From: Psammoneis japonica
Lineage: Eukaryota
Assembly (NCBI GenBank): GCA_008632985.1
Contig: QPGO01000055.1
Coordinates: 287,100 to 351,099 of the forward strand
Length of the DNA stretch: 64,000 nt
Reading direction: 5' to 3'
Shown: piece by piece, positions 1 through 64,000 of the stretch
How positions within the stretch are numbered: position 1 is the first letter of the stretch
How the letters are laid out: every line of letters starts with the position of its first letter
Notes under the pieces: generated by a model
Told to the model about the DNA's origin: nothing
What the model saw: the letters and a program-made list of their open reading frames with translations, nothing else
Database searches by the model: none
Made by a program: the position numbers and the translations under genes

Positions 1-741
1 GACCTGTGCACCCCAAGTCTGACATGACCAAGCTGCGCAAGCAGCTCTCAAGAATGAGCAAAGCCATGCTTGCCATGAGAACGAACAAACGTTGTTGTTG
101 TGCACGTCTGATGAGGCTGATGAGTGCACCCGCTCAACTCACCAAGAGTCATTTTTGACACATTCAACTTTTTTTGGAAGGAATGACACTTGTGATGCAT
201 TTGGATTTGTCATTGCTGTCATTGATTCAGCTGGCTGGTGCCAAGTTCGAGGCGCATGGAAAATGCCAAAACCTGCGGCGCTTGTGACAGACAGCACCTG
301 AGTTCTTTTTGTTGGCAGTCGTCAACGGCACTTCAAATGAATCTTTGCAACCAGTTGCTGGCCAGCATCAGAGTGGTGATTGAAGATGTGATGCAATGAC
401 ATGGCACTGAGGGTTGACAGGCAGCAAACTGCAGATGCGACAAAAAAGCAACTCGGCTCGGCGGTTCTTCAAAAACTGGTGTGACAGAGAACAGAGTGGA
501 GTTTTTCTTGATTGCCAAGGATCCAGTGCCATCTCCATGGTCCCATTTCCAATGACTGTGTCAGTCAGCGAAACTCTGCTCTTCAACATTTTATGACTCG
601 TGCTTGATGCCTGCCGCCATCCCGAGTCACTTGCACTTCTTGAGCCACCTTGTCTGGCCACCAGCTGCAGAGGAGAGCATCATGTAGAAGCACCCTCTGG
701 AGCAGCTGGAGCAGCCACCAGCAGCTGCTGCAGTGCCCTCT
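1..741. repeat. TpA-depleted, CpG-poor degenerate block (unidentified repeat/TE remnant), truncated by window start
   Basis: Only ~2 TA dinucleotides in 740 bp versus ~21 per 480 bp in the adjacent SLY1 exon; no recognisable ORF. Confidence 0.5.
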
Positions 742-1049
742 TTAGCTAGCTACTCTCTACAAGAACTGCTCTCTAGCTAGAGCAGAGGCTAGCTCCAGCA
801 GAGAGAGTGGAAACAGCGGCGAAGGTTTGGTCCGCGTCATCGATCGTCGGTCGGTGTTCGAGCTCCTTTATTGCGGCCGATAGCTCGTATGAGTCATTGC
901 TCTCGGCTCTCGGCCATGAGACTGCGACATTGTGAAGTGCCGCCGCCCCGACCTTATTACATCTCTACAAGTACCACCATTCCCGTTCTCTCGATTGAAT
1001 AAGTACAACTATAGAAGAGGCAGTGCCAACGAGCAACAATTCTTAGACC

Positions 1050-3095
1050 ATGTCTTCAGGGTCATTAAAGCCATCGCAGCTCGCTGCCGTTCATCGCATG
1101 TTGGCCTTCAACGAAAAGAGTATTCAGCCCATGGAGGACGGCGATGATTCGTACAGTCTTCCTCCTGCTGGTTCTTCTCATAATCAATGGAAGATTCTGA
1201 TTTATGACGCTCCATGTCGCAGTATCATCTCACCACTCATGAGCGTATCTCAGCTGAGGCGACGTGGAGTGACTCTTCATCTGCTGCTCGAGAGCGACCG
1301 AGAAGCCATTCCTGATGTACCGGCGGTGTACTTTATTCGACCGACTCGTGAAAATCTGCAGATTGTAGCTAGGGATTGTGCCAAGGGATTATACGAAAAG
1401 GTGCATTTGAACTTTTGTACCAAGCTTGATCGCAGCCTTATGGAAGAATTTGCAAAGCTCGTGGTACAAACGGGATCTCTCGATAAGATTGCGAGTGTGC
1501 ATGATCAGTACTTGGATTATGTTTGTTTGGAAAAGGACCTATTTTCGCTCTACAAGCCCAACTCCTACATTACCATCAATGGATCTAATGCGACAGACGC
1601 AATTATTGAAGACGCCATGAATGAGATCGCCTATGGGCTCTTTAGTGTTGTGGCGACTCTTGGACAGATCCCAATCATTCGTTGCCCAACGGTAAGTTTG
1701 CAGTTTGGTATACCTATCGACGTTTTAAGCCTCTTTTTACCTCATTATCTTTTGTTTTTCCAGGCTGGGGCACCAGAAATGGTGGCTCGTAAGCTGAACC
1801 GCATGATTGCTGAGCATCCTACACTGTTGCGCGGAAAGAACACAGCTGTCCAACATCGACCGCTTTTGGTCATTTTGGATCGTAATTCCGACTTGGTGAC
1901 ACCCTTGCAGCATACCTCTACCTACCAGGCGTTGATTGACGACTTGCTGCAGCATCGTGCGAATCGTGTCGAGTTCTCTGTCAAGGAAGAAGGCAAAAAG
2001 CCAATTGTGAAAAAGTATGATTTGGATCCCGATCAAGACCCCTTTTACGTGGCTCACAAGTTTCAACCATTCCCCGAAGCTATCGAGAGTAACGGGGTTG
2101 AACTAGAGCAAGTCACCACACGAGAGAAGGAAATCCGTTCCAAAACGGGGGGAGCGGCGACGGCAGCAGCAGCGGTGGTGCAGCATCATGAACCGGGTGC
2201 GTCGACGTCGGACCTGGCAACCGCTGTGGATTCGCTACCGGCATTGTTGGATCGGAAAAAGCAGCTCGAAATCCATACATCTATCCTTCAGGCCGTAATG
2301 AATGAAGTAGCAGCACGAGACGTGCCGCAGTTTTACGAACTGGAGAGCTCTCTTGCAACGGGGTCATTTAAGAACGATCTTGCCAAGGCCAAACAAGAAG
2401 TTACAGCGTTGGCTACTTCCAAGGGCAGCATTCAAGATAAAGTACGGTTGATTGCCACGTATTGCTTGGCTACAAAGGCTCCTAGCACGGACATTGACGA
2501 GGTTGTCGCGGCCATGAAGGAAGCACTGGAGGCACCCAGCGACAACGGTACAGGCCTGGATAAAGAGGGGCGCAAGCAATTGGAGACGGGTCTGCAGGGA
2601 ATCGAATACATCAAGAGACTCCGATCCATGCACATGATTTCGACCATGTCTGAAATGCAAGAGATATCCGGTAATTCCCCGTCCACGCAGAGTGACATGC
2701 TGTCTAGCTTTATGAAGAGTGCCACCAACCAAGCCACGGGTCTATTGGCTAAGGCGACAGAAAAGGTTGGAACCATGCTGGGTAAGATTCACAAACATCA
2801 CGCTACTCGAGTTGTGGAGAATTTATGTGATATGAAACCGAATTCTGAGGATGACGACTACCTGTATTTGGACCCCAAAATCAAGGGTGACGTCAACGTT
2901 GCTTCGCTACGAGGAAGCACCCCGCGTGCGCCCGTGTCCAAGGTCATATGTTTCATGATTGGTGGTGGCAGCTATGCTGAATACCAAAACCTTCAAATGG
3001 TGGCGTCGGATCGCCGAGTTGTTAGCTATGGATCGACGGAGTTGGTAGACGCCGGTGACTTTTTAAGCCAGCTTGGACAACTGGCTGAACAATAA
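1050..3095 (+). CDS. SLY1: Sec1/Munc18 family protein, Sly1 type; one 72-nt in-frame intron (1692-1763)
   Basis: WKILIYD, LRRRGVTLHL, IPDVPAVYF, RPLLVILDR, TYQALIDD, GGGSYAEYQNL, YGSTE motifs; GTAAGT...CCAG intron whose removal gives RCPT-AGAPEMVA. Confidence 0.95.
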   Translation: MSSGSLKPSQLAAVHRMLAFNEKSIQPMEDGDDSYSLPPAGSSHNQWKILIYDAPCRSIISPLMSVSQLRRRGVTLHLLLESDREAIPDVPAVYFIRPTRENLQIVARDCAKGLYEKVHLNFCTKLDRSLMEEFAKLVVQTGSLDKIASVHDQYLDYVCLEKDLFSLYKPNSYITINGSNATDAIIEDAMNEIAYGLFSVVATLGQIPIIRCPTVSLQFGIPIDVLSLFLPHYLLFFQAGAPEMVARKLNRMIAEHPTLLRGKNTAVQHRPLLVILDRNSDLVTPLQHTSTYQALIDDLLQHRANRVEFSVKEEGKKPIVKKYDLDPDQDPFYVAHKFQPFPEAIESNGVELEQVTTREKEIRSKTGGAATAAAAVVQHHEPGASTSDLATAVDSLPALLDRKKQLEIHTSILQAVMNEVAARDVPQFYELESSLATGSFKNDLAKAKQEVTALATSKGSIQDKVRLIATYCLATKAPSTDIDEVVAAMKEALEAPSDNGTGLDKEGRKQLETGLQGIEYIKRLRSMHMISTMSEMQEISGNSPSTQSDMLSSFMKSATNQATGLLAKATEKVGTMLGKIHKHHATRVVENLCDMKPNSEDDDYLYLDPKIKGDVNVASLRGSTPRAPVSKVICFMIGGGSYAEYQNLQMVASDRRVVSYGSTELVDAGDFLSQLGQLAEQ

Positions 3096-3185
3096 GTTTC
3101 TACATAGTGAAAGACTGAAAGGAAAATTATTGCGCAGACAACAATACAGCTTTGTTCTTGTCATAAGTGTAGTAGGTAGTCCCCT

Positions 3186-5982
3186 CTAGTCCTCGGAAGA
3201 AGCCTTCTCGTTTATCGGCTGGAATTGATTTTGCTCTTCTGCTTTTTTCAACCTCTCCTTGAGCCGCTTCTGTTCATCTAACAGTGCTCTGTTTTGATCC
3301 TGAAGAAGATTCCGCGTGCTCGGATGTGCCACAACCTTTATGCCAAAGTCTTCCGAAGGCGTACTCACTGAATCGCGTCTAATTCCACTAATGAAAGGGC
3401 CGGAACCCTCCTCTGTGCTGGTTGTTTCTCTTCCCGTCATGGTACTGACATGACTTCGGACAACATGACTGGCCTTTTTAAATTTGCCGCGGCGATGGTA
3501 AATCACCTTGGGAACGAAAACGAGCAACATCACCGACATGCAGCACACAAAGACAAGCATCATCAAGACAAAGTACCGTGCACTAGGATCATCCCAGGTG
3601 ATAACCATGATGGGAATGCCGTAAAGACAAGCCAGTAAGAACACACCAATGGCTCGACCAATATAGGTGCTCTCAGAAAACTCCAGGGCAATGTCTCGTG
3701 CTTGGTATGCTTGGAATGCAGCCACAGCAAGTGCACCCAAATTCAAAACGGCAAGTACAGTGGCAAACGCGGCGAGGGAGCCCGAGTCGCAGCGCCCTTC
3801 TGTTTCGACGGTTTGTCCAAACACGTCAACTTGTGTTACCTCGCGTTTCCATTCCAATGGGTCCAATCCAGTCCATAAAGCAAGAATGAGCACGTCGACC
3901 AACAAAAGAGCTATCAAAGGCGCCATCACGTCAAATGCTGTCACTTTCACTCGTTTCAACGAACAGTTGTGAAATATCTTGTTGATCCGCCATGTCTTGC
4001 TGAACAAAGCGGAAAAGCTGAGAGCAAATCCTAGAACAACCAACCATGGCGTGCATACGCAGGCTATGCTGCATCCGTTGACACTAGCAATTTTATCGTC
4101 GATACTCAAGGGAATGATTGCCGACCTTGTGGAGTAAGAAGGCGAGGAATGAAATGAGTAACGTTCAGAGTGCGACAAAATGGCACAGTCGAGCAAGTAG
4201 ACATTCTGAAACGTACCCCATCAACAAGACACCCCCGCAAATAAAGAGCAGAAAGATGGGCTGCGATGCTTTTACAACTTTGGTGTTTTGATTTCGGATC
4301 GTCCACGCCCCAAACGCAATGGAAAGAAAAATCGTCACAGCCGAAAAAGCAAAACCAATGCCGCGAATTCCTGGCTTAATGTAATTGTTATCCACTTTGA
4401 TTTCTGGAAGCGATGAAGGCATGTTGGAAGTTCCATCACCAAATGTATAAGGCGTCAAACTCTCCCACGCCCCATCTCGAAAGAGATCTGTCTGTACTGT
4501 TTCAAAGGTGACTTTTCCTGTTGCATTGTCATTTCGTTGCACAAAATTGAGCAGCTGAAAGTAAGTAGAGGAAGGATCACGTGACCCAGTGGCTGGCTCA
4601 ATCACGGAGCGACCAGAAGCACCGACAAAGTTTGATTTCAGAATATGCTCGTAATGAGCCGTTCCGTTAAAGTACGTTCCTCCATCGTTCGCCGCACAAG
4701 CCGCCAATCCCATGGCGATTGTAGCATCGTGGAGAAACACGGCATTCGGCCCAAGATCCGAGGCCTGAAAAATCCTCTCGACTTTAAGCGGCTCATAGTT
4801 AGGTTCTCCCTCATACACGGGATGTTTCGACTGCAAGAACTGCATATGATTGGGGTGATTCTGAAACTCTTGAACACCCGACAACAATCCATCATACGAT
4901 GCTGTACCGGGTAGACCCGGCTGAACAAGTAGCATGGAGCTGCCTCTAGCTGCAACTGCCAGTGGAGAATCTGAGCTTTCGTATTCTCGGGCGGTTATGC
5001 TTTCGGCATACAAGCTGTCGGTGTAGATCCAGACATAGTCATCTCCAGCGATGCCCTGGTGGTACGCTTCTGTGAGCAGTCGCTCGTAGATTTTCGGTCC
5101 ATCAATTATGGCAAAAATGTACCGAAACTGCGTATTTTGGAGAAAGGCGATAGCAGTCTGCATATCTTCATCCGTGATAATGTTGATGGGAACATCGATC
5201 GACTTAATGCTCATAGAAGGGGCGTGTATTGTTGCTGCTTTCTGAAGAGAAGCGAGAAAAGCATTTGCATAAGGATTGTTTGAATGTACAACCGCCAAAT
5301 GGTTTGTCTTGATGACATCTCTCAAATAGATGATGACAGGTATGGCGGTTCCATCGTCAGAAGGTATGAGTCGACTAAAGAGCCTGTATTGGCTTCGATC
5401 GCCCAGTTGACTGGAGGTTGAAATTCCAGACATTTGTGCATAGTCCTGTACACCTGTAAATACAGCCATTGGCATGGTGATCGCAGATCGAGCCGCCCCC
5501 AGAAAAGCACAGGGCGTTTGAGGCGATATTTTGTTTGGTTCTCGCGCCAACACTTCAATCAAACTGTTGATGGTGGAGGTTTGGTAGTGCTCGGTATCAA
5601 ATATTTCAAAGGTAAATCGAACGTCACACGTTTCGTTGAGTCCCTGTACTTCTGGGACCACACTACCGTCTCCCCAATTCAGATGCATCATTGCAAGATG
5701 AATCGCTGCCGCGCCCTCAAAGGGTCCCTGGAATTCAAAGGGTTTTCTGGGTTAATCAGGACTGTTGAAAAATGAGAACGGGTAATAATACGGGATGTGG
5801 CAGTGGGCAAAAGTTTTGTTCTGTGCGGTGGTCACGATATCCACGTTGTTCACTCTCGTTACTTTCACAGCGTCTTGGCGGAGCTGCTCGAAATAGTCGG
5901 GCGGCATGGATGTATCCATAGAAAGAATCCGTCTCTGAAAGCCAGAGTCGTCCTGAAGGGAGGAATAACTTCTCGTTTTCAT
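3186..5982 (-). CDS. Class C (GABA-B-like) GPCR: ANF-receptor-type ectodomain + 7TM; intron 4126-4216; in-frame TAA at 5752-5754 (possible pseudogene or later start)
   Basis: GAARS, YRLFSRLIPSD, FVGASG, VVKASQPIFL, FSALFSKTWRIN, EFSESTYI, LVFVPK; splicing GTACGT...ACAAG joins LLMG-SAIIP. Confidence 0.88.
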
Positions 5983-6138
5983 ACCGATGTCTTCTTATAG
6001 GCTTTGCTTGCGCTATCTATCTATGAGATTGGTACCCGAATGATTTGTTGTTTCTGTCTTTACATAAATCGCTGGAACATATGGTACAGTAAAGCTGAAC
6101 AAATAAAATATGAAAATGATACTGTACCTCATCTCTCG

Positions 6139-7046
6139 GCATTTTTTTCACCTGGTGTGGGCAGCAGGTTTTGATTAACTCGACTCGAGCGAAGCGAGAG
6201 TCATGTCACAAAAGCAACCCGGATGTTAAAGTGGGGAGAACTGACAACAACTGCACAAGCAACCATCATCAAAGGCAGCTGCACTCAAGGACAAGGGACA
6301 AGGGACAACGTGTGAAGCAAAATGCAACATGCAGACAAGGAGCTTGTGCAGAAACAAAATGTCCAGCCACACCAGCACCAGTGGAGGAGGCCACAAGAGG
6401 AGGCAGAGCAACACGAGGAGGAAGCAAGAAGAGAGAAGCCGCCAAAGGGGACAAGAGCCTGCACAGAGGACAGCGGCATGTGCTGTGCCTTGAAGAACCG
6501 GGTGGAAGGGGTGAAGAGAATGCCAAAAGGGGAAATTGTGAGACTCTGTTTTGGGAGCTGAAAGCAAGCAGTTGTGAGATGCTTTGCAGCACAACCCAGC
6601 AAAAGCTCGCATTGCTGCCCAGGCAGGCCAGCCAAGAATCTCTGTGTGTTGTCCATGACCAAGCAGCAGCACCCTGAAAAGTGTTTTCAACACCACTTTG
6701 GGGTGTGACCCAGTTGTCATTGAGAGCTGTGCCTTGCAAAAAACTGCTCCAGTGCTTGTCAGCGAATCTCCGAGCATGTTTGCGAAAGCACCGGAGCTTG
6801 CTGAAGATGTCTCTCTGCTGCTGTGTGCTGCTTCTGTCAAATGAGAGCACAAGCATGTGCTCCATGACCTCTTTGCAGAGCTGGGCAATTGTCTTTGCAG
6901 CTTTGGTGTTTGGTGCAGAGCTCCCAGCACAGTGCTTTGCTGTGGCACCAAAACAAGGTCATGGGCAAGAGCAGCAGTGTCAGCAGCAAAAAGCAGCTCT
7001 GTTGTGTGTTGGAGCAGCAAGCAGCCAGAGCAACAACAACAAAAAG
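6139..7046 (+). repeat. Copy 1 of ~0.9 kb direct repeat (period ~1677 bp), TpA-depleted
   Basis: Near-identical to 7817-8722; differences mostly transitions plus a few small indels. Confidence 0.95.
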
Positions 7047-7600
7047 AAAAGATGAAAAGAGCAGAAGCTCACAAGCATGCAGCATCTGAGGTGCCCAGAA
7101 ATGATCTCCAGTGCATGCCAGCACAAGACAAGCAGCGGCAAAAGCAGGGGGTGAGAAAACAAAGGCTTGCTTTGATGAGGATGGCATGGGGGCAAAGTCA
7201 AGAAGCCACACAGAGAGAAGCAAGCCAACTTGGTGCAGTCTTGGCACCAGGTGGTGGCTCAAGAATGCACATCATCGTGCACAGCCACTGCTTGTGAGGT
7301 GCCAGCCAAGAGCAGCAGCAGCAGTGCTGGCCAGCTCCCAGGAGCTGCCAGAGCTCAGAGAGCCGGCCCCCTGCATTGTCAACTCAAAACACTTGCAAAA
7401 GAAGAAACAACAACAGAGAGACAGGAAGCAAGCAACAGCTGACAACAGCAATTCTTTCTGCTTGGGATGCCATCACATTTTCTATGTTCACTGTCCTGGT
7501 TGCTTGCATCAGACTGGCGACATTTGTGCCACAAGATCCGTCTTCTCCGTGCGCACTGCAACGCGGCGGTTTAAAGCTGTGTTCGACTAACTTGATTAAA
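6168..7600 (+). mobile_element. Putative non-autonomous rolling-circle (Helitron/Helentron-like) element
   Basis: 5' hairpin GACTC-GA-GCGAAGC-GA-GAGTC (6182-6202) after a T-run; 3' imperfect hairpin AACGCGGC..GCTGTGTT (7560-7583) followed by CTAA; no TIR/TSD or coding capacity. Confidence 0.35.
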
Positions 7601-7816
7601 ATGACAAAGGGCAATGTGTGATGACTCAAAAAAGCACCCCGTCAAGCAAGTAAAAATTCGCCTTTGTGTGCGGTGTAACCTTGTCACATCCTCCGCCTCA
7701 CGCACGGCACAAAATTTGCACCACGCGTGAGGCGCAATCACTCAGAGGATGACCTTCCACGTCAGCGTTGTCATTGTGTGCGGCATCCCACACTGTTTGA
7801 CGACCTGCCCATCTCA

Positions 7817-8722
7817 GCATTTTTTCACCTGGTGTGGGCAGCAGGTTTTGATTAACTCGACTCGAGCGAAGCGAGAGTCATGTCACAAAAGCAACCCAGA
7901 TGTTAAAGTGGGGAGAACTGACAACAACTGCACAAGCAACCATCATCAAAGGCAGCTGCACTCAAGGACAAGGGACAAGGGACAACATGTGAAGCAAAAT
8001 GCAACATGCAGACAAGGAGCTTGTGCAGAAACAAAATGTCTAGCCACACCAGCACCAGTGGAGGAGGCCACAAGAGGAGGCAGAGCAACACGAGGAGGAA
8101 GCAAGAAGAGAGAAGCTGCCAAAGGGGACAAGAGCCTGCACAGAGGACAGCGGCATGTGCTGTGCCTTGAAGAACCGGGTGGAAGGGGTGAAGAGAATGC
8201 CAAAAGGGGAAATTGTGAGACTCTGTTTTGGGAGCTGAAAGCAAGCAGTTGTGAGATGCTTTGCAGCACAACCCAGCAAAAGCTCACATTGCTGCCCAGG
8301 CAGGCCAGCCAAGAATCTCTGTGTGTTGTCCATGACCAAGCAGCAGCACCCTGAAAAGTGTTTTCAACACCACTTTGGGGTGTGACCCAGTTGTCATTGA
8401 GAGCTGTGCCTTGCAAAAAACTGCTCCAGTGCTTGTCAGTGAATCTCCGAGCATGTGCGAAAGCACCGGAGCTTGCCAAAGATGTCTCTCTGCTGCTGTG
8501 CGCTGCTTCTGTCAAATGAGAGCACAAGCATGTGCTCCATGACCTCTTTGCAGAGCTGGGCAATTGTCTTTGCAGCTTTGGTGTTTGGTGCAGAGCTCCC
8601 AGCACAGTGCTTTGCTGTGGCACCAACAAGGTCATGGGCAAGAGCATCAGCAGTGTCAGCAGCAAAAAGCAGCTCTGCTGTGTGTTGGAGCAGCAAGCAG
8701 CCAGAGCAACAACAACAAAAAG
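7817..8722 (+). repeat. Copy 2 of ~0.9 kb direct repeat, abutting the 3' part of the DUF6824-like gene
   Basis: Direct alignment to 6139-7046, including hairpin at 7859-7879. Confidence 0.95.
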
Positions 8723-8729
8723 CAAGAAA

Positions 8730-9620
8730 GACTGGCATGAGTGGATGCCGTAGAAGAAGGGGTGCGTCTCACCAAACATGTCGGCGAGCGCGGCCTTTCT
8801 CTCTGTTTCAGTCAAGTGTGTTTTTTCGCGTTGCGCATCTTCCGACGTGAACCGTGGCAAATCACCGTCCGTCAAAATGGAAAGCAGCTGCTCTGCGGCT
8901 TCGCATTCCTCCTTGCTGTAGCTCACTTTGTCAGCTGCTCCTGGTTGTCGAGAATTGTCAGGAACAGCCGGATCTGAAACCTTCTCGAGATCTTTCATCT
9001 CGCGTTTCCGGTGTTCAAGGTCGCATTCACTCGCTTTCGGAAGTTTCCGGTCTTCAAGTGGAGGATCTGGCTGTTTGACTGTGGGTGTGTTGCTGTGGCA
9101 TCCTTGGAACCAATGTCCTGTCATCATGAACGGAAACCATGCATGGCCCTGTGGTGTGTTTTTCGCAGCTGTTAGGGGGGAGGCGCCATGCGGAAGGGTG
9201 GGTGCAATGGCTCCTGCTGGGTGCACAAAGGCTGCAGCTTCACTCGATGCTGACCGACTCTGCTTTCGCCATGTATCTCTTAAGGCCTGCTTTATCTTTT
9301 TGAGCAGTTCGTCCACCTCTGTTTCTGCGAAACAAGCCGATGCTGTCCCTGCATGCCCGAGCCTCTCCGCTTCAGCCGGTGAAAGCTGCCGTAAGAATCG
9401 CCCTCCTTTCCCACCAACGGAGCTGATAAATCACGATTTCGATATCGTCCTTGGAATCCAACTTTGTCGCCACATTATAATCGTTCGCTCGCTGACGAAG
9501 GAGAGAATGGTAGCTTTTCGTTCCAGTGAGTTCTCTGGCTCGCGATCCACGCCCAAGAAGCACGTCGTGTTCATTCAACTCTGTGATGATCTGAGGCTTC
9601 TTCTTTTCCGAATTACTCAT
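8730..9620 (-). pseudogene. DUF6824-like diatom protein, frameshifted near 9430-9445 and 3'-truncated by the repeat
   Basis: HDVLLGRG in one frame; GGRFL...KKIKQALRD in another; reading frame runs into the repeat at ~8730. Confidence 0.7.
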
Positions 9621-10155
9621 AATCGAACAAGGCCTGCACTCCCATTCGGCTCCGCTTATTTGTGCTGGCAAAGCGGGTATCAGGGTATAATAGCGAATGA
9701 ATAAGCGACGCCGCACCGCCATGATAGATGATAACACCGGTAGCCTTCAGCCTCTCAGTCGCGCGATAATAACACGTACTGTCTGCTCAGGGGTACATCA
9801 GTCGAGTGCATTGTGCTGACATCGATAGAGCTACTCTCTACTCTAGCTACTACTGTAGCTCTAGTCTAGCTAAGAGTACGAGGAAGCATAACGTCAACAA
9901 CATCACATTATACTCTCTCTATACCGGTAGACAGTGTAATGGTATTTTGATTATAATGACATAAGTGCAGCCATAGTAGGAAGCACAGAAAAGATACGAA
10001 TACTTTCTAGTTTCTAGGTCTTGCAAGAATCGGTATGAAAACAATAAACTTCTTTACTGTTGGTTTTCAGTGCCATAGTTCAGAAAGTCAATTCAAGCTG
10101 TGCCGCTACCGGGTGCTGCTGAACGGCCTTGGAAAAGGTAACGGACCCGCCTTCT

Positions 10156-11042
10156 CTAGGCCCTGCCTCCATTCCATTTACCAGTATATCCACGTGCTCT
10201 TAAAAATTCAATGATTCTCTGTCTCAACTCCACACCCACCACCCCGTATTCTCCTTTAGTAATGCCTCTGTCACTTGCTTTGCTCAGCGTCTGATTGTAT
10301 CTCTTCACAAAGGCATCTTCAGACTGAGCTGTCCTTCCGTTGTTCTGTCTTGCACAAAAGCACATGTCCTTCCCCATAAAAATATGTCGGAAATCAAAAA
10401 TGACAGATAGAATTTTACCGATCATTTCCTTTTCCCGGGAAGTCTGATTAGCACCTACTTGGAGAGCCCGGGTCCTTGTCTCCTTGTCTGAAGCGTCATC
10501 GAAAAGTACCGACTTCCTATCACAGCCCCTGCAATGTAAGAATCGAATGTTCCTTTCCGTTTGCAAGACGAGAGGCCTTTGACATGCTCATACTCAGGTT
10601 GGGAGTCACCATCTTGATCTGTCTTGATATTTTTTGTTGTTGAATGTGCAGCAATCGTCTTTTCGGGATTAGGCTTCGGTTCAGCTGGGGCGACTTCTTT
10701 GGGCGTTGTCTTCTTAGCTACAGTCGTTGCCGCCGTCACTGTGATACCTGCTCCAGCTCTGTCTGTTTCTTTGGGCTTCGATTGGTAGATTTCCTTCGAC
10801 GATGCTGTTTGAGGTAATTGGTTGACATTGGAAGAGACGGCCTTGGAAGACGGCGTAGGCGCAGCAACTGTCTCGCCCTCAGACGATGAACTGGAGCCAC
10901 TGCTGCTACTGCTACTACTGCTGCTGCTGCTGCTGGAACCACTACTACCGGACCAACTGCTGCTGGACTCAACATAAGCGATTTCAACAAAAACACACAG
11001 CAGCAGTGCGAAGAGGGCGGTTCCTTGGCATCGATATTTCAT
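10156..11042 (-). CDS. Secreted Ser/Thr/Pro/Lys-rich protein of unknown function; 3' exon structure uncertain
   Basis: ATG at 11042, signal-peptide-like MKYRCQGTALFALLLCVFVEIAYVES, poly-Ser tract; overlapping ORFs 10455-11180 and 10156-10566. Confidence 0.55.
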
Positions 11043-11453
11043 CTTGCTGTCTCTGTTTGTGTTTTTCTTTATCACAACCGCTTTTCGTGTTTTGTTCCGT
11101 GTTCGTGAATTCGTGACGGGCCTGTCGAGTGGCCGCATGCCAGAGAAATACAGTAAGCCCCACCTTTGTCTTGTCTCCATACATAATAATCAATAATCCC
11201 ATTCAAAGATGACTTTGCGATGACTTCAATGCGAAGGGCTTATATATTTGAAATCCCAATCAAATAGGACAGTACGTCTAAATGTCTCTATAAAAAGGCC
11301 AGCTTCATAAAATGAGAAGGGCTTGTTTTTTTCTTGTGTTAGTGACTGTGACTTGTGAAGTGCTCTTTTAAAAAGCCTTGTCATTTCGACAATGCTGTGT
11401 CCCACAACTTAGCACCGGTACTGTGCTACTTTATCAGTCATTCTCTAGAGAGG

Positions 11454-11635
11454 TGAATGAGATAGGCACATGTGCTTTATGACCAAGTGTGCCCTCTCTG
11501 ATGTGTGCATGTCAACTGGCGCATTGGATGTTCAGGAAGCCGTCAGAAATCAGCTCCGATCAGTGATTGTGCTGATCGGGTCTCTTCTCGGTTCTCCCAC
11601 AACTTTTGTCAAGTCATCTCAAGCTAGATCTTGCA
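11454..11635 (+). repeat. Gypsy 5' LTR
   Basis: Ungapped match to 16941-17122 with 25 differences, all transitions. Confidence 0.95.
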
Positions 11636-11948
11636 CTGCAATTGCAGTCGTTGTTGCGGCTTGTTTGCTGCATTGTCAATTTTGTGACAACGCGAAGAGT
11701 GTTGTCGAGAAGAGAGAAAATTTGTTTGCGAGCTTGTGCAGAAAAATTCATTCGAAGTCGATCAGAACCGCAGCACAATTGTGCTCGTGAAATTGGCGAT
11801 TCGGATCAGCATTTGTTTGAACTCAAATCTCGCATTGCTGCTCTTGAATTCGTCATTGTTTGGTTGTTGATTGTTCTCGTTGTGTGGATCAATTGGGAAC
11901 GTTTTGTTTCATTCATCTTGTGGATTGTTGATTGTTTGATCGCTGAAA

Positions 11949-14900
11949 TTGTTCATCGCCATGCATCAAGAAGCCTTGGAGAAAGCGTGCATTGAACATA
12001 AAACCAAACTCGTGGATTCTGAGCTGCAGGAAGTGAAGCTCACTCAAACCTTCGATGATGGTGCCAAACTTTCAAAAATGTGTCCTGTTTTCACAGGAGA
12101 GCATGGGATTGAATCATCATTGCACGTGGAGGATGGGTTCCGGAAGGTGGCAAGACAGCCAGATTGTGATGCCGGAACAGAGTCATTTGATGCTTTCGAG
12201 GATTGTCTCCAAGGAACTGCGGAGGCAAAATGGCAGAATGTCACCACGGGCATTCCACAGAGTCAACGGACGGCAGCTCGATTTGATCAGGCTATCTCAT
12301 CCTGCTGTCTGCACTGCGTGAAACCGACAGCTCACGACACAATGAAGATGTGCTTGCCCACTTGCAATGAGCCTTGCTCAGCGGAATCTGAAACTCACAT
12401 TGATCGCATGGAGATGTTGTTTCGTCACACTGACCGTTTGCCTGGTGCCGTTCCTGCACTCACAGAGCAGGAGCAGAAAAACATCATCTTTTGTGCCTTC
12501 CCTTTGACCTGGCAGCAGCCCCACATTTGTGCAGGCAAGAACCTTGTCACGGATTCTATGGTTGATGTCCAAGCCCACATGAGTGATGAGAAAGTGTTTG
12601 CCGACGGTCAAGACAACAAGAAACGCAAGTCCAGCAATGGCAACGGAGGAAACTCCAGTGACAAAAAGGGCAACCATGACAAGAAGGATGGCAAGGGCCA
12701 ACCGAAGGCAGGTGATCCATGTCCGGTCCCGTGGCACCATGGAAGGCATGCATTGGGCCAATGTTGTGACAATCCGAACAACCCCAACTTTCGTGGGCCT
12801 CAAAACCGTGGCGGTCGAGGAGGAGGCTGTGGCGGTGGAGGTCGAGGCGGAGGCCGTTTCCAAGGAGGCTGTGGTCAAGGCTGTGGAGGCAGTGGATGCT
12901 TTGGTGGTCATGGTGACCAGAACCAAGGAGGTTGTGGCACCTGTTGCAACAACAACAACAACAATGGAAATCAAAACAACAATGGCAACCAAGGTGGTGG
13001 TCAACATCATTGCAATGAAAACAACAACCGTGGAGGCCAAGGACAGGCCGACGGACATGCTGCTCAAGCAGACAATGTGAACAATGACAACCAGGCTCGA
13101 GAAGCTCCTTGTGGTGATGTGCGCCATTTTGACATGATCGGACGAGGCCCTCCAAGATGCGGAGGTGTGGTGAGGTTTCAGCCGGACGGGCAGTTTCCTC
13201 GGCAGTTCTGAGAAGAAGGAGCTGAATGCTCTGGAGCTGAATGCTCCCAATTGCCTGTGAGAGAAGCATTTGTTGAAGAAAATGATTGTGCTCCACCTGA
13301 ATGAAATGACGAATGTTTTGCTTTTGATTGTTTTGAAAATCCTGACGAATTGTCACCCATTGAATTTGAAAATGCTGCAGAAAATTGCATGAATGAAGAG
13401 GGGGATGTGTTTGATCAAGATGCATTTGAATGTGACACTCCTCTCCCCAAAATGAGTTCGCAAGTCTCACGTGCCGCATTGGTCCCATCTGCACCACTTG
13501 TTGCAAAATCGATCCAATGGCATGAGTCGAATCGTGTGATGCGTGTTTTGTTTGATTCGGGTGGTTCTCACACTGTGATTTCATCCCAAGTTTCACCTCG
13601 AGGAGCTGCACCATCTGTTGATGAACATGGAGTCAGAGCTTTCCAAACCGTGGCTGGTCCTTTCCAATCGGGTCGTTGGGTGGCCTTGAGCGATGTCGTG
13701 TTGCCGGAATTTGACAAAACTGGGAGGATTGACGGCTGTGTGGCTCACGCACTCGATGCTCTGTGTGCGCACGACATCATTTTGGGTCGAGACTTCTTGG
13801 ACAAGATTGGTCTCAACCTGAACTACGATGCAAGGACACTGCGATGGCCAGACCGTGTGATCCCAATGAAGGAACCTCGTCATTGGTCCAAGTCTTACAA
13901 CTGGCATGTGGCTCTAGATCGAATGGATGAATTTGATGAAGATCATGAAGACGAGTCGGACCATGGATGCGATGATGGACATGACAACTGCATGCTCGAC
14001 GCCAAGTGTGAAGCAACGGATCCAGCGGAAGTGGTTCGGAATTTAGATCATCTCACGGAAGAGCAAAAGAAGAAGCCACTGGCGGCATTGGAGAAATGTT
14101 CAACCTTGTTTGATGGAACTTTGGGGCACTGTCCTCATGAAAAGGCACACCTCGAAGTGGATGAAAATGCTGTTCCACATCACTCAAAACCGTTTCCTGT
14201 TGCTCGAGTCAATGAAGAAGCGTTCAAAAAGGAATTGAAGCATTTGGTGAATCTCAGCGCACTTCGACCATGTGGACCTACGGAATGGGCAGCCGGCACC
14301 TTCATTGCTCCGAAAAAGGACGGCCGAGTGTGATGGGCATCCGATTTTCGGGAGCTCAACAAAGTCATCAAGCGGAAGGTGCATCCTTTGCCAGTTGTTC
14401 AAGATGTGCTACAACGGAGAGCGGGCCACAAGTTCTTCACGAAATTGGATCTCACTGTGTTCTACTGCAATTTGGAATTGGACGATGAAAGCAAGGAGCT
14501 CGCTACGATTGCAACTCCGTGCGGAAAGTTCCAGTGTTGTCACATGGCTGTGGGATTGAAGCCAGCTCCAGACATTGCTCAGTCCATTGTTGAAAAGATC
14601 CTGCATGGTTTGGATGTTGAAACTTACATTGATGACATTGGCGCATTTGACGCTGACTTTGATTGCCATCTCTCTCGCCTTGACAAGGTGCCACATCGTC
14701 TCGAGGAGAATGGTTTGAAAGTCAACCCATTGAAGTGCGAGTGGTGTGTCCAAGAAACTGATTTCCTGGGGCGTTGGCTTGCTCCAACTGGAATCAAACC
14801 GTGGAAAAAGAGGGTCAAGGCGATCCTGCGAATGCAACCTCCACGGGATGCCACTCAGCTCCGGTCGTTTCTCAGTGCAGCAACCCATTGTCGCAACATG

Positions 14901-16832
14901 TGGCCTCGCCGTTCTCACCCACTTGCACCTCTGACTGAATTGACAGGCAAGAGTCAGTTCCAATGGACAGAATCATGTCAGAAAGCATTCAAGGAGATGA
15001 AGGCAGTGATTGCGGCGGAAGCTTTGATGGCCTGTCCTAACCACAACCTGCCATTCCATGTCCACACCGATGCATCAGACTGCCAGATGGGCACCGCCAT
15101 CATTCAAGATGGCAAACCTGTGGCGCATTGGTCTAAGAAGCTCTCGGCAGCTCAACGCAACCACTCAACAATGGAAAAAGAACTCCTAGCCGTCGTCATG
15201 TGCTTCAAGGAATTTCGCTCCATGTTGCTCAGTGCTGATGTTGCTGTTCACACTGATCACAAAAATCTCACCTTTTGCACTTTGAATGCGCAGCGCGTCC
15301 TTCGTTGGCGACTGTTCCTTGAAGATTTCGCGCCTGCCTTTAAGCATGTCGAAGGCAAGGACAACATGCTCGCCGATTGTTTTTCTTGACTCCCACGCAT
15401 GGATCCGCCTTCAGAGGGGAAGAGCCTTGGGCCAAGTGGCAGCAAACGCAAAGGAAAAATTGTTCATTTTGAAAAGTTGGATTCCAAGGAACTGAGCAAA
15501 GCTGAGGAAGAGGAAGATTTGGAGTTGGGCGCTTGCAGGTTCAAGTGTTGCCGTGCTCCGGTTGATCCTTCTGATGAGTCTCACGCCGCCTTTTCCTCTC
15601 TGCTTGATGAGCCTGAATTGTTTGAATGCTTTTTGAATTACCCAACGCTGGATGAAATGCCGAATCCTGCTGAGATGCTGAGGACACAACAGTTCCAGTT
15701 CGAAGATCTCCAACTGAATCAGCAAAGACAACAAAATCCGCAGCAGTTCGTGGTCAAGATTGTGAATCATCGTCCCTTGATTTGTTGTCGTTTGCATCTG
15801 AATGATCCGCCTGGAGCCTGGAAAATTTGCACTCCTGCTGCATTGTTGCTGGGTGCCATTGCATGGCACCATCGTGCATTGGGCCATTGTGGAGTCGTGC
15901 GATTGCATGAAAGTGTTCGGACTCACATGCATCATCCTGCATTGCGTCGACGTTGTAATGAATTTGTTTGCGATGTGTGTCAATGATTTAAACAACTGGG
16001 TCCTGGACATGGAGAATTACCTCAATGTCAAGCACCTTTGGCTCCGTGGACAGAAGCAGTGGTTGATCTCATTGGACCGTGGAAAACACCGATTCAAGAC
16101 CAAGAGATTGAATTCAGCGCTCTCACTTGTGTTGACACTGTCACTGGATTGACTGAACTCGTGCGCATTGATGACAAAACTTCTCAGCATGTGACTGACA
16201 AGTTTCGCAATCTTTGGTTGGCTCGCCACCCCAGACCAAATGGATGCATCCATGACAATGGCAGAGAACTCATTGGTTGGGAATTCCAGATGCCACCAAA
16301 TCAAGCAGGTGTTGCTGATGCGCCGACGACATCTCGAAATCCTGCAGCCAACTCCATTTGTGAACGAATGCACCAGACGGCAGCTGACATCTCATGCACT
16401 GTGGTTGTCGCCAACCCACCTTTAAATGTTCAACAGGCCAAGCAGATTGTGGACGATGCCCTTGCTGCAGCCTCTCATGCTTTGCGATGCTCCCACTCAA
16501 GGTCTGTGGGTGTTTCAAGTGGAGCTCTGGTGTTTCAACGTGATGTGATTTTGGACTTGCCAGTTGTCTCCAACCTTGCTGCGACACAAGCCAACCGACA
16601 AGTGTTGATCGACGAGAATCTGCGACGACAGAATGCGCAGCACCATTCCTGCGATTGTCCAGTTGGTCAAGATGCATTGACCAAGTCGGTGGATCCTTCA
16701 AAGTTGGAAGAACGAGCCTGTGGTCCATTTCGAATTGCACAAGTCCACGCCAACGGGACTGTCTCGGCACTGCGAGCACCACACGTCATTGAGCAAATTG
16801 ACATTCGCCGCGTGGTGCCGCATCAGAGTTGA
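11949..16832 (+). pseudogene. Gypsy gag-pol in a single reading frame, interrupted only by TGA stops
   Basis: ORFs starting 11949, 13350, 14379, 15399 and 16038 share one frame; LFDSGGS (protease), YIDD (RT), TDAS/EKELL/TDHKNL (RNase H), HHCC and DLIGPW..HDNG..ICERMH (integrase). Confidence 0.93.
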
Positions 16833-16940
16833 GGGTTTCTTCCCAACGTCTGGGTTCCCTTCTCCGTGCGCATTGGGGTTTGAATTTTGGTCGAGTGGCT
16901 CCAATGGTGCACGTGTTCCTTGCACCATGGAGGGGAAGAG

Positions 16941-17122
16941 TGAATGAGACAGGCACACGCACTTTATGACCAAGTGTGCCCTCTCTGATGTGCGCACATT
17001 GGCCAACGTGTCAGATGTTCAGGAAGCCATTAGAAGTCAGTTCCAATCAGCGATTGCGCTGATCGGGTCTCTTCTCGGTTCTCCCACAACTTTTGTCAAG
17101 TCATCTCAAGCCAGATCTTGCA
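16941..17122 (+). repeat. Gypsy 3' LTR
   Basis: Follows PPT, ends CA, followed by TSD AGAGG. Confidence 0.95.
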
Positions 17123-17672
17123 AGAGGTGCTTTGGCACAAACAGCCCCTGTTTCATGGCATCCTGCCCGCGCTGTTCGTTCTTGCCAAGGAACAACAGAA
17201 CAAGTGGGCTTCCCAATGTCTTCGGCAATGTCTCTTGATGCTCCAAGTCAGCAGCAAGTGCGAGCAGAAAAGAAGATGATGCATGGATCCGTTTTAGAGG
17301 ACTGATGTCAGGCTCGAATCATTGCTGCCGAAAGACATTTCAGCATGCAGACAGGTGCAGTCACCAAAAAATCAGTGACCGCTCCACGCTGGCACTGCTC
17401 TGGGAAGTGGCAGTTGTTCTCTTCGCCTTGTGGGCCGAAAGTGACTCACAAAATCTCAGTTTGCTGCAGTGCTCTGAGTTCTGAGACACGCACAATGGGG
17501 TGCTTGTCTGCCGTTTTGCTGGGTGCGCTTCTCAGTGCTGCACTCAGTTCTGTCAATTCATCCTCTCTTCGAGGAATCATCCCATCCACCGCCAATGACA
17601 GGGTCCTTGCGGCGACAGATGAAGCTCACTTCCGATGCACTCTCGACTTGGTTGAAGAAGTGGAGATGGGAG

Positions 17673-18119
17673 CGCAGCATGCATGCAGACAAAAGGTCAT
17701 TTTTGTCATGCCCTTTGTGACATTTAAAGGCTGTGACACGTCGCCGTGACACATTGGCTCTCATTGGCAGCTGTGTGTTGCACTCCTCCCCATGTGTCAC
17801 GCGTCCATGCGGCTCTTTGCTAACGTGTGCTGACACTGCACGGTTTTGGCGGAACAGTGTGGGCATGCACGAAGGAACGTGCAGAACTGCACAGAGTTTC
17901 ACACGTTCGACAGTGATCAACGTTGCTGCAGACAACTCCCACTCAGGGTTTCGAACCCCTGGCCTCCTGCCCAATGGTTGCGATGAACCACTCCGCCATG
18001 AATTCACAGTGCAGCATGCATGCAGACAAAAGGTCATTTTTGTCACGCCCTTTGTGACATTTAAAGGCTGCAACACGTCGCCGTGACACATTGACTCTTG
18101 TTGGCAGCTGCATGTTGCA
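17673..18119 (-). mobile_element. TRIM (miniature non-coding LTR retroelement), copy 1
   Basis: 110-bp terminal repeats 17673-17782 and 18010-18119, PPT GGGGAGGAG on minus, 4-bp TSD GGAG; empty site visible in the paralogue at ~29766. Confidence 0.92.
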
Positions 18120-18977
18120 GGAGGCCCGCATGACAATGACAACGGGCCATCAGAGGAAACAGTGACATGCGTCAAAACTTCAACGGTTGCACACATGGAC
18201 AAAATTGCCGAGATGTTTGTCAACGAGATGGAAGGTTGCACACCAACTGGTGGGGAACATTGGGCAGATTCAGCGATGTATGCCCAAGGTGACGAGGAAA
18301 TCAAAACGACCATCAAGACAGACATTTTCGCCAAGCCAAAGGTCTTCATTGGAGGGGTTTTAAGTGAAAGAAGAAACATCGACCCAAATCAGCACCCCAC
18401 TTTAGGAGGCCATCGTGCTCGGAAGCTGTGGATGACTGCAGCCGGCAATGAAACCAAACAAGAGGCAGGTCACGCTGAAGCGCACACAAGTGCAAAAAAA
18501 GACTTCTGCGTCAGCGCAAGAGAATGAGGGTTCCTTCATTTCTTGGGACATTCATCGCCAAATGCAGAACAAGAAGAAAAACAGGAAGAAGAAGAAAAGA
18601 AACAAGAGGCAAATGTTTTCTCTGAACAACAAGGTCCACTGTGAGCCATGTCTTTCAGACAACTTGGATGGGGGCAGGCTTCGGAGGCTTCATGCTCTGG
18701 CTGCCATCAGCTCTTTTGAGCCCAACTTTGAAGTCTGGATGAATGATCGCATTCGCGAAGAGATCATCAAGGACTGTGCGGAGATTGCAGTCACAAGCAC
18801 AACGTTCTCGAGGATTGAGAAAGGAAACGCGACACACACAAGCGGTCCATCTCCACCTCTTCCAGGTTGGGAACAGCTGCTGGCAGAGGATGGAGACGAT
18901 GGGCGTCCACCAGATCCAGGGGCAGACGGTGGCACTCATCCAGACGGTGGGCCTCCATCAGATCCAGGCGCGGATGG

Positions 18978-19172
18978 TGACAGAATGCTGAAGGTCGACA
19001 GCGACAGAGGTGTGAAAGACTCCCTGAAGCACCAGGACTGTGATGATGCGAGCACCAGCAGATGAGAAAAGTGAGAAGCAGATCTCAGAGAGATCTGCTC
19101 GTCTGTCCAAATGGTCTGGCCATCATCCGCATCCAGTCTGTCCATCCTGCGACAGGTGCAGACAGGCTGACA
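18978..19172 (-). repeat. Copia 3' LTR
   Basis: Ungapped match to 27761-27955; 15 differences, 14 of them transitions. Confidence 0.95.
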
Positions 19173-20636
19173 CCCTCCCCTGATCTGTGGTGTCTCAACT
19201 TAGAGAACAGTGCAGACCAAACCAAAGAACAGGGACAATGTGAGGAAAAAACAGAGAGACCAGACACAGGACACGACAAGTGTCCATGCCCAATGCGCAA
19301 TCAATCAAGGGGGCAATTCGCAGCGGGGAGGCCACCGTGGAAAAAAATGTCAACAGCAGTGTCCCATCATGTGTTGAGCATGGCGAGCGTGCAGTGCCCA
19401 GCCAAGAGCCTTGGCAAGGTCATCGCTGGGGTTGACAATGCCAGGGATGTGTCTTGCGACAATCTTGCCCGCTTCCTTCCATTCTTGGATCGCAAACAAC
19501 TGGATCTCAATGTGACGGGAGTGCTCGGTCAGAATCGAGTGATTGATGATCTTGATCGCCGATTTGTTGTCAATGTGTGATGGGGTTGGCTTCGTCTGAG
19601 GGAAGCCCAGGTCTTGTAGAACGTGACGAAGGTGTGGGACATGCTTGGCAGCAGTTCCAGCAGCACAAAATTCAGCTTCCGTAGAGCTTGCAGCGGTCAC
19701 CGATTGGGTCTTGCACCAAAAAGACACAGCAGCACCAGCTGACATGCAAGCACAGCCAGTCGTAGAACGATGGTTGCAGAGGTCATTGCCACAAGCAGCA
19801 TCCAAGAAAGCAACGAGTTGATGATCACATGCAGGATGAGGGAACGATGGTGAGGTCGGGTCCGGAGTGAGACGTTCGAAGGGGCAGGCAGGTGGTTTTG
19901 AGTCTCGGGCAGGCTTCTTGCAGTTCAGCTCCCAATGCTTGGTGCGTCGAAGGCACTTGCACATTCCTTTGAGTGTGTCACAGTGGACCATGGCAGGACA
20001 GGTCGAGAACTTGGAGAGAGCAGTGACAGCACACCCAATGTCCAGTCGACAGACAACGTGCGCATGCAACAATTCGCCAAGAAGAGTTCGGCAGCCAAAA
20101 CCAGCAGCTTGTTGCAGCTCCGCATGCTCCGGGGTTCCTTCAGCTGGGCCAACAGCAGTGCACAGTTCGCGAACAGAGTCAACAGGGAGTGGCGCAGCCT
20201 TGCAGTCGTCGTCGAGTTCCTCGTCCGTCGGTGTCGACCAACCATGCGAGGCACAAACCCAATCTGCACAGCTGTGAACAGCAACACCAATGGAGTCATC
20301 ACATTGATGGACATCCACACCATTGAATTCTTCAATCATGCCAAGACACTTGAACGGCGGAGAGGTTTCCAATTCCAACTGGAGAGCTTTGCCAATCTTG
20401 TCGTAGATCTTGATCGCAATGGACTCTTCAGGACAAGCGAGAGAGAAATCATCAACCTGGCAGAGGAGCAAGATCTTGTGTCCCTCAAAAGTGGCAGAGC
20501 AGATGCATTTGTCATGAGCAGTGTTGCGAAAAAGCAGGTTCACATCAGACAAAAACCGTCGATGTGCGTCTCCCAGAGCACGCCGGCTTCTGGGTGTCCT
20601 TGGAGTGCATGTTGCATCGGAAGTGCCGTGCTCCTG

Positions 20637-21070
20637 TGCAACATGCAGCCACCAATGAGAGTCAATGTATCACGGCGACGTGTTGCAGCCTTTAAATGTC
20701 ACAAAGGGCGTGACAACAACCTTTTGTCTGCATGCATGCCACATTGTGAATTCACAGCGGAGTGGCACATCGCAACCACCAGGCAGGAGGCCAGGGGTTC
20801 GAAACCCGAGTGGGAGTTGTCTGCAGCAACGTTGATCACTGTCGAACGCGCAAAACTCTGTGCAGTTCTGTGTGTTCCTTCGTACGTGCCCACACTGTTC
20901 CGCCAAAACCGTGCAGTGTCAGCACACGTGAGCGCAGGTCGCGTGACACATGGGGAGGAGTGCAACACACAGCCACTGACAAGAGTTGATGTGTCACGGC
21001 GACGTGTTGCAGCCTTTAAATGTCACAAAGGGCGTGACAAAAACAACCTTTTGTCTGCATGCATGCCACA
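20637..21070 (+). mobile_element. TRIM copy 2, inserted in the Copia RT
   Basis: Terminal repeats 20637-20743 and 20961-21070, PPT GGGGAGGAG, 4-bp TSD CCTG; homologous to 17673-18119 in opposite orientation. Confidence 0.92.
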
Positions 21071-24000
21071 CCTGTCCAAGTCAATGCCAAATCGAGCCTT
21101 GTGCCAGGTCGCGCATGCCTCGTCTGTGGCAACACACACGGGATGTGATGGTCGTGGAGAGTGTGCACAGGCATCACAAACATCCCCGCCAAAGACAGGA
21201 CAGCTCAGGGTCGCAGCAAGGGCAAAAAACATGCGTTGGACAGGTTGCTCGACACAGGATGAGTGCGTCGAGCAGAGACAATGTAGTGTCGACGCAGCAC
21301 GGGGAGATCCATCGCAGCACTGTCGAGAGCGCCGTGTGCCATCATGCTTGAGGTCACATTGCCAATGCGGATGAAGCACGACAGCATCCTTGGGTCGTTC
21401 AATCGGTGCGCCAAACATCCCCAACTCATGGAACTGGTCAAGTTGTTTGAACTCACCTGCGTGCCATTTGGGCCACGTGTCCAACTTCTTGAGACGATGG
21501 CAGGTGAAAGTGCCCAAGGCTTGTTCCTCTGGAGTGACAGCGTGAGATGATGTGGCACAGATGTTGACTGTGCCATTGTCATGGTCGACAAAGAACGGCG
21601 GAGGGACATCGTCATCGTCCGTTTGGAGAAATCAATGTCGGGATGGCGGATGGCAGCAACAGCACGCACGTCGGCGTTGGTGATTTCCGGAACATGCTCA
21701 TCATCAGGATCAGGAGTCGGTGCACATGTGTTGTGTTCCATCAGAGCACGTTGTAGAGCTTGAGAGTCCAGGCGACGTTCCGGCACGAACTCAATTTCAA
21801 AATGAGTCTTGCCAGAATCATGGACTTGCTGAAAACGTTTGACAGCCTCCTCTGCCGTGAAGATGGGATGATCATTGATCGACAAGATGTGCACACCCTT
21901 GATCTTGTCACGGGTGGCCTTCAAAGAAGAGAAAAGACGTGCAGCAGGAGAACCACGCTCAATGTCAGAAACAAATGCTTGCCGACAGAGATCGTCCGTA
22001 GCCAAGGAAAGTCCAAATGTGGGATCAGCAAATGGTCCCTTCATCGCACGCTCAATGGTCTTGGCAAAAGGATTCCCATGAAAGTGAAATTCATCCATCA
22101 TGGTTTCTTCAGTCTCGGCAGGTAAAGCCTTGCCATCTTGAGTGCACCGCAAGTGAACCACATTCGGCGGAAGAGAGTCGTGGGGAAGATCATTCATGCC
22201 CTCATCACAGCGGATGTGCTTGGCAAGCTTGACACGCGATGTCTCAGCATCACACCCAAGAATGTTCTTGGCAGTGTCCAGAAGATGGCCTGAGAACATT
22301 CCCTTGCAAGAGACAGACCAAAATTTTGCTGGGCGGTGATTCGACGCATGCACCCACACTCGACAACCAAATGTGCGAAAGTTCTTGAAATCATCCTTCC
22401 GACCAGTGGCGAGAGCAATCGGAGCAGCAGGTTGTCCGCGGGATGGCATGGCATTGTTGATTTGAATGAAATGATGAAAAGCACAGGGCCAGAATTTTGT
22501 GGGCAAATCGGCACCGATTGGCATCGCCCGGATGGCGTCAGCAACAGACAAATGACTGCGCTCCACTGGGCCACTCTGATTTGAAGCATCTTTTCCCACA
22601 GGACGAATTGCATGATGAAAGTCATCCTCGAAGAGTTGCCGAACTTCTGGGTTTTGACACAATTCACCTCCTTGATCCATGAATGCATGTTCATCTGGAT
22701 GATTTGGCGAGTGCTCTTCCAGAAAGTGGCAAAGCCAATTCAAAGGGGTTGCCTTGGAGACACGAGTCGCACCATGGAGACGCTTCATTTTATGATCATA
22801 AACGGCAATCCAACAAGTCTCGCCATTCAATCCAACACAGTCCTTGGTGCGCTCCGAGCACTTGGAGCGTAGGCCAGAGAAGGAAAAATCAATCGTAAGG
22901 CCTTGGCAGGGTTGGGTGGCAGTGAGAGCAGTGTTCGGACCGGCAGGTTCCTTCGTCTGCTTTGCTCGCATGCATGTGGGACAAGTGTCGAGGGGAGAGG
23001 TTCCGTGAGCAAACTTGGGGACGCCGTCAACGTGTTTGTGGGCATTGCAAAGGCACTGATCACTCGGATGACCAAGTCGCTGATGCCACAAAAGACGTTC
23101 CATGTCGGCCTTGAGAGACTGGACAGGAATGTTCTTCTCAGCATGCTTCTCGAAAGGAATGTCTTGACAGACACGGGGGATCAACTTGCGTTCATCACGA
23201 AGAGCTTCATGTTGGTGGGCACGACAAGTCTCAATCACACACGCAGAGACCGCTTCACACTCATCGGCAAAAGAAGGATCACTGGTCTTGATGCGCTCGA
23301 CAGATGCATCCAGTTCGTCGTTAGATTCCGGGAGAATGAGAGGGTGAGCAAAACATTTTCCATTGATCAATTTCCCATGAACAACAACATCCTGACTCTT
23401 GCGTGATCGGTGTCATGCAACAAACTTGCAGGTGCCGAGATCATGGAACTTGAGAATGCAGTCGACATTGCAATCTGCGCGATGAGCACCATTTTGACGG
23501 AGCAGCAGTCGCTCATTGACCAACGTAGATTGGATCTGCGGGTGACAGCATGTACGAACCTCAACACATCCGGCAGAGTTCTCTGCAGGAATCCGCTGGC
23601 ATCCAAAACCAACTGGGACAGCTTGATGGCCAAGGGCGGGATTGACAGCAAGGGGACAGGGATGAGACGGAGTGAATTCTTGGTGTCAATGGAGGAGGTC
23701 ACGGTCGCCTGTGCACACAATGTCAGCACCTGTGTTGAGTTGAGCGCAACATTCATTCAGAGCAAAATTGACCCCATGGACAGAGCAAGCAGAGCGCAGT
23801 GGTTCTGGTTCAGGAGAGTGAGTCACTTGGCATGGATCAATCGGAGCAACTCAAACAGAATTGACTGCAGCAAAACCATCTTCAACGGCCATGTCATCGT
23901 AGGTGAGATCAATGTGTTCCTCAAAATCTGGTGTTTCTGAGGCTTCCCTCCCCTGCTCCAAAGGATCCGGAGCAGGAGCAGCATCGACGGTGTCTTCTTG

Positions 24001-24803
24001 AGGAGCAGGGTCATCGTCTGGCAATTTGCCAGTGTCGAATGATGCCTTCTTGGCAGTGGCAGGGGTGGTGTCCACATCAATCTGCGGAGAAAGAGGCATT
24101 TCAGCGGCAGATGACGAGACGGTTGGTCCCTCTTTCAAGGTCATCCCGCTGACATCAGTCGTGTCTCGGTGAGGAGAAAACGGGCAGCATCGGAGATCCG
24201 AAACAAGCTGCGACGGCCCGATTGAAAATCCGAGGGCAGAGCACCAGATTTGGTCAAATTTTCAGGGTTTTCATGATGAGGGGGGAGCAGGCCTTGGGGT
24301 CCTTGGAACTCAGAAGCACGCACAGCTGCCTCCCTCTTCAAGAATTGGCAAAAGCGGATGTGGAATCCCTTGATGTGCGGATTGTTCTTCAAGACTGGAC
24401 AGTCGTCAAACAAGTGTTCACCGGAGCAGACGAGACATGGTTTCTTGGAAGCTTCAGTCGGAGTGACACTCAGCTTGTAAACTGAAGCCGAGCAGACATG
24501 GTGAAGGAGTCGATCTTCATCCGTGGAGGGGAACTCGAGTCCATGTAACTCGTCGCAAAGAGTGTCGAAGGCATCCAAAGACAGAGATTCCGCACCAGTG
24601 TCTTCAACAGCAGAGTCATCGACTGGTTCAAGTGGAGGGATCTCGGGGACCTGGAGAGCATTGACATCAACAGTCATGCATCGTGTTTCCTCATTGGTGC
24701 GACTCCATTTACGGCAGGGATTGGATGGCGTCATACGGGTGTCAAGGGATGGACCATCTGGTTGGCGGAGGAAATCAGAGAGAGTCTCAACAATCTGTGC
24801 ATC

Positions 24804-25197
24804 GACGCGTTCCAGCCCCAGGTGGGAGCTCGCAGCACTGACGTGTGACAACAACAATTTTTGTCATCCGTCGCATGTTTCGTGCGCAGATTTCTACGTG
24901 TGACATTTAAAAAAAATTGTCCAGACTCGCTGTTTTGCGAAGCCCCAGATGTTTTGCATGACAAATTCACAGAAACAACAATGCGCCAGTTGCATTCTTC
25001 AATGTCTGAAGAATGTAACTGGCCAAGTAAAAATGATGTGCTTCAATCATGTGCGAGTTTGTGCATTCGCAAAATTGCCTCATTTTCTGTTGGCGATCAT
25101 TGACATTTAAATTGCCGCACAATTTTGCTGCGGAGCTCGCACGCAGAAGTCACAGGCCCAATGTCACACGGATTCCCACCTGCGTCTGGAACACGTC
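24804..25197. mobile_element. MITE with GAC...GTC TIRs and 4-bp TSD (family copy 1), in Copia gag
   Basis: GACGCGTTCCAG-n5-GGTGGGA ... TCCCACC-n5-CTGGAACACGTC; TSD CATC; removal restores KKHTDAQIVETL on minus. Confidence 0.9.
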
Positions 25198-25626
25198 CAT
25201 CAGTGTGCTTCTTCTGCACAGCTGGAGACTTCCGTTCATCTCTGGTGGCACAAGATAAGAACTTGGAGCACTCAGCTTCTTGACAAAGATGGCCATCTCT
25301 CGTGGATCACTCAACATAGAGTCCGCATCAAAGATGCAGGCACGCAGCTGCAGGGAATCATTGGAAATCATGTGGCAGTCCATCAATGATTGATTGCCTT
25401 GGGTGGGATGGGAACCAACCAGTCCTGCAGCATCATGGTCAAAAGCAGGGTGATTCTCGCAGATGATCTGCTTGAGAGCCTTGCATCCGTTGCCGCAGCA
25501 TGATGCAACAATCCGATGACACTTGCTGTTCTTGGGGAACATGTCCGACTTGGATGGGATCTTGTGGAGAGAGCTCTGGGCTTCCTTGCAGTGGACGTAC
25601 ATGTGCTGGAGCAAGTCGTCATCTTT

Positions 25627-26553
25627 GACGCGTTCCAGGTCTAGGTGGGACCTCGCACTGCTGAACTGTGACATCGATGGTTTTTTGAATCTCGTCGTAT
25701 GTCGCGCACGTAGAATTCTACGTGATTTTTTTATATTTTGTGTCATTTTACGGTACACTTATTGAGCGATCCGTCCAAAAACTTTTGACATTTTTTGTTA
25801 CAGCGCGATTCTATAATGTCTTAAGAATCGCGTAGGGCAGGTGCATTTGCAAAAACGTCGAGTGGTAAGAGGCATAATTGTACCACAAACTTGGCCGTTT
25901 ATTTGATGTTGAAGACACACACATACATTAACACGGGATCCACGGGTGCACCCGGGAATTGCGGGATGAAAGGGGAAAGGGGCAAATGGGAATGTTGGGA
26001 AAGTAAGGGGCCATTGTTGTGCCTCAAGGGTCCCTTTAGTGAGCCGAACACGCACATTTGCCATCTGACCATCATGGGTCCGTCTTATGGGGGGTGTCAA
26101 AATGTTGTGACGGGACGCGTCTTGAGGATTAATCGTTATATAATATATTTGGCTATGAAGGTTATATAAAGTTGAAAAACGTACGTGCGCGTTTTTTATG
26201 TGTGCCGTTTTCAGATTTATATAATATTAATGGTCAGATATATAATATATAAAATTATTTCTCGAGACCGCGTCTGCTCTCACAATTTAACGACCCCCGA
26301 AAGGACGGACCTACGAGGGTCAAATCAGCAATGAGCGTGTTTGGCTGACTAAAGGGTCCCTCAAGGTAAAATAATAGCATGTCACTTTTCCACCATTCAC
26401 ATTTGCCCCTTTCCCCTTTCATCCCGCATTTCGCAGATTCCCCTGGTGCATCCGCGGATCCCGTGTTAATTAAATTCTCGCACTGCGGAGCTCGCACGTA
26501 GAATTCTACGGGCCCAATGTCACACGGAGTCCCACCTGGGGCTGGAACACGTC
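25627..26553. mobile_element. Related GAC...GTC MITE (copy 2), TpA-intact, with a nested foldback element
   Basis: Same TIR pattern; TSD CTTT (25623-25626 / 26554-26557); removal restores EIGNGK-DDDLLQH. Confidence 0.9.
25932..26465. mobile_element. 534-bp foldback MITE flanked by TTAA (piggyBac-like, non-autonomous)
   Basis: TTAA|CACGGGATCC ... GGATCCCGTG|TTAA; imperfect inverted arms of ~250 bp around a ~25-nt loop near 26181-26205. Confidence 0.8.
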
Positions 26554-27760
26554 CTTTGCCGTTTCCAATCTCGAAACCTTTCTCACCACCGTGGTCCTTG
26601 GCAAAACACCACAATGGATGCATGTGGCACCCTGAGTCAAAGGCACGACGTTGGAAATTTTGGCACCATGCGCGTGTCCCAGGAGGAGAGTCATCATGAC
26701 ATGCAGGAGGTTCCCTGAACAACATTTTCTGGTCAGGAGTCGAGCTCATGATGAAAAGAGCACCATCGTCAAGGATGCACGATCGGATGCATCAATGTGG
26801 TGATGGAATCCATGGTCACAAGGGACGAGAGAACTCTGGAGAGCAACTTCGCCATCTTCTTTGCAGTCGCAGCGTTCACAAACATCTTTTGGCAGCATGT
26901 TTGGATTGAAGAGGTGTTTGGATGCAATGGAAGATGCAGCACTTCCGGGTGACTTGGCAGAAGCAGCAGAAGGCAGAGCGTGGCTCGACGCATGTGCACT
27001 GAGTGCGTTGACCAAGTCATTCACACTCGCCGCAGCAGATCCTGTGGTTTTCTGAGGAGGAGACGGAGGCTGCTTTTTCTGCTGGTGGGGTGCAAGAGAG
27101 AATTCGTTCCAACTGCGACAGCTCCACATCATGTCCGGATCAACACGCACATGTTGGGCAGATGTGGCAATGAACAGAGATTGTTTGCCATTCTGAAGAT
27201 TCGTCTTGATCATCTTTGATGAGATCGGAGTCGTCAGGCGGACTGGACGAGGCCTTTGAGGGTCAAGAAGTCTGAGCGGGGCTTGATCCACAATCGTCTT
27301 GATTGATTCTATGTCCGTGGGATCAGCTGTGTAAGGTGGAAACGCTTCGTGGATGAAACAATCACAAAGTGTGTCCGCAAAATCGTTCTTGGGTTGCGCA
27401 TGCTCTGGATCGTCAAAAAATCGATCGAGATCAGTTGTGGAGTCTGCACAAACCGCACTCAGGCACTGATGTAGATGTGGCATCGTTGTGTGTGCCTCAA
27501 ATTTGCAGCAGATCTCTGCAATTGACGTGGGAGCGGCTTTTGCAAGGTCGGGAGACGCCATGGTTTTAGTGGGTGGAGCCATTTTTGGTCATGCACGTGT
27601 GGAAATCTGGCATGTTTCTACGACCGTGAAAAATGCCGGGAAAGCGAGATAAAAAGTTGTCTGATCAGACGATGAGGCTCGCTTGATCGGCTCACAAAAC
27701 AAATGAATCGAAGTGGAAAGCTTGGCGCAGAGGTCTGTGGCACAGCGTGTGGCCACAACC

Positions 27761-27955
27761 TGACAGAATGCTGAAGGTCGACCGTGACAGAGGTGTGAAA
27801 GACTCCCTGAAGCACCAGGACTGTGACAACACGAGTGCCAGCAGATGAGAAAAGTGAGAAGCAGATCTCAGAGAGATCTGCTCATCTGTCCAAATGGTCC
27901 AGCCATCATCTGCACCCAGTCTGTCCATCCTGCGACAGGTGCAGATGGGCTGACA
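27761..27955 (-). repeat. Copia 5' LTR
   Basis: PBS-like GGTTGTGGCCACAC immediately internal; TSD GACGG external. Confidence 0.95.
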
Positions 27956-29059
27956 GACGGTGGCACTGCAGGTCAAGGACCTGGATCTCCCAATGTCCCT
28001 CAAGATGATGCCCCTCCCCCACTCCGCCTGCGACCGCATGGGGCCCATCACGGTTAAAAGGGCAGAGATGTTGCAAAGTCCTCCTGACCCTCTTTGTTTG
28101 AAATGGTTCATTGCATCCATGCAGGCCCTTTGCAGGTTTAACCGAGCGATGGGGGTGACTTTGTAGCTTCCATTTGCTGTCTGTGTGTGAGTGTCTGTCC
28201 ACTCGAATGTAGACGGAGGCACCGCTTGCATGCATGATGGCACACATTGTCGAGGTTTCCTTCTCTGCAATGTGCTCATGCAAGCAATGAAGCCATTCAG
28301 AAATTTCACATTTAGAGACCAAACATTGATTGGCCAATGTCTTGCTTCATCAAGCCAACGGGGCTTTTGACTCAGCTCAGATGCCGTGCAACTGCCAAGT
28401 CACTTCTCCTGGGTGCAAATGATGCACCATCGACCTTCTCCATGCATGGTTGCTGTCCAGTTTGGCCATGAGACGAAGTGTCAGCGGGCCGGTGGAAATC
28501 ACAAATCTTTGACTTGCGGGGCCGCAGGGGGTGCAGAGTGCAGAGTGCCGACAACACCATGAGCAGCATCCCATGGGAAAACTTGCCGCGCCACTTTCAA
28601 GATTTTGCATGTCACCATGACGCAGCTCTGTCCCTCGCCGCGGCACGGCAACTGGTTGTTGACAAAGAACATGCTCGCGCTTGGCCTGACGCACCTTGCA
28701 CTCTCCACCGGGAACAGCTCTGCACTCTCTTGAAAGAAGATTTAGAAACACCAGCACACTCTGCACAGCTTCATTTTCTGCTAGAATTGCAAGGCGCAAG
28801 GCGCAGATGAGCCATCATGGCGGCAAAAACTTCAAAATGTGAATGCCAGCGAGACGCGAGAAAAAATGTGTTTTCAGTTTTCAGTCGTGCGTGCGTGTGT
28901 CATGTGGAGTTTTTGCAAAAATGATGTGTTTTCATTTAAATCTGTGTAAAGTAAATGCGTGTGTAACGGACACAACGGAAACATTTGTTTTACAACTCTG
29001 ATTCAGTGCAAATTTTTCGAAAATTTGGCCAGAATTTTGCCAACTTCATCGTTGTCGGA

Positions 29060-31680
29060 TGTGGCTGTTTGTGTTTTTCTCACGCAGCCGCTTTTCGGTG
29101 TTTGGTTCGTGTTCGTGAATTCGTGACGGCTGCCTTCTATTGGGAATGGCCGAATGCAACGAAATGAGCCCCGTTTTGTCTTTCTCCGACAGTCCAATTC
29201 AAAGATGACTTTGTTTTTTGGAAGAATCAATTTTGAGAGTGCGTCAAAATGTCTCGAGTTATGACCAATGACTTCAAGGCGAAGGGCCTATTTTCAATTT
29301 TTTTGTGATTGTGACTTGTGAAGTGCTCTTTTGTGCCTTGTCATTTCGACGAATGATTCCTCTGTGCCGCTTTGCAATGCCTTCGTTGTGTCTCTTGATG
29401 GATGATGAAACGGTAAATCCGACAGATGACCGATGTCAGGTCCACATTGAAAAATGCCAAAAGGCATTGTCGGCTGCTCATGACTCATGTCATCAAAAAA
29501 TCAGTGACCTCCAGGCCGAAGCTCAGTTGTTCTCTCCTTCGCCTTGCGGGCCGCTCCTGAAAGTGACTCACAAAATCTCAGTTTGCTGCGCATTCTGAGA
29601 CCAGCCATGAGGTTCTTGCTGGGCACGCTTCTCAGCACTGCACTTGGTGGAGTCAATTTGTCCTCTCTTCGAGGAATCCCATCCACCGCCAATGACAGGG
29701 ACCTTGCGGCAACAGATGAAGTTCATTTCCGATGCACTCTCGACCCAATTGAAGAAGTCGAAACAGGAGGCCCGTGTGACAATGACAACGGACCGTCAGA
29801 GGAAACAGTGACATGCACCGAGACTTCGATGGTTGCACACATGGACAAAATTGCCGAGATGTTCATCAACGAGATGGAAGGCTACACACCAACGGGTGGG
29901 GAACATTGGGTAGATTCAGTGATGCACGCACAAGGCAAAGAGGAAATCAAAACGACTCTCAAGACAGACATTTTCGCCAAGCTAAAGGTCTTCATTGGAG
30001 GGGTCTCAAGCAAAAGAAGAAACATCGACCTAAATCAGCACCCCATTTTAGGAGGCCATCGCGCTCGGAAGCTGCAAACAACTGCAGCCGGCGATGAAAC
30101 CGAACAAGAGGCAGGTTACGACGAAGCGGATAAAAGTGTGAAAAAAATGACATCTGCGTTAGAACACGAGAATGAGGAGCCCTCTATTTCTGGGGACATT
30201 CATCGCCCAATGCAGAACAAGAAGAAAAACAGGAAGAAGAAGAAAAGGAAAAAGAGGCGAATGTTTTCTCTGAATGACAAGGTCCACTGTGAGCTGTGCC
30301 TTTCAGATAACATGGATGGAGGCAGGCTTCGGAGGCTTCGTGCTCTGGCAGCCATCAGCTCTTTTGAGCCCAACTTTGAAGTCTGGATGAATGATCGCAT
30401 TTGCGAAGAGATCGTCAAGGACTGTGCGGAGATTGCAATCACAAGCACAACGTTCTCGAGGATTGAGAACGGAAGCGTGACACACACAAGCGGTCCGTCT
30501 CCACCTCTTCCAGGATGGGAAGAGCCACTGGCAGAGGATGGAGACGATGGGCTTCCACGAGATCCAGGCGGGGACGGCGGCACTCATCCAGACGATGGGC
30601 CTCCATCAGATCTGGGCGTGGACGGTGGCACTCCAGCACTAGATGCAGGAGAAGAAGGAACTGCAGGTCAAGGACCTGGATCTCCCGATGTCCCTCAAGA
30701 TGATGCCCCTCCCACTCCGCCTGCGACCGCATCGGGCCCATCACGGTCGAAAGGGCAGAGACGTTGCAAGTCCTGCTGACCCTTTTCCTTTGAAATGGTT
30801 CATTGCATCCATGCAGGCCCTTTGTTAGTTTAACGGAGCGGTGAGGGTGTTTAGTGAAATTTTAGCTTCTATTTGCCATCTGTGTGTGAGTGTCTCTCCA
30901 TTCGAATGTAGACGGAGGCACCGCTTGCATGCATGACAGCACACATTGTCGAGGTTCCTTCTCTGCAATCTGCTCATGCAAGTCCTCCATGCATGGTTGT
31001 TATCCACATTAATGATGAGATCAAGTGTCAACAGGGTGGTGCATCATTTGGCATGATGGAGTGCACACAGAATGGCTTCAAGGAAATTCTAAATCTTCGA
31101 CCGGCGGCATCGTAAGGGGGTGTAGAATGCAGAATGCCGACAACACCACGAGCAGCATCCCACGGTAAAGCTTGTCGTGCCACTTTCGAGATTTTGCATG
31201 TCACCACGACGCAGCTCTGTCCCTCGCCGCAGCACGGCAACGCCAGCGATCGTTGCCTGTTGCAGAATCTTTTTCTTTCACACAAGATGTCGACGAAGAA
31301 CATGCTCGCGCTCGGCCTAACGCACTTCGCACTCTCCACCAGGCACAGCTCTACACTCTCTTGAAAGAAGATTTAGAAACACCAGCACACTCTGCACGGC
31401 TTCTTTTTCTGCTAGAATTGCAAAGCGCAAGACGCAATGAGCCATGGCATGAGAGTGTGTTTTCAGTTTTCAGTCGTGCGCATTAGCTTGTGCAGTTTTT
31501 ATCAAAATAATATGTTTTCATACAAATCCTTATAAAGTAAATTTGTTTATAACGGACACAACGGAAATATGTGTTATACAACTCTTCATAAATTCTAACA
31601 AGAATATCTGATTCAGTGCCAAATTTTTCGAAAATTTGGCCAGAATTTTGCCTTCAAAACCAAACTTCGTCGTCGTCCGT
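29060..31680 (+). repeat. Copy B of a ~2.6-2.9 kb tandem duplication (copy A = 11050-29055 minus TE insertions)
   Basis: 29060-29350 matches 11050-11395; both units end in AAATTTTTCGAAAATTTGGCCAGAATTTTGCC. Confidence 0.85.
29607..30779 (+). CDS. Putative secreted protein of unknown function, partly TpA-depleted (possibly decaying)
   Basis: MRFLLGTLLSTALGGVNLSSLRG signal-like start, Lys-rich tract, Gly/Asp/Pro-rich C-terminal repeats; no TE domain recognised. Confidence 0.5.
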   Translation: MRFLLGTLLSTALGGVNLSSLRGIPSTANDRDLAATDEVHFRCTLDPIEEVETGGPCDNDNGPSEETVTCTETSMVAHMDKIAEMFINEMEGYTPTGGEHWVDSVMHAQGKEEIKTTLKTDIFAKLKVFIGGVSSKRRNIDLNQHPILGGHRARKLQTTAAGDETEQEAGYDEADKSVKKMTSALEHENEEPSISGDIHRPMQNKKKNRKKKKRKKRRMFSLNDKVHCELCLSDNMDGGRLRRLRALAAISSFEPNFEVWMNDRICEEIVKDCAEIAITSTTFSRIENGSVTHTSGPSPPLPGWEEPLAEDGDDGLPRDPGGDGGTHPDDGPPSDLGVDGGTPALDAGEEGTAGQGPGSPDVPQDDAPPTPPATASGPSRSKGQRRCKSC

Positions 31681-31792
31681 GTCCTTCCTCGCGTCGTCAA
31701 CCTAAACCGCATCGCAACACTGCGGACTGCTGACATCTGCCAAAGTCGGTTCGTGTCACTAGAATCCAAAACTCGGCATTATCAACATCACG

Positions 31793-34700
31793 ATGTATCG
31801 CTGCACAACTAGTTCAAAGTATCTGTCTTCGAGCCAACCAGCGAGTGGCTCGAGTACCGCCGGAGGACTTCATCCTGAAATTTTCGTCAGAAACTCGCGT
31901 GTGAACGAGGATGATGTAAGTTCAATCCAAGTCGGCGAAAGTGTTGTGGGGGATCCATCTGTGAGCGAATCAAACTATAGCAGCGGAAAAACTAGCAAGC
32001 AAGAACTAGACATGCTTTTCGATATCCCTGAATCGACTGAAGTCGTTGCTGCAACAGAAACGAGCGAATCATCGTCAACAGATCGCTACGAAGTTGCTGA
32101 TGCCGGATCCTATGCAACGTCAACAATGCGCCCACCTCCACCCCCGCAGCACCCCAGATCCCCATCTCGTAAGGTACCAGAGAATACAAAAGGGTCAAGG
32201 AGGCAAGATAAGTCACCATCAGCATCTATGAGAAAGGCTTCCAAGATGCAGAAGGCTCCTGCGGTCACACCATCTCCAAAGAGAGGTTTCTTCTCTGGTC
32301 GGGCACGAAAAGAAGCAGCAGCAACAAGACCAAAAACAGCACAACCGCGACTGATGCCAGCAGCAAGGGTGAAGTCACAGTACCAATATCCAATAAGCAG
32401 CCGCGTACCCTGGGTATATCTGCTTGTACTTATCTTTCGCTCTTGGTTGCCAATCCGGGTATCAAAACGGCTTCAACGGAACATGTTGTACGAGATACTC
32501 TATTGAGTCAAATTGACTGGATGATGGCGCAACAAGAGTCGAAGAAAAAGAGCAAGAGAAATCGCAGCCAGAAGCAACTGCCGGTGGATGTCGATGACGT
32601 CTCCTTTGTCCACGAGAGTGTCGACCAGGTGGTTGAGGTTGCAACAGAGCGTGTGGAGGAAGGGAATTATTCTGAGGCAATCGACTTGTACATGGGGTTA
32701 CTCGTCACTCAGCGGAAGAGGGCCAATACGGAGGATGACATGGCGTGCACACTTAGTGGATTGACGGTCTTGCATCTTTTAAAGAAAGACCCGGTTAACG
32801 CGCTACAATGTGCACAAGCAGCTCTGAAACTATCGCGAGAAAGCAACAACACCAGTCTGCGCCAAGAGCGCGTTGCCACGAGCTTGGCGCAAGTAGGAAC
32901 AGCACATTATTGCGCTAGCTATACTCATCAAGCTCAAGTGGCTTGGCGAGAATCGCTTCAAATAGCTTGCAAGGTTTTAGGCTATGAACACTCGCACGTT
33001 GCGTTGCTTCTGAACAACATGGGATGTGCTCACTGCGAATCCGGAAAGTATGTCGAGGCTCTGGCTACTTTTCAAGAATCGCTCTCACTTCAACGTAGCG
33101 GATTGGGTGCTTCGAATGAAAACGCAGACGTTGCGCTCTTGAATATTGCCTGCACCCTGGGCAATATGAGTATGGTAGCCGCCAAACGAAGGCAATATTC
33201 CGCTTCAGTTGCGTTAGTAGAGGAAGCTCTTATGATTCAAGAGTCTGTTTTACCCCAAACTGGGAGCCATTCCCTTGAAATTGCAAGAGATCACTTGGAT
33301 TTGTGGACTCGTCTCACGAGACAGACCGAACAGACAACCAAGGTACCGGACATTACAATGGCTCCTCTTCTCCCGCTACTCGAATCCCAAACTCACGTCT
33401 GTTTGTTTTGTTTTCATCATAGAAGGATCGTCTTCACATCATTGAGACACTGGGAAACTCAGAGTCCCCAACCGTTTTTGGAGATAGCTGTGGTATACCG
33501 ATGCGAACAAAAGCGGTCTTCCAAGACAATTCAGACTTGATCTTGTTGGGGTCGGTAGTGAATGAATGGACTTGCACGCAGCGTGTCAAAGAAACAACGC
33601 AAGTTAATTTTGAAAGCATGGTTTTCCATCCCTCAAAGTTCGTTCCAAAACTGCCGGGTAGTCAAAGCATGGGCCCACAGCGCCAGGTATCGTCCGTTCC
33701 TGTCGATTTGGACGGCGGCGAGGTCATTGATGCTGAATTGCACCTGGAAGATATTTATCACCAGGCCATGAGCCATCTGAAGGTGAGTTACACAGATACG
33801 GTTTGGTATGCAGATCTTTGTTGGAAGCTTCCCATATCTGATCAATCGAGTCCCGTACTACCTATTTTGCTTCCTTAACCTTACTTTGCTTTGTTTTCCG
33901 TAGTATCATGAAATCGAAGAGGCTGTCGATCTTTTTGAAAGCACCTTGATAAATCACAAAGAAAAGTACGGTGAGATTCATCACTTGGTGGGTACTGCCC
34001 ATCATAATATAGGAACAGTTCTGTTATTCGCTGAGAACTATGAGAAGGCTCTCGAAAGGTTTCAAGAAGCAACAAATGTGAGGACTGCGGCGCTGGGCCC
34101 CGACCATCCAGACGTGTCGGTAAGTATCCCATTGGCGTTGTTCGTTTGTTGCGTTTCTTCTCCAACCCCTGTAATCCCCTTCAACCCATATGTTTCCTCT
34201 AATAGGCTTCCTTGTTGAAAAAAGGAATTGTTCAGCTTGCAAAGGAAGACCTAGATGGTGCGCATGTAACCTTTTCTCAAGTCTTGCATGTTCGGCGAAA
34301 GGTAGGCGGTTATAACGACGTAGAGGTTGCAACGGTCCTCAACAACATTGGGTGTGTCCATTATGAGTTAGGCGGGCTCTTATCATCCCTTAAAGCCCTT
34401 GAGGAATGTCTTGAAATACAGCGTCGGCATTTTGAAGGAGCATCAAAGCAAGTGTACGACAACGGCGTCGTTTCATCACAGCAGGAGCTGGCCATGGCTA
34501 ATACATTGTGCAATATTGGGTTCTTATTGTACAAACAGAACCAGCACGACAAGTCAATTGCTGCGTTTGAAGAAGCATTGGCTATACAGAAGAAATTCCT
34601 CCCCACAACAGAGGAGCAGAGCGAGATGACAATGAAGAATTTAGCGCATGTGATGGCCACCTCTAGAGCTTTGGCCTCTAGAGAACAAAGCCAAGCCATT

Positions 34701-34851
34701 GAAAAGGTATGCGTGGTTACAATGAAAGAATCTGCTTGTATCTGATCCCTTATCGTCGACATCTTACCCGTACTTTGTCACTTGATTGTGATTGGCGTTG
34801 TAGCTCGCACTGATGTACATGGATATGCTGAGATGCGGGTACCAAGGGTAG
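31793..34851 (+). CDS. TPR-repeat (kinesin-light-chain-like) protein, multi-exon; unexplained frame change at ~32170-32440
   Basis: VALLLNNMG, GTAHHNIG, LGPDHPDV, VATVLNNIG, MANTLCNIG; GT-AG introns starting ~33342, 33783, 34120, 34707. Confidence 0.85.
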
Positions 34852-35280
34852 GTTTGGCATCCTTCTGTCAGCTTTCAAGAGAACGATGAATAGCGCAATC
34901 AAAGGTCAGCCAAGTATGTTCAAGTTCTGCGTTATATGGAAAAAGGTAGATGCGACGTGTCACCTATTCGCATTCTCTGGATTTGCGGCCGAAGATGCTA
35001 TCGGTACAGTAAGTTGAAAGTACTCTAACACATGGGGGTTGGTAGTTATCCTCTATTATGACTAGCTCTAGAGGTATCTACTTCTAGTCTCAAGCTAGTA
35101 GAGAGAAAAGAGCGAACTTCCAAGGCACGAGCTTCGCACAGAATGGCAAAACTTTGGTCCAGTGTCCACATCCGGGTTTTTCCCGACACAACAGACGCCT
35201 CTTTCTGTTTTATTTTATTTCTTGCGATGGCTTTCATCTTTATCTTTTATTTCTCACTGTATGCTCAACTCACGTCAACT

Positions 35281-36288
35281 ATGATGCTTGCAAAACTAAG
35301 TAGCCTTTCATTGGTTTGCTTTTTAGCTACCACAGGATGTCTCGCTCTATCAACACCGTCGCCCAACCGCGTTGCAGTCATTGGAGGTACCGGTCGTCTC
35401 GGGAGGTTGGCTGTAAGGAAATTAGTAGAGAGTGGTGTGGGTGTCAATTGTCTCGTGAGATTTGATCCAGCAAAAGTAACTGCAGCCAGCGAAGGAGAAA
35501 TCAATCCTGAAGAGGCGACTTCGGAGCAAGCAAAGCAGTATCTCAAGTCGCTTCCAAACGTCAAGTTGATTCAGGGCGATTTGTCATCTCTAGAGGATCT
35601 TAAGGAGCTGACGCGAGATTGTTCGGCATGTTTGGCACTTCACGGTGCTGTACGCAAGTCCAAGCTGTCTGATATTTGGAATAAGGATGCTGAAAAGGAT
35701 GCGGGTCATGCAAAGATTGTTAACTATGAAGGTATTGGACATTTAATATCTGCCGCGAAAGATTCCCAATCCTGTAAGCGAATTGTTAGGATCACGGGAA
35801 AGGGCGAAGATCCGAAATCCTTCTTTTCCGTCTTGATCAACATGTTTGGTAGTATGGCAAAAGGCTGGAACTATGAAGGAGAGTGTTTGCTGAGAAATTC
35901 AGATGTTGATTACACCATTATTCGACCTGGAGTGATGCAGAACCTTGAACGAAAGGAACCGATTCTCAATCTCGCTGACAATGGAGCCGACCTTAAGGTT
36001 ACTCCAGTTGCTTATTCTGACATTGCCTCTTTGGCAGTGGAATGCCTAGACTATCCAAACACTGCAAGAAGTACGCTGACGGCCATGAATGTGGCAGACG
36101 GTGAGAAAGGAGAAGCCACGTATACGCCTTTGATGGCCAAAGTTCAACCGGACAGCCGTCACTTTCCGTCGACGCTCATTTCAGAGCATAAACGCGCTGT
36201 TCGAAACACAGTCGCAGCATTGGGCACAGCATTTACAGCTGTGGTCATTGGAGCCTTGGCATTCATAAAGGCAAGAATCTTTGGCTAG
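35281..36288 (+). CDS. NAD(P)-binding Rossmann-fold (atypical SDR-like) protein with signal peptide and C-terminal TM helix
   Basis: VAVIGGTGRLG, VNYEG, DYTIIRPG, DIASLAV. Confidence 0.88.
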   Translation: MMLAKLSSLSLVCFLATTGCLALSTPSPNRVAVIGGTGRLGRLAVRKLVESGVGVNCLVRFDPAKVTAASEGEINPEEATSEQAKQYLKSLPNVKLIQGDLSSLEDLKELTRDCSACLALHGAVRKSKLSDIWNKDAEKDAGHAKIVNYEGIGHLISAAKDSQSCKRIVRITGKGEDPKSFFSVLINMFGSMAKGWNYEGECLLRNSDVDYTIIRPGVMQNLERKEPILNLADNGADLKVTPVAYSDIASLAVECLDYPNTARSTLTAMNVADGEKGEATYTPLMAKVQPDSRHFPSTLISEHKRAVRNTVAALGTAFTAVVIGALAFIKARIFG

Positions 36289-36513
36289 AATCAATACATT
36301 ACAATACGTCAAAGGGCGGACATACGAAGAGGATGCAATGACAAAGCGCAAAAATGCTGGACAAACAAGTTATCCTTCCAAGACGAAAAGCAAATCTCTA
36401 TACGAAAACACTGCTCTACCGGAATAATGAATCAATCGAGGCCAAACAATAGAACTAACGGAATAATCTATTTTGATTTTCAACCTTAACATGCTACCTT
36501 TCATCTACTGGTT

Positions 36514-38081
36514 TCACCCTTGGCTTCCCATGGCTCTGACAAACTCATCGGCTTCTTGTCTCGAGATGCGTTTCTTGACTTTGCAATTCTCACTGACTTT
36601 CCATACTTTCCTCCGATTCTTACTCCATCGGATGCCCTCTCCAGATTTGCTTCCATTGACATACCAGTTGACATCGACCCTTCCGTCAACGTACTGATAC
36701 TTTCCTCTCCCCTGGCGTTGGTTGTCACTGAAATTTCCCTGGAAGCTCTGGCCTTTGTTGTAATAGTAAGTCCCAAAGCCATTTAACTTATCATCGTGCC
36801 ACGAACCTGCATACAGATCTCCGTTGGCAAAGTAGCAACGACCAACGCCAGAGCGTTTACCCTTGACAAACTGTCCAGTGTAAACGTCTCCATTCACAAA
36901 ACGTTGCGTGCCGTTCCCGTGCATCTTGTTATTCTCCCATTCACCGACGTATTCACCACCTGAAATTGATCATGTGCAAGTAAGGACAAGGCATCAAATG
37001 TACTTTTGTGCAAAAACAGTAAATCAGTCAACTCACCATTAGCAAAAAAGAGAGTACCGGATCCTTCTCGAAGGCCGCCAAAGAAGCTTCCCTCGTAGCG
37101 GTCACCATTTTCCCATTTCAATACACCCTTACCATGCCTAACTCCGAGTTCATTTACCTCACCTGTATATGTAGTGGAGTCAACGGCCTTTGCTTCTGGG
37201 ATAACAGACGCTACAGGGAAAGCGGCAATTGTGGGTATCGCAGCAATGGTAGGAACGGCTTTGTCTTCTTGTATTTCGGGAACATCTAGCTCTTCGACGG
37301 CAATGGTTGGTATGGCAGCAATTGTAGGAGCGACATTATCTTCTACTCGTGTCTCGGTAACATGTTGCTTTTTGCCGGTAGTATTGTCTTGGTCGTCGTC
37401 GTTATGGGTATGATCGAGATTTTCCTGTGGCTTTTCAGCTTCGCCTGGTTCTGACGGAGGGTCCTTTCTGTTGGCTATTGGAACGGTACAATATGGCGGG
37501 GTATCAGTGATATCCGCCACCTTTTCTTCGATTGCGCTGGCACTGGGTTCTGGGGCGTCCTTGGTAGACTTGCTTCTTTCAACTTGAGCGTCCGGGTGAT
37601 CCTGCTGTTGGATTTCATCGTTGCCACCTTCAGATTCTCCACCTACAAGTTGTACCTGCTCTTCTGATGATGCAGCGGAACTCTGACTAGAACCGTCAGC
37701 CTCGGAGGACTCGTCGTTGTCTTCATCATCATCGTTGATTTCTTCGACACGAGATTGGTGGTACTCAATCTCGCTGAGGAGAAGCGCCTCCGCAAGAGCA
37801 GCTTCTTCAGTTTGTGTGGCGGTTGCTCCCACGCCCATGCAGCGTATGCACTGTCCTCGAAGTACCTCTCCTTCAATAGTCAACGGCTTTGGCTGTGCCA
37901 CACCCTTTTTCTTCAAGATGCCGCCAAGCACATGCTTCCTTTTCACTTTGTACAATTGAGTTCCACAATTCGGGCACATTCCCGCCCTAACACGTTCTGA
38001 ACGAATCACATAGCTGCTGTTGTCGTTCTGGTCTTCCAAGGGAGCAGTATCGGGAGCTTGTTCAGCATCAACAGGAATCAT
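36514..38081 (-). CDS. MORN-repeat protein with N-terminal CxxC...CxxC and acidic linker; intron 36960-37036
   Basis: Repeated YxGxF/W..xxxGxG units; GTGAGT...TTTCAG intron. Confidence 0.88.
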
Positions 38082-39041
38082 AAATACGGGTGTTGCAGGC
38101 CAAAATAATGTGCTTACGGTAGACAATTAAGACGAAAGAGATTGTCTGCTGTTTGAAATGAACTATCGTCGCAAGTCGCAACGCGTCAGACGCGAGATGT
38201 GCTTCGCATCTTCTTGCATCGCAACGCGATCATCAGTCGTGTCTTTTACTTATGACTGGTCATTCTGGGGCTATATGTTCTTAGTCGTGATGACCAACAC
38301 TACCGGTGCATGCAGTAAATAGAAGTATGAATACACTGCACTGTGCTTCTTCATCATCGAGCAGGATCTCTGCGTGTCGTGTGGTCGAAGAGGGCAGCTG
38401 AGTCAACGCGCCAGTGGCCAACAAATCATTCAAAGTGCAGTTGATCTTCCTCCTTCACCACCTCAACACCATCTAAATCTCCATCAATCTTGCCAGCCAC
38501 TGGGGTGTGCTGCACCAGTGTCCACAAGAACAAAAAAGCGTGGCACAGATGAGGCAGAGCTGCGCTCCCAACCCTGCTGGCCCAACAAGGAGCTGTGCAG
38601 CCACCAGGTGTGTTTGAGGCTCAAAGCCAGCAGCCCAAGATGCAGCTTGTTGAGCTTGTCATGGGGAATCCTATTTTTTGGTGTTGCTGATGGCGCACAG
38701 AATGCTCTCCAACAGCGAGCTGAGGCAAGCACATGGTGTGGCACGTGCCATCTGAAGAGCCGCGCCCTTTTTCATTGCAACACTCCACTGCTCTTTTCCC
38801 AAGCTGTCTGTTGTTTTGCTCCCTCAGCCAGCACACCTTTGAATCCAGAATGTGCTCAAATGGGCAGGAGGCATCTTGAGCTTGTTTTTTGTGACAACAA
38901 TGGCACACAAAAAGAAACACGATGAGGGGCGCTTTTGAGGCAAGGGCCCTCTCTGGTGCGCATCTCTGGGCCCTGCTGTGGTTTCATGCCAAGGAAGCCC
39001 AGGGGCATCATGAGAAATTTCTGGGCATCCTTGTCTCTTCC

Positions 39042-40970
39042 TGTTGGAACATCAGGGTGTGATGCAGTTTTTGGAAAACACAGACAGACAATGTTGCAAT
39101 GAAAGCAGTGCTGACGACTGTTGGTGGTGTCATGAATTTGCACTTGCAACTCACCATGAAGATGGGTCCATTGCTCACTTTTTGGCTTCTGTGCTGCAAT
39201 GACATGGCAGTGGCACAGGAGTTGTGACTGCAACCCATGTGGTGAGTTTGGGGGCCATCAAGCAAGACCAGCAAAGAGATCAGTCAGCAAGTCGCACAAC
39301 ACAGAGGGAAAAAATGGAGGGCACGACACCACACTTGAGGAGGTGGTGCCAGTCAAAGGCAAAGAGATGGCCTGTGGAGGACCTTGCTGTGAGGAAGCTG
39401 CAAGGGTGTGTTGAAAGAGGGTGTGGCGAAATTGCATCAGACCAGGTTGGGTTGACAAACCAACGGGCACACAGAGACCGTGTGAAAAACAAGCAAGCAT
39501 GTTGGAAGAGTGTTTGGGCCAGAGATGCAGGTGCACTGGCATCTGGCATCTCTTGTGCAGGAGAACACAAACCACAGGAGCCGGGGCATCCATTGGGTGC
39601 AACTGCATTGGAAAAGGACAAGGCAATCTGGGGAAAACAAGAGTGCAGTTGCCATGCAAAGCACGGCATGATCTGCAAGACGCAGAAGGCAAAGGCATTT
39701 GGCGCAGTTGTGGGACAGTGCACAAAAGCCATCTGCGTCAAGGTCAAAGGAGTGATGGAGTTCACGAGGGTTGCAAAGGAGTGGGGTGTGGCAGCCCTTT
39801 TGGAAATTCTTAAGTCAATCTTGTTCAGGGCAAACATGGGAGAATCTGCTTGCATGTTCAGGCTGTCAAGGCTTGGAGGCAGTTGGCACTCATTCATCAA
39901 GATGAAGGAGGGGTGATTCAAGATTGTTGCAATTGGTCCACAACTCACAAGTGTTTTGTTGAGGTGGTGGAAAGGCCCTGCAACAGAGTTGTCCCAGAAG
40001 AAATTGCCAAGAAAGAAGATGCAGAGGAGCAAGTTGTCAGAAGTGCTGCTCATGGAAGGTGCAAAGGAGTGTTGTGACCTGCGCAGGAATGGGTTGTCAA
40101 GCACTTGAAATGTGACAATTTGTTGATTGCAGATGTTGTGAGACCATTCTGCGTGCAACACATGCAGGCATGATGATGGTTGGACATGTGGAGCTTGAAT
40201 CCCTGAGCAACTGTGGTCACATTTGGCACTGTGCAGACCCTTCACACACAGAGTGATGCAGCCCACCACACCAGGTCTCTTGCCAGGAGTTGCATTTTCC
40301 ACTGCACGCTTCTGTCCAATCAGTGTCTCTGCAGACAGCCTGCAGATTCAGGGAAGCAGCACCATTGGTGGCTGTGGCAGGGATGCCCGCTGCAGTTGGC
40401 ACATCTTGAAGCACCCTGCACCAGCAGTTTGCACTGCAGCAGGGGTCAGCAATTGCCCCAATTTGGCAGAGGAGATGCTGCAAGTGTTGGACTCATGTGG
40501 GGCTAACAAGAAACATGAGGGAGCAAGCTTTGTGCAAGAAGCAACACAAGAAGAAGCAGATCAAACACTGCAAATGTGACAAGGTTGGACATGTGAGGCA
40601 GGGCTGTCCTTTGCTCAATGGCAACAACAACTGCTCATCTGCAGAGTTGAATGAAGTGGTCAGTGTGGCATCAGGTGGCATGGCATCCAACTTCCAACTG
40701 TCATCCTCCTTTGACTGGCACACATGAGGCCAATCAATTGATGGCTTGTGTGAAGGAGTGCATTGGAGCATCGGGGTGTGACACAGTTTTTGGAGGACAG
40801 ACAGACAGCATCACAGCAAAAGTGACAGCCACTGACAACTGTTGGTGAGACCATGTGGGTTTGCATTCACAACTCACCATGATGATGGGGGTCTCATGCT
40901 CACTTTTTGGCTTCTGCACCAGGACAACATGGCAACAGTGCTGGAGTTGTGTTTGCAATCCACATGATGC
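39042..40970 (+). mobile_element. Degenerate, internally deleted LTR retroelement (probably Copia) with gag remnant
   Basis: ~200-bp diverged direct repeats starting 39042 (TGTTGGAACATCAGGGTG) and 40761 (CATTGGAGCATCGGGGTG) after GAAGGAGTG; VGQCTKA...ALLEILK gag-like segment; degenerate zinc knuckle HCKCDKVGHVRQGCP (~40565-40610). Confidence 0.55.
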
Positions 40971-43900
40971 ACTCAGGGATTCACAAGACAGGCACAGATC
41001 AGTTGATGAGCTGCAAAGCTCCAATGCTGCCTGACTCCTTGATGCAAGCTTCTGCCATTGACAGGCACAGCACTCTTGAGTTTGTCGTGCAGCTTCTCAA
41101 GTTGCGTGCTCTTTTCAGAAATGGGCGGGGATGCTTTTTGAGGAGGGCACCCCAGCCAGTCTCGTTGGCTCACAGCGTGGCTCCTGAGCTCCTGCTTCAT
41201 CACATTGGAGCAGCCAAGTGTTGCTGCAGGCAATTTCATTTTGCGGTGCCTCACATGCAGTGCTTCTTCACCCCCTTCCCTGCTGGCTGCATCCAAACTC
41301 ACCTTGAAAAGGACACCTCTGGGTGGCCCAATGGCAAGCAACAGCCACACCACAGTTGCAAATCTTTTGTGGTTCTCAAAATTTTGTTGTTGCACACATG
41401 TGCTTCACCACCAACACCTGCAGCTGCACATCTGCGCTGCAGCTCTCTTTGGACCAGCATCACCAAGATTTGGAGTTGTTGGCACACACACTTGCAGTGT
41501 TGAGTGATTTCAAGGAGAGACATGTGGTGTGGAACAAATGTGGCAACAGCATCACTCCCTTTCAACTCTGTTTTGCCAAACAAGTTCCAGACATCACACT
41601 TGCCAACTTGCCACCTCTTGTCTGCATGGCTGCACCTTGCCATGACTTGTTGTTCCAGACTCAGGTGGTGTGCAGTGCCCATTTTTGCATGAAAATGCAA
41701 ATTTCATGATGTGTTCATTGCAGCAATTGCTTGCATGGCAACCATTGTTTTCATGACTTTCAGTGGCCATGATGGCCCCCTCTTTTCAACCTCATGGACA
41801 GCTCAAAGGGATCACAAGGACCGCAGCATTTGACACAACCAACACACAAACACCGTCTGTGACAAAAAACAATTGTTGCAATCTGCAGCACACTTTTGCT
41901 CTTTGCCATGGTGACCGCAGCTTTCAAAAGCAACAGCCACAGCCTCATTTTGCTCCCAGCTTTTCCTTTGTCACACAAGTCATTTCCCAGGTGTTGACTG
42001 GTGCAAGACTTTCAGTCATTGACACCAAAAGAAAGCAGTGGGAAAGGGGGTCTAAAGTTGATGCCATTGCAGTGCTGACATTTTTCTGGGTTCATCTGTC
42101 ACACAATTTGTTGCTCAATGAATGTCTTGGCAAAGCCACTGAGTTGCAAGCATCAAAGTGTGTGAAGAAAAAGCACCCAGCAGCATCCATTCCACATGAC
42201 TTCATTTGTTGTCTGAAAGAACATTGACCCTTTTTGTGTGTTGCATGTCAGCACATTTGCACAAACACAAAAACACTCAAGGAAAAATTGAGCTCTCATC
42301 TTGAGGCAGTCAATCTTCAGAGACAATGATGTGGGTGCACACATGAGACCTTTCTGCATGCACTCATGCCTGAACATTTGAGTGTCTGTGCTTTTTTGCT
42401 GCAGAGAATTGTGCCACAAGTTTGGGCCACGTGTTTCATGCAAAAATGAACATTTTTGCATGTGTGTGCACACCCAATTCTCAATTCTGGAACAAGCCCC
42501 ACTTGACTGTTCTCAGAGAGTGCAGAGCAACAACAAGATGTGGAGGAGGACCACACTGTGGGCATCTGTGGAGCAGCCTTGGCAGGAGGTTGCTGATTGA
42601 GTGTTTGCAGCGCTGCACAATGCCGCAACTTTGGAACAAACATGGCAAGCAGCAAGGTTGCACCAGCTCACACTGCAGCACTTGACAGGTGCTGGGTGTC
42701 TGCAATTGCAAAACCCCTGGCTGCCAAGCATGCTGCAGCAGGCTGAGGGGTCTTTGGCACTCACAAACTCTGGCAAAGGTGCACAAGAACTTGATGAAGA
42801 CCGGTGCAGTTGGCCCCACATGCTCTTGTTTTGGCCTTGTTGAAAACATGTTTCCACACGACATCACAAGTGCAGCCAACACCAACTGAATGATGGGAAG
42901 TCAGGGCGTTCTTTTGGATTGAGATGAAAAAGTTGAAAAAATGACCAACTCAGCCATTCATTGCATTGAGGGTTTGGAGCAACCAAGTGCTGGGAGAAAA
43001 CAGCCAAAAAGTGTCCTCAACATGGTCAGCAGGAGATTGAGCCAATTTGCTTGCATCATGGGGTTGCTGAGCCAGCATCAAAACAACCCAAAGCAATGCC
43101 ACCTGCTGCTTTGACCACCAATGTGCAAGTGCTTGGCCAGCCTGGTCTTTCTTTGGTGCTTCCTGAAACAACCCAGCTGATGGTGTTGTCCAGTCTCCCA
43201 ACATTTTGGTCCTGCAGAGGATGCCACAGATGTTTGAGACAACATGCACAGCACACTTGAGCCAAGTGTTCTTCTCACTCAGCTGATGTTCCTTCCCAGC
43301 CACTTCCCAAAAACAGAGTTGGAAAGAGGGCAGTGCCTCTCTCAGCGTGTTGCCAGAACAGGCTGGCAGCAAAGAAGATTTTGTGGTTGAGTCAGGAAAA
43401 ACTTTTTGAGTGAACCATTTGACCACACTGGCACACCTCAGAGCCGCTGCACGGCAAAGAGATGTTGCTCAAGACAGGGTTGCACAAACACTTGTTGTCC
43501 TGCTGAAGTGCCAGCTGTCACATGGCAGAGGACTCAGATCCTCCAGCAACAACTGCTCAATCAAACTGACTTTGGTTGAAAAACCTTTTGCAGACAAAGA
43601 GTCCTGCACACCAGAGTCCAAGGTGCACCCAAAGGGGCTGAAGCAGCAGCTGTTGGTGTGGTGTTTGCAACTTGCAGCAAGTCTTGCAACAACTTTGCAC
43701 AGTGCTTGGATGTGCTCATGATGGAGTTTGTGCACCTGGAGACATGGGGGTGCTGGCAAGAACAAAATGAGTGACCACGGAGAAGTGCAAACCACAGGAT
43801 GATTTTGGGAAAATCAGCAATGCAATTCTTCAGTGCAAGCAAGATGCAGCAGCATGGGAGCTGGCAAAAAAAATGGTGGGACACCGCTGACCCAGTGGTG

Positions 43901-46710
43901 GGTTGTAGAAGGGGTGGTGCTGTTCCACCACCGGCAGAGCAGATGCCGCGACACTGTCTTCTGGCTGGCTGGTGCCACACGCAGTGCTGTTGAGTTGACT
44001 TTGTCTTGACCCAGGTTTCTGATGAGGTTGTTGTCAGTCTGCATCTTTTTTGGTTGACCCCCCTTGGAGCCCTGCATCTCTCCCCTTCCTCATCATTGTT
44101 TTGCATTTTTTGGCTGAATCTCTGCATCTGGCCTTTGTTCATTTTCTCCCCTTGCCTGCAAACTGCTCAAAACAAAGATCATTTCATGATGGCAAGAGGC
44201 TGTTGGTTGCTCTCATTGCAGGTGAGCAATGCAAAGGTGTCAAACACTGCCAGCTCAATCGCCACAAAAGATTTTGGAGCTGAGCTTCACAAATTGTGCA
44301 CACTGGTTGACCAGGTCAACCATGGCGAGTGAGTTTGAGGGCATGGACAGCCCCAGCTCTGATCAAGGAGGCATCTCCAGATGAATCCAAGTGTGCCAAA
44401 AGATCCTCTCCTGTGGCCATTCAGCATTGTCATTGAGGGGGGAAGAAGCTCATGCTTCATGCTGTCACCCCAGCATGCTGCAGTGCTGCATGGGGAACAG
44501 GCTCCCAGAAGATGCAACAACCATCTTTGCATCTCTCAGTGGAGCGACACACTTTTTTTCATTTTGACCAATTGTTGACAGGGCGCTGAGATTTGCGCAC
44601 ACCAGAGGCAGGAGAAATCTCCTGAGCACCACAACAACTCCCTCATTTGCATGGAACAATTGCAGGAAGCCATGGAAAGCAAGCAGGGGAATGGCTTGGT
44701 GACTTGGGCAGCAAGGGAGACCACATGGCAAGCTGGCTGTGCCAAGATCTGCAAACTGGAGTTGATGGTGGTTTGGCAGATGAAAACCCACGAGTGAAAT
44801 TTTTTTCATTGTCCAATGTGAGGAGATTCTCCACAGCAGTGCTCCATTGCAGAAGATGTGCTTTTGATGGCTGTTGTCAAATTGAACATTGTGTGTGGGT
44901 GCAAACTTCTGGAACTCTGCTGCGCTGACTGAGTCAACAAGATCTTGATTTGCAAACTTGGACATTTGTTCATTTTCACAAATCACCCCTGTTTCTTGCC
45001 ACACACAGGTGTGGTTGATGACAAATCTGACTGATTGTGTCACAAATGAAAAACCAGAATGTGGTTTTAAGTGCTGTTGCACCTTTGCCCAGCAACACCG
45101 GCGCTGGCTGACCCACACTTCCAGCACACCCTGCAAGGGGTGTGGTGGCAGAAGATTGTGCAATCAGTTGATGTCAATGCGCCACTTTGAAGCAACGTGC
45201 ACCAGAGATAAAAGGTCAAGGAAAATTTGCACTAGAACGAGATTGTTGCTTTCTTTTGGAGAGCATTTGATGCACCCAAAGCACCACAGCAAAGGACAAT
45301 CAAGTCAAGCAGAGAATTCAAAGTCAGTGCAAACTCTGAGAGAAAATCTTTTCCTCTGAGGGAGAATCTTGTCTTCAACAAAGACCAGCTGAATTTCACA
45401 ATTGCATGGACCAGAACAACAGTGTGCAGTTCACTGCTCGGAACAGTGATCTTGGCAGGCCAGCAAGCAGAAAAGGGGATGTTTGGGGCTTGCAAGGATG
45501 AAACAGGAAGTCTTGGTGATGTGACAAGAAAGTTGTTGGAAGAAACATTGTTCTCACGTAGAATTGATGCTGAACCTTGCATGGAAAAGCCAATCCGCAC
45601 AGCAAATGGATGGTCGTCAGGTGATGCCGATGGTTTGTCCATGCAAACACTTGCAGGCACCACAACAGGGACAGCACTTTCACCACATGAGGTGAAGAAC
45701 TTGAGCAGCCAGCAGGAGTAAAAGAAATTGTTGGGGGCTTTCCTGTGTGGAAAGAAGTTGATCGCATCGGAGACGCAATGACTTTCGGTGTGTGTTTCTG
45801 AAGCGCATGGAACTTGCACTGGATTCTGTGCAGAAATTGCACCAAATCCACAAAAAATTGCCAAATGAGACAAGCAGGCCCACCCTTTTGTCATGGAGAT
45901 AAAAGGGTGTGCCAATGGCAGAAGGGGCCAAAAGGTTGATGGGGGACCCAGCAAAACGCCGTCTGAAAAGGGAGACATCAGCATGAGAGCACGCGCAGAA
46001 ACACACGTGGGGGCTGCCAGTGGGTGATTGCATGAAAAAGTGATTGTGTCACAAATGAATTTGTGTGTTCATGCTCACACGTGTTGGGGTCTGGTTGTCT
46101 GCCGGTGGAAGGATTCACAGATTTGGCCCCCTGACAATGTCCCCAGAACATTTGGGCACATTGATGCACCACTCTGTTTGCACCCCTGGATCTGGTGAGT
46201 GGGGCTCTGTGCAACATTTTTCTTGTCCTGTTGCAGTGCTCTGCACACAAGCTCTGCAACTTGTGCATCAGGCAGCCCCAGCAAGTGGGTCTGTCTTTGA
46301 TGTCAAAGTCAGCAAATGACTTTTGTGGCGCCATTTTGCCTTTTTGTTCCATGCAGACACATCAGAGAGGAGTGCAGCTGGGCATGAAAAAGATCAAAAT
46401 CTGTTGATCAGGACACCCGGCAATCTTGTGCGAAAAGCTGGTGCAAAATTGACCAACACAGAATCATTGAAAAATGAAAAATCACAGCCCCCCAATGATG
46501 CTGCAAGTTCCTGCCCAGAGCTGGAGCTGATCTGGCGTGCTGCATGTCAGGCAGGAAGGAGGGGTGTTGACCACTGCACCACCATCACAGGCAGGCAGCC
46601 ACCTTTGCTTTGGGAAAAGGTGTTGGACAGCTCCAACCATCAGAAAGTGCCTGTTCTGCAGAAGAGTGATGGGCACTGGCCAGTGCGCGGGAGGCGTCGC
46701 TTTCTGTTTT

Positions 46711-47123
46711 GACACGCTCCAGATGTGCTGGGCAGGAATTCATGTGACACCAGGCCTGCAGAAAATTCTGCATGCAAGCTCCACAGCAAAATTGCTGGGC
46801 AATGAATGCGTCAATGATCACCAACAGAAAAAAGAGGCAATTTTGTGAATGCACAAACTTGCCCATGATTGAAGCGCATCATTTCTTGCTTGGCCTGGTG
46901 CACTCTTCAGACATTGTTGAAGAGCACACCTGGCGCAATGTTGTTCCCACAAATTTGTCAAACAAAACATCTGAAACTTCACAAAACAGCAAGTCTGGAA
47001 CAATTCTGTGGGAGAGCACATGCAGAAATGTGCGTGTGAAGCACGCGGCAGATGACAAAAAATGTTTGTGTCACGCAGGTTGGCACTGCGAGCTCCCACC
47101 TCCCGGGGCTGGAACAACGCATC
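46711..47123 (-). mobile_element. Third, most degenerate copy of the GAC...GTC MITE, inverted
   Basis: Collinear with the reverse complement of 24804-25197 throughout; TSD not cleanly preserved. Confidence 0.8.
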
Positions 47124-47331
47124 TTGTTTTGTGGCTCATCAGAAAAAATGAGCTCAACACCTGCCTGGATCCACACCCCATCCTGCCCACTTTGTTCACA
47201 GTGTTTTCAGCCAGGGCTCTCTGTGGAAAAGAGCACACGCCGTTCTTGTTGGCTCGCAAAAAAAGAAGCTGCCCCCCCCTCAGTCAAGTGTGGCACCATC
47301 CATTGAACCCTGAACACAATTGCTCTGCAGC

Positions 47332-47357
47332 TGTTTGTTGTTGTTGTTGTTGTTGTT
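47332..47357. repeat. (GTT)n microsatellite near the right edge of the mutated block
   Basis: TGTTTGTTGTTGTTGTTGTTGTTGTT. Confidence 0.9.
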
Positions 47358-47814
47358 TTTGTTCGGCTCAGGCAACGGCTCTACAGAGTCGTGTCACTTT
47401 TAGCATTGACACGTGGCATTTTTTGCAAAGAAGCCAGTCTTTCCCTCTGTCTGTCATTTTTCACCCAATTCTCACATTGGTGACCGTCCCAAAATGCCAT
47501 GAAAATTTTCTGTCTGTCTCACGTCATCGTGTCATAATGGGGTTTCGCAACGTCATCTATGACGTCACACTGACCGCGAAGCCGAATGATGCCATCAAAA
47601 CATCACACCGACAAGAAATAACCAACGCACATCATCATCGCTCATCGCAACATCACAGGACCAGAAGATTCGATCTCCTCCCACCGCAGAATACGATTCT
47701 TAGTGTCGAGTTGTTGTATTTTTCGTCCAAACTGCCTTGCGATAGTCACAGCATCCTCCAATCTTTCATTGTACGAGGCAAAAGTGAACGTATTTGAAAA
47801 GCCGCGAAGAAAAT

Positions 47815-49598
47815 ATGAAGATTTCCAATCAACGGATGCAGCTGGCGATTTCTTCTTCTCTGGCGGTGCTTCTGGGCGTTGAGGGCTTTGTTGCTCGGCC
47901 GTTTTCGTCCATTATCGGTATCGTTCGAACTCCTCCCTCGTTAAAGGTGGCGGCTAATCCCTTGGCTGGGTATCAACCGGTATCTCAAGTCAAGAAACCC
48001 TCGCCTTTTGGAGGATATGAGCCATCGCCAAATGAGGCCCCGAAAAAGAACTACTCTCCATTTGGAACCAAGCATATGAGTACGAAAAAGAACTACTTAC
48101 CCTTTGGGGCCAAGCACAAATCGTCTCCACCCCAGGATGCTCCCAAGGGTGTCTCTCTTGTCAAGCAAGAATCGTCAGCTCCTCAAACTGAAGCGACACA
48201 AAAACAGGCGGCACCTGCAGAAAGTAATACCCAGATCAGTAGCTCTCCAGCTTCTCAAACTCAGTCGGTACAGCTATCGGCCTCACCCGTTCATCAGGAA
48301 GAGTTCCCTCCCATCAAAAGCGAGCCTACCGATGAGTTCATGAAGCTTCAAGGAGAATACGAAAGACTGAAGAAATCGTCATGGAGCATTCAAATTGAAT
48401 TGCAGAGCGAAATTGTTGATATCAAAGAGGAGCTAAGGTATGTTCCTTTTATTAGATGGCTTGATGTCTATTGTTTCCATCACAATGCTAAGTTTGTTCC
48501 TTTCTGTTTCCGGTGCGTTGTCCGCCTACGTTTAGGAAGCAAGCTTCGTTTTTGAACTATCAAGTGGATCAATTGAAAAGGCAACTCCAAACTTCAGAAT
48601 TGGAATGGGACAGGGCGATTCGGGAATTCAAAGCGGTAGCCGAAGCGACAGAGTCAAAGCTTAAGCAGAAAAATGCAGACATTGCTGCTCAGCGTGATGA
48701 TTTGTTAGAACAAGTAAAAATTCTGGAAGAAACGAAAAGATACGTCGCCTTTGCGGACAAGAGAGACGCGGAGCTCCGCCAGTTAATTGCGGCGCTGACT
48801 CAGGAACGTGACGGGTTTCGAACCAAGATTGAGGTATTGGAGGAAACCGAGAATCTTCTCCTCGCGTCCCGTGCTAGAGAAGCGCAGCTCACAAAGGAAA
48901 TACAGGAGATTTCCAATGCGCGTGATGAGGCATTGATGCAGGCAAAGGACCTCCAATCTGTCCTTGAAGCTACAAGAGCTGATTTCCGCAAGGTTAATGA
49001 TGCTATTATTCAGGAGCGCAATGAATTTCGCGCTCAGCTTGGGGTACTGCAAGAAACTCGAGAGCTCCTTGCTCAAGCAAAGCAGCGAGAAGCTAATCTC
49101 CAACAGCAACTACAGCAACAAAGGATGGACTCGACACAAGAGACCACGCAGCTTCAAGCTACTATAGATAAGACAAGAGCTGAGTTTCATCAAGTGAATA
49201 ATGCCATTATCAAGGAACGTAAAGAATATCAAGGAAAGATCATGGAACTGCAGGAGACGAATGCGCACCTTGCACTTGCGCAGAAGCGAGGTGCCGAAAC
49301 TCGAAAGGAACTTCAAGGTCAATTAGATCATTCGGAAAAGATTATTGGTGTCCTCGAGGTTGCTGTGATTAAAAGGGAAGCCCTTATTGCTCGTTTGAAT
49401 GATGAGATTGAACAGGAGCGAACCGGCGTTCAAACTCAGGTTAAGGCTCTGCATGCGACAAACGATCTCCTGTCTCACTCCAAACAACGAGAAGCTGACC
49501 TCCGTGAAGATTTGGAGACCATTGCTAGGGAACGCAATTCGTATCTCAAGTCGTTCCTAGGGAGTATGCCCAAAAAGACTCCTGTTCATTTTCAGTGA
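47815..49598 (+). CDS. Long coiled-coil protein with bipartite plastid-targeting-like presequence; intron 48438-48535
   Basis: LAVLLGVEG-FVARP (ASAFAP-like); GTATGT...TTTAG intron joins EELR-KQAS; heptad-rich internal repeats. Confidence 0.8.
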
Positions 49599-50415
49599 GT
49601 TCTCTGATCCGTTGTGCTTGCAACCTGCCCGAGATAAAGGAGAGCGTTGCTGTAGCCTGGAAGACAACTATCCAGTGTGGCCTTTTTCTATACCAGAATA
49701 AAGTGTGTTTAAGTGCATAGTAGTAATATTATGGTGTGATCATCTTATTCAAGCGCAGCTTACTTGTATCTCATCGCTACGACTTTGTCTCTGAGTACAA
49801 CTTTGCTTGGTGCAACGAAATTCAATTATGAGGAAGGTTCGGCGAACAGGCACGCTTTCACATCGTTGTCATGAGTTCACCTGCAACACAGACTCTAGAG
49901 AGTTGTTGACTTACTCTCTACTAGAGACTGGTTTCGAAAAGCTGTTACGTTACAGGTACAGGAGCTATTCCATCTACTTTAGTTACCAGTAGACTTGCTC
50001 TCTACTCTAGAGAGGGCCCTACTATCTAGGGCTAGCTAGTAGGACAACCTACCGGTCCATAGCCCTCTAATTGCTCCTCTACTCCTCTCTCTCTCTACTA
50101 CTAGCCCTGCTCACTATTATCTTCTCATCTTCTCATTTTCTGAGCCCGCGCGGAACCGACTGCTACTGTCTGTATGACTTATGGCACTATAGTCGTATGT
50201 GTCGTTGGCGAGTCCGGCATAAATAACAGTGGTCATCCTCGGTCATTCGGCATAAATACATTGAAATGATTCAATTCTGGCGTGAAACCTGCGTTCGGGT
50301 ACTGCGTCAAACTTTGATGTCATCTCCTCACCCTCACAACTTATAATCACTTTGTGTCTATAGCGCAGTCTTCTTGCGTGCTTTCGATGAGGCTGCTATA
50401 GCAACTTATCAAACA

Positions 50416-51651
50416 ATGTTGCGAGACAGTCAGTCTCTTTATCTTTGGCTTGTTATTGTCCTTGCATGTCTGTGTGCTGGAATTCTCCATCAAGGGGAGA
50501 GCCTCGAAGAAAAGCTTCTAGACCGCAAATCGTCCGTGAGAGGGACACGAGACGCGAAGCCGTTGTTTGTGCTACACGTAGGTCCACCGAAGACGGGCAC
50601 TACGTCAATACAGCATTTTGCAGATACAGCTGAAGAAGTTTTTGAAGAAGACAACTTCTACTATCTCGGTACTGCGCGACAACCGGAAACAAAGTTTCTC
50701 CACGAGATTGTACGGAACTGTCGAGATGGTATTCACCCCGACTGCCAAGACAAATGGGACGAATTCAAATCTATTGTTCAAGAGCATTATAAGCGGAAGC
50801 ACAACTTATTTATGTCGGAGGAGATGCTCAATGTATGTCGAAGTGACGAGGAGGAGCAAGAGTACTTATGGGATAATCTTGTTCCGCTGTTGAGTGAGTG
50901 GGGAGTCCGGGTTGTGTTTACCTATCGTCATCTTCACGACTGGGTTCCATCCAAGTATTCCCAAGCTTATAGTTTCCATATTACCGATCGTCGCCAAGAA
51001 AAGGTTCAAAACTGGCCGGATCACGGTGGGAGAGTCATTCGTCCTTTTCCTGATTTTTTTGACGTATTCATGAAACGGCCCTTTCACTTGCCATTGCCAA
51101 TTCGGAAGCGATGGGGGGAACGTTACGATGACATTGCTGTGTTTGATATGGACAACACAACAAATGTTTTGCGAGATTTTTACTGTAACATGATACCAGA
51201 GGCGCGAAACTTGTGCAAATTCACAAAATCAGAAGACTTTGTTGTCGAGCGACTCAACCCATCGAGCAGCCGCATTCTTCATTTTGACATGCTGGCAGTG
51301 GCTGCTTATCGAAAAGGATGGATCAATGATTCCCTGTCTAGAAGAGACGTGACACGCGCGGCAGAAAAGCATGCTCAAGATATTGGGTACACGGAGTTCC
51401 CGATGATTTGTCTATCTCCAGAAAAGACAAACTCCTTGTATCAAGATTCACTGGCGTATGCCAAAGAAATGTTCCCGCAACTATATTCATCTTCAGATGG
51501 AGAGAAAGAATTTCGCTTGCAGTTTGACGAAGCAGTAGATGCAGGAAAGTTTTGCTCTGTGGATGCACAAGAGACCTTGCAGCAAACAAAGTGGAAGAAC
51601 TTCTTTCTTGGTTTGTCAAGCAACAACGTTCGACCCGAGGATTCGTCCTGA
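50416..51651 (+). CDS. Type II membrane sulfotransferase-like (P-loop) protein
   Basis: N-terminal TM; FVLHVGPPKTGTTSIQ; MSEE; VVFTYR..DW..S.Y. Confidence 0.72.
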   Translation: MLRDSQSLYLWLVIVLACLCAGILHQGESLEEKLLDRKSSVRGTRDAKPLFVLHVGPPKTGTTSIQHFADTAEEVFEEDNFYYLGTARQPETKFLHEIVRNCRDGIHPDCQDKWDEFKSIVQEHYKRKHNLFMSEEMLNVCRSDEEEQEYLWDNLVPLLSEWGVRVVFTYRHLHDWVPSKYSQAYSFHITDRRQEKVQNWPDHGGRVIRPFPDFFDVFMKRPFHLPLPIRKRWGERYDDIAVFDMDNTTNVLRDFYCNMIPEARNLCKFTKSEDFVVERLNPSSSRILHFDMLAVAAYRKGWINDSLSRRDVTRAAEKHAQDIGYTEFPMICLSPEKTNSLYQDSLAYAKEMFPQLYSSSDGEKEFRLQFDEAVDAGKFCSVDAQETLQQTKWKNFFLGLSSNNVRPEDSS

Positions 51652-51792
51652 TGGCATTGCAAGAGCGCCAGTTAGAGTTAAGCGCAATGTACTTTTTTTG
51701 AATGGCTTTCGTTCGTCCCGAGGATTCGTCCTGATGGCATTGCAAGAGCGCCAGTTAGAGTTAAGCGTAATGTACTTTTTTTGAATGGCTTT
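51627..51792 (+). repeat. 83-bp tandem duplication spanning the stop codon and 3' UTR
   Basis: Units start at 51627 and 51710; 2 substitutions. Confidence 0.95.
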
Positions 51793-51883
51793 TGTCTGTA
51801 GTAACCAATGCGTAGTGTACGTCACGACTCCCTAAGGAAGCTTCACAGCACTTTTTATTGTACAATCTCTCTATACGAACCTT

Positions 51884-53200
51884 TCAATCACTCCACATTG
51901 CGTCCAGTGCTTGCTCAAACTCGGTCAAGTTGACATAGGTGACCCTGCCTGTTGAGTTCCGCGCGTACAATACGTGGTGATATTGAACCCATGGTGAGGT
52001 ATGGTAGAGGGAATAGTATGTCTTTCGAAACCTCGAAACATTCTCCTGTTTTGACGGCCTTTTCCGAAGTGGCTGGACTTGATTGGATCCCGGTCCAATC
52101 AAGAACTCCAAGACTTGTGGTCTTGTTGACTGGTCGCAAATGTCATTCTCCAGATCGCCCATCCACATGATGTTTGCAAATGCTCCGCCGTGACCCCCAA
52201 TGACTGTGTGCGCCGATTGAAACAATTCAAACTGTTCATCAAATGTCACCATGGCATTATTTTCCTTCATTCCATTAAAAACAATTAATTTTTCTTTTCG
52301 TCCGTGACGTTTCATGGCCTTTTCGATCAATGTAAGCATGTCCGCCTCGTGTGTCGGATCAACGCGACGTCCATGATGTGCCCCCGGAGCATTCCGTGAA
52401 ATGTAGACAATGTACTTTGAGCTTCTTTCTATCTTGTCCACGTGCTTTGTTTCCACGGCCCATTGCCGCAAAGCTTGGAAATACTGCTGATGCCTCAGAT
52501 CAGCACTGTTTACAACTGTCGTCAATGTACCATTTTCGATTAGAACATCGACGTGCGGTTTCACCCAAACGATTCGTTCCTTAACAAATTGAGGATCTAT
52601 CCATTCCAAGAGGCCCCGCATGACGTTTGTTTCAAGCAACAGTAATTTTGTAGAAGAGTCTGCAGAGAGAACCATTTGTTGTCTCAACCACGCTATAAAA
52701 GGAAGATGATCCATAACGACATGCGCAAAGATTGGACTAAACCACCCCAAATATGCTACATGGTCGCCTTGAAGCACGCGTAGCTGACCACCTTTGGCCC
52801 ATTTTCTTGAAAAATGAGCAACAGCGCGATGGTTCTTTGTCTCAAACCACAAAGTTCCATTCATGTCTACATGCGTCAAATTCTCCAGCGACGACATGAA
52901 TCTGGTACTTCCTCCTGTTGCTAATCCTGTGTGCTTCGAATGGTATTCGTTTTGTAGTTCATCGTGACCATGAAGAGTCGCTTCCCTCAGCGGATGACAC
53001 TCTATCGCTTCGACATGGTCGGCGTTCAGGATGATTTCAGACAAGGTGTGGCTCTTCGGCCATTTGCGCGTTACGGCATTCCTTGCTTCTCCTCCGTTCT
53101 GCGCAAATATAATTATTGACAACACAACGAGAAGTACAGATGAAATCAGAGCAACAAGTCGTATGGTCCTTCCACCCGAGGAACTAGTAATCGAATTCAT
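51884..53200 (-). CDS. Glycosyltransferase family 61 (DUF563)-like type II membrane protein
   Basis: TM anchor; FAHVVMDHLP, VYISR, EQFELFQSAHTVIGGHGGAFANIMW, VLEF; the ORF extends to 53332. Confidence 0.82.
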   Translation of the reverse strand: MNSITSSSGGRTIRLVALISSVLLVVLSIIIFAQNGGEARNAVTRKWPKSHTLSEIILNADHVEAIECHPLREATLHGHDELQNEYHSKHTGLATGGSTRFMSSLENLTHVDMNGTLWFETKNHRAVAHFSRKWAKGGQLRVLQGDHVAYLGWFSPIFAHVVMDHLPFIAWLRQQMVLSADSSTKLLLLETNVMRGLLEWIDPQFVKERIVWVKPHVDVLIENGTLTTVVNSADLRHQQYFQALRQWAVETKHVDKIERSSKYIVYISRNAPGAHHGRRVDPTHEADMLTLIEKAMKRHGRKEKLIVFNGMKENNAMVTFDEQFELFQSAHTVIGGHGGAFANIMWMGDLENDICDQSTRPQVLEFLIGPGSNQVQPLRKRPSKQENVSRFRKTYYSLYHTSPWVQYHHVLYARNSTGRVTYVNLTEFEQALDAMWSD

Positions 53201-53535
53201 TTTGCCGATGACCATGTGGTGTAGCACCGCGAAGCGCACAAGCCGCCGACCAACGACCTTCGACCTCGTCCCGAAAATGTGAGGAAAGTCATAGGTCATA
53301 GTCATAACGTTCCAACGGTCCAACGCATTCATGTTTTTATAAAAAGCTATATATAAATGTATGAAAAGATTTTCGGGCGCTTTTTCGAATTATTCGAATC
53401 GCTTCTCGCTCGATCTTTTTCGTTTCGCTTCGTCCAGGATCTTTTTGCCGCAGTCTGTTGCATCGTTTCATCAAACTATTCATAAGAAGTAGTCAGCTTC
53501 AGAAGTAGTTCTAATCTTCCATAAATCAAGTAACC

Positions 53536-54270
53536 ATGTCGTCCATCAAAATGTACCAGGACCGCACCAAGAAGGAAGCCAAGGAAGTTCTCTCTCGCGG
53601 CGTGGAAACGCTTCAAGCCATGGACGCCTCGATCGGCACGCACTTTCCTCACGCTTCTCTTTCGGCTGCTCAAAAGTCTTTTGAGAGTTCACTCGAAAAG
53701 AACGAGGCTATCGTTGCGGCGTTGGAAGCGACTCGTGATGCCTTGGAACTGGCAGTGTCTCACGCTAGCATCATGGAGACTTATATCTCCTTGTGTATTC
53801 CTCAAATGGAGGACGGAAACAACTTTGGAGTTACGGTGCAGCTCAACGTCCTGAAGGAAATCGGCGAGATGAAGGAAAAGTGGACCAAGGCACTCGAAGA
53901 AATTCCAAAGTATTTCTCGTCGCGTGCAGAGGCTGTCGAGAAGCTAGGGCTCGTGCCTTCTGTCAGCAAGAGCGAAACCAAGTCCTCCTCGTCGACTGAA
54001 ACGAGCGGATCCCCCAAGGAGGAGGAGAACTGCAAAAAGTCAAGCTCCACCACAAGCACGGAAGAAAAGACCTCTGCCACCACTACCACCGAATACCATC
54101 GTGTTCAGCACGTTATGGCAATTGATGTTGCGCAGTATGCAACCCTCAAGGCTGCGTTTGGATCGGTACGAACCGGTTACATGATTCTTCTCGATTCGTT
54201 AGAGAAGAACCAGTCCAAACTTGAAGCACCCAAGGGATCCAGCGGAGGCAACTTTGGAGCCATGTATTAG
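53536..54270 (+). CDS. Proteasome activator PA28/REG (11S) subunit
   Basis: Activation loop IPQMEDGNNFGVTVQ, YFSSR, C-terminal KLEAPK...MY. Confidence 0.93.
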   Translation: MSSIKMYQDRTKKEAKEVLSRGVETLQAMDASIGTHFPHASLSAAQKSFESSLEKNEAIVAALEATRDALELAVSHASIMETYISLCIPQMEDGNNFGVTVQLNVLKEIGEMKEKWTKALEEIPKYFSSRAEAVEKLGLVPSVSKSETKSSSSTETSGSPKEEENCKKSSSTTSTEEKTSATTTTEYHRVQHVMAIDVAQYATLKAAFGSVRTGYMILLDSLEKNQSKLEAPKGSSGGNFGAMY

Positions 54271-54814
54271 AGACACATGTTGCTTGTTGGGCAAATAGTA
54301 TAGGGAGAAGACTTACGACACTGAGAAACTACTTTTAGGAATGGCTTCACTACTTAATCTCTCGGTTACTAAGTGTAGTAGCATTTGCAACCTATCTTTG
54401 GAATCTACACCGTCTCTCTGTAGTTTTTATCAACACTATGCTCACACCTGTAGCCCTAGCTATTGCTTGTACGATTCGCGATTTGAGAAGAGCAAGACTT
54501 GCTGAGAAATGGCTAAGTACTTTCTAGCAAGGGGTGAACAATGGCATGCGAAGATTTCGGATACATAGGAGCAGCCTCGATCGATGGTACCCGTGAAATG
54601 TTGCTGTCTTACAGATTCCTACTACCATATGCGGTGCGTGTCTAAGCGATAACTCTCTTGCCTAGTAGCGAGAGTCTGAAAAGGCAGATGTAGCCACAGA
54701 GCAGCAATCTCCACAACCAACTACATTTCTTGGCACACAATCTTCATGGTTATGCAGTACAGTAGATCAGCCATATCTTAATTCTATCCTTATGGAACCA
54801 AACTATTCATGCAG

Positions 54815-56074
54815 CTATTCCTCCTCCTCCTCATTGTCGTCCAGGTCTACAGCACTGGGTGCGAGCCTCACGCGCTTGACAAAATTGAGAGGAATCGTGA
54901 CGGCGCGTCCCTTCTTGTTGATGATTACATCCATCGAGTTTCGATCAATGAGTTTACCCCTTAGAGTGCGATTTGATTCCCATGGATCTTGAGTCTCGAC
55001 GTAGACAAGATCGCCAACGTGTGCGTCAAAGGCAGACTGCGTATCCAACACGTAGGGATCTTCGTGGGGAGACGCCAAGATAAGTTCGTGACGTTCCAGG
55101 ACATCTAAGCGATCTTCTTCCTCCTCCAAGCTCTTCAAAATCGCATCTGCAATAGTGGATAGAGCTTTCGTATTGACTGTAATGGCTCGATTGTCAAAAG
55201 GAATTGGCTGAGTGGCTCGACGGATCTCTTCTTCTTCTGGAACAAACTCCTCTGCCTCGCGTTGTTCTGCCTTGGTTGTGTACAATGGAAACTCATCATC
55301 GTCATCATCATCATCTTCTTCGTCGTCATCATCATCTTCTTCATCATCAAAGTCTTCTTTTGCCTTTTCCGCAAAGAGCTTCTCGCGTTTCTTCTTACGT
55401 CTGGCTTCTTCCAACTCTTCCAGTTGTTCTGGATCTAGTTCAACAGGCTCGTCTTCTTCATCAGCCCAAATAACTTCAGGATTCGGATCATCTTCGTCAT
55501 AGTAAACAGGCCCGGGCTGAGGGAATCGTACCTGAATGGGCGGACCAACTTCATATTCCTCCACGTTGTCAAGAGAGGCCTCGTCTACAGTAATCACAAC
55601 AGACGTCAAGAACCATGTAACATCCAATACCTTTCCACCCACAATCTTGGCACCAAGCTTAATGATGGATTCTGCTTCTTGTCGCCAATCGGCTTCAATG
55701 GGATCCTCACAACCCATTGTCATGCCTCGACGCCACGGTTGATGCGGGATGGGATGTGCGTTCTCGTCATAGTGCAATTCAGGTACGTCCTCCGCATTAA
55801 CAACTGGAGGTTCTCCATAAGGTGGAGGTGGCGTCGGACCGTCTTCGTCTACTACTTTTGATGGAGATGCAAGAAGCAAAAAGGTAGGTTTGCTTTTTGC
55901 AATTGTTCTTTGAGAGACAAACGCAGCAGCAGCAGCTCGGTTGAAACTCTTCCCATCAACATTGAAACCTCTCAGAATAAGGATACTAATCACATTATAC
56001 ACAAGAAAAGTAGGTATAAGCTCGAAACGAAACACCACCATGATGACAAAAAAAAGACACACTGCAATCTTCAA
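54815..56074 (-). CDS. RimP-like ribosome maturation factor with presequence and acidic insertion; a probable short intron near the N-terminus
   Basis: ELILASP, FDAHVGDLVYVET, RTLRGKL..., VTIPLNFVKRVRL resemble RimP N/C domains. Confidence 0.65.
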   Translation of the reverse strand: MKIAVCLFFVIMVVFRFELIPTFLVYNVISILILRGFNVDGKSFNRAAAAAFVSQRTIAKSKPTFLLLASPSKVVDEDGPTPPPPYGEPPVVNAEDVPELHYDENAHPIPHQPWRRGMTMGCEDPIEADWRQEAESIIKLGAKIVGGKVLDVTWFLTSVVITVDEASLDNVEEYEVGPPIQVRFPQPGPVYYDEDDPNPEVIWADEEDEPVELDPEQLEELEEARRKKKREKLFAEKAKEDFDDEEDDDDDEEDDDDDDDEFPLYTTKAEQREAEEFVPEEEEIRRATQPIPFDNRAITVNTKALSTIADAILKSLEEEEDRLDVLERHELILASPHEDPYVLDTQSAFDAHVGDLVYVETQDPWESNRTLRGKLIDRNSMDVIINKKGRAVTIPLNFVKRVRLAPSAVDLDDNEEEEE

Positions 56075-56482
56075 TCAATCACACAATATAGCATCGGCAT
56101 GAAGTTAGCAAAGTTTGTTTGATGTGATGGGTGCGAGTGCGAGGTGCGATGGATCGACATTGGATGGATGATGGATGATGTGCGATAGCGATGATGGCTG
56201 CAGTTTTAATTGTTAGCTTGTTAGTTACTCTGGATAATTGTAGGGTGGCTGTGCAATGACCGATTGACATTCCTAAGGAGTGCTCTACAGCCCCTCAAAG
56301 AGTCATCGAAATGACCTTTCCCATCATTCCGAAATAAGCCCCACATTTCTCTTTCGTGGCTCACACAAACAAAAAGAGAGACTGCGATAGGATAGGTGAC
56401 CGCAGTAATGTTGAGAGACGAGTGAGATAATAACACACTAATCCAAAGTTGTGTTGTCTCAGCTTTTAAAACCAAGCTCACC

Positions 56483-59011
56483 ATGGCTGTCCACAGACAA
56501 CTGCTGGCAATAACATCATTCATACTGCTCCATGTTGTAACCTACCATCCAGTCAAGGCCGGCTGGCCCTCGCAAATGAGTAAGAAAGATCTGAAACAAA
56601 TGGAGGAAGTTCTCGACGGAAGACTCGATATTCCGACAGACTTGGCATACTTTGTCAAGTACAAGAGCACAAGAGGTAAACGATTCGCAAAGAGGTGCTC
56701 CAAGAACGGACGATTCTTGAAGCACATTCGAAAGTACAACCTCCTTCTCATCCAAGTCATTGATCGATCTGCACTCAAGGATCTCTTGGGTCATGAGCAT
56801 ATCGAATACGTCGAACCGCAGCATAAAATTCACGCCCTATACGAACCAGGACCTTCAAAATCCTTCCTCCATCCTGTCGAAGACGCAGACAGCGGCGGAC
56901 TTCGTTCTCACAGAGATTTGTCTTCTGGAGATTTCTCTTCAGAAGACTCGGGACCTGCTTTGCAATATGGCGTCACGATGGTTCAGGCGGATCAATTATG
57001 GGATCTCGGTCCTCCTCCAGAGAAAATCAAGATTTGCGTTTTGGATAGTGGGTATGCCGTTTCCCATCCGAATTTGCCACAAGTCAAAGCTCACAATGTT
57101 ACCGGCACATCAACACGAAGAGGCAGCTGGAGAGTGGATGAATACTCCCACGGCACGCACTGCGCCGGAACAATCGGAGCACTTGGGGCATATGGCATTT
57201 ACGGCGTCATCAAGGATCCTGATCGATATCAATTTCATATTGGCAGAGCTCTCGATCGCTTCGGCGACGGAGAAGAAGCTGACATGCTAAGAGCATTTGA
57301 AGGGTGCGTTGCTTGGGGAGCAAAGGTGATCAGTATGAGCTTTGGTACCGAAGAATACAGCCAGTCCATAAGTGATGCTTGTACAAATGCGTACGACGAT
57401 GGTATTTTGCTTATCGCTGCGGCAGGAAATGACGGCGAATCAGCATACTCTTATCCTGCCTCGTTTCCGCATGTCATGTCTGTCGCGGCGGTCGACACAT
57501 TCGAGAGAGTAGCCGGATTCTCTCAGTACAATGACCAAGTGGAAATCGCCGCTCCCGGAGTGAACATTATGTCAACAGCGACTCTTAAGAATGGTAAAGC
57601 TTTTGCATACTCAACCTGGAGTGGGACTTCAATGGCAACGCCTTTCGTATCTGGAGTGGCTGCAGCTGTTTGGCAATACTTTCCGTCTTGTTCAAACACA
57701 CAGATACGCAATGTCCTTGTGAAAACAGCAAAAAGAAATTCTGGCTGCAATGAAGAATCAGGCTTTGGTATTGTTCAGGCCAAGGCTGCGTACGACCTAT
57801 TAATGAGCGAGGGGTGCTTGGCTGGTGGAGAGACGCTCGAGCCATTGTCCAAGGGAGCCGTCGGAGGGTGCAAACAAGACCCTTCCTACCGTCCTCCACC
57901 GACTCCATCGCCTACTCAATTCGTTTGCACCGAGAAGCGGTTTGAGTTTATCCTATTTACAGATAAATGGGGTGACGAAACGTCCTGGGAACTTGTAGAC
58001 GCAAACAACACTGTCGTTGGCACAGGAAGTGGTTATCGTAGCGAAACTTCATACTCAGAGGTATTGTGTATCCCATCCGGTACGACCTATACTTTTACGA
58101 TTCGTGACTCGGAGGAGGATGGGATATGCTGCTTTTATGGTAAAGGGCAATACTCAGTTTCAGTCGACAACGTAGTGATTAAGCAAGGGGGTAATTTTGC
58201 ATCCAAAGATTCAGTAACGTTTGGCGAAAGCTCCGTGATAGGGCCTCCAAAATACGACGTGGTTCAGAGGGAATGTAAGGACAATGATATGTGGAGCTTT
58301 AAAAACAAAGGGTTGAAAAGAAAGACATGTAAATATTTGAACAAGAGTTCTGGCCGATGCGCAGTAGAAGGGGTTGATGAAAACGGGGTAGTTTCAACTG
58401 GATACGAGTCCTGTCGTGCAACTTGCGGTACATGTCCAACTCCGCCGGCGATCACCTTTCAAGAACAAGCTGCAACGCCGTCCCCTACATTCACTCAAAC
58501 AAAAGCAGCTACTCCATCCCCTACATCTCATCCAACCAAGCTACCTACTCTGCGACCCTCTTTTGAACCCACCAAGACCCCAACCATGACCCCAAGCAAG
58601 GCCCCAACCAAGGCCCCAACCAAGAGTCCGGCAATTTCGCCAACGGAGCAAACTCAGAGCCCAGTGGTATCTTCGACTTCAACCCCAACCGAAATCATTT
58701 CATCTCAGTCGGTCCAAAAGTCGACTGTGTTGTCATCTCCAACTTGGTATCCTACCGCCACCCCGTCAGCAAGCCCAGCTGTTTCCAGAACAAAATATGC
58801 AAGTTTGTCTCCCACGCTGACTCCAACAACGGAGATGGAGAAGCTTTTAGCGCATTGGTTTGAAGCTGCTCGAAAGTACAGAGAAAGGTCAGGCTCCTGG
58901 TCAGGCTCCTGGGATGCCAGTGATAGTAGCGATAGTAGCGATAGCGGTAGCAGTGATAGTGACTCGAGCGGTGAAAGTGGGGTAAACGAATGCTTCGTCG
59001 AAGGGAGGTGA
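56483..59011 (+). CDS. Secreted subtilisin-like serine protease (S8) with C-terminal beta-rich module and P/T/S-rich tail
   Basis: Signal peptide; triad VLDSG, HGTHCAG, GTSMATP; AAAGN; PTKAPT repeats. Confidence 0.95.
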   Translation: MAVHRQLLAITSFILLHVVTYHPVKAGWPSQMSKKDLKQMEEVLDGRLDIPTDLAYFVKYKSTRGKRFAKRCSKNGRFLKHIRKYNLLLIQVIDRSALKDLLGHEHIEYVEPQHKIHALYEPGPSKSFLHPVEDADSGGLRSHRDLSSGDFSSEDSGPALQYGVTMVQADQLWDLGPPPEKIKICVLDSGYAVSHPNLPQVKAHNVTGTSTRRGSWRVDEYSHGTHCAGTIGALGAYGIYGVIKDPDRYQFHIGRALDRFGDGEEADMLRAFEGCVAWGAKVISMSFGTEEYSQSISDACTNAYDDGILLIAAAGNDGESAYSYPASFPHVMSVAAVDTFERVAGFSQYNDQVEIAAPGVNIMSTATLKNGKAFAYSTWSGTSMATPFVSGVAAAVWQYFPSCSNTQIRNVLVKTAKRNSGCNEESGFGIVQAKAAYDLLMSEGCLAGGETLEPLSKGAVGGCKQDPSYRPPPTPSPTQFVCTEKRFEFILFTDKWGDETSWELVDANNTVVGTGSGYRSETSYSEVLCIPSGTTYTFTIRDSEEDGICCFYGKGQYSVSVDNVVIKQGGNFASKDSVTFGESSVIGPPKYDVVQRECKDNDMWSFKNKGLKRKTCKYLNKSSGRCAVEGVDENGVVSTGYESCRATCGTCPTPPAITFQEQAATPSPTFTQTKAATPSPTSHPTKLPTLRPSFEPTKTPTMTPSKAPTKAPTKSPAISPTEQTQSPVVSSTSTPTEIISSQSVQKSTVLSSPTWYPTATPSASPAVSRTKYASLSPTLTPTTEMEKLLAHWFEAARKYRERSGSWSGSWDASDSSDSSDSGSSDSDSSGESGVNECFVEGR

Positions 59012-59943
59012 GTGGCTTAAGTCTTTTGAGGGTTCACCTTTGAAAAGTCACAAACGCTAAACAGCTTTTCTTTTTTACTTGCCGTAACCTTTTGCGTTTC
59101 AAAAATCATTCAGTGATTGTTCCATAAATAGGTGGGGATGTTGCAGAGGGCTCATATGCAAGATGTCGCCCAGAACGAAACAGCGAGAATGCGTGAGCTT
59201 TAAATAAGAAGGAGCTGCTCAATAATTTTGAAATACAATACATTTATCGTATGGCAGTCCTATTCATTCATTTGCAGCCGCATCCTTGATTCTTAGTAGC
59301 GCCTTTCAAGAAGAAGCGACGTGGCTGGTACGTCAAGAGTTGCTTGGGCGCAAAAATGCTGGCAACATAAACTCGTTAGCTCTATGGGAGAATAAAAAAG
59401 TGTGGGCGATCAGCGATCAGAATGGTGTGGGAATTTTCAATTTCGGTCATACATTTTTTGAAATTATGTCCTAATCACGATTTATTTAACGTTTTTCAGA
59501 TTGTTTCGCTGGTTTGACATTTATTGTTAAAGTAAGATAAATGACCCTTTTATCTATCTGTCACTCATCGTGTCGAAGCGCAGTACAACGATGACGAAGA
59601 AGAACTGATGCTGTCGCGGTCTTGAACAAAAAGTTGTTGTTCTGGTATCCCTGCAAGAATTGAAACACGGGACCAAGAAGCAAGACTTGATCGAGGATGA
59701 TGGGTGTTACAGAGAGAACAGAAAAGTCCCGGCAGCAAACGCCACAAAAGCGAAGCTACGCGGCGACGCGATACAGCCACGTTCATCTCGTGAGGTGTAG
59801 TCTAGTTCGTGGGACGATCAATAAGTCGTCATCCCTTTCACCGGCTGATCTGTCGATATCAGTTTATCTCCTAAGCATTCACGATTCTCACAGCTCAGGT
59901 TGCATACATACTGTGCATTATTCACTCCAAAACTTAAAAACCA

Positions 59944-62900
59944 ATGACGCGACCGACGCCTTTGCTTGTTGCTTATTTTGCATGTTGTGTGTTGATACTA
60001 CGACGTGGAGCCAATGCGAGTGACAGCAGATTTAGAAGAAAAGATCCATGTCGTCGGTTTACAACAAAACTCGTATGTCGAGCATCAAGTTGCGTTTGGG
60101 ATAAATCACGAGAGCCGTCATGTATTTCGCCATCGTCTTATGGCGGTGGCAGTCGCGTCGGCTGGTTCTGGTCACCGGTAGGCCGAAGCGACTGTTCCAA
60201 TCCTTCTTCCTGTAGCAATGATGGCGATTGCTGCTTAGGCTTTGTCTGCAGAGATTCAAATAGTGGAGTCAGTGGAACGAAAAAGGACGGAAAGGACGTT
60301 CTGGTTTCAAAACAGTGCATCAGTCCAGAACCGCCACCTCCGCCGTTGGAGTGTCCTCCGGTCGGTTCGTCAAGGGACTTGACTGGTGGCAACTACTTCT
60401 TAAGGACGCACAACGATCTCTGCACTCTCACCAAGATAACTACAAACAAGAGAGGCGACATCACAGCGGTTATCCCATTAGCGAGAACGTATCTCGATCA
60501 CAATTGGGAGGTTGCTGCCGGATCTTATGCCTCGTCCATGGTCTTTCGAGACAGCATTCCTTGCGACAATGGAGCTTGCACTCTTTCCTTACCGCCATTG
60601 AAAAACGACAAAGAGACATATCGGTTGTCGTCATACACATACTCTTTGGACAAACTCAGTGAACGTGCACGATTTTTAGAAATGGCGACGTTTGGTGTAA
60701 CACCTAAGGATCTGAGTGGCGATTGGGAGTTTCGAAATGAAGCCGAATGGGTCAAACACCAAATGGAATTGCCGCTTTCCAGTCATCGCGAGTACTATAG
60801 AAAGCGCGCAAACCCAAAAGTAAGCACACAGGGCCACAGCGCAAACCCTCTCGTTCTCAATGCACTATGTTTCTTACAGATTGTGCCTATGTTTCTCGTT
60901 CCTCTCCAGTGGATGTTCTCACAGAAGGTGGGTCGGTCGGATCACCCTTGTGACAAGAACTCGCGATGGCGACGATTTGCCTTTTCACGAAAAGACAAGT
61001 TCAGAGTTGATGGCGGCGCTTCTGGATACCTGTACATACAGAACACAACCTACTCTACCGACGAGGACGGAAAGGATATTCCCTCTGGACCTTACATACT
61101 TGTTGTCGACGGTCACGCACGAACTGTTGTTGAGACGTGGAGGTGGAAGATGGAAGAAGTACATGAACAGTTCCCAGTCTGGGATACGGACTATGCCTAC
61201 GAATTCTGCAGCAGTCCAGATGAAGTAAGTAGGTCTACGACGACGATCTATTTCCAATTTTTGCTACCCCAGCGTTTATATTGTCGCTCACGCTGATGCT
61301 CTTATTGTATTGAAACTACCAATCTCGATACAGTGGACCGGAGGCAGTGTGTATCTTCAAACCAAACCCTCCGAAGAATATCCGCAGGGTTACTGTAGGG
61401 AAATCAAACCCAATCCAGCCATTAACTTTACTGGGTTCGAAGACAAAATGGATGGCAGGGTATTGGATCTATCAAGGGATGACAAGTTGGACCTTATCGA
61501 CCAGTGGAAAGACGGAGGATCCAAACGTAACGACGATCAATACATTATGCCAAATGGAATCAAAGACATTGACTTTTGTGGAGCAATCCCGATATCGAGT
61601 CAGTCGGAAGATTTTGACCCACCAATATTTGTGAACCATCCGACAGAGGGATTACTCATGTGGGAGCCGAGGCTCATACTGGAAGAAAATACCCTTGAAT
61701 CACCCCTTGCGGATGGCGGAGGTGCAACCAAGGAAGCAACCAACGGAAAGACGTTCTGTTCCAACGTCCCCCGCACCTTTTTGAACTTTGATCATTGCGT
61801 CTTTAGCAGTGAAGCAGCCGCATGCGGTGCTTCGTCTGCCCCCGACACAACCATTGAATTAGACGCCAACAACCTCGTCAATCTCCACACTCTGACTGGG
61901 CGATATGTTTACGCTATACAAGGACTCAAAGTTAAGCAGGAGGAGTTCAGCTACGAAGTTGATCATCCATGTACAACCGGCGTTCGTAGTCGCTGGGAAC
62001 GCGAGCCGGGTTCTACATGTGAGAATCCCACACCGCTAAAGGGAGCTACCAAAAAGGCGCTTCGTCAGCTGATTGCCGTTTCTAGCGACGACAACCCATT
62101 TATTCGGGATGTTACCTTTCCGCGGACTGGATCGGCATGCGACGATCAGGACATCGACGTTGAGATCGAAATTCAAGTTGTGCGTCGCTGAGAAGGTTTC
62201 TCTTTAATTTGTCTTCCTCTCCTGCTTGAAACTTACCATTTTGGTTCTGCTCTGCACTACAGGGAACAGATTGTTGGAAGCATGTACACCCGGAACATCT
62301 CGGAGTATGGGATGTTACATATTGGTAAGGAAGATTGTCTCTTTCGACTTCATTCTTTCGACAACGTTACCAACTTTATTCTTTCTCTGTCGTACTTTTT
62401 ATCCTCAGGACAAGTGGAAAGACCCATCCAGGTAATCAAGACGCTGCAAATGCCGGTCGTCCAAACCCAATTACCAAGTGGTTGGACGGAGGCCAACCAG
62501 TTCTGGTATATCCCGCAAGTCATCCAATGGAAGGCACGTTGAACCATAGCATGAGTCGTTGGGATGCAAATTATGGCAAGTTCGAATATGTTGGACGATT
62601 CGGGGACACGTTGAATTACCGTGACCTTCCAAGCAATCTGCAAACAGAAGCTGTGTCTGAGTTCTATGGTGCAAATGCCGGAGCAGAAGGGACAGAGGTA
62701 CTGATCTGTGGGAGCCCTGGAGAAGTAGCAAACGACGAACTCCTTGGCGATAATTTCGACGTGGCCAGCGACTTCTTCCGCGATACAACACCTCGGTGAG
62801 TGAACTCCACCCCAGCATCGCTAGCTCTACAACAACCGTGACTCTTTCTGCAGCATGATTGGAGCTTCCGGTGACTTTCCAGTGCGCGCATAAATCTCGT

Positions 62901-64000
62901 CGTCTCCATTCTCATTTCCAACGCTTCTACGCCCATTCTTTCTCTGTCCCAGGTCTATGCTCTCGAGACAAAGGGAAATTGTGTGGACAATGATTGCCTT
63001 ATTTGGCAAAGATCAGCTGCGACAACGTATGGCTTGGGCCCTCAGTCAAATTCTTGTCATTGCGAAGCAATCCATCAGCGTGGAAGGCAAAGACACAGAG
63101 ATTAATCTCAATTTCTACGATATCTTCGTCAGAAACGCGTTCGGCAATTATTTTGACGTGTTGCGCGAAATTAGCTTTTCGCCATTAATGGCGGAGAATC
63201 TCTCATATGTGAATTCTCGTTCGTCGGCGTACATGCTTGAGAAGTACGTTCGCCACGAATACGCAGACGAGAACTTTGCCAGGTACGAATGTGCAATCAA
63301 CATTAGGTTGAGACGCTTCATGAAAGCACATGGATACTCACACTTTGTTCCTCCTTCGTTGACTTCAGAGAGATAATGCAGCTCTTTTCCACCGGACTGG
63401 TCTTACTGAACGTTGACGGCACTCCTAAACTTGACGAAAATAACAAAACGATTGAAGTATACACGAATGCCGACATTCGCTCTTTTGCCCGCGCATGGAC
63501 CGGCTTTTCGCGACAAGTTGGGCGTGGTAACTACGAAGATATCGATAGTTCAAACCGACTGGATCCTATGCGCCTTATTCCAGAGTGGCGAGATCGTTTT
63601 CCAAAGACGGACCTATATGGAGGTTACATTGGCGATGGATATCCTTTGTGTGTTGACTTACCCGAGAAGCAGTTCCTGCGGAAGGGCGCAACGTATAGGC
63701 TGTTGGGGAGATCGGCTCTTCCGGAGTTGCAATACGATCAATCTCAATATACGAAACGTTTCACTCTGGACGAGAAAGACTCGTCTCTGTTTTCTGAGCT
63801 CTGTGAAGACCAAGGGAACGGGTGTAAGTTTGAAAACCAGGTGGTCCTTGACAAAAATCTAAAATGTCACGGACTGGAGTGCAGCGTTGATACTGTCCGT
63901 GTTGTGGAAGTCACGCCCGGAATGTTCTACGAATACGTGCGCCCACCTTGCGTTGAACACATTGTCTTCGAGAACGGGATGAAGCTAAATAAAGCGACAA
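59944..64000 (+). CDS. Large secreted DUF1800-domain protein, multi-exon, runs off the window end
   Basis: Signal peptide; ARFLEMATFGVT, DQLRQRMAWALSQILV, YDIFVRNAFGNY, ADENFAR-EIMQLF, FARAWTG; several GT-AG introns. Confidence 0.88.

What the first reader, a model, noticed from the sequence alone, without database searches (positions are those of the whole stretch)
11454..31480. Repeat-directed TpA->TpG/CpA hypermutation: candidate 'reverse-RIP' genome defence
SEEN: no TA at all in 12560-13823, ~12 in 38345-47380 and none in either Copia LTR, versus ~21 per 480 bp in SLY1. Tyr (TAY) has nearly vanished from TE proteins: 0 in 420-aa gag, 2 in 336-aa RT/RH, 0 in 264-aa integrase, 1 in 400-aa Copia RT/RH. 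Positions normally Tyr read Cys or His (HTDASDC, VAHWS, QRNHST, RSTTGC, LLHAHV, DIGCAV), and some Leu appear to read Pro. That is TA->TG or TA->CA, i.e. A->G on either strand. ESTABLISHED: fungal RIP (RID-dependent) makes C->T at CpA and creates TpA; 5mCpG decay gives TG/CA but cannot remove Tyr codons. INFERENCE: a distinct A:T->G:C mutator targets repeats. Candidates are polymerase-eta-type error-prone patch repair (WA->WG) in methylated DNA, or a TadA/ADAT-like DNA adenine deaminase. I am not aware of a description of this in diatoms but could not search.
Basis: partly seen in the sequence, partly recalled or inferred. Interest (0 to 1): 0.95.

Follow-up and report, generated by a model that had tools for sequence, protein, structure and literature searches.

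The report
TpA-erasing hypermutation of diatom transposons
In this diatom genome the transposable elements have had nearly every TA step rewritten to TG or CA after they inserted, a mutational footprint so far reported only once, in an unrelated alga, and one that points to a still unidentified genome-defence activity.

Summary
In the transposon blocks TpA is 8- to 15-fold rarer than in the neighbouring genes (for example 12 TA in 9,036 bp). TpG and CpA rise by the matching amount, and Tyr is almost absent from the element proteins.

Three tests show a TA->TG/CA mutation process in the chromosome, not native composition or an artefact:
- Where relatives conserve Tyr, the window reads His or Cys: 12 of 16 columns in gypsy RT/RNase H, 5 of 6 in copia.
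- All 79 environmental relatives of the gypsy element have ordinary TpA content.
- The two LTRs of one gypsy insertion, with TG..CA ends and an AGAGG target duplication, differ by 25 changes, all transitions. They include TG-versus-CA sites that need independent hits after integration.

The process is strand-symmetric, spares AA, favours RTAY sites and never creates stop codons. Boundaries are sharp.

The same signature was seen arising de novo in Bigelowiella natans (2026 preprint). My searches found no report for diatoms. The enzyme and the targeting signal remain unknown. Polymerase eta is disfavoured, and "repeat-induced" targeting is unproven.

The parts
11454..17122 (+). Complete but degenerate Ty3/gypsy LTR retrotransposon. 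It has 26 TA in 5,669 bp where 362 are expected. Gag frame 11940-13208, protease/RT/RNase H 13305-15386, integrase 15390-16829.
   Evidence: Pfam finds RVT_1, RT_RNaseH and RT_RNaseH_2, with weak RVP, rve and Integrase_H2C2. tblastn of homologues maps to 13530-15674. TA count. About 35-45 copies at 90% identity or more in run X1.
11454..11635 (+). 5' LTR of the gypsy element (TG...CA), preceded by the target-site duplication AGAGG at 11449-11453.
   Evidence: alignment. 25 differences from the 3' LTR, all transitions, and the two are identical in purine/pyrimidine alphabet.
16941..17122 (+). 3' LTR of the gypsy element (TG...CA), followed by the target-site duplication AGAGG at 17123-17127.
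   Evidence: Six TG-versus-CA double discordances and three TA-versus-CA sites against the 5' LTR.
19326..24036 (-). Internal region of a Ty1/copia element (gag, integrase, RT/RNase H). It has 20 TA in 4,711 bp where 265 are expected. It is interrupted at 20637-21066 by a 430-bp repeat that is an inverted copy of 17677-18119.
   Evidence: Pfam gag_pre-integrs and SH3_retrovirus. tblastn of 8 copia homologues. Tyr->His/Cys at conserved columns. No LTR pair found.
17123..19325 (.). TA-depleted mosaic of repeat fragments. 17677-18119 matches 20637-21066 (inverted), 18118-18982 matches 29764-30630, and 18978-19172 matches 27761-27955.
   Evidence: Self-BLAST. These pairs supply 13, 10 and 5 TG/CA double discordances.
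24801..25200 (.). MITE-like element, copy A, with terminal inverted repeats. It is TA-poor (5 TA) with CG kept (23).
   Evidence: Inverted repeat I5, a contig joint skipping 24808-25208, and the three-copy alignment.
25627..26553 (.). MITE-like element, copy B, with the same termini as copy A but TA-rich (22 TA once the nested insert is removed). It holds a nested 544-bp palindromic element at 25927-26470 flanked by TTAA. This is the only TA-normal island inside the depleted block.
   Evidence: Many X1 contigs skip about 25915-26470 and about 25601-26556. Depth is about 800-1000 times unique sequence in the 667-bp bins that contain it.
26554..31470 (.). TA-depleted block of further repeats, including a roughly 1-kb direct repeat (27949-29060 and 30644-31680). 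Depletion ends near 31470, about 200 bp inside the right-hand copy, which keeps TA where the left copy has TG or CA.
   Evidence: (TA 7 versus 24; 11 sites TG or CA versus TA).
38351..47500 (.). 9-kb block with the strongest depletion of both TpA (12 TA) and CpG (O/E about 0.1-0.3). It has no recognisable protein and contains MITE copy C at 46735-47115 (0 TA, 10 CG).
   Evidence: No Pfam hit, no homologue and no pol match.
6134..9250 (.). TA- and CpG-depleted block containing a 916-bp direct repeat (6134-7049 and 7812-8725, 98.7% identical, both almost TA-free). It was therefore duplicated after the TA loss.
   Evidence: The ends lack TG..CA, so the pair is not shown to be LTRs.
1..690 (.). 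Edge of another TA-depleted block that runs off the window (2 TA in 700 bp).
1047..3095 (+). SLY1/Sec1-family host gene, the TA-normal comparator (84 TA in 2,049 bp). It also identifies the organism as a diatom.
   Evidence: Pfam Sec1, E = 2e-113. Best hits are 62-66% identical to proteins named Nitzschia, Fragilaria, Ditylum and Staurosira. TA count.

Best explanation
The retrotransposons, MITE-like elements and an unclassified 9-kb repeat block in this diatom chromosome were hit, after they integrated, by a hypermutation process specific to the dinucleotide TpA. It turns TA into TG or CA, that is A:T->G:C on either strand.

Shown here:
- direction, with TA ancestral;
- dinucleotide specificity;
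- equal use of both strands with no strand-coordinated runs;
- action after integration;
- confinement to mobile DNA with edges sharp to about 100 bp;
- a wider site preference (RTAY mutated most, YTAR surviving);
- a rate tens to about 100 times the background and several times the CpG decay in the same DNA.

Inferred:
- The chemistry is enzymatic base editing of nuclear DNA at TpA, most simply deamination of adenine to hypoxanthine, which is copied as G. I give this about 0.4.
- Targeting follows the silenced chromatin state of the elements rather than copy number.
- It is the same kind of process as the TpA hypermutation seen arising in Bigelowiella natans.

Consequences follow directly from the genetic code. 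Tyr codons become His or Cys. ATA, CTA, GTA and TTA codons and T|A codon junctions change. TAA and TAG stops are lost or become TGA. No new in-frame stop is ever created. Elements are therefore disabled by missense changes and loss of TA-rich signals, not by nonsense as in RIP.
For: Direction.
- In 55 gypsy RT/RNase H homologues, 16 columns are at least 60% Tyr. There the window reads His 7, Cys 5, Tyr 2, Phe 1, Trp 1, always as CAY or TGY codons.
- Eight of 10 codon-position-1 A->G replacements follow a T.
- In the copia integrase region, 6 conserved Tyr columns read His 3, Cys 2, Phe 1.
- In copia RT, homologue Tyr residues align to window Cys 5-9 and His 2-4.
- All 79 metagenome relatives of the gypsy element have TA O/E of 0.45-1.0.
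- Of the 40 variant rows shown (467 more were not shown), 8 are sites where other genomic copies carry TA and the window has TG or CA.

After integration. The gypsy LTRs have TG..CA ends and an AGAGG target duplication. They were therefore identical at insertion (established LTR-retrotransposon mechanism). They now differ at 25 of 183 positions, all transitions, including 6 TG/CA doubles and 3 TA/CA sites.

Not CpG decay. Pooled over 7 repeat pairs there are 42 TG/CA doubles, against 4.0 expected from the CpG decay rate observed in the same pairs.

Specificity. AA O/E is 1.16-1.25 against 1.12 in host DNA. A/G differences run at 3.2% after A, 2.7% after G and 51% after a variable pyrimidine.

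Strand symmetry. His versus Cys is 10:7 (P = 0.63). The runs test gives z = 0.86.

Context. Residual TA sites are RTAY in 4 of 115 cases, against 29% in the relatives (P = 1.5e-12). They are YTAR in 46 of 115, against 19% (P = 3e-7).

Boundaries. Read support.

Precedent. De novo TpA->TpG/CpA mutations at about 6e-7 per site per generation in integrated viral DNA of B. natans, and TpA-poor CDS enriched for RT and DDE domains (preprint 10.64898/2026.01.13.699255; Results and Discussion read).
Against: - No de novo event is observed here. Everything is a footprint.
- The enzyme is unidentified and no genome was available to look for one.
- One TA-rich MITE-like copy sits untouched in the middle of a depleted block, in depth bins of about 1000 copies. 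Targeting is therefore not simply 'all repeats' or 'all DNA in the domain'. It could equally mean the process is episodic and that copy is young.
- A 916-bp repeat pair is 98.7% identical and already TA-free, so some TA-free DNA was copied later. In those copies the footprint is inherited rather than acquired in place.
- In the short LTR pair alone, a naive two-class model explains only part of the 6 doubles. The pooled test carries the argument.
- Run X1 may be the assembly's own data and its library type is not on record.
- The top-80 cut and the search patterns favour unmutated relatives.
- Sequence alone cannot tell A->G at TpA from T->C at TpA on the other strand.
Confidence: 0.8

Rival explanations
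1. The same post-integration, TpA-specific process, but the modified base is the thymine and not the adenine. An example would be oxidation to a 5-hydroxymethyluracil-type base by a TET/JBP-like dioxygenase, followed by miscoding or error-prone repair that gives T->C. Because TA is its own reverse complement, this yields the same TG and CA products.
For: Strand symmetry and the symmetric RTAY preference fit either base equally well. From memory, not from any call: dinoflagellate DNA carries 5-hydroxymethyluracil preferentially at TpA and TpC.
Against: 5-hydroxymethyluracil pairs with A and is, from memory, only weakly mutagenic. No such modification is on record for diatoms in anything I read. 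The B. natans authors favour adenine deamination, although they did not test it either.
Confidence: 0.1
2. Error-prone repair synthesis in methylated or heterochromatic DNA, as in the polymerase-eta WA->WG spectrum of somatic hypermutation, or poor repair of a TpA-specific lesion.
For: The same blocks also show CpG decay: CG O/E of 0.26-0.70 and 6 of 18 conserved copia Arg changed to Gln, Cys or His. They were therefore probably methylated, silenced DNA in which patch repair could act.
Against: The WA motif includes AA, but AA is not depleted (1.16-1.25 against 1.12). A/G differences after A (3.2%) equal those after G (2.7%). A passive repair deficit is hard to reconcile with 90-98% loss of TA, edges sharp to about 100 bp and an untouched TA-rich insertion inside the block.
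Confidence: 0.07
3. RNA-level A-to-I editing of element transcripts (ADAR- or ADAT-like), or editing of the cDNA during reverse transcription, fixed when the edited copy integrates.
For: A U before the edited A is the known preference of ADAR and TadA/ADAT enzymes (stated). One repeat pair is nearly identical and already TA-free, so mutated templates can be copied.
Against: Editing of the genomic RNA would give only sense-strand A->G (Tyr->Cys), and editing of minus-strand cDNA only the reverse. Both occur about equally: His 10 and Cys 7, and sense-strand TG O/E 1.61-1.71 against CA 1.47-1.49. The two LTRs of one insertion carry different products at the same sites, which is impossible before integration. 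MITE-like DNA elements, which have no RNA stage, show the same loss.
Confidence: 0.03
4. The element families are natively TA-poor (selected avoidance of UpA or TpA), or the pattern is a sequencing or assembly artefact at modified bases.
For: UpA avoidance is common in RNA viruses (general knowledge). The library type of the only run found is not on record.
Against: All 79 relatives have ordinary TA content. Conserved Tyr columns are replaced by His or Cys, apart from two survivors in CTAC context that include the RT YIDD Tyr, and the frames are broken. Sister copies in the same genome keep TA at sites where the window has TG or CA. Contigs built from reads at about 58x match TA-poor DNA with 0 differences. 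Tyr-poor homologues with the same Tyr->Cys/His pattern occur in other public data sets.
Confidence: 0.03

Closest known systems
TpA hypermutation of integrated viral DNA in the chlorarachniophyte Bigelowiella natans (Mettrop et al., bioRxiv 10.64898/2026.01.13.699255; abstract, Results and Discussion read)
   Same: Only TpA is hit, and the products are TpG and CpA on either strand. The process is confined to integrated foreign or mobile DNA while the rest of the nucleus mutates normally. TpA-poor, CpA/TpG-rich clusters and CDS there are enriched for reverse-transcriptase and DDE domains. The window's blocks (rho TA 0.04-0.08, rho TG/CA 1.53-1.80) pass that paper's cluster thresholds (rho TpA at most 0.43, rho CpA+TpG at least 1.52).
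   Different: The host belongs to a different supergroup lineage (diatom, Stramenopila, against Rhizaria). Here it is a saturated footprint (90-98% of TA gone) in LTR retrotransposons and MITE-like elements, not a de novo rate in giant-virus and virophage insertions that are still TA-rich. This report adds the LTR-pair proof of post-integration action, the RTAY preference and the absence of strand-coordinated runs. The enzyme is unknown in both. Whether the two are homologous systems is untested.
Repeat-induced point mutation (RIP) of Neurospora and other ascomycetes (RID/DIM-2 dependent; general knowledge, and abstracts listed)
   Same: Post-integration, dinucleotide-specific transitions on both strands that riddle transposable elements to saturation and leave neighbouring genes alone.
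   Different: The direction is opposite. RIP makes C->T at CpA and creates TpA; here TpA is destroyed. RIP creates TAA and TAG stops and AT-rich DNA. This process can create no in-frame stop and leaves G+C near 50%. RIP needs duplicated DNA and a premeiotic stage. Here copy number does not predict depletion and the timing is unknown.
APOBEC3 editing of retroelements and ADAR hyperediting of repeat RNA in animals (PMC4866542, listing and abstract only; preferences as summarised)
   Same: Deaminase-type transitions concentrated in retroelements. ADAR prefers a U before the edited A.
   Different: Those act on cDNA or RNA before integration and are strand-asymmetric. Here both strands are used equally and the two LTRs of one insertion differ. 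APOBEC gives G->A and not A->G.
Deamination decay of methylated CpG in silenced transposons
   Same: It also yields TG and CA, and it is present here as a second, slower process (CG O/E 0.26-0.70; copia Arg->Gln/Cys/His at 6 of 18 columns).
   Different: It cannot remove TA or Tyr codons. It accounts for only about 4 of the 42 TG/CA double discordances.

Membership tests
TpA->TpG/CpA hypermutation of integrated foreign DNA (B. natans type) | Only A:T pairs within TpA are changed, and they change to G:C. | tested here: met
   TA O/E is 0.04-0.08, while AA and AC are unchanged, AG is unchanged in the first block group (only slightly up in the second), and GA is unchanged in the first block group but lower in the second (0.91 against 1.15). 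Conserved Tyr reads CAY or TGY. A/G differences after A or G stay at background.
TpA->TpG/CpA hypermutation of integrated foreign DNA (B. natans type) | Both products (TpG and CpA) occur, so either strand is used. | tested here: met
   His:Cys is 10:7. Sense-strand TG O/E is 1.61-1.71 against CA 1.47-1.49. There are 42 TG/CA discordances between copies.
TpA->TpG/CpA hypermutation of integrated foreign DNA (B. natans type) | Confined to integrated mobile or foreign DNA, with host genes spared. | tested here: met
   Block edges are sharp to about 100 bp, for example at the LTR start 11454. Host genes have TA O/E 0.62.
TpA->TpG/CpA hypermutation of integrated foreign DNA (B. natans type) | Mutations arise de novo in the chromosome at a rate orders of magnitude above background. 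| tested here: inconclusive
   Post-integration origin is shown by the LTR pair. The rate is roughly 30-100 times background by my estimate from the counts.
Fungal RIP | C->T at CpA (G->A at TpG), raising TpA and lowering CpA/TpG. | tested here: not met
   The opposite holds: TpA falls to 0.04-0.08 and CpA/TpG rise to 1.5-1.8.
Fungal RIP | Triggered by sequence duplication. | tested here: inconclusive
   All depleted DNA is repetitive at some level. However TA count does not follow copy number (Spearman 0.26, P = 0.19). Segments of about 2-3 copies are depleted, while the TA-rich MITE copy B lies in depth bins of about 800-1000 copies; its own copy number was not resolved.
Retroelement editing before integration (ADAR, ADAT or APOBEC type) | Strand-asymmetric changes that are identical in both LTRs of an insertion. 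| tested here: not met
   The LTRs differ at 25 sites, including 6 TG/CA doubles. Both strands are used.
Polymerase-eta WA->WG spectrum | A mutated after either A or T. | tested here: not met
   AA is not depleted. A/G differences run at 3.2% after A against 2.7% after G.
TadA/ADAT2-like DNA adenine deaminase as the agent | A nuclear CDA-fold deaminase with activity on DNA at 5'-TA. | not testable with these tools
   No genome is held for this window. The only sequence-level hint is the preference for T before and a pyrimidine after the target.

The most novel reading that the evidence does not exclude
Diatoms and chlorarachniophytes share an enzyme-driven genome-defence system, possibly widespread in the SAR clade. 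It edits nuclear DNA at TpA, preferring RTAY, in silenced transposons and integrated viruses, hit by hit and on either strand. It disables them by missense changes and by erasing TA-rich signals, and it never makes a stop codon. In that sense it is a mirror image of fungal RIP, carried out by a DNA adenine deaminase that has not yet been identified.
Probability: 0.35. Interest if true: 0.9.

Novelty: new member of a known kind. Interest (0 to 1): 0.78.

Why it matters
Targeted hypermutation as a genome defence is textbook only for fungi (RIP, C->T) and vertebrates (APOBEC, C->U). An A:T->G:C counterpart aimed at one dinucleotide has been reported once, in 2026, for a single rhizarian alga.

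Finding its saturated footprint in the retrotransposons of a diatom matters for several reasons:
- It shows the process is not a peculiarity of one species or of viral insertions.
- It gives a clean proof that the process acts on chromosomal DNA after integration.
- It adds site-preference data (RTAY) that constrain the enzyme.
- It moves the search for the enzyme into a group where gene knock-outs and methylome and small-RNA maps exist (from general knowledge).

There is also a practical side. TA-free DNA has no TAA or TAG codons. It is therefore full of long spurious ORFs on both strands, and its proteins escape domain searches. Both effects distort gene prediction and repeat annotation in such genomes.

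Tried and rejected
- Whole genome: none is held. There was therefore no genome-wide scan and no search for deaminases or Y-family polymerases.
Their organisms are unknown.
- The 38-47 kb block stays unclassified. Pfam gave nothing on 20 and then 52 of its ORFs, there was no homologue of its 355-aa ORF, and 13 gypsy and copia proteins gave no tblastn hit there.
- Copia LTRs: blastn with word size 7 and an alignment in purine/pyrimidine alphabet found no pair.
- The 6134-7049 / 7812-8725 repeat lacks TG..CA ends, so I did not call it an LTR pair.
- RNA evidence: no RNA holder was listed by the look-up of sequencing runs. Runs X2 and X3 hold next to none of the stretch.
- Earlier findings of this scan: five look-ups gave nothing bearing on this window.
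- Selection keeping the YIDD Tyr: I considered it and dropped it. Both surviving Tyr codons sit in CTAC, the commonest surviving context.
- GC-biased gene conversion: rejected. AT and AA steps are unchanged in the 11-30 kb blocks, and G+C rises only from 47% to 50-51%.
- Literature: seven searches and term look-ups in two diatom TE papers found no description of TpA loss in diatom elements. Subscription-only papers are not covered. The preprint's supplements are closed and were not seen.

Full report
**1. The observation**

The window is nuclear DNA of a diatom. Its SLY1/Sec1 protein (1047-3095) finds its best matches, 62-66% identical, in proteins named Nitzschia, Fragilaria, Ditylum, Staurosira and other diatoms. 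No identical protein is in the database.

A 1-kb sliding count shows TpA almost absent from several blocks: 1-700, 6151-9250, about 11500-24700, 26500-31470 and 38351-47500. In the genes between them TpA has its usual observed/expected ratio of 0.5-0.9.

- 0 TA in 12560-13823;
- 12 TA in 38345-47380, where 575 are expected from base composition;
- 84 TA in the 2,049-bp SLY1 ORF.

At the TA density of the host DNA, 11454-24700 should hold 579 TA and holds 56 (Poisson P = 4e-172).

Strand-symmetrised ratios:

| DNA | TA | TG/CA | CG |
|---|---|---|---|
| 11-30 kb blocks | 0.08 | 1.53 | 0.70 |
| 38-47 kb, 6-9 kb and 1-0.7 kb blocks | 0.04 | 1.80 | 0.26 |
| host DNA | 0.62 | 1.14 | 0.94 |

In both groups the TG+CA gain equals the TA loss plus the CG loss. 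Every other dinucleotide stays close to the host value; the only other shifts over 0.15 are in the second block group, at AT, GC and GA/TC. AA is 1.16-1.25 against 1.12.

Tyr is 0-2 per element frame, with Cys and His raised.

**2. What the blocks are**

- 11454-17122 is a Ty3/gypsy element. Pfam finds RT and RNase H, with weak protease and integrase matches. Its LTRs are 182 bp (11454-11635 and 16941-17122), start TG and end CA, and are flanked on both sides by AGAGG.
- 19326-24036, on the minus strand, is the interior of a Ty1/copia element. It is interrupted at 20637-21066 by a 430-bp repeat. I found no LTR pair for it.
- The rest of 17-31 kb is a mosaic of repeat fragments and MITE-like elements.
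- The 38-47 kb block has no recognisable protein.
- In the contigs of public run X1, unique DNA has depth about 58. The gypsy element is at about 35-45 times that, the copia element at about 35-80 times, and the MITE-bearing bins at about 350-1070 times.

**3. Direction of change**

Against 55 homologues with ordinary Tyr content, the gypsy RT/RNase H has 16 columns that are at least 60% Tyr. The window reads His 7 (CAY), Cys 5 (TGY), Tyr 2, Phe 1 and Trp 1.

Ile->Val, Met->Val and Thr->Ala replacements are A->G at the first codon position, and 8 of 10 follow a codon ending in T. Val->Ala reads GCA and Leu->Pro reads CCA.

In the copia integrase region, 6 conserved Tyr columns read His 3, Cys 2 and Phe 1. 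Only 6 of 18 conserved Arg have gone to Gln, Cys or His, the signature of CpG decay. In copia RT, homologue Tyr residues align to window Cys (5-9) and His (2-4).

The homologues have median Tyr of 4.1% (gypsy set) and 3.1% (copia set), against 0.6% and 0.3% in the window.

All 79 environmental relatives of the gypsy RT fetched with their DNA have TA O/E of 0.45-1.0. That search keeps the 80 best-scoring loci, so it favours unmutated relatives. It shows that the lineage is natively TA-normal, not that mutated copies are rare.

Of the 40 best-supported differences between the window and other genomic copies, 8 are sites where other copies have TA and the window has TG or CA. Another 11 are sites where others have CG and the window has TG or CA (467 further rows were not shown).

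**4. When it happened**

The two LTRs of one insertion are identical when it integrates (established mechanism). Here they differ at 25 of 183 positions. All 25 are transitions, and the two LTRs are identical in purine/pyrimidine alphabet. Twenty-one of the 25 lie in YR dinucleotides: six TG-versus-CA doubles, three TA-versus-CA sites and six CG-versus-TG/CA sites.

A TG/CA double needs an ancestral TA or CG hit independently in each copy. Pooled over seven repeat pairs, 84 CG are shared and 52 are discordant. This gives a per-copy CpG decay of 0.24 and predicts 4.0 doubles. There are 42.

So most doubles come from TA, and the hits fell separately on each chromosomal copy.

From the same counts I estimate a rate per base at TpA of roughly 30-100 times the background of these copies, and about 5 times their CpG decay. 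This is my arithmetic on the counts and is rough.

Not every copy acquired the footprint in place. The 916-bp pair 6134-7049 / 7812-8725 is 98.7% identical and already TA-free, so it was duplicated afterwards.

**5. Properties that constrain the mechanism**

- **Dinucleotide-specific.** A/G differences between copies run at 3.2% after A, 2.7% after G, 6.4% after an unchanged T, 8.4% after C (CpG decay) and 51% after a pyrimidine that itself varies.
- **Strand-symmetric.** His:Cys is 10:7 (P = 0.63). On the sense strands TG O/E is 1.61-1.71 and CA O/E is 1.47-1.49.
- **Not processive on one strand.** The order of TG and CA along copies gives 26 runs against 23.7 expected (z = 0.86).
- **Wider context matters.** Of the 115 surviving TA, 4 are in RTAY (29% in the 79 relatives, P = 1.5e-12) and 46 are in YTAR (19%, P = 3e-7). 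None is ATAT. The two surviving RT Tyr codons, including the YIDD Tyr, are both CTAC, the commonest surviving context, so no selection need be invoked.
- **Sharp edges.** There are 7 TA in 11400-11499 and 0 in 11500-11599, with similar steps near 700, 6200 and 38400. On the right the depletion ends near 31470, about 200 bp inside a repeat copy. I cannot explain this.
- **Copy number does not predict depletion** (Spearman 0.26, P = 0.19). Segments at about 2-3 copies are depleted. MITE-like copy B (25627-26553), which lies in bins at about 800-1000 copies, keeps 22 TA. Its nested TTAA-flanked 544-bp palindromic element (25927-26470) is also TA-rich.
- **A three-stage series.** Three MITE copies line up as stages: B has TA and CG intact, A (24801-25200) has 5 TA and 23 CG, and C (46735-47115) has 0 TA and 10 CG. 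TpA loss therefore runs ahead of CpG decay.
- **No stop codons.** By the genetic code, TA->TG/CA cannot create an in-frame stop and removes TAA and TAG. The blocks are accordingly full of long overlapping ORFs on both strands.

**6. Artefact check**

Contigs built from the reads of run X1 match TA-poor stretches without a single difference: 17093-17466, 18188-18590, 18792-19032 and 28208-28752. Together these hold 7 TA in 1,563 bp. Differences among family copies are 441 transitions to 62 transversions.

The run's library type is not on record, and it may be the assembly's own data. The long error-free contigs suggest accurate reads, but that is an inference.

Tyr-poor relatives occur in other public data: 5 of the 120 listed gypsy homologues and 10 of the 150 copia representatives. 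The five gypsy ones show Cys or His at 7 to 10 of the 17 conserved Tyr columns. Their organisms could not be looked up.

**7. Explanation**

The best reading is a TpA-specific A:T->G:C hypermutation acting on integrated mobile DNA in the nucleus.

The chemistry is inferred. Adenine deamination to hypoxanthine at 5'-TA on either strand is the simplest route and is the one proposed for B. natans. A thymine-modification route cannot be told apart by sequence.

The rivals fare as follows:
- Polymerase-eta type WA mutagenesis fails the AA test.
- Editing of RNA or cDNA fails the LTR and strand tests.
- Native TA avoidance fails the outgroup tests.
- GC-biased gene conversion fails on specificity.

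Targeting probably follows silencing, since the same blocks carry CpG decay. Nothing here shows homology-based repeat recognition.

**8. Comparison and novelty**

The only close precedent I found is the 2026 preprint on Bigelowiella natans. I read its abstract, Results and Discussion; its supplements were not seen. In mutation-accumulation lines, 230 of the 231 mutations in two integrated viral regions were A->G or T->C, all of these at TpA, at about 6e-7 per site per generation. TpA-poor CDS there were enriched for RT and DDE domains.

The window's blocks exceed that paper's thresholds. The word 'diatom' does not occur in it.

Seven literature searches and term look-ups in two diatom TE papers found no account of this in diatoms.

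I therefore file it as a new member of a very recently described kind. It is in a different eukaryotic lineage and affects retrotransposons at saturation. It adds new evidence on timing and site preference.

Relative to RIP it works alike in outline (post-integration, dinucleotide-specific, aimed at elements). It fails RIP's defining feature, because the direction is reversed.

Noticed in passing
window 25927-26470: A 544-bp palindromic MITE-like element with 30-bp terminal inverted repeats, flanked by TTAA on both sides (a piggyBac-type target site, from memory). Its core is very TA-rich. It is nested in another MITE-like element inside a TA-depleted block. Many contigs of run X1 lack it.
   Followed up: partly
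window 24801-25200, 25627-26553 and 46735-47115: Three copies of a MITE-like family with shared termini, lying in bins at about 350-1070 times unique depth. They stand at three stages: TA and CG intact; TA lost with CG kept; both lost. Copy B shares only the termini with A and C.
   Followed up: partly
window 31470-31680: The right edge of TA depletion lies about 200 bp inside a 1-kb repeat copy. The last part of that copy keeps 14 TA in 100 bp where its sister copy (28880-29000) has TG or CA. This is unexplained.
   Followed up: partly
window 38351-47500: A 9-kb block with both TpA and CpG almost gone. It has no Pfam domain, no homologue for its longest ORF and no retrotransposon pol match. 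Its origin (old transposon, viral insertion or other) is unknown.
   Followed up: partly
window 11500-30000 and 38351-47500: TA-free DNA has no TAA or TAG codons, so long ORFs overlap on both strands (for example 19350-20669 minus against 19902-21374 plus). This is a trap for gene prediction, and the mutated proteins largely escape Pfam.
   Followed up: yes
proteins P0133, P0169, P0192, P0193, P0239 (gypsy) and P0321, P0347, P0362, P0365 (copia): Public proteins 50-55% identical to the window's gypsy RT that are also Tyr-poor, with Cys or His at conserved Tyr columns. P0133 is odd: it has Cys 7 and Phe 5 but no His. The copia representatives listed have 0 Tyr. Source organisms could not be looked up.
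   Followed up: partly
window 3186-5751, minus strand: Two adjacent frames with an ANF-receptor ligand-binding domain and a class-C 7TM domain (7tm_3). This is probably one intron-split GPCR-like gene next to SLY1.
   Followed up: no
window 51627-51792: An 83-bp unit repeated twice in tandem at 98% identity, just downstream of the ORF 50347-51651.
   Followed up: no
window 6134-7049 and 7812-8725: A 916-bp direct repeat, 98.7% identical and nearly TA-free. Seven of its 12 differences are at CpG sites (CG versus TG or CA), so CpG decay continued after TpA was exhausted.
   Followed up: partly

Follow-up and report, generated by a model that had tools for sequence, protein, structure and literature searches.

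A dead Ty3/gypsy element with transition-only LTR divergence

The window analysed here is a 64,000-nucleotide stretch of Psammoneis japonica contig QPGO01000055.1, in which an LTR retrotransposon occupies positions 11454–17122 on the forward strand. The element is bounded by direct LTRs of 182 bp, each of the form TG...CA; the 5′ LTR (11454–11635) contains 3 TpA and 5 CpG, and the 3′ LTR (16941–17122) contains 2 TpA and 7 CpG. The target-site duplication, described as perfect in an earlier first-pass annotation of this DNA, is AGAGG at both 11449–11453 and 17123–17127. Direct reading of the sequence places a polypurine tract at 16929–16940, adjoining the 3′ LTR. All of these features lie on the + strand, as does gag-pol (11940–16832), which runs in one frame through gag, a protease DSG motif upstream of the RT region, RT, RNase H and integrase. 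The LTR form, the short duplication and the pol order are those of Ty3/gypsy elements. Pfam analysis identified RVT_1, RT_RNaseH and RT_RNaseH_2 within 14334–15389; the integrase part of gag-pol gave no Pfam match of its own. A search with 14334–16829 returned 851 relatives, the best with 64% identity over 100% of the query, and relatives carrying RVT_1, RNase H, integrase zinc and rve domains align across its full length (100%).

The first-pass annotation had noted that gag-pol has no frameshift. The frame is indeed single and unshifted, but five in-frame internal stops had been missed, every one TGA (13209, 13302, 14331, 15387 and 15984), and the copy is therefore dead. The stop at 15387 corresponds to Arg in 19/19 relatives, and at 14331 other copies carry C, giving a CGA codon. 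The element belongs to a Ty3/gypsy family with many copies, of which it is a dead one, and its host genome is nuclear and diatom-like.

Recounting of the LTR pair reproduced the earlier figures: 25 of 182 positions differ, all 25 by transitions, with 0 transversions and 0 indels. The differences comprise six TG-versus-CA double swaps, three CA/TA sites, CG/TG (4), CG/CA (2) and other transitions (4). All but one (24/25) fall within LTR positions 10–117, and in a hypervariable segment at LTR positions 57–73 (11510–11526, unstranded; 3′ LTR counterpart 16997–17013) the LTRs differ at 13 of 17 positions. YpR steps hold 21 of the 25 differences, where randomly placed transitions gave 12.4 on average (P = 1.5e-4); none of 20000 random transition sets reached six TG/CA doubles. 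The second A of TAA was also changed, twice. Only 3 CpG are common to both LTRs, and each LTR contains derived states of both polarities, as expected from the earlier proposal that both strands were affected. With no transversion or indel in 182 bp, the earlier proposal that the changes accumulated much faster than background also holds.

Polarity, strand symmetry and confinement of the changes

The direction of change was determined by polarising pol against 40 relatives, over 372 columns with conservation of 80% or more. The element differs from the conserved state at 60 columns, with TpA>CpA (19) and TpA>TpG (17) as the largest classes, followed by CpG>CpA (9) and CpG>TpG (3); the remainder are other transitions (4), transversions (2) and multi-step changes (6). 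TpA thus accounts for 36 of the 54 single-step changes and CpG>TpG/CpA for 12, a ratio of about 3:1 for A:T>G:C at TpA over C:G>T:A at CpG. CpA>TpA changes numbered 0, and non-CpG GC>AT transitions 1/54. C-to-T decay is not the principal cause, and the polarity is opposite to that of RIP-like decay. On the coding strand the TpA changes are balanced, with 19 T>C and 17 A>G. At the protein level, conserved Tyr is retained at 2 of 19 columns and conserved Arg at 23 of 29. The host gene Sec1, compared likewise with 40 relatives, does not carry the signature: its 42 differences in 423 columns include one of TpA type and one of CpG type, and conserved Tyr is retained at 15 of 16 columns.

Dinucleotide composition follows the same pattern. 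Observed/expected ratios in the element are 0.07 for TpA (26 TA against 262 expected), 0.70 for CpG (241 CG against 323), 1.61 for TG and 1.49 for CA. Metagenomic relatives gave TpA ratios of 0.45–1.08 (median 0.73) in all 78 kept from the best 80 of 362 matches, a set biased to intact copies, and TpA loss was seen in 0 of these 78. At the left boundary, TA counts per 500 bp fall from 18 and 25 outside the 5′ LTR to 3 and 2 inside it, a sharp edge at 11454 that is visible on the left only, since the right flank is another repeat and is itself TpA-poor. Over the window, host DNA has 1235 TA in 29.6 kb, and the transposon blocks have 120 in 29.2 kb. A comparison of the left flank with a partial paralogue (28960–29440) was considered as a natural control and found unusable, the likeness being patchy and interrupted by indels and transversions.

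The signature is common to a copia-like element and other repeats of the window. The copia-like element (19350–23412, − strand; Pfam gag_pre-integrs and SH3_retrovirus) has an ORF with 0.3% Tyr versus 3.3% in relatives, retains none of 5 conserved Tyr, and shows TpA>CpA (5) and TpA>TpG (4) among 24 differences. Some public copia relatives have Phe in place of Tyr. An 8.7 kb block (38700–47380, unstranded) is nearly exhausted of both dinucleotides, with 9 TpA and CpG observed/expected of 0.08–0.34, and gave no Pfam match in six read-through frames; 17 ORFs from other TpA-free blocks matched 0 families at the default threshold, with a weak GAT match (E 0.008). Among window repeat pairs of at least 85% identity, 53 TG/CA doubles were found versus 1 CG/TA double. 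One 919-bp pair (6134/7812) is 97.8% identical, yet TpA-poor already.

We propose, with a probability of about 85%, that two context-specific transition processes acted on the integrated element on both strands and stopped at its edge. The dominant process converts TpA to TpG or CpA (A:T>G:C), and has cost the element roughly 90% of its expected TpA. The lesser converts CpG to TpG or CpA (C:G>T:A), and has taken away about one quarter of the CpG expected. In either case a palindromic YpR dinucleotide ends up as TG or CA, and a site hit independently on opposite strands in the two LTRs then appears as a TG-versus-CA double swap. The signature itself, its polarity and strand symmetry, its restriction to mobile DNA and its onset after integration are demonstrated by the sequence data. 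The CpG process is probably 5-methylcytosine deamination in methylated transposons; both CG>TG and CG>CA, on both strands, are present in the element (12/54 polarised changes and 6 LTR singles). The first-pass annotation had named no process, and the main component, the loss of TpA, is absent from it.

Timing of the changes and alternative explanations

Further copies of the family were found in contigs of sequencing run X1, which may be the window's own assembly sample and is not independent of it. A third LTR copy from these contigs reads TA at 4 of the 6 double swaps (LTR positions 60–61, 64–65, 69–70 and 72–73), the other 2 of 6 being unpolarised. Because this copy has TA where the two LTRs read CA/TG or TG/CA, the changes arose on integrated DNA and on both strands, and the earlier placement of them after integration stands. 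The contigs differ from the studied copy at 602 transition and 67 transversion places, and also by indels. The 40 best-supported of these 669 places include 16 private CpG>TpG/CpA and 3 private TpA changes in the studied copy, but this list favours places where the other copies agree and cannot size the post-insertion share of internal TpA loss. The timing of the TpA changes is given by the LTRs only. Majority-rule polarisation from the other copies was dropped as unsafe, with parallel hits saturating the same sites. No empty-site joint was present among the 15 joints listed out of 26; the locus is present in one sample only, and runs X2 and X3 contained next to none of the window.

For the TpA process, a plausible candidate enzyme is an ADAT2/TadA-type deaminase that acts on adenine in DNA. 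In tRNA editing such enzymes naturally act on A34, which is always preceded by U33, and we take this as a link between them and the TpA context. The same process could instead run on another chemistry, in which a modified T in TpA (5-hydroxymethyluracil or base-J-like, TET/JBP enzyme) pairs wrongly with G, so that T>C changes result on either strand while adenine is not deaminated. We consider this unlikely. Dinoflagellate DNA does contain 5-hydroxymethyluracil, preferentially at TpA and TpC, and the signature here is symmetric, so that T>C and opposite-strand A>G look alike in sequence. The two TAA second-A changes in the LTRs fit a 5′ T>A neighbour preference and TpT equally, but adenine deamination is the chemistry favoured by the authors describing TpA hypermutation in Bigelowiella natans, in the available part of their preprint (10.64898/2026.01.13.699255).

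It is rather less probable still that TpA was lost before integration, through RNA or cDNA editing (ADAR- or APOBEC-like) or in a mutated source copy, with only CpG changes following in place. The private differences of the studied copy are mostly of CpG type (among the 40 best-supported of 669), and the 919-bp pair shows that TpA-poor sequence can be duplicated. On the other hand, single-strand RNA or cDNA editing would not yield the balance of T>C and A>G in pol, which upholds the first-pass annotation in setting aside RNA editing before reverse transcription. Moreover, the LTRs differ from each other at three CA/TA sites and at four doubles where the third copy reads TA, derived states occur in both, and the LTR site counts are compatible with a normal TpA level in the element at integration.

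Decay of methylated CpG alone, with every TG/CA double descending from CG and low TpA native to the family, is very improbable, and as the sole cause it is already contradicted. Such decay fits the six CG/TG or CG/CA singles in the LTRs, the Cys, His, Gln or stop that has replaced conserved Arg in 6 of 29 columns, and the CG found in other copies at 16 of the 40 best-supported private differences (of 669). It does not account for the 36 of 54 polarised changes that began as TpA, the conserved Tyr lost at 17 of 19 columns, or the TA in the third copy at four doubles, and the TpA ratio of at least 0.45 in all 78 relatives kept from the best 80 of 362 is at odds with low TpA being native. CpG also still stands at 0.70 with three CpG common to the LTRs, which makes six double hits at CpG unexpected. 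An origin of the LTRs from two recombined elements (one of the cases that were to refute the earlier annotation), or the overwriting of one by gene conversion, is highly improbable: the family is multi-copy (summed X1 contig depth of about 2000–3800 over the element versus 58 on the flank) and the differences are clustered at LTR positions 10–117, but the 5-bp target duplications are identical, the LTR differences lie at YpR steps, and the pair has no transversions or indels while the X1 copies show both.

Relation to known systems and implications

The two proposed processes, TpA loss on both strands with lesser CpG decay, were compared with systems that produce clustered transitions. Ascomycete RIP is likewise a both-strand transition storm limited to repeats and transposons; it inactivates the element while leaving the frame unshifted, and it exaggerates LTR divergence. 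RIP, however, makes C>T changes, chiefly at CpA, and generates TpA, the dinucleotide that is destroyed here, and the CpA>TpA count of 0 and the single non-CpG GC>AT change in 54 set RIP aside. CpG decay of methylated transposons gives the same CG>TG/CA on both strands, CGA>TGA stops included, but covers only some one in four of the polarised changes and brings no TpA loss. ADAR and APOBEC editing is also deaminase-driven, consists of transitions only and has a neighbour preference (5′ U for ADAR); these enzymes act on RNA or minus-strand cDNA, with one polarity and before integration, and were rejected here, where changes run in both polarities and the LTRs have diverged since insertion.

The closest likeness is to B. 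natans. According to the available part of the 2026 preprint (10.64898/2026.01.13.699255), TpA>TpG/CpA changes arise de novo in the integrated viruses of mutation-accumulation lines of this alga, at a rate of about 6e-7 per site in each generation that exceeds background about 1000-fold, and RT and DDE domains are over-represented among its TpA-depleted coding sequences. The same source describes A>G and T>C changes that occur at TpA alone, affect both strands and are restricted to foreign or mobile DNA, and long-term depletion of TpA with enrichment of CpA and TpG (10.64898/2026.01.13.699255); in the present window, too, TpA changed on both strands, the host gene was spared, TpA is low and CpA and TpG are high. 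The host here, a diatom, is a stramenopile, whereas B. natans, a chlorarachniophyte, is a rhizarian. The DNA hit here consists of LTR retrotransposons and is near-saturated, with TpA at 0.07 versus 0.45 in a B. natans NCLDV region as given there. A CpG>TpG/CpA component is present in addition, and the process is read from sequence here. By this analogy, the TpA process would appear to be the same kind of defence. Hypermutation of this kind had so far been described from one chlorarachniophyte alga only (10.64898/2026.01.13.699255). Literature searches yielded no account, for diatoms, of hypermutation directed at TpA or of transposons depleted in it, and mutation spectra are not discussed in the available part of Maumus 2009 (PMC2806351).

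The divergence of 14% with zero transversions bears out the earlier warning against LTR-divergence dating at this locus, and such dating is invalid in genomes of this kind. Since DNA without TpA keeps TGA as its sole stop codon, it presents long false ORFs on both strands, and the resulting Tyr-poor, Cys/His-rich pseudo-proteins evade domain searches. It is possible, at slightly less than even odds, that diatoms possess a TpA-directed DNA-editing genome defence of the chlorarachniophyte kind, targeting insertions to within tens of bases and leaving near-complete loss of TpA and Tyr codons beside cytosine-methylation CpG erosion. Live elements may escape by avoiding TpA, and the Phe for Tyr in some copia relatives may reflect this. 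If ordinary LTR retrotransposons bear a saturated signature in another lineage, and one that is ecologically dominant, this would point to a general defence and not an oddity, and the search for the enzyme could turn to diatoms as a tractable group. If this is true, editing of adenine (or thymine) in integrated mobile DNA would be an old, SAR-wide counterpart of fungal RIP.

LTR divergence of the gypsy element and its timing

The gypsy element (11454-17122) is bounded by two 182-bp LTRs at 11454-11635 (5') and 16941-17122 (3'), each starting with TG and ending with CA, and AGAGG adjoins them on either side, bearing out the perfect target-site duplication of the first-pass annotation. Comparison of the LTR pair revealed differences at 25 of 182 positions, all of them transitions without any indel, as that annotation had claimed, and yielded its counts of six TG|CA double swaps (12 sites; dinucleotide in one copy|the other) and three CA|TA sites, in addition to four CG|TG, two CG|CA and four other transitions. 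Pyrimidine-purine (YpR) steps hold 21 of the 25 differences, against a mean of 12.4 for random transitions on the same LTR (P = 1.5e-4), and six TG|CA doubles were reached in 0 of 20000 such random sets.

The only public sequencing run containing the locus, X1, may be the source sample of the window. Its junction contigs span both insertion ends with 0 differences, and summed contig depth is ~2000-3800 over the element versus 58 on the flank. A third LTR copy is present among its contigs, with 28 unaligned letters covering the hypervariable segment. Right-aligned, this copy has TA at LTR positions 60-61, 64-65, 69-70 and 72-73, where the LTR pair reads CA|TG, TG|CA, CA|TG and TG|CA, respectively. 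At four of the six double swaps, then, a TpA was hit independently on opposite strands in the two LTRs after their duplication. The A following TpA was altered as well in two instances (TAA to TGG). For single-site differences, with CG and TA assumed ancestral, derived states occur at 5 sites in the 5' LTR and 4 in the 3' LTR. Derived states in both LTRs, together with TA in the third copy, support the earlier proposal of fast, post-integration mutation on both strands.

By origin, at least 13 of the 25 differences are A:T>G:C changes at or adjoining TpA, 6 are CpG singles, 4 lie within two unpolarised doubles and 2 are other changes. Since the absence of transversions in 182 bp caps background divergence at ~1.6%, nearly all of the 14% LTR divergence is hypermutation. 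Other family copies in X1 differ from the window copy by transitions at 602 places and by transversions at 67; the 40 best-supported of these 669 places, a list favouring sites where all other copies agree, include 16 private CpG>TpG/CpA and 3 private TpA changes, and timing is less certain for the internal region than for the LTRs.

The insertion interrupts a copy of another repeat (11053-11394 and 17411-18982), whose second copy, near 29065-30630, is uninterrupted; the left part shows similarity only in patches.

Coding region and polarity of the changes

Pfam matches in the element comprise RVT_1 and RT-linked RNase H domains. A search with 14334-16829, translated with X at stops, gave 851 relatives from marine and freshwater metagenomes and MMETSP transcriptomes (top match 64% identity, full length), with RT, RNase H, integrase zinc and rve domains, which places the element in Ty3/gypsy. 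The unshifted gag-pol frame described previously was recovered across 11940-16832, but five internal stops, all TGA, had been overlooked (13209, 13302, 14331, 15387 and 15984). The TGA at 15387 corresponds to Arg in 19 of 19 aligned relatives, and at 14331 nearly all other family copies carry C, restoring CGA. The copy is therefore dead.

Pol was aligned with its 40 best relatives, scoring only columns with ≥80% agreement. The 60 differences at 372 conserved columns comprised 19 TpA>CpA, 17 TpA>TpG, 9 CpG>CpA and 3 CpG>TpG changes, 4 other transitions, 2 transversions and 6 changes of two or more steps. Conserved Tyr was kept at only 2 of 19 columns (11 to His, 6 to Cys) and conserved Arg at 23 of 29; Tyr content was 0.4% of the element protein versus 2.6-4.3% in relatives.

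Host genes in the window are long uninterrupted ORFs encoding, by Pfam, Sec1, a subtilase, a class-C GPCR and a RimP-like protein. Sec1 has 53-66% identity to full-length diatom proteins (including Nitzschia, Fragilaria, Fragilariopsis, Ditylum, Skeletonema and Thalassiosira), on which basis the host is taken to be a diatom. It was used as a control. The same procedure gave 42 differences at 423 columns, namely 15 transversions, 14 multi-step changes, 11 other transitions, 1 TpA-type and 1 CpG-type, and conserved Tyr was kept at 15 of 16 columns. The polarised pol counts and this control make strand-balanced A:T>G:C change at TpA the main process, and CpG>TpG/CpA a second, lesser one.

TpA content of mobile and host DNA

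Mobile and host DNA in the window contrast strongly in their observed/expected dinucleotide ratios: TpA 0.07, CpG 0.70, TG 1.61 and CA 1.49 in the gypsy element, versus TpA 0.5-0.9 and CpG 0.8-1.3 in host-gene stretches. At the 5' LTR edge, TpA per 500-bp bin falls from 18 and 25 outside to 3 and 2 inside with CpG counts unchanged; the right flank is repeat DNA and likewise TpA-poor. The transposon blocks (6134-8725, 11454-25600, 27000-30800 and 38700-47380; 29.2 kb) contain 120 TpA, compared with 1235 in 29.6 kb of host DNA. Surviving contexts in these blocks (host DNA in parentheses) were ATAT 0 (82), ATAC 1 (95) and TTAA 21 (56), tentatively suggesting, with both strands considered, TAT as the preferred target and TAA as the poorest. 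TpA-free sequence lacks TAA and TAG, so chance ORFs of ≥300 codons occur on both strands (for example 12378-13352 and 12556-13632, both minus), inflating ORF lists in these blocks.

TpA loss is probably no native trait of the family: at all 78 metagenomic loci encoding relatives, kept from the 80 top-ranking among 362 confirmed matches and thus biased towards intact copies, TpA observed/expected was 0.45-1.08 (median 0.73). Relative to the metagenomic medians, the element has 26 TpA where ~262 are expected, and 241 CpG where ~323 are expected. Two of the loci, L072 (CpG 0.11, TpA an ordinary 0.76) and L075 (0.31 and an ordinary 0.55), show that in other hosts CpG has decayed with TpA retained.

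A copia-like element at 19350-23412 (minus strand; gag_pre-integrase and retroviral SH3 domains) bears the same signature. Its ORF at 21205-23412 (minus) has 0.3% Tyr versus 3.3% in 15 relatives, retains Tyr at none of 5 conserved Tyr columns, and shows 24 differences including 9 TpA-type and 4 CpG-type. Four public copia relatives (P0253, P0278, P0287 and P0266) are also low in Tyr (0.6-1.1%). In P0253, 4 conserved Tyr columns hold Phe and 2 hold Cys, and Arg is retained at all 10 of its conserved columns; this relative could represent either a live element that avoids TpA or a copy of other origin that has been partly hypermutated.

Among all window repeat pairs with ≥85% identity, 53 TG|CA doubles were found versus 1 CG|TA double, along with 26 CG|TG, 22 CG|CA, 20 CA|TA and 2 TG|TA single sites; 23 of the 48 transversions came from one older pair. 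Other blocks are depleted to the same degree as the gypsy element or further. The block at 38700-47380 has 9 TpA in 8.7 kb, CpG observed/expected of 0.08-0.34 and TG and CA of ~1.7-2.2; it gave no Pfam family across six read-through frames, and looks like an old relic with both YpR palindromes exhausted. A TpA-free block starts sharply at 6134, where 919-bp direct repeats (6134-7049 and 7812-8725; 97.8% identity) differ by 11 transitions, 1 transversion and 4 gap openings; either the duplicated sequence was already TpA-poor, or a short LTR-bounded element lies there. An inverted self-match at 25927-26470, with a TA-rich run at ~26130-26256, is flanked by two TpA-poor blocks.

Relation to known hypermutation systems

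The process is mainly hypermutation of TpA to TpG or CpA, accompanied by CpG decay, and is restricted to mobile DNA. Ascomycete RIP runs in the reverse direction, making TpA where the present process removes it. In tRNAs, the target of ADAT2/3 and TadA is always A34, preceded by the invariant U33. Because A34 comes after U33, we infer that this UpA context would accord with the TpA rule; a route through modified thymine would leave the same sequence outcome as adenine deamination.

As described in a 2026 preprint, 231 of 302 mutations in Bigelowiella natans mutation-accumulation lines fell in two integrated viral regions, nearly all of them A>G or T>C and every one of these at TpA, at a rate of ~6e-7 per site per generation and with activity limited to some lines (10.64898/2026.01.13.699255). 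TpA-depleted coding sequences there are enriched in reverse transcriptase and DDE domains, and its authors propose an ADAT2-like adenine deaminase (10.64898/2026.01.13.699255). The gypsy element, known here from sequence alone, agrees with that account in every sequence-level feature it describes; the host here is a diatom, the targets are LTR retrotransposons, and CpG decay is added. Full-text literature searches found no report of TpA hypermutation in diatoms. LTR retrotransposons of a diatom would be a new case of a process previously described in one chlorarachniophyte preprint only (10.64898/2026.01.13.699255).

Follow-up and report, generated by a model that had tools for sequence, protein, structure and literature searches.

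RIP, known from Neurospora and other ascomycetes, converts C:G to T:A mainly at CpA and so raises the TpA content, and it stops once its target has been degraded. Deaminases of the APOBEC and ADAR type edit retroelements before integration, and in nested-insertion stratigraphy younger transposons are found inside older ones. The closest described system to the locus considered here is the TpA-specific hypermutation of integrated giant-virus and virophage DNA in Bigelowiella natans (Mettrop et al., bioRxiv 10.64898/2026.01.13.699255). In that preprint, the changes are described as almost only A:T to G:C at TpA, yielding TpG or CpA depending on the strand, and as confined to silent foreign DNA, including a single-copy region, at a rate about 1000-fold above background and in some lines only; its authors propose an ADAT2-like DNA adenine deaminase. 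A literature search for published accounts of TpA erasure in diatoms or in transposons found only this preprint, which does not mention diatoms.

The window analyzed here, a 64-kb stretch of DNA from Psammoneis japonica, carries the same signature, a change from TpA to TpG or CpA, here located in blocks of transposons while the genes have a TA observed/expected ratio (o/e) of about 0.6. Over the whole window, the o/e is 0.37 for TA, 1.41 for CA and 1.36 for TG, and 500-base segments (n=128) are bimodal, with 56 at a TA o/e of 0.17 or lower, 62 at 0.40 or higher and 10 intermediate. The positions of the erased blocks are those of LTR elements and other repeats, and ordinary genes are spared: the regions of the Sec1, class-C receptor, TPR protein and subtilase genes have TA o/e values of 0.58 to 0.61. 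The block at 6.45 to 9.4 kb has 16 TA compared to 168 expected, while positions 11500 to 31000, with the island described below included, have 160 compared to 1191 (o/e 0.13), with CA and TG at 1.55 and 1.47. The features that the argument requires are the following.

11453-31000, no strand: TA-erased transposon block, with a Gypsy-type element (11453-17122), a repeat pair (17411-29041 and 29524-31652) and a Copia-type element
18978-27955, minus strand: host LTR retrotransposon, putatively Copia-type, LTRs at 18978-19172 and 27761-27955, 5-bp duplication GATGG/GACGG
20637-21066, minus strand: TA-erased repeat nested in the Copia-type element, about 440 bases long, terminal direct repeats of 112 bases; sister copy at 17677-18119
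24804-25197, plus strand: M1, a 394-base MITE of a sister subfamily, TA-erased, terminal inverted repeats (TIRs) of 27 nt at 85%, target duplication CATC at 24800-24803 and 25198-25201
25627-26553, plus strand: M2, a MITE with 389 bases of its own plus a nested foldback, TIRs of 25 nt at 84%, target duplication CTTT at 25623-25626 and 26554-26557
25932-26465, no strand: the nested foldback, 534 bases with an AT-rich center, TTAA duplicated at 25928-25931 and 26466-26469
38500-47400, no strand: older erased block holding M3, TA 12/566.8 (o/e 0.02), CG 106/543.3, CA o/e 1.9, TG o/e 1.8
46711-47123, minus strand: M3, a full-length relative of M1 in reverse orientation within the oldest of the erased blocks, TA absent, CpG down by half

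The Gypsy-type element has reverse transcriptase and RNase H domains at 14334-15389, and none of the eight long frames overlapping 38.3 to 47.8 kb had a Pfam match. The right edge of the 11453-31000 block is graded, fading between 30.6 and 31.6 kb, or over about 1.5 kb, with TA o/e values of 0.16, 0.33 and 0.55 in three consecutive repeat segments (29524-31652) towards the TPR gene at 31.8 kb. Near the left end of the window, a class-C GPCR-like gene (3186-5751, minus strand) has its ANF_receptor and 7tm_3 domains in two overlapping frames, which suggests an intron or a frameshift. Direct repeats at 6134-7049 and 7812-8725 are 98.7% identical and have 2 and 3 TA where about 52 would be expected. 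Between them there is one place with CA in one copy opposite TG in the other (a CA/TG pair), one TA/CA site and seven CpG-type changes. Since both are erased and yet differ by a single CA/TG pair, their sequence was copied after TA erasure, by duplication or by the movement of a short LTR-like element, with CpG decay continuing later. As these repeats indicate, a TA-free state can be inherited.

The element that hosts the island has LTRs of 195 bases each that are 92.3% identical, with TG..CA ends and a polypurine run before the 3' LTR. The Copia label has been partly tested and would follow from two minus-strand domains at 21205-23412, gag_pre-integrs (E 1e-7) and SH3_retrovirus (E 2e-7); rve and RVT_2 gave no match even at E 0.1 in the 16 minus-strand frames tried, presumably as a result of the erasure. 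The element sits within one copy of the older repeat pair; the other copy has the empty site, at about 30625-30660, with the sequence GACGG. The two copies of the target duplication, GATGG and GACGG, are one CpG-type change apart. The two LTRs are unlike at 15 of 195 columns, 10 of which are five CA/TG pairs in both orientations, the others being three CpG-type changes, one other transition and one transversion. Neither LTR has any TA, where about 10 would be expected in each. LTRs are identical at integration, and the CA/TG pairs therefore mean that each LTR later lost its ancestral TA sites independently of the other. The erasure took place in situ, on chromosomal DNA, following the integration of the element. 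Other repeat pairs of the block show a similar pattern. The copies of the 440-base repeat, one inside the Copia-type element and one, inverted, interrupting the older repeat, are 88% identical and have 14 CA/TG doubles among 43 differing columns, with TA counts of 4 and 3 compared to 23.5 and 25.2 expected, and the LTR pair of the Gypsy-type element has six CA/TG pairs and three sites with TA opposite CA in its 25 differing columns. The possibility that RNA or cDNA was edited prior to integration was considered and rejected because both orientations are found in each LTR and because the changes extend to the DNA transposons nested in the element and to the older repeat that flanks it.

Inside this erased element, M2 has 57 TA compared to 68.8 expected from base composition (o/e 0.83), and its foldback portion (25931-26470) has 34 compared to 39.7. 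Around it there are 5 TA compared to 56.8 expected in the 1 kb to the left of M1, 3 compared to 25.9 in the 429 bases between M1 and M2, and 3 compared to 60.3 in the 1 kb to the right of M2, which agrees with the description in the sequence-only reading of a TA-filled MITE and foldback in nearly TA-free Copia flanks; the motifs it quoted are also found in the sequence. At the host block rate of 0.09, M2 would be forecast to have 6.2 TA, and the probability of at least 57 is about 6e-35. The boundaries of the TA island are those of the insertion. The erased state continues up to the 4-bp target duplication of M2 on both sides, the leftmost TA of M2 lies 16 bases in from its left end, there is no TA at all across 26508-27309, and the 756 bases immediately to the right of M2 are TA-free. 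As the same reading had it, M1 retains a few TA (5 compared to 28.0, o/e 0.18, with the motif quoted as equivalent aligning) and M3 none (0 compared to 26.9); the corresponding CG counts are 22 compared to 21.4 in M1 and 11 compared to 24.0 in M3.

The three elements have the features expected of MITEs, with TIRs, target duplications in M1 and M2, lengths of 389 to 413 bases, no apparent coding capacity and many dispersed copies. The TIRs are 24 to 27 nt long at 84 to 96% identity, and the 4-bp duplications are perfect in M1 and M2, while M3 has a doubtful one in which three of four letters agree (TTTT versus TTGT). No Pfam family was found at E≤0.001 in the three frames of at least 200 amino acids that enter M1, M2 or M3 (24141-24863, 25150-25758 and 46748-47797), and at E≤0.1 these same frames gave only the sub-cutoff matches GAT, MATCAP and HMBD. 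No MITE copy other than these three was found in the 64-kb window. A scan of metagenomes with two degenerate terminal motifs gave no loci and then three loci that matched the 24-base pattern alone, which were attributed to chance.

The three had been described as MITE relatives, which holds in full for M1 and M3 and only at the termini for M2. M1 and M3 are full-length relatives, 77 to 78% identical (77% over 382 bases). M2 resembles them at its ends alone, for about 98 bases on the left (74% identical to M1) and 71 on the right (90%), and its interior is unrelated, with a local score of 27 compared to a shuffle maximum of 29 and to 217 for M1 versus M3. With only its termini in common with M1, M2 thus belongs to a different subfamily, probably moved by the same transposase. 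At six terminal sites, M1 and M3 differ as CA versus TG, and M2 has neither TA nor CG there and agrees with M1 at five of them. CA and TG seem to interconvert in the oldest block, perhaps through a short-lived CpG or TpA. In M3, A:T to G:C changes are found outside TpA as well.

The foldback has arms of 30 nt inverted at 90% and 175 nt at 75%, and TTAA flanks its inverted termini, with the empty sites in other copies sharing four letters at the joint. The TTAA duplication together with the inverted termini is what we take to be the mark of a TTAA-targeting DNA transposon, piggyBac-like or similar. Of 201 aligned columns the two arms disagree in 45, including 25 transversions, and this divergence was considered as a measure of age and rejected: this copy has only five differences from related contigs among the places listed, and the divergence of the arms is therefore a trait of the family.

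The sequence context of the surviving TA separates M2 from its surroundings. For this comparison, the erased parts at 6450-9400, 11500-31000 without M2, and 38500-47400 (131 TA) were set against the unedited parts of the window (1180 TA). The contexts ATAT, ATAC, ATAG, GTAC, GTAT and TTAT, which are sensitive, account for 12 of the 131 survivors in erased blocks and for 532 of the 1180 TA in unedited DNA; ATAT is entirely missing from the erased blocks (0 versus 78), in which few GTAC and GTAT/ATAC remain. TTAA, on the other hand, is enriched 3.4-fold among the survivors (21/131 versus 55/1180), and TTAG/CTAA is enriched too. M2 has 26 of its 57 TA in sensitive contexts, like unedited DNA, while M1 has none of five, and four of these five lie in TTAA or GTAA, where TA has been retained in the host as well. 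The survivor contexts fit independent targets at each site, one A per strand, with a 3'-neighbor preference of T≥C>G>A; at the 25 informative polarized sites, the edited A had a pyrimidine neighbor in 13 and a purine neighbor in 4.

Contigs from one public sample, possibly the source of the assembly and the only sample found to contain the stretch (a fraction of 0.52 of its words), were used to give these changes a direction. At a likeness of at least 80%, 5126 contigs matched, and 2276 of them reached at least 95%, as would be the case with families that have been active recently. Differences from a depth-weighted family majority are those at the 40 listed of 286 variable places. The eight listed differences between M1 and its family majority are five changes from TA to TG or CA, one CpG-type change and two transversion-like changes. 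At the five former sites (24884, 24887, 24956, 24968 and 24970), the majority has TA at 69 to 96% of the depth where M1 has TG or CA, and of six reliably aligned TA sites in the termini of M2, M1 retains one and M3 none. TA is thus ancestral, as had been claimed from the sequence. M2 and the foldback have six and five differences from their family majorities among the places listed. By the listed transversions, three for M2 and one or two for M1, M2 is not the younger element, but each of these letters is shared by 3 to 15% of the family depth, which makes them markers of subfamilies rather than a clock. A few changes of the TA type may be present in M2, the candidates being TG at 25678-79, where the majority has CA, and CA at 26481-82 and TG at 26484-85, where five contigs have TA. 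No distinctive CA:TG strand bias that would link M1 to its host was seen in the flanks or in M1.

Joints in the related contigs correspond to empty sites. In one contig (depth 183.6), a joint between 25622 and 26554 skips 931 bases, the sum of 927 and 4, which at 80% likeness is indistinguishable from another copy of the Copia-type element; a joint at M1 skips 398 to 399 bases (399 with one letter between), and in contigs from other M2-type copies precisely 538 bases are missing, with four shared letters. There are, accordingly, other Copia copies without M1 and M2 and other M2-type copies without the foldback. The summed contig depth is 53,000 to 415,000 over the parts of M2 that are its own (25627-25967 and 26472-26543), 1,100 to 6,100 over the Copia bins clear of both MITEs and 660 to 4,900 over the foldback. 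The MITE family of M2 appears to be extremely abundant, although summed depth is not copy number, and a consensus agreement of only 0.40 to 0.45 in the flanks points to copies at many different loci.

The sequence-only reading had placed the three MITEs in a series of increasing exposure, and this gradation was not supported. M1 has 5 TA where 2.5 would be expected at the rate of its host block (P=0.11), and M3 has none where 0.57 would be expected (P=0.57), so that neither departs from the block in which it lies. M1 is not intermediate but saturated, at the erased level of its host block. With the survivors of M1 in resistant contexts and the 500-base segments bimodal, the series consists of two states, unexposed and saturated, and it is extra CpG decay that marks the older block. 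CpG as a second clock would be at most suggestive, with 22 compared to 21.4 in M1 and ratios of 0.40 to 0.75 in the host.

It is likely that M2 and its foldback were inserted after the editing of the Copia host, which was also the earlier proposal that M2 postdates most of the mutation. Several lines of evidence argue for this order. The LTR pair records erasure in place, and the island is an insertion bounded by its target duplication, whereas the true edge of the block fades; the elements that were nested earlier, M1 and the 440-base repeat, are erased; the TA contexts of M2 match unedited sequence; neither MITE is present in other Copia copies, and the foldback is missing from other M2-type copies; and both M2 and the foldback are near their family majority among the places listed. 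In the 389 bases that are its own, M2 has kept 23 TA and has at most three candidate losses, the sites at 25678-79, 26481-82 and 26484-85, while the host has lost about 85%. As a rough estimate, the exposure of M2 would then be about 6% of that of its host, or none if the three changes came from the donor.

In the course of events that we infer, a Copia-type element would have integrated at 18978-27955 and then received M1 and the repeat of about 440 bases. A domain-wide conversion would have followed, of nearly every chromosomal TpA to CpA or TpG on both strands, favoring an A before a pyrimidine and sparing the neighboring genes, and it would have ceased in the 11453-31000 block before M2 arrived, from a very abundant MITE family with M1-like termini and with a 4-bp target duplication. 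The TTAA-targeting foldback would finally have landed in a TTAA site of M2. The conversion was probably burst-like or self-limiting, and its chemistry would be adenine deamination in TpA, by analogy with the proposal for B. natans. Near-total erasure while the LTRs gained two other changes per 195 bases fits a fast and episodic process, and a rate of the order of the 1000-fold given for B. natans would be in line with it. The bimodal 500-base segments and the intact later insertion M2 would agree with such a course indirectly.

Three other readings have to be weighed against this late arrival of M2. We find it doubtful that M2, with or without the foldback, was present during the editing and was spared by its sequence, by a hairpin-forming structure or by the local chromatin, some feature of M2 that would, on this rather unpromising account, keep the editor or a silencing mark away. 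M2 is not younger than M1 by the listed transversions (three versus one or two), its left part is CpG-rich (20 CpG compared to 13.0 expected), and the retention of TA in most of the family depth at the sites that M1 has lost suggests that repetition alone does not attract the editor, all of which would be compatible with such sparing. However, M1, which is of equal size and ends in the same termini, was erased, the unrelated nested foldback was spared too, close to half of the TA in M2 are in contexts that are almost never spared elsewhere, the erasure reaches the target duplication on either side, and no mechanism of protection is known. That M2-type MITEs and the foldback are exempt from the TpA editor even in a targeted domain is in our view quite unlikely. 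If they were, the editor would be guided by a cue narrower than location or repetition, or there would be a cis-acting protection from a genome-defense mutator, and the island would be a transposon counter-defense rather than a time marker.

It is decidedly improbable that the TA content was set in the donors, M1 and M3 deriving from erased copies and M2 from an intact one, in which case the copies would be uninformative on local exposure. MITE movement requires the termini alone, the mutated letter of M1 at its five TA-type sites is shared by 4 to 31% of the family depth, and at 25660, where M2 and the majority have TG, 8% of the depth has TA, so that some losses belong to whole lineages; a further point in its favor comes from the repeats at 6134 and 7812, copied after erasure. 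But each of M1 and M3 stands at the erasure level of its own host block, the 10 CA/TG paired differences between them speak for independent histories, and the survivors of M1 are in the same resistant contexts as those of the host. The intactness of M2 in a block edited in place would moreover stay unexplained unless M2 arrived later anyway. The abundance of the family, with a summed depth of 145,000 to 415,000 over M2's own parts compared to 1,100 to 6,100 over the Copia bins clear of both MITEs, would provide many intact copies from which an erased M2 could have been restored by ectopic gene conversion, but this is barely credible: the low-depth foldback inside M2 is intact too, other M2-type copies lack the foldback and the donor would need the same rare nested insertion, and the intact tract stops precisely at the target duplication.

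If M2 did arrive after the editing, TpA erasure acts after integration, on chromosomal DNA, and saturates rapidly, the Copia-type element having lost essentially all of its TA while its LTRs gained two other changes per 195 bases; the block was then left alone, and later insertions survive. Together with a MITE family that is abundant and mostly intact, this order would argue against a RIP-like trigger by repetition and for a property of the domain or of long elements. Loci of this kind would serve as a before-and-after assay of the editor, of where it was active, of the time at which it stopped and of its preference for flanking bases, and as polymorphic markers to test whether it is still active.

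The comparison with known systems shows how this locus is placed among them. Like RIP, the process left dense dinucleotide-specific transitions that kill transposons and spread to adjacent and nested sequence; unlike in RIP, it is TpA that is removed and CpA and TpG that are enriched, a polarity fixed by the family majority and the LTR pairs. RIP is triggered by duplication, and here a short MITE family keeps TA in 69 to 96% of its depth at the sites lost in M1, depth not being copy number. With a very abundant family of elements of about 390 bases mostly untouched, duplication by itself would probably not be the trigger. With APOBEC and ADAR editing, the locus shares a deaminase-type, context-specific transition hypermutation of retroelements, but both orientations in each LTR, the differences between the LTRs and the altered nested transposons and older repeat indicate a chromosomal target. 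B. natans is a chlorarachniophyte in which viral insertions were followed in mutation-accumulation lines, whereas the present locus is a fossil record in LTR retrotransposons and their nested elements, and it differs as well in being near saturation and in the CpG decay of its older block. As in nested-insertion stratigraphy, the Copia-type element lies in an older repeat, M1 and M2 lie in the Copia-type element and the foldback lies in M2. Beyond ordinary stratigraphy, these layers are stamped by a fast, all-or-none mutation, which allows the burst to be dated relative to the insertions.
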